NCBI RefSeq assembly: GCF_036365525.1
Contig: NC_090401.1
Span: 31,145,036-31,209,035 of the forward strand
Direction of reading: 5' to 3'
Length of the DNA: 64,000 nt
Source: Heterodontus francisci
Taxonomy: Eukaryota
In this document: piece by piece, positions 1 through 64,000 of the stretch
How the letters are laid out: every line of letters starts with the position of its first letter
Numbering within the stretch: position 1 is the stretch's first letter
The notes under the pieces: model-generated
Databases searched by the model: none
The model's input: only the letters and a program-made list of their open reading frames with translations
What the model was told of the DNA's origin: nothing
Position numbers and translations under genes: made by a program

Positions 1-439
1 CTGCACCAGCCATCAATATCACACAAGTAACAGAAATACAATGGTAATTTATGAATATATTGGTGTATATGTGCAATAATTTTAAATGCTTATTATAGAA
101 AAGTAATATCGCTAAAAATGCAAACTGTAGAATAGCTACACTGCATCAAATTTCTTTGAACTATCCTCTATATTACCTGATATATGTTGGAGTTGCCTAA
201 AACCAAACAGAACTTCACTCGGAACAACCTGACACACAGCGCATTGCAGAATATATAGCAAACTGAGAGGAGTCTCCTGGGTCCTAATGCTCAATAAGTT
301 CAACATGTTCAATTTTCAATCCACCTCGATCTATTTTTTTTGCAGCAAGAACAGTCTCCCCCAGTATTTTATAACTGTAGTTTAGAACAGAAAGCCGAGG
401 GACGTCACCTTTTTTTTTCACTATTAATTTTTAACCAAG

Positions 440-548
440 GCGCTGAAGAGTCTGTAGATTCAAGAAATGGAAACTCCATTATCAGTTTCGTTTCCTCGGA
501 AATCCACATGATGTCACTGACAGCTCTTCAGCAGAAGCTTTTATAAAT
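440..548 (+). promoter_or_regulatory. Interferon-responsive promoter module C: IRF site, ISRE, overlapping GAS-like site, CRE-like site, TATA
   Basis: GAAATGGAAACT 464-475; AGTTTCGTTTCC 484-495; TTCCTCGGAA (TTC-N4-GAA) 492-501; TGATGTCA 509-516; TATAAAT 542-548. Homologous in reverse complement to 20163-20228 and 31243-31323. Confidence 0.75.
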
Positions 549-1234
549 GCAACAACGTTTAGAGATTTAAAACTTTAGAAGGTGTATGTATGTTGGAGAC
601 AGTTTTTAATTTGCCGCACTGATCTGAAACTAAAGTTGTGGATCAATGATGTCAATAGAAATGAAAACCAGGCAGTTTCAATAACACTGGCAGATCGGCA
701 GTGTTAGATTTACACCCAAGTGGCAAATTGAGAATCAACCCCATTGTGTGTGAACGGGATGTTGGAAACCAGTTGTTCTGACAGCAAGGAGGCCGACAGC
801 TCACTGGATTCAGGCTGGCCCAACGTTGGCCACTGGAGACCGCTGGGCCTGCAGCAAGTTAATCCCAGTAGATTGTCGCAATGGGGATGGAGGGCTGCCC
901 AGTGGCAGTGGCCCGGAAATGGGTGCCGTTCCCTTCTGCTACATGGTTGGCAACCCCACTGTGGATCACGTGTGGCGGGCGACCATTTTACATAGTAGAG
1001 GCAGAGCCCCCCACCACCCCCCCTCCAAATCACATGGCGGGGCGGGATGCGAGCAGTCAGTTACACCATCAGATGACTCTGGAGCAGGTACTGCTGCCAT
1101 ATTTAAAGGCCTGCCAGCCCTGCATTCACACCTGTTTTGGAGTTGTTTGCAGCTTTCAGTGTGCTGCTGAAAATGGTGTTGGATTGACTCCTGGATGACC
1201 ACCACCCCCCAAACTCCCGAGGAGGACACACAAG

Positions 1235-2980
1235 ATGGCTGAGCCAAGACACAGGATGGACCCAGGGTTTAGTGGTGCCTCCCTGCAGATTCTCCTCCAG
1301 GCTGCATGGGAAAGGAGGGAGGTCCTCTTGCCCAGCGATGGCAAGAAGAGGTCCTCTCCCCTGACCAAGCAAGCCTGGACCGAAATAACAGAGGAGGTCA
1401 GCAGCTGTGGGGTCACCCAACACAACTGGGTGCAGTGCCGAAAGAGGGTCAATGACCTCCTGCGTTTGGCCAAGGTGTCTGCTCCATAACTCTCTATTAC
1501 TGAGTGTAAGTGGCTATGCAGGAGGATGTGGGGCATGATGAGGGTGGCACAACCACAGTGATGGCAGAGGGGGTAAGGCATCACTACATCCTGACAGATG
1601 CATGGCTGCATGTTGGCCACAGGCCACCTTCTTTCACAGCTCACCCCCCATTAACTCCCCTGAGAGCGGATGGGAGCATGAGCTATATGTGATGCCCCAA
1701 TAGGAGACAAGGGGCTGACACTAGCAGAACTGTCATGTTGATCACTCTGCGAATTCTTACTATCTCTCTCTTTCCACTTGCAGGACAAGAGGTCCCACAA
1801 CAGGAGAAAGATGGCTCAGTCTGGCAGAGACCTTCCAGATCTACGGCCTCTCACCCCAGCCGAGGAAGAGGCCTTGGAATTGTTAGGGACCAAGGGCAGA
1901 CACACCATATCAGATCGAGAGACTACAGTCTCTACACAAGAGAGTGAGGCTTGGCTTCCATCAACATACGGATCACTTCTGGAGACACACATCACTTATG
2001 GTGGACATGACGAGATCTGCACAGAATAATCCACATGTTTATGTTCTCTCAGGCAAGTCGGCGGTCGCAGGAGATTCAACCAGAAGGGGGACAGCCATCC
2101 ACCTCTGAGGAGGAGGAGCACTCCGAGGATGAACTGTCCCATGACTTTCCTGCACCTTCCACCAGAGCAGAAACCAACACCTCAGTGGGTTTCTGCTTGG
2201 CTGTAGAATCAGGGTCACTAATTGGTGAGAGCACAGCATACATTCCGGAGCAGCTAGCTGAGGCTGAGACAACCGAGGACACTGATAGTCGGATCTGGCC
2301 AGGCCCATGCTGAGCCCCAGTCTGATGATGAGCCTATGGTATTGTCAGCACAGGGCATACTTGAGTTCCAGAGAGAGTAAGGCAACATCTGGCGACGATG
2401 CCAGAGGCTATGAGCGGACGATGGAGGAGTCCATCCGTGCCATGACTGCTGCCATGTCTCAGGCGTATGAGCACATGGCTTCTCCATCGAGAGGTTGGCG
2501 ACCCTCATGGAGGGCCAGATCCTACAGATGCGTGCAGACTTTCACACCACCGCGTTGGCCATGAACTTGATGCAGCAGGGTCAAGGCAAGAGAAGGACAA
2601 GGCGCCTGGAGTCTTCTCCATCTCCTGCTCCTTCTCTAGTGAGCAGGGAGGTTCAAGTGAACCTTGAAAGGGAGAAGGAGAGGCTTACATCCGCAGCTGG
2701 GGGCTCCCCTCAGGGCGCTCTGATTGTGGACACCGGCTCCTCAGCCCCTCTGCCAGTGAGACCACCTCCAGCAGCCTTGAGGCGTGAGGAGGGTTCTGCA
2801 CCAGTGCAGGAAACCTCCTGGCAGCAGGGGCCCTCCAGGCCTCAGGCAGCCAGAGGACAGCCACCAAAGTCATCACAGGCCATGGGGCAGCTTGATCAGC
2901 AGCCTGCCTCCAGCCCAGCAGCTAGCGCAGGGTTCACACCTCATTGGAGCACCCACAAACACGTTAATAAAACCACATAG
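1235..2980 (+). pseudogene. Harbinger Myb/SANT-like DNA-binding protein gene, spliced, frameshifted in its 3' part
   Basis: Exon 1235-1474 encodes FS..L..L..R..L..KQAWTEI..V..WVQCRKRVNDL (Myb/SANT-like). Exon 1784-1943 joins in phase (DKRSHNRR..LTPAEEEALELLG). Third exon from 2053 is acidic and P/S-rich, split over frames. Confidence 0.8.
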
Positions 2981-3205
2981 CTACACTTGAGGATTCATGA
3001 CTGTCAGAAATTTTACGTATTGATTAATTAAAAGTTCATTTGCTCAAATCATTAATGATCATTGTGTGAAAGCCATTTTCCAATAGGCCTTAATTGTGAT
3101 CTGCTGACATTCCCCTTCCCCATTACTGAAATGCCTATTTAACTACAGTCCTCATTAACATATGTTCTCCCATGGGCACAATTGTGGTTTGCAGCTGGGC
3201 GCAAA

Positions 3206-4381
3206 TCAGGGAACACAAATGGAAAGGAGGTGACAGACTACGTGCATCGAGGTGAGTCTTTCTTGGTTTCTCTGTGACTGGGCATCAGGAATGCTGGAAG
3301 CGGCTGATTGTGAGGTTGTCTCTTGTCTCCTTGGCACACAGCTCAATCTGCCTGGCCTCTGGTGCAAGGGCTTCAACATCCAGCACTGCTTGCTCCTTTC
3401 CCTCCTTTGCATCTCATCATCATATATGGCCTCCCGCCTCTGCAGTGCCAGATTGTGCCGAGCACAGCAGACCACCATGATACGCGATACTCTCACTGGG
3501 ACATACTGCAAGGCTCCACTGGAACGATCCAGGTACCAGAATCTCATCTTCAGCAGCCCAATGGCCTACTCAATGATCACTCAGGTGGAGCCATGGCAAG
3601 TGTTGTACCTCTCCTCTGCTGCAGTGCGGAAGCTGTTCAAAGGCATCAGTAGCCATGTCTTTGATGGGTAGCCCTTGTCACCGATAATCCATCCCTGAGG
3701 CAAGCGGTGTCCTGAAAAGCTGTGGCACCGGGACTGTAGACGTGTGTAAGCATCATGGCTGCTTCCCAGGAAGTGGGCACACACCAGCAGGAAATGCTTT
3801 CCTGTTGATTAAGGCAGCTGGATGGTCCGTGGGAACATTGATGCCCATACGCGAGCCGTCTATCACAACTTACACCGACATAAATCCAGTGTTGGCCCCG
3901 AACCTGATGGCCCTCTTGTCCTGACTGTCAGTGTTGGTCTGGTAGTTCATATAGTCACCGGCTCTCTTGAACAGGGCATTTGTCACCTCCTTGATTAAGC
4001 CAATGGGCTTCTGCCTGGGAGACCCCACACATGTTCCCGATGGAACCTGGAAAGATCCTGCTGCAGAAAGTTTTAGTGCCAAAGTGATCATCAGGGCCAT
4101 TGGCATAGGGTGACCCCCCCGCAAATCCCATAGATCACAACTCAACCTACAGCTGTGCATTAGTCTGTGATGGACTCCCTGAAGAGCCGTAGTCTTCACT
4201 GAGAATACCGCACGGACATTTGGAAGTGGCTGATTCGAGACTGGTACACTCTCTTGTGCAGGTGGGCCCTTCTTGGCATGGCCAGCTTCTGATGCTCCCA
4301 TCGAGGAGCTTCACGGGCAGGCACAGCTGACTCTTGGCCCTCCCTCCGTCCGAGGTGCTGTGTCATGCCATGGTGGTCCAA
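3206..4381 (-). pseudogene. Harbinger (HARBI1-like, DDE_Tnp_4) transposase remnant
   Basis: Fragments in different frames: GWIIGDKGYPSKTWLLMPL..AEERYN, MRFWYLDRSSGALQY..RVSRIMVVCCARHN, LKLSAAGSFQ..IKEVTNALF. Multiple frameshifts and stops. Confidence 0.88.
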
Positions 4382-6436
4382 AATTGACAGGGTGTATGAG
4401 ACTCATGCCAGGTAACCTGTGGGCCACCAGCGCACTGTTGATGCAGAGACAACCCTGCCTTGGCAACTGAGCTTTTGACAATTCTCCTGGTGGACTCCGT
4501 GATAGTCCTCAGTACCCACCCTGCTGATAGTCAACCCTCTCATCAAGCAGCAAGGGCGACCAAACATCTCTCACAGCAGTTTGGTTACCCAATACAGCCC
4601 CCGCAAACCCAAGCCCAAGCGCATCCCTCTTGCAGAGCCCCCGAGACCCCAACTCCGCCCCCCTTGCTGAGCATACAGCAACATAGACTGACAATGTCCT
4701 CCGAACCCCCCTCTTTCCCGCTGCAGCATTGTTCATAGCTGCCTCCCTGTCATGGCACTGAGGCCTCTCGCATCGTTGTGGCCGGTGTTTAACTGTCGTG
4801 AACCCGAAGCCGCCCGCTGTCCACTAAATCAAGAGCCAACCTTTAAAATCGAGGTTAATTAGATGTAAATGCATTACAAACAACTGCTCAGCAATTTAAA
4901 ATAGATTCCTGTCATATCAGGGCAGTAATGCTGCCTTGGTCCTTTCCTGCCGCTGGCAAAATCTGGGACCGTTGTCACAACACTGGATTTCCGGATGGAT
5001 GGTTCTGATGCGATTCTCTGTTCCCCCATGCCACCACTCCCACTTTAAAGGGCCGCATTAAATTCTGCCCATGGTGACATTCATTGCAGCTGTGTTGTGT
5101 TTCAATGATTCAATGTCAGTGCATTATTGCAAGCCGTGGCTTGAATGTATGCCCTTTTGGAATATAGTGATGTGAAGCAATGAGAGTTGCAAGCTTGCCT
5201 GAAGGTGTGGCACGGGTGCATAGTGAAGGTGGAATAGGTCAGCTTGCAGCACCTTGTTACATGCAGTATTTTGCCATCAACTTGGTTCATGGTACTGTTG
5301 TATTACCTTGAAGATTCCTTCGACTATTGAGCCTTCTCTATGTTATTCTGGGGTGTTTAAGATATTGTGCAGTGTTGAACCTGTCTGCCACCATCTCCAT
5401 ACCATACCCATACGTCAGCAGGGCACACATTCAAGACTAAAGGATAGGTTCCGGAGATGTGTTCAAAGTTGTGCTAACGTCTGCCTGTAAACCTAAGAAT
5501 GCATTTTGATGACCTCAGCAAATGACATTTGATGGGGTGAAATTCGCCTTGGTCTAACAGTATCGATCTAGAACCTCTTTCTTGCCAAACATTTGGCTTA
5601 AACCAGTATCTCATTAGCACAAATTGCTCTCCCAGTCACTCTGACTTCCCCCTAAGTGTGAGAGAGAAGAAGAGAATTGATTGGAAAAGTTAACACAGGC
5701 ACGGAGCCAATAGAATGGGTGTTTGAGGCATGCAAGTGCTGAAATGATTAATCTACTCGCTTCCCAAGTCTTGGCATTCCATCATTCAGTTATCTGCCCA
5801 TTCTACATGAGATAAGGAGATAATAAAATGGAAGTTTTTTTTAAAAAGCTTGGATGTTAAAAAAAAACTTACTGATTGGCAGTAACCCAAATATAATGTG
5901 AAGAGGATTCCAGTCTTTAGAAACAAGCAAAGGAACTTCTGTGTCTTAAAAAAATAAACACAAGTACAAATACATCTCAAACATGAAAACTCTTCAACTA
6001 GGATCTTAAAACAATCCATCGGTTTGAAAGAAGTTTACCTGGCCATTAAAGCAACCATGAGATTTTCAAAATTGTACATAACAGGGTATACTCCTGTAAC
6101 ACACAATTTAGTTAAAGGCAAAAAAAATAGTCAGAAGTAAATGTAAAAGAAAAACTGATACAATTGCTCATTAATCCAGAATAGAGATAGTGAATGTTTC
6201 ATGGCTAGAATTTTGGCTTGAAACGGGGTGTAGTTGACGATGATGGGAGATTAAAACCTACTGCCAGAGCTTAACTGCTGCATAATATCTTTCACACTGC
6301 TATATTCTGAAAGGCAAAACAGTCACAGAGAAAAGACATAATATTCAGAGCCTTTATTTATTTTCAGTCAGATTCTTCTTCATATACAGCATGTAAAGGA
6401 AAGATGTTCATTATTTTCAGTTGTCTTAAGGCACTT

Positions 6437-9400
6437 TTACTTTCCGTAGCGTAGGATCGAACCTAGGAAAGCACCTGCAGTTCCCAACACAATGTTGGCA
6501 CCTGCAGAGAGTCCAGCGGCCCCTTTAAAGAAAAGAAAAATATAAATGTGAATTAATTGCACACAATATGACATGTCAACAATTTGTTAATAATCAACAA
6601 TTCTTATAATCCAGATCTAAACAGTATCCAGAGGAAAGATCAAAACCCTATTATAACTGATTTTACTGTTAATTTCTTTATTTGTATTTACAATAAAGCC
6701 AACTCATTTATCATTAGCATGTTGTTGAGGTTAAAACATAATAGTATTAACATTTATTGCAAAAGTGCCTTCTCGCTTCTATTAAAACTGTACTGATAAG
6801 TTTCCGAGACAATTGGGTAATATAAAAATTTATTCAGCACTATCATAGATGCCCAGGAATTCAAATACTATCAGGGAGGCTTTAAACAAGAAAGACTGAG
6901 AAATGTTCATTACTTATCACTGAAGCTTACCAGCAGACTGAAGGACAGCCACCAGACTTCCAGCTGCTACACCTCCTCCATTGGCGACAGCTGCTGTAGA
7001 CATCATACTTGATGCAATAGAACTGCCTGCTATTCCAGCGCTGGTAAATCCCACTGCTCCCAGAACCACTGGCGCAGCAACAATGGTTGTAACTGAAGGA
7101 TGAAACATCCACATTTAAACACAACACATATACACACAGGAGCTTAACAATATTGCCTAAAGCCTGATACATACAATTGTAGCATATCAGAATTCTTCCT
7201 GTCTGCAATGATGGTTTATTTCCTTTACAACATTTCAATCCAGTATTTTGCAATATCAATTATATTTATAATAATCCAGATCCAAGATATGCTTCACAAT
7301 TTTCCTCAAGATCCCCTATCTGGAATTTCCACAGGGGTGCTCCGGATTATTTGCTGTAATTTTAGCAGAAAACCTACAGAAATGATACAAATGGCCACTT
7401 GTGCCTTTTCTTCAAGGTTTTTGCTTATATTCAAAAGTTATTGCAGATAATCTGGAGAACTCCCATCAAAATTCTATCGCTCAACCTTGAACAGCACTGA
7501 AGCCGAATAGAGGTAGCAGAATTAAACAGCAGTTCAAGAATAACAGCTACCAACAAATGTATCTCATGATTCATTTTGTGATGCTTGGACTGAAAATTAT
7601 AGAGGAACATCTATCAAATAGTAAAATATTGACTGCTTGCAGCAATCTAATCATACTGTATGTAAAGGTAGTGCTGTAAGTTGTCACATTACGTGCACTG
7701 TGACTGAACTAATATTACTTATTAGAAATTAGTATACGTAAGAAAGTTGTATAGGAGAAATTAATGGGGCTGAAGGTTGATAAGTCCCCAGGACCTGATA
7801 TTCTATATCCCAGAGTGTTAAAAGAGGTAGCTATGGAAATAGTGGATGCATTGGTGATCATCTTCCAAAATTCTATAGATTCTGGAGCAGTTCCTGCAGA
7901 TTGGAAGGTTGCAAATGTCACCTGACTATTTAAGAAGGAAAGGAGAGAGAAAACAGGGAATAACAAACCTGTTAGCCTTACATTAGTCATTGGGAAAATG
8001 CTCGAATCCATTCTAAAGGATGTGATAAATGGACACTTGGATAATAATGATCTGATTGGGAAATCATGTTTGATGAACCCGTTGGGAGTTTTTTTTGAGG
8101 ATGTTACGAACAGAATTGATAAAGGGGAGTCGGTGGATGTGGTATACCTGGATTTTCAGAAGGCTTTTGATAAAGTCCCCCACAGGAGATTGGTTTGCAA
8201 AATTAAAGCACATGGGATAGGAGGTACTATACTGGCATGGATTAAGGATTGGTTAACAGGCAGAAAGCAGAGAGTGGGAATAACTGGCTCATTCTCACGT
8301 TGGCAGGCTGTGACTAGTGGGATACGCGGGGATCAGTGTTTGAGCCCCAGCTCTGCACAATATCTAACATTGATTTGGATGTGGGAACCAAATGTAATAT
8401 TTCCAAGTTCACGGATAACACAAAACTAGGTGGGAATGTGTGTTGTGAGGAAGATGCCAAGTAGCTTCAAGGGGATTTGGACAGACTTAATGAGTGGGCA
8501 AGAACGTGGCAGATGGAATATAATGTGGAAAAATGTGAGGTTATCCACTTGGGTAGGAGGAATAGATGTGCAGAGTATTTCTTAAATGCTAAGAGATTAG
8601 AAGGTGTAGACGTACAAAGGGACCTCGGTGTCCTTGTCAATAAGTCACTGAAAGCTAACACGCAGGTGCAGCAAGCAATTAGGAAGGCTAATGGTATGTT
8701 AGCCTTTATCGCAAGAGGATTTGAGTACAGGAGTAGTAAAATCTTGCTTCAATTGTATAGAACATTGGTTAGACTGCACTTGGAGTACTGCGTGCAGTTT
8801 TGGTCCCCTTACCTTAGGAAGGGTATTATTGCCATAGAGGGAGTGCAACACCAGACTTGTTCCCGGGATGGCAGGACTGTCCTCTGAAGAGAGATTGGGG
8901 AAACTGGGCCTGTATTCTCTAGAGTTTCGAAGAATGAGAGTAATCTCATTGAAACCTACAAAATACTTAAAGGGATAGACAGGGTAGATGCAGCTAAGAT
9001 GTTTCCCCTGGTTGGGGAGTCTCGTACCAGGGGACACAATTTCAAAATAAGGGGGAAGCTTAGGTCAGAGATGAGGAGAAATTTCTTTACTCAGAGGGTT
9101 GTGAATCTTTGGAATTCACTACCCCAGAGGGCTGTGAAAACTCAGTCATTGAGTATGTTTAAAGCAGAGATTGACAAATTTGTAAATACAAGTGACATAA
9201 GGGGATATGAGGATATTGTGGGAAAATGGCATTAAAGTGGATGATCAGCCATGATCATACTGAATGGCGGGGCAGGCTCGATGGGCTGAATGGCCTACTC
9301 CTGCTCCTATGTTCCTATACTGTGATAGTCCCATTGTACACCATAACTTCCTACCGTGTCCTTCCTTCTTTAGTTGATACAGCTGCTGAATTACTTGAAA

Positions 9401-12400
9401 ATAATATATTACATCACTGTTGTCTACTTTAAACATATCAGGGGTGATCTAAACCGGCCCACCCAGCAGAAACTAGGTGGGTGGGAGTTAAAATTGACCA
9501 GGAAACTTACCCAACAGAAATTCATCAGGGATTCACTGATTTGAATTTTAACCTGCTCTACTGAATAGGTGTCAAGAACACAAGTCCAAAGCCAGCTCAG
9601 GCCTTCTTTACATATGCGTGTCAGGTCCTGATGACATCAGGATCCAACTGCAACTTTAACTGCTGTCATGAGCAGCGATACCGTTGTAGATTTTCTGCGG
9701 GGTGAAGAAGGAGCTCCAGGCAGAAGAGGCCCATAGAAATAAAGCGTTTTTGCTTTTCTTGTGAGGCCTAGAGGTGCAGGAGTGCTTTTCCAGACACCGC
9801 AAGGAAATAGTTTGGGCCTCAGTTGACGCAGACTCCTACCAAAATTCTTTCCCCAAAACGAGACCCCTGGGAGACTGCCCTCGAAGTTGATCCTGTCTAG
9901 TTGTCTGTTGGGTGGTCTCTAAACCGCCAATCGAGCTATGGACTGCTAGTTTTTCAGTTTCCTTCTAAGAAATTGGGTTCTGGATCATGCTTTGGTGGTG
10001 TGAGGGTAGGGAGCTGGGGAATAGGAACAGAAGTAGCTGGCGAAAGGGATAAGAAATAAATGGCTATGGCTTCCACTACCCACCGCATCTGAAAATAAAA
10101 ACATATGGGAGCAGAAGAACATAGAGAAACAAGCAAAAAAAGAAAATCAAGTTCTGGCAAGAGATGGAGTAAAAAAGTAGAATGTGAGAGCGATAGAGAG
10201 TGAAATAGCAACACAAATATGACATGGATAGATGCAAGACTATATAGAGTCATAGAGTTATACAGCACAGAAACAGGCCCTTCAGTCCACCGTGTCTCTC
10301 CCGGCCATCAAGCACCTAACTATTCTAATCCCATTTTCCTGCACTTGGCCCGTAGCCTTGTATGCTATGGCGTTTCAAGTGCTCATCTAAATACTTCTTA
10401 AATGTTGTAAGGGTTCCTGCCTCTACCACCTCTTCAGGCAGTGCGTTCCAGATTCCAACCACCCCCTGGGTGAAAAGTTTTTCCTCAAATCCCCTCTAAA
10501 CCACCTGCCCCTTACCCTAAATCAACACCCCCTGGTTATCGACCCCTCTGCTAACGGACAAAGTTTCTTCCTATCTAACCTATCAATGCCCCTCAATTTT
10601 ATATACCTCAATCAGCTGCGCCCTCAGCCTTCTCTGCTCTAAGGAAAACAACCCAAGCCTTTTCAGTCTCTCTTCATAGCTGAAATGCTCCAGCCCAGAC
10701 AACATCCTGGTGAATCTCCTCTGCACCCTCTCCAGTGCAATCACATCCTTCCATAGTGTGGTGCCCAGAACTGTATACAGTACTTCAGCTGTGGCCTAAC
10801 TAGTGTTTTATACAGATAACCTCCCTGCTCTTATATTCTATGCCTTAGCTAATAAAGGCAAGTATCCCATATGCCTTCCTAACCACCTTATCTACCTGTG
10901 TTGCTGCCTTCAGTGATATATGGACAAGTACACCCAGGTCCCTCTGACCCTCTGTACTTCCTAGGATCCTACCATCCATTGTATATGCCCTTGCCTTGTT
11001 AGTCCTCCCAAAATGCATCACCTCACACTCCTCAGGATTAAATTCCATTTACCACTGCTCCGCCCATCTATATCGTCCTGTAATCTAAGGCTTTCCTCCT
11101 CACTATTTACGACACCACCAATTTTCATGTCATCTGCGAACCTACTGAGAGGATTTGAAAATTTGTGTCAGAGCCCCTGCCATCTCCTCCCTTGCCTCAC
11201 ATAACAGCCTGGGATACATCTCATTTGGGCCTGGGGATTTATCCACTGTTAAGCCTGCTAAAACTGCAGAAAAGATTCACAAGGATGTTGCCTGGTTTGG
11301 AGGGCTTGAGTTATAAAGAGAAATTGGATAGGCTGTGTCTGTTTTCCCTGGAGCAAAGAAGGCTGAGAAGGGTCATGCTAGAGGTATATAAAATTATGAG
11401 AGGCATAAATAGGGTAGACAGCCAGAGTCTGTTTCCCATGGTAGGGGTGACTAAAACTAGAGGGCATAGATTTAAGGTGAAAGGGAGGAGGTTTAAAAGG
11501 GATCAAAGGGGTACATTTTTCACACAAAGAATAGTGGGTATTTGGAATGAGCTGCCTGAGGAGGTGGAGGAGGCAAGAACAGTAGCAACATTTAAGAGGC
11601 ATCTGGACAGGTACTTGAATGAGCAAGGCATAGAGGGATATGGAATTAATGCAGGCAGGTGGGATTAGTATAGATAGGCATTATGGTCGGCATGGACGTG
11701 GTGGGCCGAAGGGCCTGTTTCTATGCAGTACGACTCTATGACTTTCAATGCTAATATGTTCAAGTATATCACAATCCCCCTCCCTGATCTCTGCACCTAC
11801 ATTGTCCTTCTCCATAATGAACACAGATGAAAAGTAATCATTTAAAGCCTCACCAATGTCCTCCGGCTCCGCACACAGATTGCCACTTTGGTCCCTAATG
11901 GGCTCTACGCTTTCCCTGATTATCCTCTTGCCCTGAATATAGTTATAAAACGCCTTGGGATTTTCCTTTATCTTGCTCGCCATTGGTTTTTTCATGTCCC
12001 CTCTTCGCTCTCCTAATTACTTTTTTTAAGTACCCCCCTACACTTTCTATACTCCTCTAAGACCTCCACTGTTTCTAGCACTCTGAATCTGCCATAAGCC
12101 TCCTTTTTTTCTTCCTTATCCAATCCTCTATATCCCTTGACATCCAGGGTTCCCTGGACTTGTTGGTCCTATCCTTCACCTTAATGGTTACATGTTGGCT
12201 CTGAACTCTCACTATTTCTTCTTTGAATGACTCCCACTGGTCTGATGTAGACTTTCCTACAAGTAGCTGCTCCCAGCCCACTTTGGCCAGTTTTATCATA
12301 TTGAAATTGGCCTTCCCCCAATACAGTACCTTTATTACCAGTCCCTTTTTGTCCTTTTCCATAACTGCCTTAAATCTTAGCGTTACGGTCACTATCCCCG

Positions 12401-14612
12401 AAATGCTCCCCCACTGATACTTCTACCACTTGTCCGGCTTCATTCCCTAGGACTAGGTCCAGTACTGCCCCTTCTCTTGTAGGACTTTCTACGTGCTGGC
12501 TCAAAAAGTTCGCCCGTATGCATTTTAAAAATTCCACCCCCTTTTAGCCTTTTGCACTAAGACTATCCCAGTTGATATCGGGGAAGTTGAAATCCCCTAT
12601 TATTACCCTATTATTTTTACACCTCTCAGAAATTTGCCCATATATCTGCTCCTCTATCTCTCCCTGGCTGTTTGGAGGACTGTAATATAAAAAGAACTTG
12701 CATTTATATAACACCTTGCATGACCGCAGTACTTCCAAAAGTGGTTAACAACAAATGAGGTACTTTTCTGAGATGCAGTCAGTGTCATAATGTAAAAAAT
12801 GCAGCAGTTAATTTTCACACAGCAAGGTCCCACTAATATCAATGAGGTAATGACCAGACAATCTGTTTTAGTGATGCTAAAGGATAAATGTTGTCCAGGA
12901 CACTGGGAGAACTGCCCTGTACTTCTTTTAATTGAACCATGGGATTTTATACATTTTTTGAAATTTATTAATTCAAGGATGTGGACATGGCTGGAATGGC
13001 CAGCATTTATTGGCCATCCTTAACTGTTCCTGAGAAGGTGGTGGTGAGCTGTCCTCTTGAACCACTGCAGTCCATGTGCTGAAGGTACTCCCACAGTGCA
13101 ATTAGACAGGAAGTTCCAAGATTTTGACCCAGTGACCATGAAGGAAAAGTGATACAGTTCCAAGTTAGGATGGTGTGTGATTTGGGAGGGGAACTTGGAG
13201 CTGTTGGTGTTCCCATGAGCCTGCTGCCCTTGCACTACAAGGTGGTAGAGGCTGGGTGTTTGGAAGGTGCTGTCTAAGGAGCCTTGGTGAGTTGCTGCAG
13301 TGCATCTTGTAGATGGTACACACGGCGACCAAGTTGTTCTGGTGGTGGAGGGAGTAAATGTTTAAGGTGGTGGATGGGGTACAGATCAAATGGGCTGCTT
13401 TGTCATAAACGTTGTTGAGCTGTATGAGTGTTGTTAGAGCTGCACTCATCCAGGCAAGTGGAGAGTACTCCAACACACTCCTGACTTGTGCCTTTTAGAT
13501 GGTGGACAGGCTTTGGGGAGTCACGAGGGGAGAGTTACTCACCACAGAATTTCCAGCCTCCGACCTGCTCTTGCAGTCACAGTATTTGTATGGCTGGTTC
13601 TGTTAAGTTCCTTGTCAATGATAACCACAGAATATTGATGGTAGGGGATTCATTGATGGTAATAATATTGAATAACAAGGGGAGTTGGTTAGACTGTCTC
13701 TTGTTGGAAATGGTCATTGTTTGGCACTTGTGTGGCATGAAAGTTACTTGCCAATTATCAGCACAAGTCTGGATGTTGTCCAGGTCTTGCTGCATTTGGT
13801 TATAATTTGCTTCAATATCTGAGAGATTGAGAATGCAATTAACATTATGCAATCACTAACAAACATCCCGACTTCTGACCTTACAATGGAGTGAAGATCA
13901 TTGATGGAGCAGCTGAAGACGGTTGGGCCTAAGCCATTACCCTGAGTGATGTCTGGAGGCTCAGATGATTTGTCTCGAACAGCCACAAACATCTTAATTT
14001 GTACTAGGTAACACTGAAGCCAGTGGAGATTTCTCTCTGAATTCCCATTGATTTCAATTTTACTAGGGCTCCTTGATGCTGCACTCGATCAAATGTTGCC
14101 CCGATGTCAAGGGCAGTCACTCTCATCTCATGTCTAAAATTCAGCTTTTTTGTCCGTATTTGAATCAAGGCTGTAATGAGTTCTGGAGCTGAGGGTCCTG
14201 GTGAAACCTCAATTCAGTATCAGTGAGCAGGTTATTGGTGATCAAACTCGGTTTAACAGCTCATCTGAAAGATGACACCTCCGACAATTCCGCACTCCCT
14301 CAGTACTGCAAAGATGTATCAGCCGAGGTTATTTGCTCAAGTCTCTGGAGTGGAAATTGAACATACGACCTTCTGACTCCGAGTCGATATCCTCCGACTA
14401 ACAATGAGCAATGCAATGGGAGATCTACTAATTTCCTTTGTAAATTTTTGAGAGCATTGTCACACTTTGTGTAATGTGCAATACTGCTGCTAGATCCACT
14501 TCAGTAGTCCCCTTCCTAGGATGTTTTTGTCTATTATTTAAAAATATATATATTTTGCAGTCAAATAGTGCTTACCTGCACCTATAGCTGCAGCTCCAGC
14601 TATCCACAACAT
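6437..14612 (-). CDS. ifi27l2: ISG12 family protein, IFI27/IFI27L2-like (gene B, copy 1), 94 aa; coding exons 14612-14576, 7092-6931, 6522-6437
   Basis: GT-AG exons of 37+162+86 nt with phase-1 junctions give [97 protein letters not shown]12 motif GFT.AGIA..S.A..MMS..A.ANGGGV.AGSLVA.LQS. AATAAA on minus strand at 6353-6358. Family certain, orthology tentative. Confidence 0.88.
7715..9320 (+). mobile_element. CR1 LINE, 5'-truncated (RT domain and 3' end), in gene B intron
   Basis: [68 protein letters not shown], with stops and frameshifts, followed by the CR1 3' tail. Confidence 0.93.
10243..12683 (-). mobile_element. CR1 LINE with internal deletion (endonuclease to 3' tail)
   Basis: [39 protein letters not shown] on the minus strand. 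3' tail near 10243. Interrupted by 11266-11743. Confidence 0.9.
11266..11743 (+). mobile_element. CR1 3' fragment nested in inverted orientation inside the minus-strand CR1
   Basis: [37 protein letters not shown] plus gactctatgact tail. Host element resumes at ~11744. Confidence 0.88.
12684..14385 (-). mobile_element. tRNA-derived Deu-domain (SacSINE1-like) SINE, split in two by the LINE at 12960-14245
   Basis: aacttgcatttatataacacc tail near 12695. Head half ctcggtttaacagctcatctgaaagatgacacctcc..gaccttctgactc at 14247-14380. Family assignment from recall. Confidence 0.65.
12960..14245 (-). mobile_element. Non-LTR retrotransposon (CR1/L2 group) RT 3' fragment
   Basis: [47 protein letters not shown]. 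Degenerate. Confidence 0.85.
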
Positions 14613-14773
14613 GATAATCTGCTAATTTGCACACTGTAAACTTAAAAAAAGTCTTTCATTAGAGGGGAATAAATAAATAAATAATAAAAACCAGTAGATG
14701 TATTTGAATTTCCAAAAGGGAATTGATAAAGTGCCACATAAAAAGGTTATTACACAAGATAAGAGCTCATGAT

Positions 14774-15316
14774 GGGCTGGATTTTGTGGAGGAGACGGGG
14801 CTTCCTGCCTCAGCCTTTTCATGTCCCACCCCGCCCCCCACCCCCAAGCCTCAGAGAGATCCTCTGTTGTTTTCCTGTCCGAGTGTCCCGCGCCAGCATC
14901 CCTGTCCCTTGGAGGATCCTGCCTCCAAGAGCTGCCGGCCAATCACTGGGAGCAGTGGCCACTGCCGGTATTGCAGAAGCCTGGGACCCAGGCCCAGCGC
15001 TGGAACCCCAGACCTCAGGTAAGAGAGGAGGGGTTGCTGAGGCCAGTCCGGAAGGCCGCAGCGAGTGGGGTTGCGGGGGGGGGGGGGGGGGGGGTGGGTG
15101 CGGTGGTGGTCATAAAGCCCAGGAGGAGTGGAGCCCTGGGAGGTGCATTGTTTTCCAGCCAGGGCCCTCCATGAACCACAGATTGCCCATAGAGGAGGGC
15201 CCCACCCCCAAGCCACAGGTAGGTTCCTCGTTTTACAAGGCAACACCCCCTGACTCCATTAATAGGCCACTTAAGGGCCTAGTGACAGGCGGGTGGTGAA
15301 CTATAAAATCCAGCCC
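14774..15316. mobile_element. Harbinger-type MITE inserted in a short CR1 fragment
   Basis: TIRs GGGCTGGATTTT...AAAATCCAGCCC with flanks GAT/AAT. Removing it restores CR1 peptide DKVPHKK..KIRAHDIGTNI. Confidence 0.8.
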
Positions 15317-15357
15317 AATATTGGCACTAATATATGACACATGGATAGAGGATAGAG

Positions 15358-15450
15358 CATCGGTGTCCAAACTTTTTGCATGAGGGGCCACATTACAATT
15401 TTTGTCCTCCGTAGGGGTGAACAAATTTCGGAAAGTTAAAGGCATTAGAA
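15358..15450. mobile_element. hAT-like non-autonomous element end
   Basis: ggtgtccaaactttttgcatgaggggccaca resembles hAT/Charlie termini. Other end not identified. Confidence 0.4.
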
Positions 15451-15984
15451 ACGTATCTTACAAGAATAATGTCGCTTGATATTGTATTCCTTGAAAACAG
15501 CTACCTTCTTGTCACATCAGACACAATATGGCCCTCGTTGTCCAAGAGTGTTTGAATGCTCGACATTCAGGATCAATTTTCCTTTCCTTGCTGTATTCAT
15601 GAGCCGCCATCTTTCTTTCGATAAGTATTTTGGGTAAACACTGTTTGAGATAGATATCAGGGCTCCTGCTCTCGCTCCTGGTTGAAGGGGCTCCCGGTTA
15701 AATGGGCTCGGCTCTCTCTCTTGGTTAAATGGGCACTGCCAGCTTGTTGGGTTATCGCCTGGGGCCCTGGCAATTTCACTCTGCCAGACGGCAGGGGCGG
15801 GCAAAAAGGAGGTAGTGAGCGTCTTCAACCTTCCCTGGTGGCTAGAAACTTCAACAGCCTGGCGCTGCTCCACTCCTCTCCCCAGCTCTCTTCAGACTTT
15901 ATCATGTCCAGCAAAGCATTGCGTGTCTGCCATTATTAGTCCATCAGCCACTACTTAGGCACTGCAACTCCAATATTAGTTCAG

Positions 15985-17005
15985 ATTGGCGAACCGAATA
16001 GAAACCTTTGGTGGGTCTGATAAAAGGAGGCAGCCTTCTGACAGCTGGGGGGTCCTCCTGATCGGTCAACCTGAGCCCGATGGAGGGCCACCCCTGAAGC
16101 CCCAACTACCCCCATCGCCCAACACGCACCACCCCCACCCTCCACCCCTTGTCGCCTATCCGACCTCCCTTGCCTCACCGGGGCCCGACTGATTGCCCCT
16201 GCAATCTTCAGCTGGGTTGCAGTGCCAACAGTGGCCATCGCTCCCACTGATTGGCCGGCAGCTCCATTAGGCAGCACTTCCTGCCTCAATGAGGTGGAAG
16301 TCTTGCCCAAGACCAATTAAAGGCCTGGGGACCTGAAAGTCCGGTCTGGATCCCATGCCTGGTGGAGGCGGGATCACCACCAACTCTTGCATTGGCGGAC
16401 GGCTTCCCCATGCCCACCATAAAATTCCAGCCAGCACCTCAAGACAGTTCAACACTCCACTGGAGTGTCAGCTTTGAGTTTTGTGCTTGGAGTGGAACTT
16501 CAACCCACAACCTTCTGACTCAGAGGAGAGAATGTTACCAACCAAATGCAGCCGACACCTAATCCTAAATCCTAATATGACACAAGGTTGTAAGTTAGTA
16601 ATTGTTTAAGATGAAAGCTGCTGGTACTGAGGAGATGCCAGCCTGCTGATTGGCGATTGGCCAGCAGCTCCTGGAGGCGGGACTTCCTGCCCCAGAAGGG
16701 TGGCAGACCAAGCCAATGCCAATTAAGGGCATGAGCCACCCAAAAATTGTTGTGTGGTTTCCAGACCCGGCGGAGCTGGTCTCACCCCTCCCCCCCCCAC
16801 CGGCCAGAATTTTACATTGGGCTGGAAGCCCCGCCCACTGGCCAAAAAGTCAGGGGTGAGCCTCCCTCTGCCGGACCTGGAAGCCAAGGGTACGAGATGG
16901 GAACAGCAGCACCCGCCCCCATTCCCCCACCTCTCACTCAATTTTATGTCCTCGCCCGACAGCCTGCTCCTGCGGGGTGGTGTAAAACGCCAGCCCCCAA
17001 CAATT
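15985..17005. mobile_element. Cluster of GC-rich MITE fragments and a SINE head fragment (~16440-16560)
   Basis: cataaaattccagcc end near 16430. Internal motifs (gattggcc..cagct, ccaattaa.ggc) shared with 14774-15316 and 18274-18788. Confidence 0.5.
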
Positions 17006-17024
17006 AGGCCAGATTTGAAATTAG

Positions 17025-17588
17025 TGGGTTAACACTTCTGTTGAAATTAGTGGAGAGGGGGATTTCATCCTCTAGTATCTCCAGTCATGGTCTCTGCGCC
17101 TTTCTTTGCTGAGTCGTCAACATCATAAATGTTGTTGTAGTTGCAGTAAACCTTGGGTGCGGCCTCATCGCTGTAATGGAATACAGTCGGGCCATCGCTC
17201 CCTGGTCCCAGAGAGGACAGCGCCAGCCATCGCCTTCAACATCGCGCAAGTCACGACCCAATTAACAAAAATACAAATGGAAATACACTGGTGTTTTATA
17301 ATAAACTGGTGTGTACTTGCACTATCATTTTCATAACAATCACTTAAAAACATCACTAAAAATGCAATCTGCTGAACAACTATTGAATCACTATATCAAA
17401 TTTATCTTAAATATTTATATCTAGCTTCAATTTTAAATATTAAATCTTATCTTAAATATTAAATATACCTGTTGTATTTTGTAGTTGTCCAATGTCAAAC
17501 TTGAACGTCAGCTGTTCTCTATTGGCAGCAGAAGCGGCTGTGCAGAAAATATAGTAAACTGAAAGAAGTCCGCTGGGCCCTAATGCTC
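17025..17588. repeat. Diverged paralogous non-coding block, homologous to 34088-34479 (and 1-292)
   Basis: Shared ordered anchors gggttaacacttctg, ccagccatc, ctaaaaatgcaa.ctg, tgcagaa.atatag.aaactga.ag.agtc..ctggg.cctaatgctc. Confidence 0.75.
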
Positions 17589-17599
17589 GTGGTGTGGAA

Positions 17600-17760
17600 C
17601 TCAGTCATTGAGTATGTTTAAAGAAGAGATTGACAGATTTCTAAATATCAATGACATAAGGGTATATGAGGATAGTGTGGGAAAAACACATTGAAGTGGA
17701 TGATCAGCCAAGATCGTACTGAATGGCGGGGCAGGCTCAATGGGCTGAATGGCGGGGCAC
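17600..17760 (+). mobile_element. CR1 3' end fragment
   Basis: Closely matches 9140-9290 (ctcagtcattgagtatgtttaaag..gatcagcca..tgaatggcggggcaggctc). Confidence 0.85.
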
Positions 17761-18102
17761 TCTACTTGGTATTTGTGTTGGAGGATCAGGGGAAACCATT
17801 TATTTTGGTATTGCACAACACTTCTGACTACTATTTACAGTGGCAGACTCTCATATAAATAGGGAACTTGTTGCTTATGTATGCATGACTCAGGCGTGAA
17901 AGTTACAACTTCACTGAAGGTCCCTGGACACAATTTCAGAAAGTGGCAAGAGAAAGTGAGAAAAAAAGTCAGAGTTAAAAAGAAATTCAAAACCAAGGCC
18001 TGAATTTAACCTGGACGACAGGGGTCCCGGTGACAGGCTGGAAGGGGACAACCCCACCTTGGCCCTGTTTTGAACCCCCATCCAAATTCCACAACGGGCG
18101 TG

Positions 18103-18957
18103 AATTGTGTTTGATCGGAGGTAAATGATCTGCATTATACAAAGAAATCACAAAAGATAGAAACTTATATGACCCAAAGAAAATACATACAGGAAAATCA
18201 CCAGAAAAATACAAGAAGAAAGAAGCAGAAAATATAAAGTGTGACAAGATCCTTGCGATTCTTTAGCACTCTTGAGACTGAGTTTTATGGGCTCCCTCTG
18301 GATGGGAACGTAGGCGGTGGAGTGCCCGTCGCCTTCCTGACCCCTTGGCATTTAGTCCAGGCAGCCATTTAACTGCCTGTAGTCAGGGTCCCTTTAAAGA
18401 CCCTTTAAGGATGGTGATCTCTTCCACAAGAGCTGCTGGCTAATCAGAGGGCTGACAGCTCAGTAGTAATGGCAATGCCACTGGAAACAGTGGCCACTGC
18501 TGTTACTACAGGAAGACCAGGACCAGGACCAGCGCTGGAGCCCCGGACCACAGGTGAGTGTAGTGGGCTCGCCAGGACAGCAGGAAGAGGCCCTTAAGTT
18601 AATTGGCCACTTCAAGGCATCAATTGGCCCCTGGGCGGGAAGGCTCTCATTGGCCTTCCTCGCCCTTGGACTAAAGTCCAAGGTGTTGGGAAGGCGACGG
18701 GTACTCCACTCCCCGCCTACCCATGCAATTTTATTGACCCCCTCCCATCTCCATTCCCATCCCGAGGGGGCCCATAAAACTCAGCCCCATGAGTGCTAAA
18801 GAATAGCAAAGATCTTGTCACTCCTTATATTCTGTGCTTTCTTTTTCTTATATTTTTCGGAGATTTTCCTGTATGCATTTACTTTGCATCACATAAGTTT
18901 CTATCTTTTTTGATTCCTTTGTATAATGCGGATCATTTACCTTGGATCAAATAAATT
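18103..18957. repeat. Foldback: ~170-bp inverted arms with a long-TIR MITE (18274-18788) at the centre
   Basis: 18103-18273 is the diverged reverse complement of 18789-18957. MITE TIRs CTGAGTTTTATGGGCTCCCTCTGGATGGGAA / TTCCCATCCCGAGGGGGCCCATAAAACTCAG. Confidence 0.85.
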
Positions 18958-19099
18958 GCTGCACTTTTCTTGATTCCTTCCCACCAGTGTGGGTACCCAG
19001 GATGGTACCGTGGTCTAAGCAGTATCTTCCAAAAGTTTAGCATTACTTTACTTTGTTCCTCTCTGCCCCTGTACATAAAACATGAAATAAATGTTTCTG

Positions 19100-19620
19100 G
19101 CCCCTCTCCCACCCCCAATAACCATACAATTCATTCCTTGCCCTCTCCCCCTACAGAATACTTACCTGGCGTACCTGATCTTCCCCCTCCACTTTTCATA
19201 AACTGTGAACTTTACCCCTTCCCAGAAGCCCCTACACCAATTAGAGAAGTGTGACCCTTTTCCACCAACTCCCCCCGCACTGAAACCCTTACCTGCTCCC
19301 CCACTCCCCACCAGTGTTACACCTCGTATCCCCAGATGGGGATCTGAAGGTGCTGGAGTGCCAGCCACTGGCAGCAATATTGCTACAGAGCAGGGACGGC
19401 AGGAGCAGGTAAGTAATTAAATTGTTGATTACAAAAATTTAAATATTGAAATTTTGAACCCTTGCCAAGCGGTGGGGGGCCACCACAAGACCTCGCCACT
19501 GCTGGCAATATGAGGCCAGACCTTCCCGACGTCGAGGCCCCTGGCGGGCTTCTCCCGGAGGCAATTTCCAGTATCCCCCGCCATGACCCCCGATATCGAT
19601 GGTGCTGTAAAATTCAGCCC
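19100..19620. mobile_element. Harbinger-type MITE, right part
   Basis: Ends in GTAAAATTCAGCCC at 19620. Left boundary not resolved. Confidence 0.55.
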
Positions 19621-20089
19621 AAAGAGTGGGCAGCAGGTGCTTATATAAATCATCTCATCACATCTTTACCTACTCCGTTATGATGACAAATGTCCTTGGG
19701 GGAAGAATACAAACCATGTCCTATGTCATTGAGTTATATCCCTCAACAAAACTATCTGGTGGCATTTGCACTTTGCCTGCTCGTGATGCTCTCAAATGTC
19801 TCGTTATATGACAAGTCTGTGTAGGCCAAATAAAAACTAAGAGAAAGAGAAACAGACCGGGGAAAGAGTAAGAAATACAGCGGGAAAGAAAAAAGTCCAA
19901 TGGGTCTGGAAAAATGAGAGAGAAGCAAAGATCAGGTGGCAGAGGACTTCTGGGCAATACCGCAGGAGATCCACTAGTTACAAAGTACTGAAACTTTCCG
20001 GTGAACCCAGACCTGCGGGGATCCTAGAAAATATACAGAAAAAACAAACTACCGGATAGTTGGCAACTTGTGTATTTACACTATTTACT

Positions 20090-20228
20090 AAATTTAAAGT
20101 GACGCTGTCAACCTGGAACGGGGAAGTGAAACTGATCTTCAGTGTAAAATCTGATCCCTTCAAGCTGTTAGTGATGCAATCCGATTTCTGAAGAAACGAA
20201 ACTGAATCCATGTAGTTTCAATGTCCTG
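20090..20228 (-). promoter_or_regulatory. Probable interferon-inducible promoter of gene B
   Basis: GGAAGTGAAACT (Ets-IRF composite/ISRE) 20122-20133; TGATGCAAT (C/EBP-ATF site) 20172-20180; TTCTGAAGAA 20186-20195 overlapping GAAACGAAACT ISRE 20193-20203; AGTTTCAAT 20214. The gene B ATG exon has a splice acceptor at 14634, so a non-coding upstream exon is expected. Confidence 0.72.
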
Positions 20229-20829
20229 TTCAAACAGTGGAGATCACACAATGAAGTAAAGTTCATTTTTACCGCCATGTTTACTCTCTAAATTTGCTCT
20301 GTGGTTGCAGTGTTTAAGGAGCTGGCCTGATTCCAGCTTGTTGAAATCAACAATTCCTGATTTAACTCTTCAACGATTTCTTCCCTTTGCTGGAGAGTGA
20401 GCTGCAGAGGAGAGAAAAAGAAACAAGAAAGGGGAACAAAACAAGAAAGATAGAAAAGAAAAGGAGATAAACAGTCATCTTCACACTGCACTGAATGCTG
20501 TAGTACAGAGTCCATTTTCATGCCATGCAATATTTGATATCATTGATAGACACTAATGGTGTGACTGTTAATGATTCAATAGTTCAGATAGTTAGCTCTT
20601 ATCAACCATTCAATTGTTACTGGTAATAGGGCAAAGCACTAGTCTATTTCCAGCTTTAAAATGGAGGGAGAGAATTTCCACAGGGCTGGATGACCTCCCC
20701 CCCACCCTCTCGATGGACCCCACCCGCCACCCCCCCCCCCCACCACCCGCCATACTGGGGCCCAGCCAATTGACCCAGCGAGGCCCCACACACTTACCTT
20801 TTCTGATTAAGAACTGATTAAGATCATCC

Positions 20830-21318
20830 AAAGCTCTTCTGCTGAGGTCCTAACTCACACCAAGTTCCGTTTGCTCATCATCCCCATGCTCACTGACCTA
20901 AATTGGTTCCTGGTTAAGCAACGCCTCGATTTTAAAATCTCATCCTTATTATCAAAAGCCTCCATGACCTTGCCCCTCCCTAGCTTTGTAATCATCTCCA
21001 TCCCTAAAATCCTCTGAGACATCTCTGCTCCTCCAATTCTGGCTTTTTGTGCATTCCTGATTTTAATCACCCCCACCACTCGTGGCCGTGCCTTCAGCTG
21101 CCTAGGCCCTAAACTCTGGAATTCGTTCCCTATATCTCTCTGACTCTTTATCGCTCTTTCTTCCTTCAAACCTACTTGTTCGACCAAGCTTTTAGTCATC
21201 TGCCCTAATATCTCTTTATGTGGCTCAGTGATGTCAAATTTTATTTGATGACACTTCTGTGAAATCCCTTGGGAGGTTTTATTTTGTTGAGGGAGATATA
21301 TAAATACAACTTGCTGTT
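20830..21318 (+). mobile_element. L2 LINE 3' fragment
   Basis: Encodes a P.LTDL.W.LV.QRLDFKI-type C-terminus, followed by the tatataaatacaa..tgttg L2 tail. Confidence 0.75.
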
Positions 21319-21521
21319 GATGAGTTGCATATTTTGGACTTTATTTGTTCCTGGTTTAACTTCAAAGGACTTTTCCAAATCTTCTGACACAGAGTTGCAG
21401 GAGGCTTCAGGGACAGTGGGGTCACAATTCCCATATAAAGTTATTGCCAAAGCATTATTTTTAGCACAGGATTGTTCCTGTTACTTTCTGCAATTGAAGA
21501 ATAATAAATATTTTCTGATAG

Positions 21522-21736
21522 CTTAGTTTAGTTTAGTTTAGTTTAGAGATACAGGACTGAAACAGGCCATTCGGCCCACCGAGTCTGTGCCGACCATCTG
21601 CCACCCAATAGTGCCCTATGGATCAAATAAAAGCAAAATACTGCGGATGCTGGAAATCTGAAATAAAAACAGAAAGTGCATCTGTGGAGAGAGAAGCAGA
21701 GGTAATGTTTCAAGTCTGTGACCTTTCTTCAGAACT
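21522..21736. mobile_element. HE1 SINE 3' stub with (TTTAG)n tail, then a Penelope-like terminal fragment
   Basis: 21545-21605 matches 27085-27150. aaaatactgcggatgctggaaatctgaaataaaaacagaaa is a common shark Penelope-type end (from recall). Confidence 0.6.
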
Positions 21737-21928
21737 CAAGAGCCCTATGGATCTCCACTACTAACAATCCCTTACCAGAGCTTTTCCTATTTATTATCAT
21801 TTTCTGCTTCCTGTTGTTTAGCCAGATTTCAGTCCAACTTTCAATGCCTATTTAGCATTTATTCTATGAAGCTTAATCTTACAATGTGAATTTTATCAAG
21901 TCCCTCTGAAAATTCAAGCAGATTATAT

Positions 21929-22120
21929 GGTTGATTCCATGATTGGCAACTCCTGGTGAGAAGCAGCACGGGTCAGAAAATCGTGGGTCTGCAGCCCCTG
22001 ATTTTCCATCCATTTAAATATTTAAATTAATATACCAGGGTCTGTAAGCCTGTGATTTCCCGAACAGCATGCCCTATAAGTGCCAATTCTTGCCAGGAGA
22101 GCTCAATTGGAGAATCAGTC
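21929..22120. mobile_element. Short palindromic MITE
   Basis: ggttgattcca..ttg..ctcctggtgagaa is mirrored by ttcttgccaggagag..caattggagaatcagtcc, with an AT-rich palindromic centre. Confidence 0.55.
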
Positions 22121-23018
22121 CTGATATCCATGGGACTGACATCCCAACAACTCAGTTACTTCCTTCAAAAAGTTAGAATAGGTTTGTGAGGCTCAACCTC
22201 ATGTTACAAAATCCAAAATACCTGTGGTTTTTGGCCTCCAGGCTTTTCAGATGTTGATAGCATGCTATGCAATGCTTCTGGACACAAAACGTGATGAAAC
22301 ATACTGTGTTAAAACATTATGCTGCATTACTTGTGTGTGACAAAGTGGCACCGTTTTTCTTCTTTCCCAAAAGTTTGCCAAACATTTTTCATGAACTTGT
22401 TGCCACTTTAAAATGCAGCTGCTAATTCATGAGTCTGGATGTGCACCAAAAGTGATTGTTAGGAGCAAAGAAATAACGTGAGCAATATAGTAAATGTTAT
22501 CAGGTTTGTGCACAACCAGAAAAGGACAGGAGGAAGATCTTCCTCAGCTTGGTCCCAACATCAGAAGAACCCCCAGTGACAACACCCTCCCCCGCCGCCC
22601 ACCCCCAAGGAACCAGTGTTAAAAGTTTGATTCTTACTCCACCCTCACAGTTGAAGTTGATAATTTGGTAGCATATCCTTTTCAAATTAGCGTCAAATAG
22701 GTGCTATAAATTCTGCCCACTCAGCCTGTTTAAACCCATTTCACACAAAGACTTCAGAACCAGCAGAGGAGTCTTTCATCCCTTCAGTTTAGGCCGCATC
22801 TAGATCCACAGCACAGAGATGAAATGTGGGTGTTCTGTTCAAAGGTATCGCTGAGTTGTTGCCCCATTTTTGCTTCCTGCTGATTTGGGAGGTTCGATCC
22901 TGAATATTGATATATTTTACTCATCTATATGGATGAATATTAACTCTAATTAGTAAAATAATAACCAGGGAGCCCGCAGTTAATATTTTAAAGTAATAAG
23001 TTGATTTCATGGTACAAT

Positions 23019-23623
23019 GGGCTGAATTGGATTTGGGCAGCACCAGCACCATTTTTAAAGGGCCTTAAGCCCTTCCAAATAATTATAATTTTTAAAGGGA
23101 AAATATAATTGATTTTTATTAAATATAAAAATAAGTGATGGAGGCCTTTCCCCAACCCCCCACAATGGGGGGTTTCATTGCCTGAAATGACAATCAATTG
23201 ATTTTGTCAAATACCCAACGTTTCCCCCCCAACCTTCAATCTTTTGCCCTTCAACTGCATCCCACCATCCTCACGTCCAATAAAAATTGATTTCCCCACT
23301 CCTCCACACCTCTTGCCTTGAAAATTTTATTCCTCCCTCCTCCCCACCAGGTTCTCACCTCGGAACTCCGCGCGAAATCCTAACGGAGGCTGTAAAATCA
23401 GCGTGGGACGGCAGGTAAGTTATTTCGCATACATTTATCTGCATATGAAGATTCAGGGCCCGCTGCCAGGCAGTGGGGGGAGCCACACCGCGGTTCACCC
23501 GTTGCTGGTAATATGCAGCGGGCCCTTCTCAACATTGCAGGTCAAGGCGGGCCTCTCCCCACAGAATTTTACGGGTCCCCGCGCCGCGACCCACAGCATC
23601 GAGGGGCCAGAAAAATTCAGCCC
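23019..23623. mobile_element. Harbinger-type MITE with 3-bp TSD
   Basis: AAT|GGGCTGAATT...AATTCAGCCC|AAT. Confidence 0.85.
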
Positions 23624-23789
23624 AATGTGTCTTTCTCCATGAACTGTAATTAGGAGTATGGTATTAAACTAACAATTATAGGACTATTCATAGGAATTGT
23701 TTCAATTGTAAGGCACAATTCCAAGTATTTCCCATTTCCCAACCCATTGCACATTGAATCATTAATAATGGTAATTTCCTGTGTAAATA

Positions 23790-24230
23790 AAGACCTTGCA
23801 TTTAAATATCTTTCATGTCTTCAGTATGTCCTAAAACACTTCTCAGCCAATTAATTACTATTTTGAAGCAGAGTCACAGTTCTGCTGGCAAATGACAACA
23901 AATTAATGCACAGCAAGATCACAAAAACAGCAGTGAGATAAATGACCAGCTATTTTGTTTCAATGTTGTTGGTTTAGGAATGTGTTGACCAGGACACCAG
24001 GAGAACTCCCCTGCTATTTTTCAAATAGTGCCATCATTTTCTTACACCTGAATAACAAGATGAGACCTCGGTTAAAATGTCTCATCCAAGAGGGAAGCAC
24101 CTCCGCCACCATGCAGAAATTTCAGCCTAAATTAGGCTCTCAAGTGCTGTAGGGGGTCGGTGGGGGGGGGGGGTGGTGCTTTCACCTACAGCTGTCTGAC
24201 TTGGGCATGAGAGGGGCTACCAGTTAACCA
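23790..24230 (-). mobile_element. Deu-domain SINE, degenerate
   Basis: Homologous to the joined halves 12684-12950 and 14247-14385. Confidence 0.6.
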
Positions 24231-25555
24231 AGGGGGCTGGTTTGCCATCACCAGTGCATAGGAAACACTTTCCTCCCGCATATGTTTGAGTCTGGTGGTT
24301 TTGTCTCTTCAGTCTGTTCTGGATTCAAAGTTGGGTCATTATTGTTCAGTGACATTACTCTGAGCCAATTCACCACCTAGTGAATCTCCCAAATTAGCAG
24401 CTGTTAGTGTTTGTAATGGGTTGACAGCCAGTACAGAATTACTGAAAAAGTGCAAGTGTCTTTCATAAGGTGCTGAACATTAAAGTGCATAGATTAAGTG
24501 ATAATTTAAATATACAGTAACCGAATATAAATGCAGAACTTTAGAGACAAATACTCTAACTTTTCAGAACCCATAATATTAAATTGTAAGTCAAGAAGAA
24601 TAGTCACTCTCCAAGACAGATGAAATAACAGCAGCTTGCATTTGTACAGTGCCTTCAATGTTGAAAAATATTCCAAGGAGCTTTACTGAGATATAATCAC
24701 AGCCAAAGAAGGAAAGATTAAGAGCAGACCAAAAGCTTGGTCAAAGAGTTGGGTTTTAAGGGAAAATAAAACACCAAAACAAATGTTATTTAAGGTGTAA
24801 TTTAATCAAGGTTTGTTACATAAAAGTATTAAGATTTAGTTATTGTGATTTAAAGTATGACATCTTCTCAGATATTCATTTGTAGATGCAATGTGTACTT
24901 TTATCACCTCAAATCATTCTGACATAAGATATTGCAGATGCAGGGTTTCCCAAGACCCACATGTCAGCCATGAGACTTGTAGTTTTTGAGCAGTGTACTG
25001 TATTTATGAAGTAGCCCCACTCCTGACAAAAATCTCATGCGATACAGTTGAGAACCTTGCAACTCCAGTTATATTTCCATGCTTTATGCCAAAGTTACAG
25101 GGGAGAGGGGTTTTATGGCAAAACAACAGCAACTTGCATTTATAGAACACTTTTAATGTAACAAATGTTCCCGTGTGCTTTTACAAGAGCATTATCAGAC
25201 ACCATTTGACACAACCACATAAAAGGACAGCTTGGGGATCAAGGAGGTACATTTTAAGGAGCACTTTACAAATGGGATATATACTTCAGCCCAACCCCCA
25301 GCAGATAAGATTCATTCTTGGAGTGGACCACAATAAGTATTGGTGTTACGACCAGGTGAGAAAGAGAAACTGGAGATTGCTGTCAATCTCCCCATGAGCT
25401 TCAAGTATTTTCTGCATTTGCACTGTTAAAAACTAATTAAAGTCAGCACTAAAAGTTAGGGTTAGTACTTAACTATGCAAGGACCCTTTTAATGATTTAT
25501 GTTCCTGCAATACCACTTAACCTCTCCAGCCCAGAAAGGGAACAGTTGAAGCTAT

Positions 25556-26401
25556 TGTAACAACTCGGTGAGAAAGGTGACGAGGGGTCCCTCTCAGTCT
25601 TCACCTGGTCTTACTGTAACAGGGTTTAATTTTAAATACACAGTGTTTGAGCTACCCCTTGGTGAATCCTTGTTCACCCCTTTCCAATTATAAGGCAAAG
25701 AAACCAGCGCAAACAGGCTTTCTTAGGTTTAAAGAAAAAAAGGTGAAATTTTATTAAACTTGGAGGTTTTAAAACACAAACACTAATTCGGTTAACGCCT
25801 ATGAATACACGACGTGCCCACGCTAGCATGCATACATGCAAATAGAGACAGAGAAGAGCAGAAGAAAAATAAAATGGATAGGTTTGAGGCAATATCTGAA
25901 GAGTTGTTGTTATAGTTCTTCCAGCTCACTGTCGAGTCCTTGATTATAGGTAGATCTTGCTTTTCGTTGGGCTCCAGTATTCTTCTTAAACCTAGTTCAC
26001 TGTAGGTGACCTTTCTCTCTTGGGGTTCATGTGTCTTCAGTGGGTTTTGGAGTTCCGCGAGAAAGAGATGGGAGCAGACAGGCAGGAGAGGAGGTCTGCT
26101 TCAGTCCAGGAGCATTCTGCTTTTGCCAGTTCAAACACTGCAACAGCCAGTTAGTTATGTGACTAACTGGCCTGGCCATGTCAGTTTGTGGATCGAATTG
26201 AAGCAGGGAATAGCTCCTTTGTCTACGAGCACTGTCTGTTAATCTGTAAATGTATCTTTCCAGCCAGGGGCCTGGCAACCCCTTGTCACAGGTCTTCTCT
26301 TTTTCTCAGCAACAATTTGAAATTTAATGTCCATGTGGCAAAAATAATAAGCCACATTGTTGCCAGTTTGGGGGGGGGGGGGGGGGGGGGGCTGCATGAC
26401 A
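25556..26401. mobile_element. Solo LTR-like element
   Basis: TGTAAC...TGACA termini. Colinear with 31352-32143. No clean TSD. Confidence 0.7.
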
Positions 26402-26778
26402 ATTGGTATTAAATTCAATGGTGCACTTACAGGATCCACAGAACACTTGCCATTTCTATGAAATGTAGTCACAGAACTGAATGCCTCCATTCACCCTGTG
26501 GTCAGTTATAGAATGACAAAATCTGGGGCTGAAACAGTGTAGAATGTTTCACCCAAAACTAATTAAGAAGATTGCTAACAGGGCATCTGGGTATTAGCAA
26601 AAGGATAGAACCACCTATACTAAAATTAAAAGTATTTTCAATTACTGGATTTATTTTGAAACCCCAACCTAGAGAATATTCAACAGGTACTAACAGAATG
26701 CTACTTCATTTCCGGCCCAAGTAAATCCTCAGGAGCTGCCTAACTGCGGAGAATCTACTTTAAAGCAGCATGCTGAAT

Positions 26779-29700
26779 TTAGGGCTCATCTTCAGAACTC
26801 TGAATAAGCTCTTTAGCAGCACAGCCAGTGGCAGCACCAGCACTTCCTACTATAGCAGCACCAGCAGTAGAGAGTCCAGCAGCTCCTTCATGAAGAAAAG
26901 AACATATATTAATCCTTACAAATATGTAGCAATATTTAGAACACATTCGTTAAACTTTATAAAACTGCCTCCATTCCCACTCTGAGAGAATCTGTTTATC
27001 CTGTGCTATGAACCATTCTTCAAAAAAAATAAAATGCACAGCCAAGAAACTATTCAGGCCTTTGATCTTATTTATTTTATTTATTGATTTAGAGATACAG
27101 CACTGAAACAGGCCATTCGGCCCACCGAGTCTGTGCCGACCAACAACCACCCATTTATACTAACCCTACAGTAATTCCATATTCCCTACCACCTACCTAC
27201 ACTAGGGGCAATTTACAATGGCCAATTTACCCATCAACCTGCAAGTCTTTGGATGTAGGAGGAAACACCCAGCAAAAACCCACGCGGTCACAGGGAGAAC
27301 TTGCAAACTCCGCACAGGCAGTACCCAGAATCGAACCCGGGTCCCTGGAGCTGCAGTGCAAACCACTGCGCCACTGTGCTGCCCTTGCTAATATAAAGGC
27401 TGCTGAGTAAGTCTTCTCTCCTGAATGGCCATCCAGTTTTCCCCTAATTTGTGCATTAAAAAGTTATTTCAAAATACAAACTACAGAATAGAGCTTTTTG
27501 TAGTGACTTTGCTGATCAGTTTCACTCTATATTAAACAAACATAGCAGCACCAGAGTTTTATTATGACACTAGTTCACCAATATTAGCCATTTAAGCAAT
27601 CACTATCTCACCCACAGCCAAGACTGATAACTTCCTGTCTGAGAAACCACGGAGCCCTGCCCCCACACAAACTTCACCACTTTCTATGTTTATACATGGA
27701 AGGATGACTTAAAGGTGTTGGACAAGTGATTACATTAAGATCAATCTTCATAACTTTTCCTCAATTTGATTTAAAAGAAAACATGGAATCTTACCAATAG
27801 ACTGGAGGGTTGCGACAACACCACCAGCTGCTACACCCCCTCCATTAGCGACTGCAGCCACAGACATCATTTTTGCTCCCAAGGATCCAGCTGCTATTCC
27901 AGCACCAGTGAAGCCAGCTGCACCAACAACAACTGGGGCAGCAACTACTGCAGCAGCTGCAAAAGTAGAATAAAGTCAGTTGATAAGGGAACTAAAAATT
28001 TGCTTGGTGATACAGCACCCCGTTTAGGCTCTTGGCTGTAGAGATCACAGCTCCAACAAATCCAAAAATGGCATGGGAAGAAATGGAGCAAAGGGGTTTG
28101 CCATGACCCTGGCAGCCTTTCAAAAAGAAAGGAGCATGACCTTCAGTTAGCAAGAGTATAAATTACACCATGATGTCTTTGTTTTAAAAGAGCACATCAT
28201 CATGTCACATGTTTGCATTTTAAAGTTGCAAATTTGAAAAAGAAAGGTGACTTTGCAATGAAATACTCAACCCTGATACTCAGAATGGACCATAAAAAAC
28301 GTACAGCACAGGAGGCCATTCAGGCCATCATGCCTGTGCTGCCTCTTTGAAAGAAAAGTCATGCTTAGTTCCACACCTCCACTTATTGTCCATAACCTGC
28401 AAGTTCCTCATCCTCAACTATCTGTCCATCTCCCTTTTAAAACTATTTATGGAATTAGCTTCCACCGCCTTTTCAGACAGAGCATTCCAGATTCCCACAA
28501 CTCAGTGAAAAAAAAAATCTCTCCTCATCTTCCCACTAGATCTTTGGCCAATGATTTGAAATCAATGACATCTGGTTATTAACCCAATATTTTTTTCTAC
28601 TTTATTTGCTTCTTTAACCACCTTATTAACTTGCCCTGCCACCTTTATGAATTTGTGTATATGAACAACAAAGTCTCTCTGTTCATCTACACTCACTCAA
28701 TCTAGGCTGGCAATTTAGTGCAGTGCTAAAGGACGGATGAATTGTCAGAGATGCCATTTTTCCAAGGAGATGTAAAACCAAGCTGCCATCTGCTTATTCA
28801 GGTGGATGCAGCAAAAGATGCCATGGCACTTTTTGAAGAATAGCAGGAGTTCTTCTGGTGTTCTGGGCAACATTCCTCAATCAGTAAATACCACTGAAAA
28901 TAGATCATCTAGTTATTTTTTCCATTTGCTGTTTGTTGGACCATCCTGTGCACAAATTGGTTGCCACATTTCCTGACAGAGCAGCAGTGACTGCACATAA
29001 TCAAGCAATTGTGAAGCAATATCGGGACATCCTGAGAAGGTGTATATCAATGCAATTTCTTTTACCTGCTCCTCCTGCAACCCAGGCAACTGTCGACCAA
29101 TCTATAAATACATGGGCAAAACAGAAATATTAGACAAGTATTCAACGGTGAGACAAGCCACTCATTTGATAACTTTCTTGACTGCTAAGTCAGTAATGTA
29201 GGAAAGCAGTCAAGTTACAACCAGCATTTTATTAGTTTGCAGACTACTTGTGTAATTGTTTCCTCTCAGCATGAGCACTAATAATGTCAGGGGCACATTC
29301 ATATACAATCCTACAGATCCCAAGCTCAAGGGTCCCTGCTAAATATGGGGGTCCCTCCAGGGTTAGCAAACTATGTCCAATAAGCATCTCCCTGTCCACA
29401 ATCCCATTGGACAAGAAATCTCCTGGCCACGCCCATGAGTCTCAGTGCTGGAGAGCTGCAGTCCAGTTTTCTCCTTTCAGGTAGGTTTTAATGAATGGGG
29501 ATGAGGGGGGAGGGAGTTGTTCAGGGTTGCTGAAGGACCCTAAAGAGCCCTAAGAATTCTTAATTGGTCTCTGATTAAGCTATTTTTATATTACTTACTT
29601 CTAGGCTATTGGCACCAGTTCTCAGGCAGCTGAAGGCAACAGTGTAGCCTTGCCGGAGTTGCAAAGGCTGGTGATTGGGAGGACCTGGTTTTAAGAAAAA

Positions 29701-31077
29701 TGCCTGCACTGGGTCATTTTCTATCAAGTTCGTGGATGCAAAAATAACTGGGAGTGTCCATCTGACACTTTCCCAATGCAGTGAACAATACTGGTTTAGA
29801 AGGAAAAAAAAGTGGTTAAGTGTTGCATTCCCCCAGCCCTGCGATCTCAAACCTGACAGAACACACGAAAATGAAAAACCATTCAAGAAAAATAGTTTCT
29901 CTTAGCAACACAATTAATGGTAGTTTACAATCACTATGGATTCTATGGACACACAGTATGGAAAAGAGGGAAGAGATATGAGGAAGAGGATGAGTAGAGG
30001 AGAATGGGGGTTACCTATATCACATGAAGGTAGGCTTGAACCTGCAAAACAGGGAAGATAACAGAATGAGAACATTTTATTTTATTTTTGTCTTTTAAAA
30101 ATATATTTCTTCTATACACCCAAAATCATCTCACGTATCATTGCTCACAACGTCAGAGGATACCAACTTGCATTTATATATCATCTTATCAACTTCAAAA
30201 TGACCAAAAGCATTTTATGATCAATGAATTACTTTGGAATTGCACGGGTATTTAGAGAAAAGTGTATAGAAAATTGAAAACTTTCAATATAATTTACATA
30301 GCTAGATGGACGTATCTCCACTATGCCCTTTGCATATGCTCAAGAATAGTTAAATATTCAAACAAAATGTGCTTCAAAATAGTTTAGCACACCATCCCAT
30401 ATTTTTAATCACTATAAATCCCAACTGGGATATTTGGTGATTTCTTCTGCACTATCTGTGCCAGATGTAATTGATGTTCGATGATTCTATGTTATTCCAG
30501 GTAACATGAAAAGTTTGATATCTCACTTTTCCCCTCCATCTTGATTCAATCATGCCTGACTGCTGTCTGCCCCTCAAACATTATGCTTAACACTGTTCCA
30601 TCAAGAATCCTAAGCTTTTGAACTGTGCTCATAATCTCAGTCAACTGGTAGAATTGCTAAATGTACTGTTTCTTTTTAAATGGTAAAGCAGCTTCAACTG
30701 TTCATTTCTTGACTTCAGCGGTTTCCTTCTAGTCACTTGCCAATAATTTGTGAATTCTCCTTTTCACCAGCTGGGTCTTTCCTTCCAGCTTTAGTGTTCA
30801 GTCTTTGCGATCCAAAGTTTAAAGTTACCTACTCAGAGTTCACAGACTTATTTGCCCATTCTATACTTATCAATGTATTGAGACTTTATTGCTTACTTGT
30901 TTCCAATAAAAACTAACTTTTTTACAAAAAAGGGAGAAGATTCAGCAAGATTGTAGAGAAAGGCCAGGCATAAATTTGCAAGTATTTGAAATGAATCAAC
31001 ATTACCACATAAATCTACTTCTCACCTGTGTTGAAAGAAGCAGACAAGATCAATGCAATATAGACCAGCTCTCGCAT
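26779..31077 (-). CDS. ISG12 family protein with signal-peptide-like N-terminus and acidic tail, IFI6/IFI27-like (gene A, copy 1), 127 aa; exons 31077-31026, 30041-30015, 29101-29066, 27956-27795, 26885-26779
   Basis: GT-AG exons of 52+27+36+162+107 = 384 nt, all phase 1, give [133 protein letters not shown] on minus strand at 26650-26655. Missed by the ORF track. Confidence 0.85.
27068..27384 (-). mobile_element. HE1/V-SINE (tRNA-derived), near full length, in last intron of gene A
   Basis: Minus strand starts gggcagcacagtggcgcagtgg (A box), has ccgggttcgattctgg (B box), the V-domain gtgcggagtttgcaagttctccctgtgaccgcgtgggttt and a CR1-like tail. Confidence 0.85.
28290..29058. mobile_element. 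Degenerate CR1 3' fragment (minus, ~28290-28700) and Deu-SINE fragment (plus, ~28705-29058)
   Basis: acagcacaggaggccattcaggcc CR1 tail. gtgcagtgct..ggagatgtaaaacc..gatgccatggcact..ttgaagaa..gcaggagtt SINE body. Confidence 0.55.
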
Positions 31078-31242
31078 TTTTCCAATATTTTCAAGGAAGA
31101 CTGATACAAGTATTGTAGATTTCAGTAATAGCTGGAACACAATAGGACCTTCCTGCACAGATCAACACAAGAAGCAATTTCAATTAAAAAGGTTACAAGG
31201 GAAGTACTGACAGTGCTGTGTAATAACCTCATCTGGTAGCAG

Positions 31243-31323
31243 ATTTATAAATTACAGGTAGAGATGGTTCAAATTGTTATCGGAAAAGCTCGGTTTCATG
31301 TTTTGTCTACAGTAATCTTCAGT
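31243..31323 (-). promoter_or_regulatory. Gene A proximal promoter (TATA and a single IRF-like site)
   Basis: TATAAAT on minus strand at 31243-31249, AAACATGAAACC at ~31292-31303. The tctacag..tcttcag anchor is shared with the reverse complement of 440-475. Confidence 0.55.
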
Positions 31324-31351
31324 GAAATTATAATTCTTCACTCTTAAAATG

Positions 31352-32143
31352 TGTTACAACCAAGTGAGAAATGTGTCCAGGGGTCTGTTACTATCTTCAT
31401 CTGGTCTTATTGCAACAGGGTTTAATTTTAAACACGGTTTTGATCTCCCCTTTGTGAATCCGTGTTCACAACTTTCCAACTATAAGGCAAAGAAATGAGC
31501 ACAAACAGGCTTTCTGTGGTTTAACGAAGAAAGATGAAATTTATTAAACCTTAAACTTGAACTCTAATACAGTTAACACCTACGGATATACAAATACCCA
31601 CGCAATACACATATGCAAATAGAGACAGAAAAGAGCAGAAGAAAAGATAAGTAGAACAGTTTGAGACAATATCTTGTTACAGTTTCTCGAGCTCGCTGTA
31701 GTCCTTGATTGAATATATGGTCTTGTGTTTCATTGGGGCCCAGTATTCTTCGTAAACCTTATTCACATAGGAGATTCTGAGTTTACGTATCTTCACAAGA
31801 TTCAGTTCTGTGGGAAAAAGAGATTGAGGCAGGCAGACAGGAGAGGAAGTAATTCTTGCTTCAGTTCCAGAAGAGATCTTCACTTCATGAGCACAGAGCT
31901 TTGTCTTTTCAAAGTTTTGCGTTTCCAGTTTAAAGCTCCCCTGGTTGGCCAGCAGGTGGTCACGTGACCGATTGGTTTGACCAGGTCTCTTCCGTGCATT
32001 GGGGCAGGGACTGGTTCCTTTGTTTCAACACTGTCTGCTACTATGCAAATGTCCTTCCAGTCAGGGCTTGCAATTTTAAGTTATTGTTCAAGTGGTGAAA
32101 TAATGTGTGCCTCAGTCTTGGCAGGTGGGGGGTTTGCCTGATA
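31352..32143. mobile_element. Solo LTR with 4-bp TSD (Gypsy-like)
   Basis: AATG|TGTTAC...CCTGATA|AATG. Same family as 25556-26401. Confidence 0.78.
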
Positions 32144-32274
32144 AATGATTGTAGATAAAAACTTTATTCTTAGTAGGTTACATCAGTGGCTAGTTCTAAT
32201 AAACATGTAGTCATGTAGCTGCTGTCAGAGGTGGTGTTTCCTTATGCATTCCTGAGATATGGGAAATGCTGGAA

Positions 32275-33355
32275 AAGCTGAATTTTTAATACCCATCGCT
32301 AGTTGCCCCAAGATTCTTCTCCTTGAATCATTGCAGTCCTTTTGGTGAGTTTTTCCAAAATGGTGTAGGGAATTTCAGGATTTTGATCCAGCAACCATAA
32401 AGAAATGGTGGATGTACATCCAAGTCAAGATGGTATTTGACTTGGAGGGGGAAGGTGTTCCCATACTCTTGCTGCTCTTAACTTTGGTAAAAGTGCTGTT
32501 GAAGTAAGCTTGCAAGTTGATACAATGCAACCTTTAAATCATACATATTGCAGTCACAGGGTTCTGGTGATTAAAAGGGTGGATATTGAATTCAATGCCC
32601 AAGGACCGATCAAGCAGACCACTCTGTATTGGATAGGTTAAGCTTTGAGTGATAGTGCAGATGTATCCATCACAATTGACTTTGTAGTGAAGAAGCACTG
32701 GGGGGCCAGCAGGTGAGCCAATTATCAGTGTACCCATCTTCTGTTCTATTCCTGCAGCCATGGCATTGGTATGGTGGGGCCAGTTAGGTTTCTGGACAAT
32801 GTTGATAACATTAAATGTCTTACTGGAGATGGTCATTACTTGGCACATAGTGGTGTGAATATTAGCCCGTCTGGATATTATCCAGGTCCTGTTGCAAGCT
32901 GGCATGACCTGCTCTTTGAGTTGTGAATGAAGCTTAAAATCGTACAATCGACAGCCCCATTCCTGACCTGATAAAGGGAAGTAGCTGAAGATGGTTGGGC
33001 TGAGGACACTTCACTGAGAAAGCCCTGGGGCTGCAATGATTGGCCTCCAACAACATGAGCCTCTTTCTCAGTTTCAAATATAACCTCAGCACCACATTCC
33101 CACCTACCCCCGATAACCTTTCACCCCTTGCTCAAGAATCTATCCACCTCTACCTTAAAAATATTTAAGGACTCTGCTTTCATCGCCTTTTGAGGAAGAG
33201 AGTTCCAAAGACTCACAACCCTCAGAGGAAAGATTTCTCCTCATCTCTGTCTGAAATGGGCAACCACTTATTTTTAAGACAGTGACCCCTAGTTCTAGAT
33301 TCTTCCACAAGAGGAAACATCCTTTCCACAACCACCCTGTCAAGACCCCTCAGGA
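32275..33355 (-). mobile_element. Old LINE fragments (relative of 12960-14245, then a CR1 3' piece at ~33085-33355)
   Basis: Colinear similarity to 13000-14030, followed by the ELGVTVLK..QTEMRRN CR1 C-terminus. Confidence 0.7.
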
Positions 33356-34626
33356 GTTTAACCGCACATCTGCTCCATGCCTGACATTGCAGTATCATTT
33401 ATGTATAAACAATGGGGAGTACTATTAGCGTCACATTTTGATAGCAAATTATGGCCTATTATGTTGCTGAGATTCTTTCTCATCTCCTTTTCTGTATATA
33501 TCTCCTGGTGTGAATAGCTACCCGAAACCTACTTGCCGATTTTAATTTTATTCCTGTTTTACAAGATTCCTTTTTAACCACCCTGCCCAACTGCAGTCAC
33601 TCCTTATCACCTGTCAGTATCTTGATCCATTACCAATTCCAAACAAGTTTTTTTATTTCACTTACAGCTGGTCCCAATGGTGAACTATTTCCCCTGTTGT
33701 GCCCAATGCTCACCTCGGAGACTGAACACTTCATAACCTGTGGCATTTACTAATCTTTACAAGCATTTCAATGGTCCCCAATTCTACTATCCTTTCCTTC
33801 ATCTCCATGACTTGCAAACATTCATAGATACTCGAGCTAACTCCCCACTCAATGACAGGACCGATGCCACAATCCACAGCTCCCTATTCTTTCCTTTGTT
33901 CACTAGATTCTCAAATATATTTGAACAATTCATAAAAAGAAACCTCGTCCATTAACTAGTTTCAACCAATTTAATCTGTAGACGGTTTTCATCTTATTCT
34001 GAAACTTGTTACTATCCATCAACATATTTTGTTATCCGATTTAAGCCAATGTCTGACCTGCACAGTATCCGCAGAACATGAAATGAATGGGTTAACACTT
34101 CTGCAAAAAGTGCGGAGAGACTCATTTCAGGAAAGGGACAGTGGCTTGTCTCATAGCTGAAAAAGAAATGCACCTGGAAGAGTGTTACTGCACCAGCCAT
34201 CAATATCACACAAGTAACAGAAATACAATGGTAATTTATGAATATATTGGTGTATATGTGCAATAATTTTAAATGCTTATTATAGAAAAGTAATATCGCT
34301 AAAAATGCAAACTGTAGAATAGCTACACTGCATCAAATTTCTTTGAACTATCCTCTATATTACCTGATATATGTTGGAGTTGCCTAAAACCAAACAGAAC
34401 TTCACTCGGAACAACCTGACACACAGCGCATTGCAGAATATATAGCAAACTGAGAGGAGTCTCCTGGGTCCTAATGCTCAATAAGTTCAACATGTTCAAT
34501 TTTCAATCCACCTCGATCTATTTTTTTTGCAGCAAGAAAAGTCTCCCCCAGTATTTTATAACTGTAGTTTAGAACAGAAAGCCGAGGGACGTCACCTTTT
34601 TTTTTCACTATTAATTTTTAACCAAG

Positions 34627-34735
34627 GCGCTGAAGAGTCTGTAGATTCAAGAAATGGAAACTCCATTATCAGTTTCGTTTCCTCGGAAATCCACATGATG
34701 TCACTGACAGCTCTTCAGCAGAAGCTTTTATAAAT
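34627..34735 (+). promoter_or_regulatory. Interferon-responsive promoter module C, copy 2
   Basis: AGTTTCGTTTCC 34671-34682, TATAAAT 34729-34735. Same motifs as 440-548. Confidence 0.75.
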
Positions 34736-35421
34736 GCAACAACGTTTAGAGATTTAAAACTTTAGAAGGTGTATGTCTGTTGGAGACAGTTTTTAATTTG
34801 CCGCACTGATCTGAAACTAAAGTTGTGGATCAATGATGTCAATAGAAATGAAAACCAGGCAGTTTCAATAACACTGGCAGATCGGCAGTGTTAGATTTAC
34901 ACCCAAGTGGCAAATTGAGAATCAACCCCATTGTGTATGAACGGGATGTTGGAAACCAGTTGTTCTGACAGCAAGGAGGCCGACAGCTCACTGGATTCAG
35001 GCTGGCCCAACGTTGGCCACTGGAGACCGCTGGGCCTGCAGCAAGTTAATCCCAGTAGATTGTCGCAATGAGGATGGAGGGCTGCCCAGTGGCAGTGGCC
35101 CGGAAATGGGTGCCGTTCCCTTCTGCCACATGGTTGGCAACCCCACTGCGGATCACGTGTAGCGGGCGACCATTTTACATAGTAGAGGCAGAGCCCCCCA
35201 CCACCCCCCCTCCAAATCACATGGCGGGGCGGGATGCGAGCAGTCAGTTACACCATCAGATGACTCTGGAGCAGGTACTGTTGCCATATTTAAAGGCCTG
35301 CCAGCCCTGCATTCACACCTGTTTTGGAGTTGTTTGCAGCTTTCAGTGTGCTGCTGAAAATGGTGTTGGATTGACTCCTGGATGACCACCACCCCCCAAA
35401 CTCCCGAGGAGGACACACAAG

Positions 35422-37167
35422 ATGGCTGAGCCAAGACACAGGATGGACCCAGGGTTTAGTGGTGCCTCCCTGCAGATTCTCCTCCAGGCTGCACGGGAAA
35501 GGAGGGAGGTCCTCTTCCCCAGCGATGGCAAGAAGAGGTCCTCTCCCCTGACCAAGCAAGCCTGGACCGAAATCACAGAGGAGGTCAGCAGCTGTGGGGT
35601 CACCCAACACAACTGGGTGCAGTGCCGAAAGAGGGTCAATGACCTCCTGCGTTTGGCCAAGGTGTCTGCTCCATAACTCTCTATTACTGAGTGTAAGTGG
35701 CTATGCAGGAGGATGTGGGGCATGATGAGGGTGGCACAACCACAGTGATGGCAGAGGGGGTAAGGCATCACTACATCCTGACAGATGCATGGCTGCATGT
35801 TGGCCACAGGCCACCTTCTTTCACAGCTCACCCCCCATTAACTCCCCTGAGAGCGGATGGGAGCATGAGCTATATGTGATGCCCCAATAGGAGACAAGGG
35901 GCTGACACTAGCAGAACTGTCATGTTGATCACTCTGCGAATTCTTACTATCTCTCTCTTTCCACTTGCAGGACAAGAGGTCCCACAACAGGAGAGAGATG
36001 GCTCAGTCTGGCAGAGACCTTCCAGATCTACGGCCTCTCACCCCAGCCGAGGAAGAGGCCTTGGAATTGTTAGGGACCAAGGGCAGACACACCATATCAG
36101 ATCGAGAGACTACAGTCTCTACACAAGAGAGTGAGGCTTGGCTTCCATCAACATACGGATCACTTCTGGAGACACACATCACTTATGGTGGACATGACGA
36201 GATCTGCATAGAATAATCCACATGTTTATGTTCTCTCAGGCAAGTCGGCGGTCGCAGGAGATTCAACCAGAAGGGGGACAGCCATCCACCTCTGAGGAGG
36301 AGGAGCACTCCGCAGATGAACTGTCCCATGACTTTCCTGCACCTTCCACCAGAGCAGAAACCAACACCTCAGTGGGTTTCTGCTTGGCTGTAGAATCAGG
36401 GTCACTAATTGGTGAGAGCACAGCATACGTACCTGAGCAGCTAGCTGAGGCTGAGACAACCGAGGACACTGATAGTCGGATCTGGCCAGGCCCATGCTGA
36501 GCCCCAGTCTGATGATGAGCCTATGGTATTGTCAGCACAGGGCATACTTGAGTTCCAGAGAGAGTAAGGCAACATCTGGCGGCGATGCCAGAGGCTATGA
36601 GTGGACGATGGAGGAGTCCATCCGTGCTATGACTGCTGCCATGTCTCAGGCGTATGAGCACATGGCTTCTCCATCGAGAGGTTGGCGACCCTCATGGAGG
36701 GCCAGATCCTACAGATGCGTGCAGACTTTCACACCACCGCGTTGGCCATGAACTTGATGCAGCAGGGGCAAGGCAAGAGAAGGACAAGGCGCCTGGAGTC
36801 TTCTCCATCTCCTGCTCCTTCTCTAGTGAGCAGGGAGGTTCAAGTGAACCTTGAAAGGGAGAAGGAGAGGCTGACATCCGCAGCTGGGGGCTCCCCTCAG
36901 GGCGCTCTGATTGTGGACACCGGCTCCTCAGCCCCTCTGCCAGTGAGACCAGCTCCAGCAGCCTTGAGGCGTGAGGAGGGTTCTGCACCAGTGCAGGAAA
37001 CCTCCTGGCAGCAGGGGCCCTCCAGGCCTCAGGCAGCCAGAGGACAGCCACCAAAGTCATCACAGGCCATGGGGCAGCTTGATCAGCAGCCTGCCTCCAG
37101 CCCAGCAGCTAGCGCAGGGATCACACCTCATTGGAGCACCCACAAACACGTTAAGAAAACCACATAG
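35422..37167 (+). pseudogene. Harbinger Myb/SANT-like gene, copy 2
   Basis: Duplicate of 1235-2980 with a few substitutions (e.g. AARERREVLF versus AAWERREVLL). Confidence 0.8.
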
Positions 37168-37392
37168 CTACACTTGAGGATTCATGACTGTCAGAAATTT
37201 TACGTATTGATTAATTAAAAGTTCATTTGCTCAAATCATTAATGATCATTATGTGAAAGCCATTTTCCATTAGGCCTTAATTGTGATCTGCTGACATTCC
37301 CCTTCCCCATTACTGAAATGCCTATTTAACTACAGTCCTCATTAACATATGTTCTCCCATGGGCACAATTGTGATTTGCAGCTGGGCGCAAA

Positions 37393-38568
37393 TCAGGGAA
37401 CACAAATGGAAAGGAGGTGACAGACTACGTGCATCGAGGTGAGGTCTTTCTTGGTTCTCTGTGACTGGGCATCAGGAATGCTGGAAGCGGCTGATTGTGA
37501 GGTTGTCTCTTGCCTCCTTGGCACACAACTCAATCTGCCTGGCCTCTGGTGCAAGGGCTTCAACATCCAGCACTGCTTGCTCCTTTCCCTCCTTTGCATC
37601 TCATCATCATATATGGCCTCCCGCCTCTGCAGTGCCAGATTGTGCCGAGCACAGCAGACCACCATGATATGCGATACTCTCACTGGGACATACTGCAAGG
37701 CTCCACTGCATCGATCCAGGTACCAGAATCTCATCTTCAGCAGCCCAATGGCCTACTCAATGATCACTCAGGTGGAGCTATGGCAAGTGTTGTACCTCTC
37801 CTCTGCTGCAGTGCGGAGGCTGTTCAAAGGCATCAGTAGCCATGTCTTTGATGGGTAGCCCTTGTCCCCGATAATCCATCCCTGAGGCGAGCGGGGTCCT
37901 GAAAAGCTGTGGCACCGGGACTGCAGACGTGTGGAAGCATCATGGCTGCTTCCCAGGAAGTGGGCACACACCAGCAGGAAATGCTTTCCTGTTGATTAAG
38001 GCAGCTGGATGGTCCGTGGGAACATTGATGCCCATACGCGAGTCGTCTATCACAACTTACACCGACATAAATCCAGTGTTGGCCCCGAACCTGATGGCCC
38101 TCTTGTCCTGACTGTCAGTGTTGGTCTGGTAGTTCATATAGTCACCGGCTCTCTTGAACAGGGCATTTGTCACCTCCTTGATTAAGCCAATGGGCTTCTG
38201 CCTGGGAGACCCCACACATGTTCCCGATGGAACCTGGAAAGATCCAGCTGCAGAAAGTTTTAGTGCCATAGTGATCATCAGGGCCATTGGCATAGGGTGA
38301 CCCCCCCGCAAATCCCATAGATCACAACTCAACCTACAGCTGTGCATTAGTCTGTGATGGACTCCCTGAAGAGCCGTAGTCTTCACTGAGAATACCGCAC
38401 GGACATTTGGAGGTGGCTGATTCGAGACTGGTACACTCTCTTGTGCAGGTGGGCCCTTCTTGGCATGGCCAGCTTCTGATGCTCCCATCGAGGAGCTTCA
38501 CGGGCAGGCACAGCTGACTCTTGGTCCTCCCTCCATCCGAGGTGCTGTGTCATGCCATGGTGGTCCAA
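37393..38568 (-). pseudogene. Harbinger DDE transposase remnant, copy 2
   Basis: GWIIGDKGYP and MRFWYLDR..ALQY fragments. Confidence 0.88.
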
Positions 38569-40622
38569 AATTGACAGGGTGTATGAGACTCATGCCAGGT
38601 AACCTGTGGGCCACCAGAGCACTGTTGATGCAGAGATAACCCTGCCTTGGCAACTGAGCTTTTGACAATTCTCCTGGTGGACTCCGTGATAGTCCTCAGT
38701 ACCCACCCTGCTGATAGTCGACCCTCTCATCAAGCAGCAAGGGCGACCAAACATCTCTCACAGCAGTTTGGTTACCCAATACAGCCCCCGCAAACCCAAG
38801 CCCAAGCGCATCCCTCTTGCAGAGCCCCCGAGACCACAACTCCGCCCCCTTGCTGAGCATACAGCAACATAGACTGACAATGTCCTCCGAACCCCCCTCT
38901 TTCCCGCTGCAGCATTGTTCATAGCTGCCTCCCTGTCATGGCACTGAGGCCTCTCGCATCGTTGTGGCCGGTGTTTAACTGTCGTGAAACCGAAGCCGCC
39001 CGCTGTCCACTAAATCAAGAGCCAACCTTTAAAATCGAGGTTAATTAGATGTAAATGCATTACAAACAACTGCTCAGCAATTTAAAATAGATTCCTGTCA
39101 TATCAGGGCAGTAATGCTGCCTTGGTCCTTTCCTGCCGCTGGCAAAATCTGGGACCGTTGTCACAACACTGGATTTCCGGATGGATGGTTCTGATGCGAT
39201 TCTCTGTTCCCCTATGCCACCACTCCCACTTTAAAGGGCCGCATTAAATTCTGCCCATGGTGACAGTCATTGCAGCTGTGTTGTGTTTCAATGATTCCAT
39301 GTCAGTGCATTATTGCAAGCCGTGGCTTGAATGTATGCCCCATTGGAATATAGTGATGTGAGGCAATGAGAGTTGCAAGCTTGCCTGAAGGTGTGGCACG
39401 GATGCATAGTGAAGGTGGAATAGGTCAGCTTGCAGCACCTTGTTACATGCAGTATTTTGCCATCAACTTGGTTCATGGTACTGTGGTTTTACCTTGAAGA
39501 TTCCTTCAACTATTGAGCCTTCTCTATGTTATTCTGGGGTGTTTAAGATATTGTGCAGTGTTGAACCTGTCTGCCACCATCTCCATACCATACCCATACA
39601 TCAGCAGGGCACACATTCAAGACTAAAGGATAGGTTCCAGAGATGTGTTCAAAGTTGTGCTAACGTCTGCCTGTAAACCTAAGAATGCATTTTGATGACC
39701 TCAGCAAATGACATTTGATGGGGTGAAATTCGCCTTGGTCTAACAGTATGGATCTAGAACCTCTTTCTTGCCAAACATTTGGCTTAAACCAGTATCTCAT
39801 TAGCACAAATTGCTCTCCCAGTCACTCTGACTTCCCCCTAAGTATGAGAGAGAAGAAGAGAATTGATTGGAAAAGTTAACACAGGCACGGAGCCAATAGA
39901 ATGGGTGTTTGAGGCATGCAAGTGCTGAAATGATTAATCTACTCGCTTCCCAAGTCTTGGCATTCCATCATTCAGTTATCTGCCCATTCTACATGAGATA
40001 AGGAGATAATAAAATGGAAGTTTTTTTAAAAAAGCTTGGATGTTAAAAAAAAACTTACTGATTGGCAGTAACCCAAATATAATGTGAAGAGGATTCCAGT
40101 CTTTAGAAACAAGCAAAGGAACTTCTGTGTCTTAAAAAAATAAACACAAGTACAAATACATCTCAAACATGAAAACTCTTCAACTAGGATCTTAAAACAA
40201 TCCATCGGTTTGAAAGAAGTTTACCTGGCCATTAAAGCAACCATGAGATTTTCAAAATTGTACATAACAGGGTATACTCCTGTAACACACAATTTAGTTA
40301 AAGGCAAAAAAAATAGTCAGAAGTAAATGTAAAAGAAAAACTGATACAATTGCTCATTAATCCAGAATAGAGATAGTGAATGTTTCATGGCTAGAATTTT
40401 GGCTTGAAACGGGGTGTAGTTGACGATGATGGGAGATTAAAGCCTACTGCCAGAGCTTAACTGCTGCATAATATCTTTCACACTGCTATATTCTGAAAGG
40501 CAAAACAGTCACAGAGAAAAGACATAATATTCAGAGCCTTTATTTATTTTCAGTCAGATTCTTCTTCATATACAGCATGTAAAGGAAAGATGTTCATTAT
40601 TTTCAGTTGTCTTAAGGCACTT

Positions 40623-43600
40623 TTACTTTACGTAGCGTAGGATCGAACCTAGGAAAGCACCTGCAGTTCCCAACACAATGTTGGCACCTGCAGAGAGTCC
40701 AGCGGCCCCTTTAAAGAAAAGAAAAATATAAATGTGAATTAATTGCACACAATATGACATGTCAACAATTTGTTAATAATCAACAATTCTTATAATCCAG
40801 GTCTAAACAGTATCCAGAGGAAAGATCAAAACCCTATTATAACTGATTTTACCGTTAATTTCTTTATTTGTATTTACAATAAAGCCAACTCATTTATCAT
40901 TAGCATGTTGTTGAGGTTAAAACATAATAGTATTAACATTTATTGCAAAAGTGCCTTCTCGCTTCTATTAAAACTGTACTGATAAGTTTCCGAGACAATT
41001 GGGTAATATAAAAATGTATTCAGCACTATCATAGATGCCCAGGAATTCAAATACTATCAGGGAGGCTTTAAACAAGAAAGATTGAGAAATGTTCATTACT
41101 TATCACTGAAGCTTACCAGCAGACTGAAGGACAGCCACCAGACTTCCAGCTGCTACACCTCCTCCATTGGCGACAGCTGCTGTAGACATCATACTTGATG
41201 CAATAGAACTGCCTGCTATTCCAGCGCTGGTAAATCCCACTGCTCCCAGAACCACTGGCGCAGCAACAATGGTTGTAACTGAAGGATGAAACATCCACAT
41301 TTAAACACAACACATATACACACAGGAGCTTAACAATATTGCCTAAAGCCTGATACATACAATTGTAGCATATCAGAATTCTTCCTGTCTGCAATGATGG
41401 TTTATTTCCTTTACAACATTTCAATCCAGTATTTTGCAATATCAATTATATTTATAATAATCCAGATCCAAGATATGCTTCACAATTTTCCTCAAGATCC
41501 CCTATCTGGAATTTCCACAGGGGTGCTCCAGATTATTTGCTGTAATTTTAGCAGAAAACCTACAGAAATGATACAAATGGCCACTTGTGCCTTTTCTTCA
41601 AGGTTTTTGCTTATATTCAAAAGTTATTGCAGATAATCTGGAGAACTCCCATCAAAATTCTATCGCTCAACCTTGAACAGCACTGAAGCCGAATAGAGGT
41701 CGCAGAATTAAACAGCAGTTCAAGAATAACAGCTACCAACAAATGTATCTCATGGTTCATTTTGTGATGCTTGGACTGAAAATTATAGAGGAACATCTAT
41801 CAAATAGTAAAATATTGACTGCTTGCAGCAATCTAATCATACTGTATGTAAAGGTAATGCTGTAAGTTGTCACATTACGTGCACTGTGACTGAACTAATA
41901 TTACTTATTAGAAATTAGTATACGTAAGAAAGTTGTACAGGAGAAATTAATGGGGCTGAAGGTTGATAAGTCCCCAGGACCTGATATTCTATATCCCAGA
42001 GTGTTAAAAGAGGTAGCTATGGAAATAGTGGATGCATTGGTGATCATCTTCCAAAATTCTATAGATTCTGGAGCAGTTCCTGCAGATTGGAAGGTTGCAA
42101 ATGTCACCTGACTATTTAAGAAGGAAAGGAGAGAGAAAACAGGGAATAACAAACCTGTTAGCCTTACATTAGTCATTGGGAAAATGCTCGAATCCATTCT
42201 AAAGGATGTGATAAATGGACACTTGGATAATAATGATCTGATTGGGAAATCATGTTTGATGAACCCGTTGGGAGTTTTTTTGAGGATGTTATGAACAGAA
42301 TTGATAAAGGGGAGTCGGTGGATGTGGTATACCTGGATTTTCAGAAGGCTTTTGATAAAGTCCCCCACAGGAGATTGGTTTGCAAAATTAAAGCACATGG
42401 GATAGGAGGTACTATACTGGCATGGATTAAGGATTGGTTAACAGGCAGAAAACAGAGAGTGGGAATAACTGGCTCATTCTCACGTTGGCAGGCTGTGACT
42501 AGTGGGATACGCGGGGATCAGTGTTTGAGCCCCAGCTCTGCACAATATCTAACATTGATTTGGATGTGGGAACCAAATGTAATATTTCCAAGTTCACGGA
42601 TAACACAAAACTAGGTGGGAATGTGTGTTGTGAGGAAGATGCCAAGTAGCTTCAAGGGGATTTGGACAGACTTAATGAGTGGGCAAGAACATGGCAGATG
42701 GAATATAATGTGGAAAAATGTGAGGTTATCCACTTGGGTAGGAGGAATAGATGTGCAGAGTATTTCTTAAATGCTAAGAGATTAGAAGGTGTAGACGTAC
42801 AAAGGGACCTCGGTGTCCTTGTCAATAAGTCACTGAAAGCTAACACGCAGGTGCAGCAAGCAATTAGGAAGGCTAATGGTATGTTAGCCTTTATCGCAAG
42901 AGGATTTGAGTACAGGAGTAGTAAAATCTTGCTTCAATTGTATAGAACATTGGTTAGACTGCACTTGGAGTACTGCGTGCAGTTTTGGTCCCCTTACCTT
43001 AGGAAGGGTATTATTGCCATAGAGGGAGTGCAACACCAGACTTGTTCCCGGGATGGCAGGACTGTCCTCTGAAGAGAGATTGGGGAAACTGGGCCTGTAT
43101 TCTCTAGAGTTTCGAAGAATGAGAGTAATCTCATTGAAACCTACAAAATACTTAAAGGGATAGACAGGGTAGATGCAGCTAAGATGTTTCCCCTGGTTGG
43201 GGAGTCTCGTACCAGGGGACACAATTTCAAAATAAGGGGGAAGCTTAGGTCAGAGATGAGGAGAAATTTCTTTACTCAGAGGGTTGTGAATCTTTGGAAT
43301 TCACTACCCCAGAGGGCTGTGAAAACTCAGTCATTGAGTATGTTTAAAGTAGTGATTGACAAATTTGTAAATACAAATGACATAAGGGGATATGAGGATA
43401 TTGTGGGAAAAAGGCATTAAAGTGGATGATCAGCCATGATCATACTGAATGGCGGGGCAGGCTCGATGGGCTGAATGGCCTACTCCTGCTCCTATGTTCC
43501 TAAACTGTGATAGTCCCATTGTACACCATAACTTCCTACCGTGTCCTTCCTTCTTTAGTTGATACAGCTGCTGAATTACTTGAAAATAATATATTACATT

Positions 43601-46600
43601 ACTGTTGTCTACTTTAAACATATCAGGGGTGATCTAAACCGGCCCACCCAGCAGAAACTAGGTGGGTGGGAGTTAAAATTGACCAGGTAACTTACCCAAC
43701 AGAAATCCATCAGGGATTCACTGATTTGAATTTTAACCTGCTCTACAGAATAGGTGTCAAGAACACAAGTCCAAAGCCAGCTCAGGCCTTCTTTACATAT
43801 ACGTGTCAGGTCCTGATGACATCAGGATCCAACTGCAACTTTAACTGCTGTCATGAGCAGCGATACCGTTGTAGATTTTCTGCGATTTGAAGAAGGAGCT
43901 CCAGGCAGAAGAGGCCCATAGAAATAAAGCGTTTTTGCTTTTCTTGTGAGGCCTAGAGGTGCAGGAGTGCTTTTCCAGACATCGCAAGGAAATATTTTGG
44001 GCCTCAGTTGCCGCAGACTCCTACCAAAATTCTTTCCCCAAAACGAGACCCCTGGGAGACTGCCCTCGAAGTTGATCCTGTCTAGTTGTCTGTTGGGTGG
44101 TCTCTAAACCGCCAATCGAGCTATGGACTGCTAGTTTTCCAGTTTCCTTCTAAGAAATTGGGTTCTGGATCATGCTTTGGTGGTGTGAGGGTAGGGAGCT
44201 GGGGAATAGGAACAGAAGTAGCTGGCGAAAGGGATAAGAAATAAATGGCTATGGCTTCCACTACCCACCGCATCTGAAAATAAAAACATATGGGAGCAGA
44301 AGAACATAGAGAAACAAGCAAAAAAAGAAAATCAAGTTCTGGCAAGAGATGGAGTAAAAAAGTAGAATGTGAGAGCGATAGAGAGTGAAATAGCAACACA
44401 AATATGACATGGATAGATGCAAGACTATATAGAGTCATAGAGTTATACAGCACAGAAACAGGCCCTTCAGTCCACCGTGTCTCTCCCGGCCATCAAGCAC
44501 CTAACTATTCTAATCCCATTTTCCTGCACTTGGCCCGTAGCCTTGTATGCTATGGCGTTTCAAGTGCTCATCTAAATACTTCTTAAATGTTGTAAGGGTT
44601 CCTGCCTCTACCACCTCTTCAGGCAGTGCGTTCCAGATTCCAACCACCCTCTGGGTGAAAAGTTTTTCCTCAAATCCCCTCTAAACCACCTGCCCCTTAC
44701 CCTAAATCTACACCCCCTGGTTATCGACCCCTCCGCTAACGGACAAAGTTTCTTCCTATCTAACCTATCAATGCCCCTCAATTTTATATACCTCAATCAG
44801 CTGCGCCCTCAGCCTTCTCTGCTCTAAGGAAAACAACCCGAGCCTTTTCAGTCTCTCTTCATAGCTGAAATGCTCCAGCCCAGACAACATCCTGGTGAAT
44901 CTCCTCTGCACCCTCTCCAGTGCAATCACATCCTTCCATAGTGTGGTGCCCAGAACTGTATACAGTACTTCAGCTGTGGCCTAACTAGTGTTTTATACAG
45001 ATAACCTCCCTGCTCTTATATTCTATGCCTTAGCTAATAAAGGCAAGTATCCCATATGCCTTCCGAACCACCTTATCTACCTGTGTTGCTGCCTTCAGTG
45101 ATATATGGACAAGTACACCCAGGTCCCTCTGACCCTCTGTACTTCCTAGGATCCTACCATCCATTGTATATGCCCTTGCCCTGTTAGTCCTCCCAAAATG
45201 CATCGGGATTAAATTCCATTTACCACTGCTCCGCCCATCTATATCGTCCTGTAATCTAAGGCTTTCCTCCTCACTATTTACGACACCACCAATTTTCATG
45301 TCATCTGCGAACCTACTGAGAGGATTTGAAAATTTGTGTCAGAGCCCCTGCCATCTCCTCCCTTGCCTCACATAACAGCCTGGGATACATCTCATCTGGG
45401 CCTGGGGATTTATCCACTTTTAAGCCTGCTAAAACTGCAGAAAAGATTCACAAGGATGTTGCCTGGTTTGGAGGGCTTGAGTTATAAAGAGAAATTGGAT
45501 AGGCTGTGTCTGTTTTCCCTGGAGCAAAGAAGGCTGAGAAGGGTCATGCTAGAGGTATATAAAATTATGAGAGGCATAAATAGGGTAGACAGCCAGAGTC
45601 TGTTTCCCATGGTAGGGGTGACTAAAACTAGAGGGCATAGATTTAAGGTGAAAGGGAGGAGGTTTAAAAGGGATCAAAGGGGTACATTTTTCACACAAAG
45701 AATAGTGGGTATTTGGAATGAGCTGCCTGAGGAGGTGGAGGAGGCAAGAACAGTAGCAACATTTAAGAGGCATCTGGACAGGTACTTGAATGAGCAAGGC
45801 ATAGAGGGATATGGAATTAATGCAGGCAGGTGGGATTAGTATAGATAGGCATTATGGTCGGCATGGACGTGGTGGGCCGAAGGGCCTGTTTCTATGCTGT
45901 ACGACTCTATGACTTTCAATGCTAATATGTTCAAGTATATCACAATCCCCCTCCCTGATCTCTACACCTACATTGTCCTTCTCCATAATGAACACAGATG
46001 AAAAGTAATCATTTAAAGCCTCACCAATGTCCTCCGGCTCCGCACACAGATTGCCACTTTGGTCCCTAATGGGCTCTACGCTTTCCCTGATTATCCTCTT
46101 GCCCTGAATATAGTTATAAAACGCCTTGGGATTTTCCTTTATCTTGCTCGCCATTGGTTTTTTCATGTCCCCTCTTCGCTCTCCTAATTACTTTTTTTAA
46201 GTACCCCCCTACACTTTCTATACTCCTCTAAGACCTCCACTGTTTCTAGCACTCTGAATCTGCCATAAGCCTCCTTTTTTTCTTCCTTATCCAATCCTCT
46301 ATATCCCTTGACATCCAGGGTTCCCTGGACTTGTTGCTCCTATCCCTCACCTTAATGGTTACATGTTGGCTCTGAACTCTCACTATTTCTTCTTTGAATG
46401 ACTCCCACTGGTCTGATGTAGACTTTCCTACAAGTAGCTGCTCCCAGCCCACTTTGGCCAGTTTTATCATATTGAAATTGGCCTTCCCCCAATACAGTAC
46501 CTTTATTACCGGTCCATTTTTGTCCTTTTCCATAACTGCCTTAAATCTTAGCGTTACGGTCACTATCCCCGAAATGCTCCCCCACTGATACTTCTACCAC

Positions 46601-48784
46601 TTGTCCGGCTTCATTCCCTAGGACTAGGTCCAGTACTGCCCCTTCTCTTGTAGGACTTTCTACGTGCTGGCTCAAAAAGTTCGCCCGTATGCATTTTAAG
46701 AATTCCACCCCCTTTTAGCCTTTTGCACTAAGACTATCCCAGTTGATATCGGGGAAGTTGAAATCCCCTATTATTACCCTATTATTTTTACACCTCTCAG
46801 AAATTTGCCCATATATCTGCTCCTCTATCTCTCCCTGGCTGTTTGGAGGACTGTAATATAAAAAGAACTTGCATTTATATAACACCTTGCATGACCGCAG
46901 TACTTCCAAAAGTGGTTAACAACAAATGAGGTACTTTTCTGAGATGCAGTCAGTGTCATAATGTAAAAAAATGCAGCAGTTAATTTTCACACAGCAAGGT
47001 CCCACTAATATCAATGAGGTAATGACCAGACAATCTGTTTTAGTGATGCTAAAGGATAAATGTTGTCCAGGACACTGGGAGAACTGCCCTGTACTTCTTT
47101 TAATTGAACCATGGGATTTTATACATTTTTTGAAATTTATTAATTCAAGGATGTGGACATGGCTGGAATGGCCAGCATTTATTGGCCATCCTTAACTGTT
47201 CCTGAGAAGGTGGTGGTGAGCTGTCCTCTTGAACCACTGCAGTCCATGTGCTGAAGGTACTCCCACAGTGCAATTAGACAGGAAGTTCCAAGATTTTGAC
47301 CCAGTGACCATGAAGGAAAAGTGATACAGTTCCAAGTTAGGATGGTGTGTGATTTGGGAGAGGAACTTGGAGCTGTTGGTGTTCCCATGAGCCTGCTGCC
47401 CTTGCCCTACAAGGTGGTAGAGGCTGGGTGTTTGGAAGGTGCTGTCTAAGGAGCCTTGGTGAGTTGCTGCAGTGCATCTTGTAGATGGTACACAGGGCGA
47501 CCAAGTTGTTCTGGTGGTGGAGGGAGTAAATGTTTAAGGTGGTGGATGGGGTACAGATCAAATGGGCTGCTTTGTCATAAATGTTGTTGAGCTGTATGAG
47601 TGTTGTTAGAGCTGCACTCATCCAGGCAAGTGGAGAGTACTCCAACACACTCCTGACTTGTGCCTTTTAGATGGTGGACAGGCTTTGGGGAGTCACGAGG
47701 GGAGAGTTACTCACCACAGAATTTCCAGCTTCCGACCTGCTCTTGCAGTCACAGTATTTGTATGGCTGGTTCTGTTAAGTTCCTTGTCAATGATAACCAC
47801 AGAATATTGATGGTAGGGGATTCATTGATGGTAATAATATTGAATAACAAGGGGAGTTGGTTAGACTGTCTCTTGTTGGAAATGGTCATTGTTTGGCACT
47901 TGTGTGGCATGAAAGTTACTTGCCAATTATCAGCACAAGTCTGGATGTTGTCCAGGTCTTGCTGCATTTGGTTATAATTTGCTTCAATATCTGAGAGATT
48001 GAGAATGCAATTAACATTATGCAATCACTAACAAACATCCCGACTTCTGACCTTACAATGGAGTGAAGATCATTGATGGAGCAGCTGAAGACGGTTGGGC
48101 CTAAGCCACTACCCTGAGTGATGTCTGGAGGCTCAGATGATTTGTCTCGAACAGCCACAAACATCTTAATTTGTACTAGGTAACACTGAAGCCAGTGGAG
48201 ATTTCTCTCTGAATTCCCAATGATTTCAATTTTACTAGGGCTCCTTGATACTGCACTCGATCAAATGTTGCCCCGATGTCAAGGGCAGTCACTCTCATTT
48301 CATGTCTAAAATTCAGCTTTTTTGTCCGTATTTGAATCAAGGCTGTAATGAGTTCTGGAGCTGAGGGTCCTGGTGAAACCTCAACTCAGTATCAGTGAAC
48401 AGGTTATTGGTGATCAAACTTGGTTTAACAGCTCATCTGAAAGATGACACCTCCGACAATTCCGCACTCCCTCAGTACTGCAAAGATGTATCAGCCGAGG
48501 TTATTTGCTCAAGTCTCTGGAGTGGAAATTGAACATACGACCTTCTGACTCCGAGTCGATATCCTCCGACTAACAATGAGCAATGCAATGGGAGATCTAC
48601 TAATTTCCTTTGTAAATTTTTGAGAGCATTGTCACACTTTGTGTAATGTGCAATACTGCTGTTAGATCCACTTCAGTAGTCCCCTTCCTAGGATGTTTTT
48701 GTCTATTATTTAAAAATATATATATTTTGCAGTCAAATAGTGCTTACCTGCACCTATAGCTGCAGCTCCAGCTATCCACAACAT
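40623..48784 (-). CDS. ifi27l2: ISG12 family IFI27L2-like protein (gene B, copy 2), 94 aa; exons 48784-48748, 41278-41117, 40708-40623
   Basis: Same exons and splice sites as copy 1. C-terminus is LRYVK* instead of LRYGK*. Confidence 0.88.
41901..43505 (+). mobile_element. CR1 LINE, copy 2
   Basis: Duplicate of 7715-9320. Confidence 0.92.
44428..46855 (-). mobile_element. CR1 LINE with nested inverted CR1 fragment (45437-45914), copy 2
   Basis: Duplicate of 10243-12683. Confidence 0.9.
47132..48417 (-). mobile_element. Non-LTR retrotransposon RT fragment inside a Deu-SINE, copy 2
   Basis: Duplicate of 12960-14245. Confidence 0.85.
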
Positions 48785-48945
48785 GATAATCTGCTAATTT
48801 GCACACTGTAAACTTAAAAAAAGTCTTTCATTAGAGGGGAATAAATAAATAAATAATAAAAACCAGTAGATGTATTTGAATTTCCAAAAGGGAATTGATA
48901 AGGTGCCACATAAAAAGGTTATTACACAAGATAAGAGCTCATGAT

Positions 48946-49468
48946 GGGCTGGATTTTGTGGAGGAGGCGGGGCTTCCTGCCTCAGCCTTTTCATGTCCCA
49001 CCCCGCCCCCCCCACCCTCTGTTGTTTTCCTGTCCGAGTGTCCCGCGCCAGCATCCCTGTCCCTTGGAGGGTCCTGCCTCCAAGAGCTGCCGGCCAATCA
49101 CTGGGAGCAGTGGCCACTGCCGGTATTGCAGAAGCCTGGGACCCAGGCCCAGCGCTGGAACCCCAGACCTCAGGTAAGAGAGGAGGGGTTGCTGAGGCCA
49201 GTCCGGAAGGCCGCAGCGAGTGGGGTTGCGGGGGGGGGGGTGGGGGTGGGTGCGGTGGTGGTCATAAAGCCCAGGAGGAGTGGAGCCCTGGGAGGTGCAT
49301 TGTTTTCCAGCCAGGGCCCTCCATGAACCACAGATTGCCCATAGAGGAGGGCCCCACCCCCAAGCCACAGGTAGGTTCCTCGTTTTACAAGGCAACACCC
49401 CCTGACCCCATTAATAGGCCACTTAAGGGCCTAGTGACAGGCGGGTGGTGAACTATAAAATCCAGCCC
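48946..49468. mobile_element. Harbinger-type MITE, copy 2
   Basis: GGGCTGGATTTT...AAAATCCAGCCC, ~20 bp shorter than copy 1. Confidence 0.8.
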
Positions 49469-52255
49469 AATATTGGCACTAATATATTACACATGGACAG
49501 AGGATAGAGCATCGGTGTCCAAACTTTTTGCATGAGGGGCCACATTACAATTTTTGTCCTACGTAGGGGTGAACAAATTTCGGAAAGTTAAAGGCATTAG
49601 AAACGTATCTTACAAGAATAATGTCGCTTGATATTGTATTCCTTGAAAACAGCTACCTTCTTGTCACATCAGACACAATATGGCCCTCGTTGTCCAAGAG
49701 TGTTTGAATGCTCAACATTCAGGATCAATTTTCCTTTCCTTGCTGTATTCATGAGCCGCCATCTTTCTTTCGATAAGTATTTTGGGTAAACACTGTTTGA
49801 GATAGATATCAGGGCTCCTGCTCTCGCTCCTGGTTGAAGGGGCTCCCGGTTAAATGGGCTCGGCTCTCTCTCTTGGTTAAATGGGCACTGCCAGCTTGTT
49901 GGGTTATCGCCTGGGGCCCTGGCAATTTCACTCTGCCAGACGGCAGGGGCGGGCAAAAAGGAGGTAGTGAGCGTCTTCAACCTTCCCTGGTGGCTAGAAA
50001 CTTCAACAGCCTGGCGCTGCTCCACTGCTCTCCCCAGCTCTCTTCAGACTTTAACATGTCCAGCAAAGCATTGCGTGTCTGCCATTATTAGTCCATCAGC
50101 CACTACTTAGGCACTGCAACTCCAATATTAGTTCAGATTGGCGAACCAAATAGAAACCTTTGGTGGGTCTGATAAAAGGAGGCGGCCTTCTGACAGCTGG
50201 GGGGTCCTCCTGATCGGTCAACCTGAGCCCGATGGAGGGCCACCCCTGAAGCCCCAACTACCCCCAACGCCCAACACGCACCACCCCCACCCTCCACCCC
50301 TTGTCGCCTATCCGACCTCCCTTGCCTCACCGGGGCCCGACTGATTGCCCCCGCAATCATCAGCTGGGTTGCAGTGCCAACAGTGGCCATCGCTCCCACT
50401 GATTGGCTGGCAGCTCCATTAGGCAGCACTTCCTGCCTCAATGAGGTGGAAGTCTTGCCCAAGACCAATTAAAGGCCTGGGGACCTGAAAGTCCGGTCTG
50501 GATCCCATGCCTGGTGGAGGCGGGATCACCACCAACTCTTGGGTTGGCGGACGGCTTCCCCATGCCCACCATAAAATTCCAGCCAGCACCTCAAGACAGT
50601 TCAACACTCCACTGGAGTGTCAGCTTTGAGTTTTGTGCTTGGAGTGGAACTTCAACCCACAACCTTCTGACTCAGAGGAGAGAATGTTACCAACCAAATG
50701 CAGCCGACACCTAATCCTAAATCCTAATATGACACAAGGTTGTAAGTTAGTAATTCTTTAAGATGAAAGCTGCTGGTACTGAGGAGCTGCCAGCCTGCTG
50801 ATTGGCGATTGGCCAGCAGCTCCTGGAGGCAGGACTTCCTGCCCCAGAAGGGTGGCAGACCAAGCCAATGCCAATTAAGGGCATGAGCCACCCAAAAATT
50901 GTTGTGTGGTTTCCAGACCCGGCGGAGCTGGTCTCACCCCTCCCCCCACCACCGGCCAGAATTTTACATTGGGCTGGAAGCCCCGCCCACTGGCCAAAAA
51001 GTCAGGGGTGAGCCTCCCTCTGCTGGACCTGGAAGCCAAGGGTACGAGATGGGAACAGCAGCACCCGCCCCCATTCCCCCACCTCTCACTCAATTTTATG
51101 TCCTCGCCCGACAGCCTGCTCCTGCGGGGTGGTGTAAAACGCCAGCCCCCAACAATTAGGCCAGATTTGAAATTAGTGGGTTAACACTTCTGTTGAAATT
51201 AGTGGAGAGGGGGATTTCATCCTCTAGTATCTCCAGTAATGGTCTCTGCGCCTTTCTTTGCTGAGTCGTCAACATCATAAATGTTGTTGTAGTTGCAGTA
51301 AACCTTGGGTGCGGCCTCATCGCTGTAATGGAATACAGTCGGGCCATCGCTCCCTGGTCCCAGAGAGGACAGCGCCAGCCATCGCCTTCAACATCGCGCA
51401 AGTCACGACCCAATTAACAAAAATACAAATGGAAATACACTGGTGTTTTATAATAAACTGGTGTGTACTTGCACTATCATTTTCATAACAATCACTTAAA
51501 AACATCACTAAAAATGCAATCTGCTGAACAACTATTGAATCACTATATCAAATTTATCTTAAATATTTATATCTAGCTTCAATTTTAAATATTAAATCTT
51601 ATCTTAAATATTAAATATACCTGTTGTATTTTGTAGTTGTCCAATGTCAAACTTGAACGTCAGCTGTTCTCTATTGGCAGCAGAAGCGGCTGTGCAGAAA
51701 ATATAGTAAACTGAAAGAAGTCCGCTGGGCCCTAATGCTCGTGGTGTGGATACTCAGTCATTGAGTATGTTTAAAGAAGAGATTGACAGATTTCTAAATA
51801 TCAATGACATAAGGGTATATGAGGATAGTGTGGGAAAAACACATTGAAGTGGATGATCAGCCAAGATCGTACTGAATGGCGGGGCAGGCTCAATGGGCTG
51901 AATGGCGGGGCACTCTACTTGGTATTTGTGTTGGAGGATCAGGGGAAACCATTTATTTTGGTATTGCACAACACTTCTGACTACTATTTACAGTGGCAGA
52001 CTCTCATATAAATAGGGAACTTGTTGCTTATGTATGCATGACTCAGGCGTGAAAGTTACAACTTCACTGAAGGTCCCTGGACACAATTTCAGAAAGTGGC
52101 AAGAGAAAGTGAGAAAAAAAGTCAGAGTTAAAAAGAAATTCAAAACCAAGGCCTGAATTTAACCTGGACGACAGGGGTCCCGGTGACAGGCTGGAAGGGG
52201 ACAACCCCACCTTGGCCCTGTTTTGAACCCCCATCCAAATTCCACAACGGGCGTG

Positions 52256-53110
52256 AATTGTGTTTGATCGGAGGTAAATGATCTGCATTATACAAAGAAA
52301 TCACAAAAGATAGAAACTTATATGACCCAAAGAAAATACATACAGGAAAATCACCAGAAAAATACAAGAAGAAAGAAGCACAAAATATAAAGTGTGACAA
52401 AATCCTTGCGATTCTTTAGCACTCTTGAGACTGAGTTTTATGGGCTCCCTCTGGATGGGAACGTAGGCGGTGGAGTGCCCGTCGCCTTCCTGACCCCTTG
52501 GCATTTAGTCCAGGCAGCCATTTAACTGCCTGTAGTCAGGGTCCCTTTAAAGACCCTTTAAGGATGGTGATCTCTTCCACAAGAGCTGCTGGTTAATCAG
52601 AGGGCTGACAGCTCAGTAGTAATGGCAATGCCACTGGAAACAGTGGCCACTGCTGTTACTACAGGAAGACCAGGACCAGGACCAGCGCTGGAGCCCCGGA
52701 CCACAGGTGAGTGTGGTGGGCTCGCCAGGACAGCAGGAAGAGGCCCTTAAGTTAATTGGCCACTTCAAGGCATCAATTGGCCCCTGGGCGGGAAGGCTCT
52801 CCTTGGCCTTCCTCGCCCTTGGACTAAAGTCCAAGGTGTTGGGAAGGCGACGGGTACTCCACTCCCCGCCTACCCATGCAATTTTATTGACCCCCTCCCA
52901 TCTCCATTCCCATCCCGAGGGGGCCCATAAAACTCAGCCCCATGAGTGCTAAAGAATAGCAAAGATCTTGTCACTCCTTATATTCTGTGCTTTCTTTTTC
53001 TTATATTTTTCGGAGATTTTCCTGTATGCATTTACTTTGCATCACATAAGTTTCTATCTTTTTTGATTCCTTTGTATAATGCGGATCATTTACCTTGGAT
53101 CAAATAAATT
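52256..53110. repeat. Foldback with central MITE, copy 2
   Basis: Duplicate of 18103-18957. Confidence 0.85.
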
Positions 53111-54242
53111 GCTGCACTTTTCTTGATTCCTTCCCACCAGTGTGGGTACCCAGGATGGTACCGTGGTCTAAGCAGTATCTTCCAAAAGTTTAGCATTACT
53201 TTACTTTGTTCCTCTCTGCCCCTGTACATAAAACATGAAATAAATGTTTCTGGCCCCTCTCCCACCCCCAATAACCATACAATTCATTCCTTGCCCTCTC
53301 CCCCTACAGAATACTTACCTGGCGTACCTGATCTTCCCCCTCCACTTTTCATAAACTGTGAACTTTACCCCTTCCCAGAAGCCCCTACACCAATTAGAGA
53401 AGTGTGACCCTTTTCCACCAACTCCCCCCGCACTGAAACCCTTACCTGCTCCCCCACTCCCCACCAGTGTTACACCTCGTATCCCCAGATGGGGATCTGA
53501 AGGTGCTGGAGTGCCAGCCACTGGCAGCAATATTGCTACAGAGCAGGGACGGCAGGAGCAGGTAAGTAATTAAATTGTTGATTACAAAAATTTAAATATT
53601 GAAATTTTGAACCCTTGCCAAGCGGTGGGGGGCCACCACAAGACCTCGCCACTGCTGGCAATATGAGGCCAGACCTTCCCGACGTCGAGGCCCCTGGCGG
53701 GCTTCTCCCGGAGGCAATTTCCAGTATCCCCCGCCATGACCCCCGATATCGATGGTGCTGTAAAATTCAGCCCAAAGAGTGGGCAGCAGGTGCTTATATA
53801 AATCATCTCATCACATCTTTACCTACTCCGTTATGATGACAAATGTCCTTGGGGGAAGAATACAAACCATGTCCTATGTCATTGAGTTATATCCCTCAAC
53901 AAAACTATCTGGTGGCATTTGCACTTTGCCTGCTCGTGATGCTCTCAAATGTCTCGTTATATGACAAGTCTGTGTAGGCCAAATAAAAACTAAGAGAAAG
54001 AGAAACAGACCGGGGAAAGAGTAAGAAATACAGCGGGAAAGAAAAAAGTCCAATGGGTCTGGAAAAATGAGAGAGATGCAAAGATCAGGTGGCAGAGGAC
54101 TTCTGGGCAATACCGCAGGAGATCCACTAGTTACAAAGTACTGAAACTTTCCGGTGAACCCAGACCTGCGGGGATCCTAGAAAATATACAGAAAAAACAA
54201 ACTACCGGATAGTTGGCAACTTGTGTATTTACACTATTTACT

Positions 54243-54381
54243 AAATTTAAAGTGACGCTGTCAACCTGGAACGGGGAAGTGAAACTGATCTTCAGTGTAA
54301 AATCTGATCCCTTCAAGCTGTTAGTGATGCAATCCGATTTCTGAAGAAACGAAACTGAATCCATGTAGTTTCAATGTCCTG
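54243..54381 (-). promoter_or_regulatory. Probable interferon-inducible promoter of gene B, copy 2
   Basis: GGAAGTGAAACT 54275-54286, GAAACGAAACT 54346-54356. Confidence 0.72.
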
Positions 54382-57176
54382 TTCAAACAGTGGAGATCAC
54401 ACAATGAAGTAAAGTTCATTTTTACCGCCATGTTTACTCTCTAAATTTGCTCTGTGGTTGCAGTGTTTAAGGAGCTGGCCTGATTCCAGCTTGTTGAAAA
54501 CAACAATTCCTGATTTAACACTTCAACGATTTCTTCCCTTTGCTGGAGAGTGAGCTGCAGAGGAGAGAAAAAGAAACAAGAAAGGGGAACAAAACAAGAA
54601 AGATAGAAAAGAAAAGGAGATAAACAGTCATCTTCACACTGCACCGAATGCTGTAGTACAGAGTCCATTTTCATGCCATGCAATATTGATATCATTGATA
54701 GACACTAATGGTGTGACTGTTAATGATTCAATAGTTCAGATAGTTAGCTCTTATCAACCATTCAATTGTTACTGGTAATAGGGCAAAGCACTAGTCTATT
54801 TCCAGCTTTAAAATGGAGGGAGAGAATTTCCACAGGGCTGGATGACCTCCCCCCCACCCTCTCGATGGTCCCCACCCGCCACCCCCCCCCCAACCCCCCC
54901 CCCCCGCCATACTTGGGCCCAGCCAATTGACCCAGCGAGGCCCCACACACTTACCTTTTCTGATTAAGAACTGATTAAGATCATCCAAAGCTCTTCTGCT
55001 GAGGTCCTAACTCACACCAAGTTCCGTTTGCTCATCATCCCCATGCTCACTGACCTAAATTGGTTCCTGGTTAAGCAACGCCTCGATTTTAAAATTCTCA
55101 TCCTTATTATCAAAAGCCTCCATGACCTTGCCCCTCCCTAGCTTTGTAATCATCTCCAGCTCTAAAATCCTCTGAGACATCTCTGCTCCTCCAATTCTGG
55201 CTTTTTGTGCATTCCTGATTTTAATCACCCCCACCACTCGTGGCCGTGCCTTCAGCTGCCTAGGCCTTAAACTCTGGAATTCGTTCCCTATATCTCTCTG
55301 ACTCTTTATCGCTCTTTCTTCCTTCAAACCTACTTGTTCGACCAAGCTTTTAGTCATCTGCCCTAATATCTCTTTATGTGGCTCAGTGATGTCAAATTTT
55401 ATTTGATGACACTTCTGTGAAATCCCTTGGGAGGTTTTATTTTGTTGAGGGAGATATATAAATACAACTTGCTGTTGATGAGTTGCATATTTTGGACTTT
55501 ATTTGTTCCTGGTTTAACTTCAAAGGACTTTTCCAAATCTTCTGACACAGAGTTGCAGGAGGCTTCAGGGACAGTGGGGTCACAATTCCCATATAAAGTT
55601 ATTGCCAAAGCATTATTTTTAGCACAGGATTGTTCCTGTTACTTTCTGCAATTGAAGAATAATAAATATTTTCTGATAGCTTAGTTTAGTTTAGTTTAGT
55701 TTAGAGATACAGGACTAAAACAGGCCATTCGGCCCACCGAGTCTGTGCCGACCATCTGCCACCCAATAGTGCCCTATGGATCAAATAAAAGCAAAATACT
55801 GCGGATGCTGGAAATCTGAAATAAAAACAGAAAGTGCATCTGTGGAGAGAGAAGCAGAGGTAATGTTTCAAGTCTGTGACCTTTCTTCAGAACTCAAGAG
55901 CCCTATGGATCTCCACTACTAACAATCCCTTACCAGAGCTTTTCCTATTTATTATCATTTTCTGCTTCCTGTTGTTTAGCCAGATTTCAGTCCAACTTTC
56001 AATGCCTATTTAGCATTTATTCTATGAAGCTTAATCTTACAATGTGAACTTTATCAAGTCCCTCTGAAAATTCAAGCAGATTATATGGTTGATTCCATGA
56101 TTGGCAACTCCTGGTGAGAAGCAGCACGGGTCAGAAAATCGTGGGTCTGCAGCCCCTGATTTTCCATCCATTTAAATATTTAAATTAATATACCAGGGTC
56201 TGTAAGCCTGTGATTTCCCGAACAGCATGCCCTATAAGTGCCAATTCTTGCCAGGAGAGCTCAATTGGAGAATCAGTCCTGATATCCATGGGACTGACAT
56301 CCCAACAACTCAGTTACTTCCTTCAAAAAGTTAGAATAGGTTTGTGAGGCTCAACCTCATGTTACAAAATCCAAAATACCTGTGGTTTTTGGCCTCCAGG
56401 CTTTTCAGATGTTGATAGCATGCTATGCAATGCTTCTGGACACAAAACGTGATGAAACATACTGTGTTAAAACATTATGCTGCATTACTTGTGTGTGACA
56501 AAGTGGCACCGTTTTTCTTCTTTCCCAAAAGTTTGCCAAACATTTTTCATGAACTTGTTGCCACTTTAAAATGCAGCTGCTAATTCATGAGTCTGGATGT
56601 GCACCAAAAGTGATTGTTAGGAACAAAGAAATAACGTGAGCAATATAGTAAATGTTATCAGGTTTGTGCACAACCAGAAAAGGACAGGAGGAAGATCTTC
56701 CTCAGCTTGGTCCCAACATCAGAAGAACCCCCAGTGACAACACCCTCCCCCGCCGCCCACCCCCAAGGAACCAGTGTTAAAAGTTTGATTCTTACTCCAC
56801 CCTCACAGTTGAAGTTGATAATTTGGTAGCATATCCTTTTCAAATTAGCGTCAAATAGGTGCTATAAATTCTGCCCACTCAGCCTGTTTAAACCCATTTC
56901 ACACAAAGACTTCAGAACCAGCAGAGGAGTCTTTCATCCCTTCAGTTTAGGCCGCATCTAGATCCACAGCACAGAGATGAAATGTGGGTGTTCTGTTCAA
57001 AGGTATCGCTGAGTTGTTGCCCCATTTTTGCTTCCTGCTGATTTGGGAGGTTCGATCCTGAATATTGATATATTTTACTCATCTATATGGATGAATATTA
57101 ACTCTAATTAGTAAAATAATAACCAGGGAGCCCGCAGTTAATATTTTAAAGTAATAAGTTGATTTCATGGTACAAT

Positions 57177-57781
57177 GGGCTGAATTGTATTTGGGCAGCA
57201 CCAGCACCATTTTTAAAGGGCCTTAAGCCCTTCCAAATAATTATAATTTTTAAAGGGAAAATATAATTGATTTTTATTAAATATAAAAATAAGTGATGGA
57301 GGCCTTTCCCCAACCCCCCACAATGGGGGGTTTCATTGCCTGAAATGACAATCAATTGATTTTGTCAAATACCCAACGTTTCCCCCCCAACCTTCAATCT
57401 TTTGCCCTTCAACTGGATCCCACCATCCTCACGTCCAATAAAAATTGATTTCCCCACTCCTCCACACCTCTTGCCTTGAAAATGTTATTCCTCCCTCCTC
57501 CCCACCAGGTTCTCACCTCGGAACTCCGCGCGAAGGCCTAACGGAGGCTGTAAAATCAGCGTGGGACGGCAGGTAAGTTATTTTGCATACATTTATCTGC
57601 ATATGAAGATTCAGGGCCCGCTGCCAGGCAGTGGGGGGAGCCACACCGCGGTTCACCCGTTGCTGGTAATATGCAGCGGGCCCTTCTCAACATTGCAGGT
57701 CAAGGCGGGCCTCTCCCCACAGAATTTTACGGGTCCCCGCGCCGCGACCCACAGCATCGAGGGGCCAGAAAAATTCAGCCC
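57177..57781. mobile_element. Harbinger-type MITE with AAT TSD, copy 2
   Basis: AAT|GGGCTGAATT...AATTCAGCCC|AAT. Confidence 0.85.
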
Positions 57782-59733
57782 AATGTGTCTTTCTCCATGA
57801 ACTGTAATTAGGAGTATGGTATTAAACTAACAATTATAGGACTATTCATAGGAATTGTTTCAATTGTAAGGCACAATTCCAAGTATTTCCCATTTCCCAA
57901 CCCATTGCACATTGAATCATTAATAATGGTAATTTCCTGTGTAAATAAAGACCTTGCATTTATATATCTTTCATGTCTTCAGTATGTCCTAAAACACTTC
58001 TCAGCCAATTAATTACTATTTTGAAGCAGAGTCACAGTTCTGCTGGCAAATGACAACAAATTAATGCACAGCAAGATCACAAAAACAGCAGTGAGATAAA
58101 TGACCAGCTATTTTGTTTCAATGTTGTTGGTTTAGGAATGTGTTGACCAGGACACCAGGAGAACTCCCCTGCTATTTTTCAAATAGTGCCATCATTTTCT
58201 TACACCTGAATAACAAGATGAGACCTCGGTTAAAATGTCTCATCCAAGAGGGAAGCACCTCCGCCACCATGCAGAAATTTCAGCCTAAATTAGGCTCTCA
58301 AGTGCTGTAGGGGGTCGGTGGGGGGGGGGGGGGGGGGGGCGTGGGGGGGGGTGGTGCTTTCACCTACAGCTGTCTGACTTGGGCATGAGAGGGGCTACCA
58401 GTTAACCAAGGGGGATGGTTTGCCATCACCAGTGCATAGGAAACACTTTCCTCCCGCATATGTTTGAGTCTGGTGGTTTTGTCTCTTCAGTCTGTTCTGG
58501 ATTCAAAGTTGGGTCATTATTGCTCAGTGACATTACTCTGAGCCAATTCACCACCTAGTGAATCTCCCAAATTAGCAGCTGTTAGTGTTTGTAATGGGTT
58601 GACAGCCAGTACAGAATTACTGAAAAAGTGCAAGTGTCTTTCATAAGGTGCTGAACATTAAAGTGCACAGATTAAGTGATAATTTAAATATACAGTAACC
58701 CAATATAAATGCAGAACTTTAGAGACAAATACTCTAACTTTTCAGAACCCATAATATTAAATTGTAAGTCAAGAAGAATAGTCACTCTCCAAGACAGATG
58801 AAATAACAGCAGCTTGCATTTGTACAGTGCCTTCAATGTTGAAAAATATTCCAAGGAGCTTTACTGAGATATAATCACAGCCAAAGAAGGAAAGATTAAG
58901 AGCAGACCAAAAGCTTGGTCAAAGAGTTGGGTTTTAAGGGAAAAGAAAACACCAAAACAAATGTTATTTAAGGTGTAATTTAATCAAGGTTTGTTACATA
59001 AAAGTATTAAGATTTGGTTATTGTGATTTAAAGTATGACATCTTCTCAGATATTCATTTGTAGATGCAATGTGTACTTTTATCACCTCAAATCATTCTGA
59101 CATAAGATATTGCAGATGCAGGGTTTCCCAAGACCCACATGTCAGCCATGAGACTTGTAGTTTTTGAGCAGTGTACTGTATTTATGAAGTAGCCCCACTC
59201 CTGACAAAAATCTCATGCGATACAGTTGAGAACCTTGCAACTCCAGTTATATTTCCATGCTTTATGCCAAAGTTACAGGGGAGAGGGGTTTTATGGCAAA
59301 ACAACAGCAACTTGCATTTATAGAACACTTTTAATGTAACAAATGTTCCCGTGTGCTTTTACAAGAGCATTATCAGACACCATTTGACACAACCACATAA
59401 AAGGACAGCTTGGGGATCAAGGAGGTACATTTTAAGGAGCACTTTACAAATGGGATATATACTTCAGCCCAACCCCCAGCAGATAAGATTCATTCTTGGA
59501 GTGGACCACAATAAGTATTGGTGTTACGACCAGGTGAGAAAGAGAAACTGGAGATTGCTGTCAATCTCCCCATGAGCTTCAAGTATTTTCTGCATTTGCA
59601 CTGTTAAAAACTAATTAAAGTCAGCACTAAAAGTTAGGGTTAGTACTTAACTATGCAAGGACCCTTTTAATGATTTATGTTCCTGCAATACCACTTAACC
59701 TCTCCAGCCCAGAAAGGGAACAGTTGAAGCTAT

Positions 59734-60568
59734 TGTAACAACTCGGTGAGAAAGGTGACGAGGGGTCCCTCTCAGTCTTCACCTGGTCTTACTGTAACAG
59801 GGTTTAATTTTAAACACACAGTGTTTGAGCTACCCCTTGGTGAATCCTTGTTCACCCCTTTCCAATTATAAGGCAAAGAAACCAGCGCAAACAGGCTTTC
59901 TTAGGTTTAAAGAAAAAAAGGTGAAATTTTATTAAACTTGGAGGTTTTAAAACACAAACACTAATTCGGTTAACGCCTATGAATACACGACGTGCCCACG
60001 CTAGCATGCATACATGCAAATAGAGACAGAGAAGAGCAGAAGAAAAATAAAATGGATAGGTTTGAGGCAATATCTGAAGAGTTGTTGTTATAGTTCTTCC
60101 AGCTCACTGTCGAGTCCTTGATTATAGGTAGATCTTGCTTTTCGTTGGGCTCCAGTATTCTTCTTAAACCTAGTTCACTGTAGGTGACCTTTCTCTCTTG
60201 GGGTTCATGTGTCTTCAGTGGGTTTTGGAGTTCCGCGAGAAAGAGATGGGAGCAGACAGGCAGGAGAGGAGGTCTGCTTCAGTCCAGGAGCATTCTGCTT
60301 TTGCCAGTTCAAACACTGCAACAGCCAGTTAGTTATGTGACTAACTGGCCTGGCCATGTCAGTTTGTGGATTGAATTGAAGCAGGGAATAGCTCCTTTGT
60401 CTACGAGCACTGTCTGTTAATCTGTAAATGTATCTTTCCAGCCAGGGGCCTGGCAACCCCTTGTCACAGGTCTTCTCTTTTTCTCAGCAACAATTTGAAA
60501 TTTAATGTCCATGTGGCAAAAATAATAAGCCACATTGTTGCCAGTTTGGGGGGGGTGGCTGCATGACA
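59734..60568. mobile_element. Solo LTR-like element, copy 2
   Basis: Duplicate of 25556-26401 with a shorter poly-G. Confidence 0.7.
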
Positions 60569-60945
60569 ATTGGTATTAAATTCAATGGTGCACTTACAGG
60601 ATCCACAGAACACTTGCCATTTCTATGAAATGTAGTCACAGAACTGAATGCCTCCATTCACCCTGTGGTCAGTTATAGAATGACAAAATCTGGGGCTGAA
60701 ACAGTGTAGAATGTTTCACCCAAAACCAATTAAGAAGATTGCTAACAGGGCATCTGGGTATTAGCAAAAGGATAGAACCACCTATACTAAAATTAAAAGT
60801 ATTTTCAATTACTGGATTTATTTTGAAACCCCAACCTAGAGAATATTCAACAGGTACTAACAGAATGCTACTTCATCTCCGGCCCAAGTAAATCCTCAGG
60901 AGCTGCCTAACTGCGGAGAATCTACTTTAAAGCAGCATGCTGAAT

Positions 60946-63266
60946 TTAGGGCTCATCTTCAGAACTCTGAATAAGCTCTTTAGCAGCACAGCCAGTGGCA
61001 GCACCAGCACTTCCTACTATAGCAGCACCAGCAGTAGAGAGTCCAGCAGCTCCTTCATGAAGAAAAGAAAATATATTAATCCTTACAAATATGTAGCAAT
61101 ATTTAGAACACATTCGTTAAACTTTATAAAACTGCCTCCATTCCCACTCTGAGAATCTGTTTATCCTGTGCTATGAACCATTCTTCAAAAAAAATAAAAT
61201 GCACAGCCAAGAAACTATTCAGGCCTTTGATCTTATTTATTTTATTTATTGATTTAGAGATACAGCACTGAAACAGGCCATTCGGCCCACCGAGTCTGTG
61301 CCGACCAACAACCACCCATTTATACTAACCCTACAGTAATTCCATATTCCCTACCACCTACCTACACTAGGGGCAATTTACAATGGCCAATTTACCCATC
61401 AACCTGCAAGTCTTTGGATGTAGGAGGAAACACCCAGCAAAAACCCACGCGGTCACAGGGAGAACTTGCAAACTCCACACAGGCAGTACCCAGAATCGAA
61501 CCCGGGTCCCTGGAGCTGCAGTGCAAACCACTGCGCCACTGTGCTGCCCTTGCTAATATAAAGGCTGCTGAGTAAGTCTTCTCTCCTGAATGGCCATCCA
61601 GTTTTTCCCTAATTTGTGCATTAAAAAGTTATTTCAAAATACAAACTACAGAATAGAGCTTTTTGTAGTGACTTTGCTGATCAGTTTCACTCTATATTAA
61701 ACAAACATAGCAGCACCAGAGTTTTATTATGACACTCGTTCACCAATATTAGCCATTTAAGCAATCACTATCTCACCCACAGCCAAGACTGATAACTTCC
61801 TGTCTGAGAAACCACAGAGCCCTGCCCCCACACAAACTTCACCACTTTCTATGTTTATACATGGAAGGATGACTTAAAGGTGTTGGACAAGTGATTACAT
61901 TAAGATCAATCTTCATAACTTTTCCTCAATTTGATTTAAAAGAAAACATGGAATCTTACCAATAGACTGGAGGGTTGCGACAACACCACCAGCTGCTACA
62001 CCCCCTCCATTAGCGACTGCAGCCACAGACATCATTTTTGCTCCCAAGGATCCAGCTGCTATTCCAGCACCAGTGAAGCCAGCTGCACCAACAACAACTG
62101 GGGCAGCAACTACTGCAGCAGCTGCAAAAATAGAATAAAGTCAGTTGATAAGGGAACTAAAAATTTGCTTGGTGATACAGCACCCCGTTTAGGCTCTTGG
62201 CTGTAGAGATCACAGCTCCAACAAATCCAAAAATGGCATGGGAAGAAATGGAGCAAAGGGGTTTGCCATGACCCTGGCAGCCTTTCAAAAAGAAAGGAGC
62301 ATGACCTTCAGTTAGCAAGAGTATAAATTACACCATGATGTCTTTGTTTTAAAAGAGCACATCATCATGTCACATGTTTGCATTTTAAAGTTGCAAATTT
62401 GAAAAAGAAAGGTGACTTTGCAATGAAATACTCAACCCTGATACTCAGAATGGACCATAAAAAACGTACAGCACAGGAGGCCATTCAGGCCATCATGCCT
62501 GTGCTGCCTCTTTGAAAGAAAAGTCATGCTTAGTTCCACACCTCCACTTATTGTCCATAACCTGCAAGTTCCTCATCCTCAACTATCTGTCCATCTCCCT
62601 TTTAAAACTATTTATGGAATTAGCTTCCACCACCTTTTCAGACAGAGCATTCCAGATTCCCACAACTCAGTGAAAAAAAAAATCTCTCCTCATCTTCCCA
62701 CTAGATCTTTGGCCAATGATTTGAAATCAATGACATCTGGTTATTAACCCAATATTTTTTTCTACTTTATTTGCTTCTTTAACCACCTTATTAACTTGCC
62801 CTGCCACCTTTATGAATTTGTGTATATGAACAACAAAGTCTCTCTGTTCATCTACACTCACTCAATCTAGGCTGGCAATTTAGTGCAGTGCTAAAGGACG
62901 GATGAATTGTCAGAGATGCCATTTTTCCAAGGAGATGTAAAACCAAGCTGCCATCTGCTTATTCAGGTGGATGCAGCAAAAGATGCCATGGCACTTTTTG
63001 AAGAATAGCAGGAGTTCTTCTGGTGTTCTGGGCAACATTCCTCAATCAGTAAATACCACTGAAAATAGATCATCTAGTTATTTTTTCCATTTGCTGTTTG
63101 TTGGACCATCCTGTGCGCAAATTGGTTGCCACATTTCCTGACAGAGCAGCAGTGACTGCACATAATCAAGCAATTGTGAAGCAATATCGGGACATCCTGA
63201 GAAGGTGTATATCAATGCAATTTCTTTTACCTGCTCCTCCTGCAACCCAGGCAACTGTCGACCAAT
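60946..63266 (-). CDS. ISG12 family IFI6/IFI27-like protein (gene A, copy 2), partial; exons 63266-63231, 62121-61960, 61052-60946; first two exons expected beyond the window
   Basis: The three 3' exons match copy 1, with intact splice sites and stop codon. Confidence 0.85.
61233..61549 (-). mobile_element. HE1/V-SINE, copy 2
   Basis: Duplicate of 27068-27384. Confidence 0.85.
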
Positions 63267-64000
63267 CTATAAATACATGGGCAAAACAGAAATATTAGAC
63301 AAGTATTCAACGGTGAGACAAGCCACTCATTTGATAACTTTCTTGACTGCTAAGTCAGTAATGTAGGAAAGCAGTCAAGTTACAACCAGCATTTTATTAG
63401 TTTGCAGACTACTTGTGTAATTGTTTCCTCTCAGCATGAGCACTAATAATGTCAGGGGCACATTCATATACAATCCTACAGATCCCAAGCTCAAGGGTCC
63501 CTGCTAAATATGGGGGTCCCTCCAGGGTTAGCAAACTATGTCCAATAAGCATCTCCCTGTCCACAATCCCATTGGACAAGAAATCTCCTGGCCACGCCCA
63601 TGAGTCTCAGTGCTGGAGAGCTGCAGTCCAGTTTTCTCCTTTCAGGTAGGTTTTAATGAATGGGGATGAGGGGGGAGGGAGTTGTTCAGGGTTGCTGAAG
63701 GACCCTAAAGAGCCCTAAGAATTCTTAATTGGTCTCTGATTAAGCTATTTTTATATTACTTACTTCTAGGCTATTGGCACCAGTTCTCAGGCAGCTGAAG
63801 GCAACAGTGTAGCCTTGCCGGAGTTGCAAAGGCTGGTGATTGGGAGGACCTGGTTTTAAGAAAAATGCCTGCACTGGGTCATTTTCTATCAAGTTCGTGG
63901 ATGCAAAAATAACTGGGAGTGTCCATCTGACACTTTCCCAATGCAGTGAACAATACTGGTTTAGAAGGAAAAAAGTGGTTAAGTGTTGCATTCCCCCAGC

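Follow-up and report, generated by a model that had tools for sequence, protein, structure and literature searches.

Tandem ISG12 clusters are already known from zebrafish and sea bass. The zebrafish isg12 cluster comprises eight tandem genes, six of them interferon-inducible, and the report that describes it counts ISG12 among the ISG families with the most duplications (10.1101/693333). In European sea bass, a cluster of five IFI27L2/IFI27L2A genes is described as a QTL with a major effect on resistance to viral nervous necrosis (PMC11899128, PMC10161657), and higher expression of this cluster goes with survival of the viral disease (PMC11899128). Relatives in mammals and fish are known to have antiviral or apoptotic activity at membranes of the ER or of mitochondria (10.1101/693333, PMC11899128). 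A literature search, in which subscription journals were thinly covered, returned no earlier paper on a shark ISG12 array.

The array of Heterodontus francisci analyzed here adds to this familiar antiviral-cluster pattern. It shares with the zebrafish cluster the PF06140 family, the tandem layout and lineage-specific expansion, a habit of the family that a previous sequence-only reading of this DNA had named and that 10.1101/693333 supports. It differs in that the shark repeats a whole two-gene block of 34 kb, promoters and repeats included, at >99% identity, and in that interferon induction of the shark genes is a prediction. The sea bass locus is likewise a small tandem ISG12 cluster in a fish, and its link between expression and survival is a precedent for dose being of consequence. 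The sea bass copies, however, are diverged, with one-to-one orthologues in striped bass, and are described as flanked by galectin-8 and cN-1A, whereas SMIM12-type and GKAP/DLGAP-type exons are found in the left flank of the shark array.

We refer to the 64,000-nucleotide stretch of DNA that was analyzed as the window. Self-BLAST of the window aligned positions 1-29837 to 34188-64000 at an offset of 34,187, with 99.07% identity over 29,866 columns (197 mismatches, 20 gap openings), while the second-best self-match spanned 89 bp. MAFFT alignment of the same two stretches gave 206 mismatches in 29,785 columns and 14 indels. Together with the presence of two PF06140 genes per unit, this confirms the head-to-tail, two-gene unit of about 34.2 kb that the sequence-only reading had proposed. 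Its two indel markers were also recovered by MAFFT, the 14-bp one at 11017/45202 and the other, given as about 20 bp, at 14841/49013, where its size is 17 bp. The suggestion that the array may extend past the window was borne out on the flanks, since a gap-free array of about 158 kb covers window coordinates -72510 to 85229 and holds five gene pairs, head-to-tail, each pair made up of one gene A (94 aa) and one gene B (127 aa). Along the direction of transcription the order is C, A5, B5, A4, B4, A3, B3, A2, B2, A1, B1, D, and two older ISG12 paralogues lie outside the array. Each gene has its five loci on one contig, and the assembly holds no further copy of A or B. The count of N is zero across the 414 kb of array and flanks, with no assembly gap between copies, and the array contains no SbfI site. 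The units lie in the window as follows.

1..29837, unstranded: first aligned copy, which runs from the right part of segment Y3 through the whole of X4 into the start of Y4
34188..64000, unstranded: second aligned copy, which runs from the right part of Y4 through X5 into the start of Y5
16886..51037, unstranded: one complete unit of 34,152 bp (X4 + Y4), its register fixed from the array's right end

The main exons of both genes match PF06140 well above the curated cut-off of 29.1 bits (76.9 bits for A, 74.4 bits for B), as do 12 of 12 matches in the genome. Reading frames are open in all ten gene copies, and coding exons visible in the window have GT-AG ends, in agreement with the earlier claims of two intact ISG12-family genes per unit and of intact coding exons and splice sites. 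The proteins are small (94 and 127 aa), hydrophobic by hydropathy profile and Ala/Gly-rich, and are encoded in several exons as in the rest of the family, those of gene B being modelled by homology.

6437..17560, minus strand: gene A copy 3 (IFI27-like, 94 aa), from splice joints in RNA contigs, ORF and PF06140; exon 1 non-coding, ending at 17469; exon 2, 14576-14633; exon 3, 6931-7092; coding part of exon 4, 6437-6522
40623..51712, minus strand: gene A copy 4; one exon ending at 51621, the others at 48748-48805, 41117-41278 and 40623-40708
26779..34479, minus strand: gene B copy 4, encoding 127 aa with a hydrophobic leader at the N-terminus; exon model by homology with GT-AG ends
31026-31077, 30015-30041, 29066-29101, 27795-27956 and 26779-26885, minus strand: coding exons of gene B copy 4, homology-based model
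about 34364-34479, minus strand: predicted non-coding exon 1 and core promoter of gene B copy 4, 85% identical over 48 bp to the gene A exon-1 region
60946..64000, minus strand: gene B copy 5, of which the last three coding exons (63231-63266, 61960-62121, 60946-61052) fall inside the window and the first exons just past its end
177..500, minus strand: gene B copy 3, with its body to the left of the window; predicted exon 1 and core promoter, and an ISRE-like site at 486-495

RNA contigs of H. francisci and of a second organism (organism B) show gene A in spliced form, with joints at 17469/14633, 17469/14640, 14576/7092 and 6930/6521; of the presumed RNA runs X5-X10, spliced GT-AG joints show that X5 and X9 contain cDNA. 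In copy 3 the ATG is at 14612, and a second acceptor is at 14640. Copy 4 differs from copy 3 by a single amino acid, a G to V change near the C-terminus. Four of the five B proteins are identical, and their N-terminus resembles a signal peptide. Compared as proteins only, apart from genomic context, gene A matches the leaderless ray protein P0061 (of the pair P0061, P0052) at 62 of 94 positions, and gene B aligns end-to-end with the leader-bearing shark/chimaera IFI27L2A-like proteins P0023, P0029, P0079 and P0080 (95, 91, 80 and 80 of 127 identical). Of the six best matches of gene B among 120 homologues, five come from sharks or chimaeras and one from a lungfish, and 95 of 127 residues are identical to a Cetorhinus protein, which fits the cartilaginous-fish origin that had been suggested. 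By analogy with their relatives, A and B are predicted to encode small membrane proteins induced by interferon, and the array would increase the dose of this interferon-response pair. Variable positions make up 8 of 562 coding sites (1.4%) versus 1.1% over all of Y; we saw no sign of selection on the coding sites of A and B, where 8 variable sites give no power.

The sequence-only reading had held that no breakpoint is visible in the window. We find one at 17588/17589, with its copy at 51740/51741, just upstream of the first exon of gene A.

17588..17756 (copy 51740-51908), unstranded: old duplication junction; homology to the A promoter and exon 1 ends at 17588, followed by a LINE 3'-end fragment (17593-17753) and then segment X
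20105..20215 (copy 54258-54368), unstranded: pair of ISRE-like sites lying 2.6 kb upstream of exon 1 of gene A
34673..34682, unstranded: ISRE-like site in a AGTTTCGTTTCC context, some 200 bp upstream of the predicted core promoter of gene B

The original of segment X is in the left flank. Two contigs of run X5 covering 17469-17658 and 17724-18051 cross the junction region with zero mismatches, and gene A transcripts are spliced from the junction-type first exon; among the pieces of DNA run X1 listed, none bridges the junction. X1 and X5 come from one sample, possibly the source of the assembly. The ISRE-like sites are candidates by sequence, picked with what we take to be the ISRE consensus, and the loose GAAA-N1-2-GAAA pattern occurs at a background rate of 0.33 per kb in the region. 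A strict scan within about 1-2.5 kb of the first coding or first exon of A, A5 and B found none, the candidates lying farther upstream. One of the two sites upstream of gene A is an inverted homologue of the gene B ISRE region (78% over 46 bp). The copies differ in these putative sites: a 2.6-kb deletion in the leftmost unit removes both of them, leaving A1 without upstream sites, and the site upstream of gene B, intact in four of five copies, is altered by a C>T change in B2.

Within the core, copies differ by only 0.08-0.69%. All ten Y pairs are distinct (85-158 mismatches per 22.9 kb), and the closest (0.37, 0.375 and 0.39%) are all among Y1, Y2 and Y5. All ten possible two-copy site patterns occur among the five Y copies; neighbouring informative sites share a pattern in 37 of 72 pairs versus 8.9 expected (p = 1e-5), and the four-gamete test is failed by 1598 of 2628 site pairs, with 84 of 333 failing under 1 kb apart versus 1042 of 1570 over 5 kb apart. 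The edges are far more diverged: the left edge X' carries 276 differences in 8,780 aligned bases (3.1%), and at the right edge the tail differs by 4.1% and the intron-1/exon-1 pieces by 6.4, 11.7 and 13.3%. Private sites of the leftmost copy are concentrated in its first 6 kb (21 of 33, p = 7e-6). Edges at 3-13% and a core at 0.08-0.69% indicate that the duplication is likely old and that only the core was recently expanded or homogenised. Thus, the description of the array as young holds for the last round in its core and probably fails for its origin: an identity of 99% between copies dates the last expansion or homogenisation, not the first duplication. Taking 7e-10 per generation, the one shark mutation rate that has been measured (in another species), the last homogenisation would fall 0.5-5 million generations ago. 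The main A exon shows 5 differences in 163 bases in organism B and 1 variable base among the five array copies. The organism B contig shows 8 differences in 256 bases to the junction-type intron 1 and the right-flank paralogue is farther (11.7%), which points to a first duplication older than the split of H. francisci and organism B.

We consider it probable that this five-cassette array with open frames goes back to a single old A-B duplication and that unequal crossing-over and gene conversion later expanded it and made its copies uniform. A and B, lying next to each other, would have been duplicated once, long ago, with DNA downstream of B fused about 45 bp upstream of the TATA-like element of A, so that the upstream region of A1-A4 would have been replaced by DNA with two ISRE-like sites. 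Misaligned exchanges would later have lifted the count to five and overwritten the core, leaving the edges old; the driver may be either selection or drift. Concerted evolution of tandem arrays with diverged terminal units is a general model, and the shark array shares its homogeneous core, older edges and mosaic tracts, with paralogues closer than orthologues; the mechanism would be the same. Unequal exchange would then drive the turnover of this shark innate-immune locus in much the same way as in the ISG12 clusters of teleosts.

A single-copy locus with its two haplotypes assembled in tandem, the danger to which the sequence-only reading had pointed, would belong to a known class of error, false duplication on one scaffold, although PMC9516828 describes false duplications as mostly separated by a gap. 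Two haplotypes cannot yield five mutually distinct copies, however; the between-unit junction is present in X5 contigs and is exon 1 of spliced transcripts, and X-type DNA contigs exceed half of the Y depth. Such a pure artefact is very unlikely, the least probable of the alternatives. A real but shorter array, for instance of three units per haplotype, with two haplotypes partly merged into five units, is unlikely but the most serious competitor. Copy differences of 0.08-0.69% overlap the 0.2% nucleotide diversity given for another shark (PMC10587355), switching between haplotypes by the assembler could also produce mosaic patterns, and the X1 contig depths along the unit (29-31, 25.5-26.7 and 15.8-20.5), which are relative steps without a single-copy control and not copy numbers, are compatible with five copies per haplotype and equally with two merged three-unit haplotypes. 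Against it, there is no gap in 414 kb, no copy pair stands out as allelic along its length, and the five Y contigs listed in X1 differ from the first window copy at 1, 4, 10, 0 and 0 places, exactly that copy's differences from the five-copy majority, which the DNA contigs thus follow in five of five cases.

An array of more than five units, collapsed in the assembly, is scarcely probable. The X1 depth has no single-copy reference, and at 2 of 14 checked sites the contig allele is the minority among assembled copies, suggesting that the true copy mix may differ from the assembly; but all 14 contig alleles are present in another assembled copy, and stray X1 contigs from elsewhere have a depth of 5.5-6.9, about one-fifth of that of Y, a weak indication in repeats. 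For copy-number variation between individuals, which the sequence-only reading had thought possible, run X16, a targeted capture of another individual, gave <0.1x in three unique bins at 6.0-7.6 kb. The purely recent amplification of the sequence-only reading is also quite unlikely; in it, one cassette lately became five, with the diverged edges reflecting unrelated older paralogy or fast-decaying flanks. The core does exceed 99% identity over 158 kb, and the right-flank exon-1 region, which carries a retrocopy and an LTR-element insertion, may be decaying. The edges, however, are colinear continuations of the unit itself, head-to-tail closure needs segment X and the junction, whose flank counterparts are 3-13% diverged, and the junction-type exon 1 and intron 1 are already present in organism B.

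Returning to an old duplication with later homogenisation, a more speculative and rather doubtful extension is that the junction altered the regulation of A by giving it new upstream DNA with two ISRE-like sites, that selection for dose multiplied the block, and that copy number now segregates, with copies in differing regulatory states (no upstream sites at A1, the ancestral promoter at A5, a damaged site at B2). If true, a slowly mutating shark would provide an antiviral gene pair whose dose varies naturally in a series that can be genotyped. With the breakpoints and copy markers located exactly, copy number and copy-specific induction can be measured, and dose differences could matter, by the sea bass precedent (PMC11899128).

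No right-hand neighbour gene was found among the 147 of 520 non-repeat flank ORFs scanned. Synteny with the mammalian loci was considered, with human positions of FAM76, AHDC1, OTUB and connexin genes as we take them to be, and rejected, and we do not propose orthology of gene B to IFI6: FAM76- and DUF4683(AHDC1)-type genes share the contig with the array at a distance of 28-29 Mb, a different contig carries the OTUB-type match, and connexins lie at 29.2-29.4 and 32.9 Mb. Within the unit, no third protein-coding gene was seen among 19 ORFs scanned, apart from transposon relics.

3209..4310 (copy near 37393-38497), minus strand: broken DDE_Tnp_4 transposase relic in several frames, present in every unit (PF13359 at 3584-3808, E 1.2e-5)
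7725..9315, plus strand: LINE reverse-transcriptase fragment, broken, inside intron 2 of gene A (PF00078 at 7926-8426), one of many repeats

The DDE_Tnp_4 relic is presumably of the PIF/Harbinger-type superfamily. Repeats in the flanks match 43% of the unit.

Self-alignment of the window yielded a single block, 1-29837 versus 34188-64000, at 99.07% identity, and a MAFFT alignment of the two copies showed 206 substitutions and 14 indels. The sequence-only reading had proposed two indels as markers of a young, ~34.2-kb tandem of two ISG12 genes: the 14-bp one is present at 11017/45202, and the other, put at ~20 bp, is present at 14841/49013 with a size of 17 bp. With the comparison extended by 200 kb to the left and 150 kb to the right, identity above 99% spanned 157.7 kb, from -72510 to 85229 (negative positions lie left of the window), and the 414 kb of window and flanks contained no N. 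The ISG12 family profile (PF06140) gave 12 matches in the 6.0-Gb assembly, every one on the minus strand of contig C31, which carries the window at 31145036-31209035, and within 220 kb: five copies each of genes A and B, numbered from left to right, and two more distant paralogues, C and D. A unique 1.3-kb gene B probe found exactly five full-length loci, all in this region.

Two alternating segments make up the unit, in the order X' Y1 X2 Y2 X3 Y3 X4 Y4 X5 Y5 tail, X' being a diverged counterpart of X in the left flank. Y (~23.6 kb) carries the coding sequence of gene A together with most of gene B; X (10.5 kb) carries the last exon of gene B, intergenic DNA and the first exon of gene A. In segment X2, 2.6 kb corresponding to 18606-21233 is deleted. 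Approximately 43% of one unit has matches to repeats in the flanks, and its repeats include a DDE_Tnp_4 relic and LINE fragments. On either side of the array, in the same orientation as its genes, lies a more diverged single-copy paralogue, C to the right and D to the left, each with an open main exon.

Genes flanking the array (L numbers denote pieces of flanking DNA)
window coordinates ~106357-106521 (L025), minus strand: paralogue C, PF06140 match
window coordinates -112755 to -112591 (L009), minus strand: paralogue D, PF06140 match
L008:8744-9061: SMIM12-type gene, left neighbour of the cluster, PF15990
L002:4637-5095 and L003:7175-7738: GKAP/DLGAP-type exons, left neighbours of the cluster, PF03359

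Gene A encodes 94 aa in three coding exons, and two non-synonymous sites give four protein variants. Splice joints 17469/14633, 14576/7092 and 6930/6521, with GT-AG ends, occur in cDNA contigs of run X5 (which shares its sample with the DNA runs) and run X9 (a second organism, organism B); they settle the exon structure and reveal a further, non-coding exon 1. The run X5 contigs show both letters at 6444 and at 7073, and thus at least two gene A sequence types are transcribed, which may be paralogues or alleles. A run X5 contig of exon 1 (17469-17658) extends 70 bases beyond the between-unit junction into a LINE fragment, upstream of a TATA-like element; some transcripts may start within the repeat, starts being beyond what contigs can show.

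For gene B, homology and splice signals predict five coding exons and a 127-aa protein with a hydrophobic leader, which can be aligned over its full length with proteins of sharks and chimaeras and is identical at 95 of 127 residues to P0023, a Cetorhinus protein from the homologue search. The B2-B5 proteins are identical, and B1 differs at four residues. In B1 (-72885 to -68861; L013, L014, L036) the 5' exons are of the homogenised type, while older sequence makes up the last exon and the 3' part of the main exon, where four residues are changed and one further change is silent; by its sequence, this copy looks chimeric.

All five copies are mutually distinct (Y pairs differ by 85-158 substitutions per 22.9 kb, X pairs by 6-40); therefore the false tandem assembly of a single locus from its two haplotypes, which the sequence-only reading had considered possible, cannot explain them. 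Two run X5 contigs cross the junction found only between units and match it exactly, and the exon 1 beside it is used in spliced transcripts. The region is gap-free, unlike most false duplications, which gaps most often separate (PMC9516828). In DNA run X1, from one sample with run X5 and perhaps the source of the assembly, window copy 1 is 1, 4, 10, 0 and 0 letters away from the five Y contigs listed, and the same numbers of letters separate it from the five-copy majority. All 14 single-contig X1 alleles checked, picked among 40 listed of 769, were found in another assembled copy, 12 of them as the majority. We regard the tandem arrangement as secure and the count of five units as less so: relative contig depths in run X1 (29-31 at 6.0-10.3 kb, 25.5-26.7 at 14.3-16.0 kb and 15.8-20.5 at 17.8-20.9 kb) step along the unit in a manner that agrees with two three-unit haplotypes merged by the assembly as well as with five units per haplotype. 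Overall, the locus is quite probably a real tandem array, of five units in the assembly, with an old origin and a recently homogenised core.

Both edges of the array are old. Between X' and X, 276 of 8,780 aligned bases are mismatched (3.1%), and there are several indels. At the right end the last 580 bp of the array have diverged by 4.1%; in the flank beyond follow pieces of gene A intron 1 and exon 1 that are 6.4, 11.7 and 13.3% diverged and are broken up by an LTR-element relic and a SEC61G-like retrocopy. At 7e-10 mutations per generation, a rate taken from another species, the epaulette shark (PMC10587355), and carrying a tenfold interval, core divergence corresponds to 0.5-5 million generations and that of X' to ~22 million. 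In organism B the end of exon 1 is of the junction type, and an intron-1 contig, with 8 differences in 256 bases, is nearer to the junction type than the right-flank paralogue is, suggesting that the first duplication probably predates the split of the two organisms.

Inside the array all ten two-copy site patterns occur, arranged in tracts: adjacent informative sites have a common pattern in 37 of 72 cases versus 8.9 in shuffles (p = 1e-5), and site-pair incompatibility grows with distance, from 84/333 at <1 kb to 1042/1570 at >5 kb. In the leftmost Y, 21 of 33 private sites fall within the first 6 kb (p = 7e-6). Such mosaic tracts are expected from unequal crossing-over and gene conversion, though haplotype switching in the assembly could contribute to them. 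The X copies (16886-27429) are mutually closer, at 0.08-0.38%, than the Y copies (27430-51037), at 0.37-0.69%, perhaps because one X type spread later. No signal of selection was seen in coding variation (8/562 sites), which is as high as elsewhere.

Tandem ISG12 clusters are already known, and the shark array is a further case of this type. ISG12 is reported among the most duplicated ISG families, with eight tandem genes in zebrafish, six of them inducible (10.1101/693333); European sea bass has a five-gene tandem cluster (PMC11899128; PMC10161657), whose higher expression is reported to go with survival of viral nervous necrosis (PMC11899128). The shark array is set apart by its two-gene block, by the near-identity of its copies and by a two-stage history that can still be read; none of the papers listed by our literature searches described a shark ISG12 array.

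Genes A and B have a core-promoter motif in common (85% over 48 bp). The A5 promoter, in the right flank, matches gene B over 79 bp, whereas in A1-A4 the match ends at 17588, the point at which the sequence passes into a LINE 3' fragment and segment X, which suggests that the upstream DNA of A1-A4 was likely replaced. Segment X contains two ISRE-like sites at 20105-20215, which X2 has lost by deletion and X', X3, X4 and X5 retain; the ISRE-like site of gene B, at 34673, is intact in four copies and carries C>T in B2. These are candidate sites; loose ISRE patterns are frequent (0.33 per kb). An X-segment ISRE-like site (20183-20228) is an inverted homologue of the gene B ISRE region (34648-34691; 78% over 46 bp, and 75% over 67 bp in X') and may be left over from a promoter on the opposite strand.

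At the A5 exon-1/intron-1 border lies a processed, frameshifted retrocopy (L023:8346-8719, window coordinates ~92346-92719 in the right flank; PF00584, E 6.5e-6), which we take to be SEC61G-like from its N-terminal sequence. It ends in poly(A), and the splice donor falls within what appears to be a 17-bp target-site duplication; the first donor looks intact. The first intron of A5 exceeds that of A1-A4 by 5.4 kb, within which sits a broken LTR-retroelement relic (L023:4437-5796; RT_RNaseH, Integrase_H2C2, rve).

Follow-up and report, generated by a model that had tools for sequence, protein, structure and literature searches.

Genes of the ISG12/IFI27/IFI6 family (FAM14, PF06140) are known from tandem clusters. 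In zebrafish, eight tandem isg12 genes are described, six of them IFN-inducible, and the same study counts ISG12 as one of the families in which duplication has led to the greatest expansion (bioRxiv 10.1101/693333). The locus described here resembles the known clusters in its same-strand tandem genes, in their expansion by duplication and in the ISRE consensus sites located upstream. It differs from the zebrafish cluster in containing four paralogue types, two of which make up a 99%-identical five-copy array, in the orientation of the upstream module, which varies between the paralogues, and in that the inducibility of its genes is only predicted.

Domesticated Harbinger Myb-like genes, namely NAIF1 and MSANTD1-4, are described as single-copy genes that are under negative selection and keep their synteny across vertebrates (PMC9392472). 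A Myb/SANT gene with the same domain source (PF13873) is present at the locus. Unlike NAIF1 and MSANTD1-4, it sits within a complete decayed element, has many genomic relatives and diverges like them. A literature search retrieved no paper on this locus.

Organisation of the ISG12 cluster

The window, by which we mean the whole stretch of 64,000 nt that was analysed, contains two copies of a 34.2-kb unit with an identity of 99%. About five copies of this unit, with identities of 99.1-99.7%, are found in the surrounding 264 kb. Coordinates are those of the window unless noted otherwise. The genome search with PF06140 yielded 12 matches, all of them over the cut-off and within the cluster region. 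They correspond to five copies of gene A, five copies of gene B and the single genes D and Z, located at 106.4 kb and -112.7 kb, respectively. Every one of the 12 matches lies on the minus strand, in agreement with the statement of the first-pass annotation that no plus-strand ISG12 exons are present. The PF06140 scores place the genes A, B, D and Z in the ISG12/IFI27 family.

Gene A (26779-31152, minus strand) consists of five coding exons with the ATG at 31077 (PF06140, E 7.6e-21), and gene B (6434-14636, minus strand) of three coding exons encoding 94 aa (PF06140, E 9.5e-22). On either side of the array lies one more divergent ISG12-like gene, D or Z; their conserved exons, located on the minus strand at the contig coordinates 31251389-31251556 and 31032238-31032447, respectively, are open and have normal splice sites. 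The last exon of gene Z was found ~0.9 kb beyond the conserved exon. Seven runs, none of them recorded as RNA, were guessed to be RNA, and four of these (X1 to X4) were compared with the window; they are represented by contigs only, which show neither strand nor start. Run X3 comes from a related organism, and the other three match the window sequence closely. All four introns of gene A, as well as the last intron of the second gene B copy, appear as joints in each of the four runs.

The approximately five tandem two-gene 34-kb ISG12 units occupy ~31.06-31.23 Mb (window coordinates -84 kb to +85 kb) and represent a very recent amplification or homogenisation, or possibly an assembly effect. 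The 5′ block of gene B (16885-17590) in the internal units shows 75-90% identity to the outermost copy, against 99% in the rest of the unit, which is a sign of an older duplication that predates the recent one. A frameshifted processed SEC61 gamma copy (L020:8400-8700, minus strand; PDB match, E 3.4e-14) interrupts the outermost gene B at its exon-1a donor; the insertion is in sense orientation, and the donor region is apparently duplicated on both of its flanks. Two related solo-LTR-like repeats, ~73% alike, lie at 25556-26401 and 31352-32143. One such repeat sits in the predicted 5′ intron of gene A. A TATA-like site directly downstream of this repeat, at ~31250, might provide the gene with an alternative start. 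The value of the locus for annotation is modest and lies in an ISG12 cluster with four paralogue types and a very recent five-copy array.

The ISRE module and its paralogues

The module considered here, M_A, extends from 461 to 525 and contains a TTC-N4-GAA motif at 492-501. It had been aligned in the first-pass annotation to the reverse complement of 20163-20228, and this inverted paralogy was reproduced with 49 of 67 positions identical and a score of 57. No other segment of the unit 701-34187, on either strand, matches M_A better than 20163-20228, and the score was reached by 0 of 60 shuffles. When the 13-bp ISRE core was kept fixed, 1 of 2000 shuffles reached the score; with a 22-bp core fixed, 27 of 2000 did so. 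These counts indicate that the similarity extends past the ISRE and is not confined to its core; confinement to the core was the outcome that the annotation itself had named as speaking against its claim. A 23-bp pattern common to both modules occurs eight times in the 6.0-Gb genome, always within the cluster, and the reversed control gave no occurrence. The anchors that M_A was said to have in common with the gene A promoter could not be upheld. The similarity to the gene A proximal region (31160-31352) has a score of 30, which 142 of 2000 full shuffles reached, and this candidate was rejected as not significant. Comparison of the sequence downstream of M_A with that downstream of the left-flank module described below, or with exon 2 of gene A, revealed no similarity.

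ISREs function in either orientation. Two sites in M_A match the ISRE consensus, one on the minus strand (464-475) and the other on the plus strand (484-494). A scan of 264 kb with this pattern gave 20 matches, 16 of which lie inside modules of this cluster. Next to the module, at 538-549, lies a TATA box that can be read both ways, as TATAAATG on the plus strand from 542 and as TATAAAAG on the minus strand from 545. The first-pass annotation regarded M_A as facing the plus strand with the TATA box at 542. This box is indeed present, but the same letters form a TATA box on the minus strand, where the second ISRE is located as well, and the polarity of M_A cannot be read from the sequence. According to the alignment, neither paralogous module has kept the TATA box of M_A.

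The second module, M_left (20071-20228, minus strand), contains two ISRE-like sites. It was initially taken as gene B's own upstream module, but it is native to the left flank of the array. A copy at -79.6 kb precedes the first gene A on its left side and belongs to the flank that was copied into each unit; there the module points toward gene Z, at a distance of 33 kb from the conserved exon of that gene. A duplication junction close to a LINE piece at 17593-17756 places M_left upstream of the internal gene B copies. Unit 1 lacks ~18607-21232 (~2.6 kb), including the 20163-type module. In unit 2, left of the window, two of the three differences in 1-739 (739 bp) fall in the plus-strand ISRE (489) and the TATA box (544) of M_A. 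Through the duplication, internal gene B copies have come to lie downstream of a left-flank module, and ISREs are being lost from single copies. An exon-like stretch was noticed on the minus strand at 19980-20040, just downstream of the 20163 module; it has a pyrimidine tract, an AG and then GTAACT and may represent a 5′ exon, either of gene Z or of the internal gene B copies.

The third module is located upstream of the outermost gene B (99385-99540) and faces the plus strand. It matches M_left with a score of 64, reached by 0 of 2000 shuffles. After it comes a small repeat that also stands next to M_A, at 593-687 (79% identity over 95 bp), where it is part of a dispersed, MITE-like repeat at 593-744. 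The direct match between M_A and the outermost-B module is weak (score 38, reached by 290 of 2000 core-fixed shuffles), and therefore the paralogy of these two is based on their common flanks and on the match of each of them to M_left. Of the four ISG12 paralogue types, three (Z, A and B) have a module upstream of them. Upstream of gene D, no module was found within 47 kb, and a search for further block or module homologues near the genes D and Z gave nothing above background.

The candidate 5′ region of gene A

A block at 14-292 on the minus strand aligns to a segment upstream of gene B (17259-17588), without a change of orientation, with 206 of 337 columns identical and a score of 147. It is a candidate for the core promoter and the non-coding exon 1a of gene A. 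The gene B copy of the block occupies 17201-17590 on the minus strand, with the donor at ~17468, and the outermost gene B has a further copy upstream of it, at 92.0-92.9 kb. All six matches of the block lie inside the cluster, so it is not a dispersed repeat. On the minus strand the block carries a TATA-like site (257) and a CAG/GTA donor (177), the latter kept in all three copies. The outermost gene B is preceded by the same combination of block, module and repeat, and this layout is therefore regarded as the duplicated 5′ flank of the minus-strand ISG12 genes A and B. M_A lies 0.3 kb upstream of the conserved 5′ block of gene A.

A candidate non-coding exon 1b of gene A was located on the minus strand of the second unit at 34058-34157, with a canonical donor at 34058 and an acceptor at 34157; its first-unit copy lies just left of the window. 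In run X3 this exon is connected to the ATG exon of gene A by the joint 31151->34061 at a depth of 299, compared with 434 for the coding joints. The joint was seen in one of the four runs only, that of the related organism, and its ends are inexact because both sides have eight letters in common. The first-pass annotation described M_A as an orphan at 3.4 kb from gene A. This can no longer be maintained, as gene A is likely to have 5′ non-coding exons 0.3-0.6 kb from the module: M_A is separated from the donor at 177 by 284 bp and from exon 1b by 491 bp. M_A is thus placed at the 5′ end of a gene of the PF06140 family, as expected of an ISRE-type promoter or enhancer.

The second-unit copy of block and module (34374-34712) is covered at 34374-34695, from a point near the donor into the module, by one X3 contig with 17 other letters and three gaps in 323. 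The M_A region is thus kept at ~94% in the related organism. The right end of this contig lies 37 bp below the minus-strand TATA box, which is a weak hint at a start site. The bin 34412-34918, which comprises the module and the sequence downstream of it on the plus strand, has a depth of 0 in X1, X2 and X4 and of 16.5 in X3. For the bin 33905-34411 the depths are 5.5 (X1), 2.3 (X2), 0 (X4) and 83.8 (X3); both sets of values come from contigs that are only guessed to be RNA, and the gaps in cover are given no weight as evidence. Run X1 has unspliced contigs at 32128-32908 and 33288-34231 with depths of 8.5-9.8, which resemble its contigs in other gene A introns. A joint between the donor at 177 and exon 1b is absent among the joints listed. 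The joint 31151->34061 is not listed in the three closely matching runs, so gene A may also start nearer to its ATG, in which case M_A would be an enhancer at 3.5 kb.

We propose that M_A is a cluster-specific paralogous ISRE module that probably serves as the interferon-responsive promoter or enhancer of gene A, and that the neighbouring Harbinger element, an old insertion that is broken, is a likely bystander. The paralogy and the position of the module, one RNA joint between exon 1b and the ATG exon, and the decay of the transposon are observed. Factor binding, induction, the start site and the use of the donor at 177 are inferred. ISGF3/IRF proteins would bind the two opposed ISREs, and minus-strand transcription would start either ~30 bp below the TATA box at 545 or from the TATA-like sequence at 257. 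In this transcript, two non-coding exons, 1a (ending at donor 177) and 1b (34157-34058 in the second unit), would precede a splice to the ATG exon at 31152. Alternatively, gene A may use a nearer start, with M_A acting as an enhancer 3.5 kb off. Against the proposed promoter stands the fact that a transcript from 515 would carry seven upstream ATGs. The first-pass annotation had mentioned an element kept as an enhancer for gene A as a fallback. This is now the best-supported reading, and it is stronger than was thought at the time, since gene A seems to have upstream non-coding exons that adjoin M_A. M_A is likely to be an ordinary ISRE promoter or enhancer that serves an ISG12 gene.

The Harbinger insertion and alternative readings of the module

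PIF/Harbinger DNA transposons carry two genes, encoding a transposase and a Myb-like protein, and terminal inverted repeats (TIRs). The element at ~891-5070 shows these features: a Myb/SANT gene (PF13873) and a DDE_Tnp_4 transposase gene (PF13359) lie on opposite strands, a TIR ending at 5070 marks the right end, and copies are dispersed, with 35 of the 40 matches listed falling outside the array. The closest other copies are ~75-80% identical. Unlike in active PIF/Harbinger elements, the left TIR is eroded and both genes are disrupted, as in an inactive copy. The transposase remnant (3323-4400, minus strand) contains stops and frameshifts (PF13359, E 1.2e-5). The 5′ part of the Myb/SANT gene (1235-2108, plus strand) agrees with its earlier description: the ATG lies at 1235, the first two exons (1235-1474 and 1784-1943) are open and in phase, and the spliced frame of 151 aa ends at a stop near 2108. 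This early stop results from the loss of the family exon-3 acceptor. The encoded domain is intact (PF13873, 37.8 bits against a cut-off of 21.7, E 1.9e-9).

Exons 1 and 2 are open and in phase up to the stop (151 aa) in all five array copies, which differ by ~1% and are not independent, but in only one of 13 other copies that span them. The pN/pS value of these exons, calculated on 114 codons, is 0.57; for 12 other copies the values range from 0.33 to 0.89, with a median of 0.555. Purifying selection relative to dead copies is therefore not apparent in this comparison, which has low power to reveal a recruitment that happened recently. The reference was the majority sequence of 15 other copies, of which the 12 with at least 100 scorable codons were kept and three shorter ones were left out. 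The divergence from the family is 0.087 and 0.128 for the exons and 0.073 for intron 1. The exon-1 donor reads GTGTCT instead of the family GTGAGT, and a family TATA-like site at ~1100 is retained. The joint of exons 1 and 2 is absent among the 15 joints listed, with 141 further joints existing, and the cover of the element is low (bin means 0-81) and indistinguishable from that of other copies. The Harbinger element is an old dead insertion that shows no sign of recruitment.

The headline interpretation of the first-pass annotation, the promoter of a lost third ISG gene that now drives the Myb/SANT gene, is not supported, although the observation behind it was largely confirmed. Positive support for it is missing: there is no plus-strand ISG12 remnant, the polarity of M_A is not assignable, the Myb/SANT gene has its own TATA-like site at ~1100 and its exons diverge like dead copies. 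That M_A was exapted and renders the truncated 151-aa Harbinger Myb/SANT DNA-binding protein interferon-inducible is therefore very improbable. The open exons of the array copies, the PF13873 domain above the Pfam cut-off and the repeated domestication of Harbinger Myb-like genes in vertebrates (PMC9392472) would fit this reading; the pN/pS value equal to that of dead copies, exons no less diverged than intron 1, decayed splice signals, a nearer TATA-like site of the element's own and the non-independence of the five copies argue against it. If true, it would be a rare young case of a Harbinger Myb domain wired to interferon signalling, and nothing found points there. It is just as hard to believe that the ISRE pair and the two-way TATA box form a bidirectional interferon switch, with gene A leftward and a spliced 151-aa Harbinger Myb/SANT mRNA rightward, amplified fivefold in an early recruitment.

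A bidirectional interferon-responsive promoter that serves gene A and sends plus-strand RNA into the dead Harbinger element as a functionless by-product is unlikely, yet the least improbable of the rival readings. It would account for the two-way TATA box and the opposed ISREs, and donor-like sites at 579-585 together with the lack of AATAAA/ATTAAA in 550-2200 would permit such RNA. The 15 ATGs that lie from 570 onward before that of the Myb/SANT gene at 1235, the weakened exon-1 donor and the lack of positive RNA evidence weigh against it; moreover, it is compatible with our proposal for gene A and adds no function. We give little credence to the reading that M_A once was the promoter of a plus-strand gene, now lost, and survives as a relic without a target. 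The orientation of M_A relative to the genes, opposite to that of M_left, and the two unit 2 differences in the ISRE (489) and the TATA box (544) would fit this reading. Yet the genome search gave minus-strand ISG12 exons in all cases, the same orientation recurs upstream of the outermost gene B, and the region is conserved in the related organism. Two further decayed Harbinger copies, ~68-70% identical to the window copy, were found left of the array, at -89.0 to -84.4 kb and at -107 to -104 kb.
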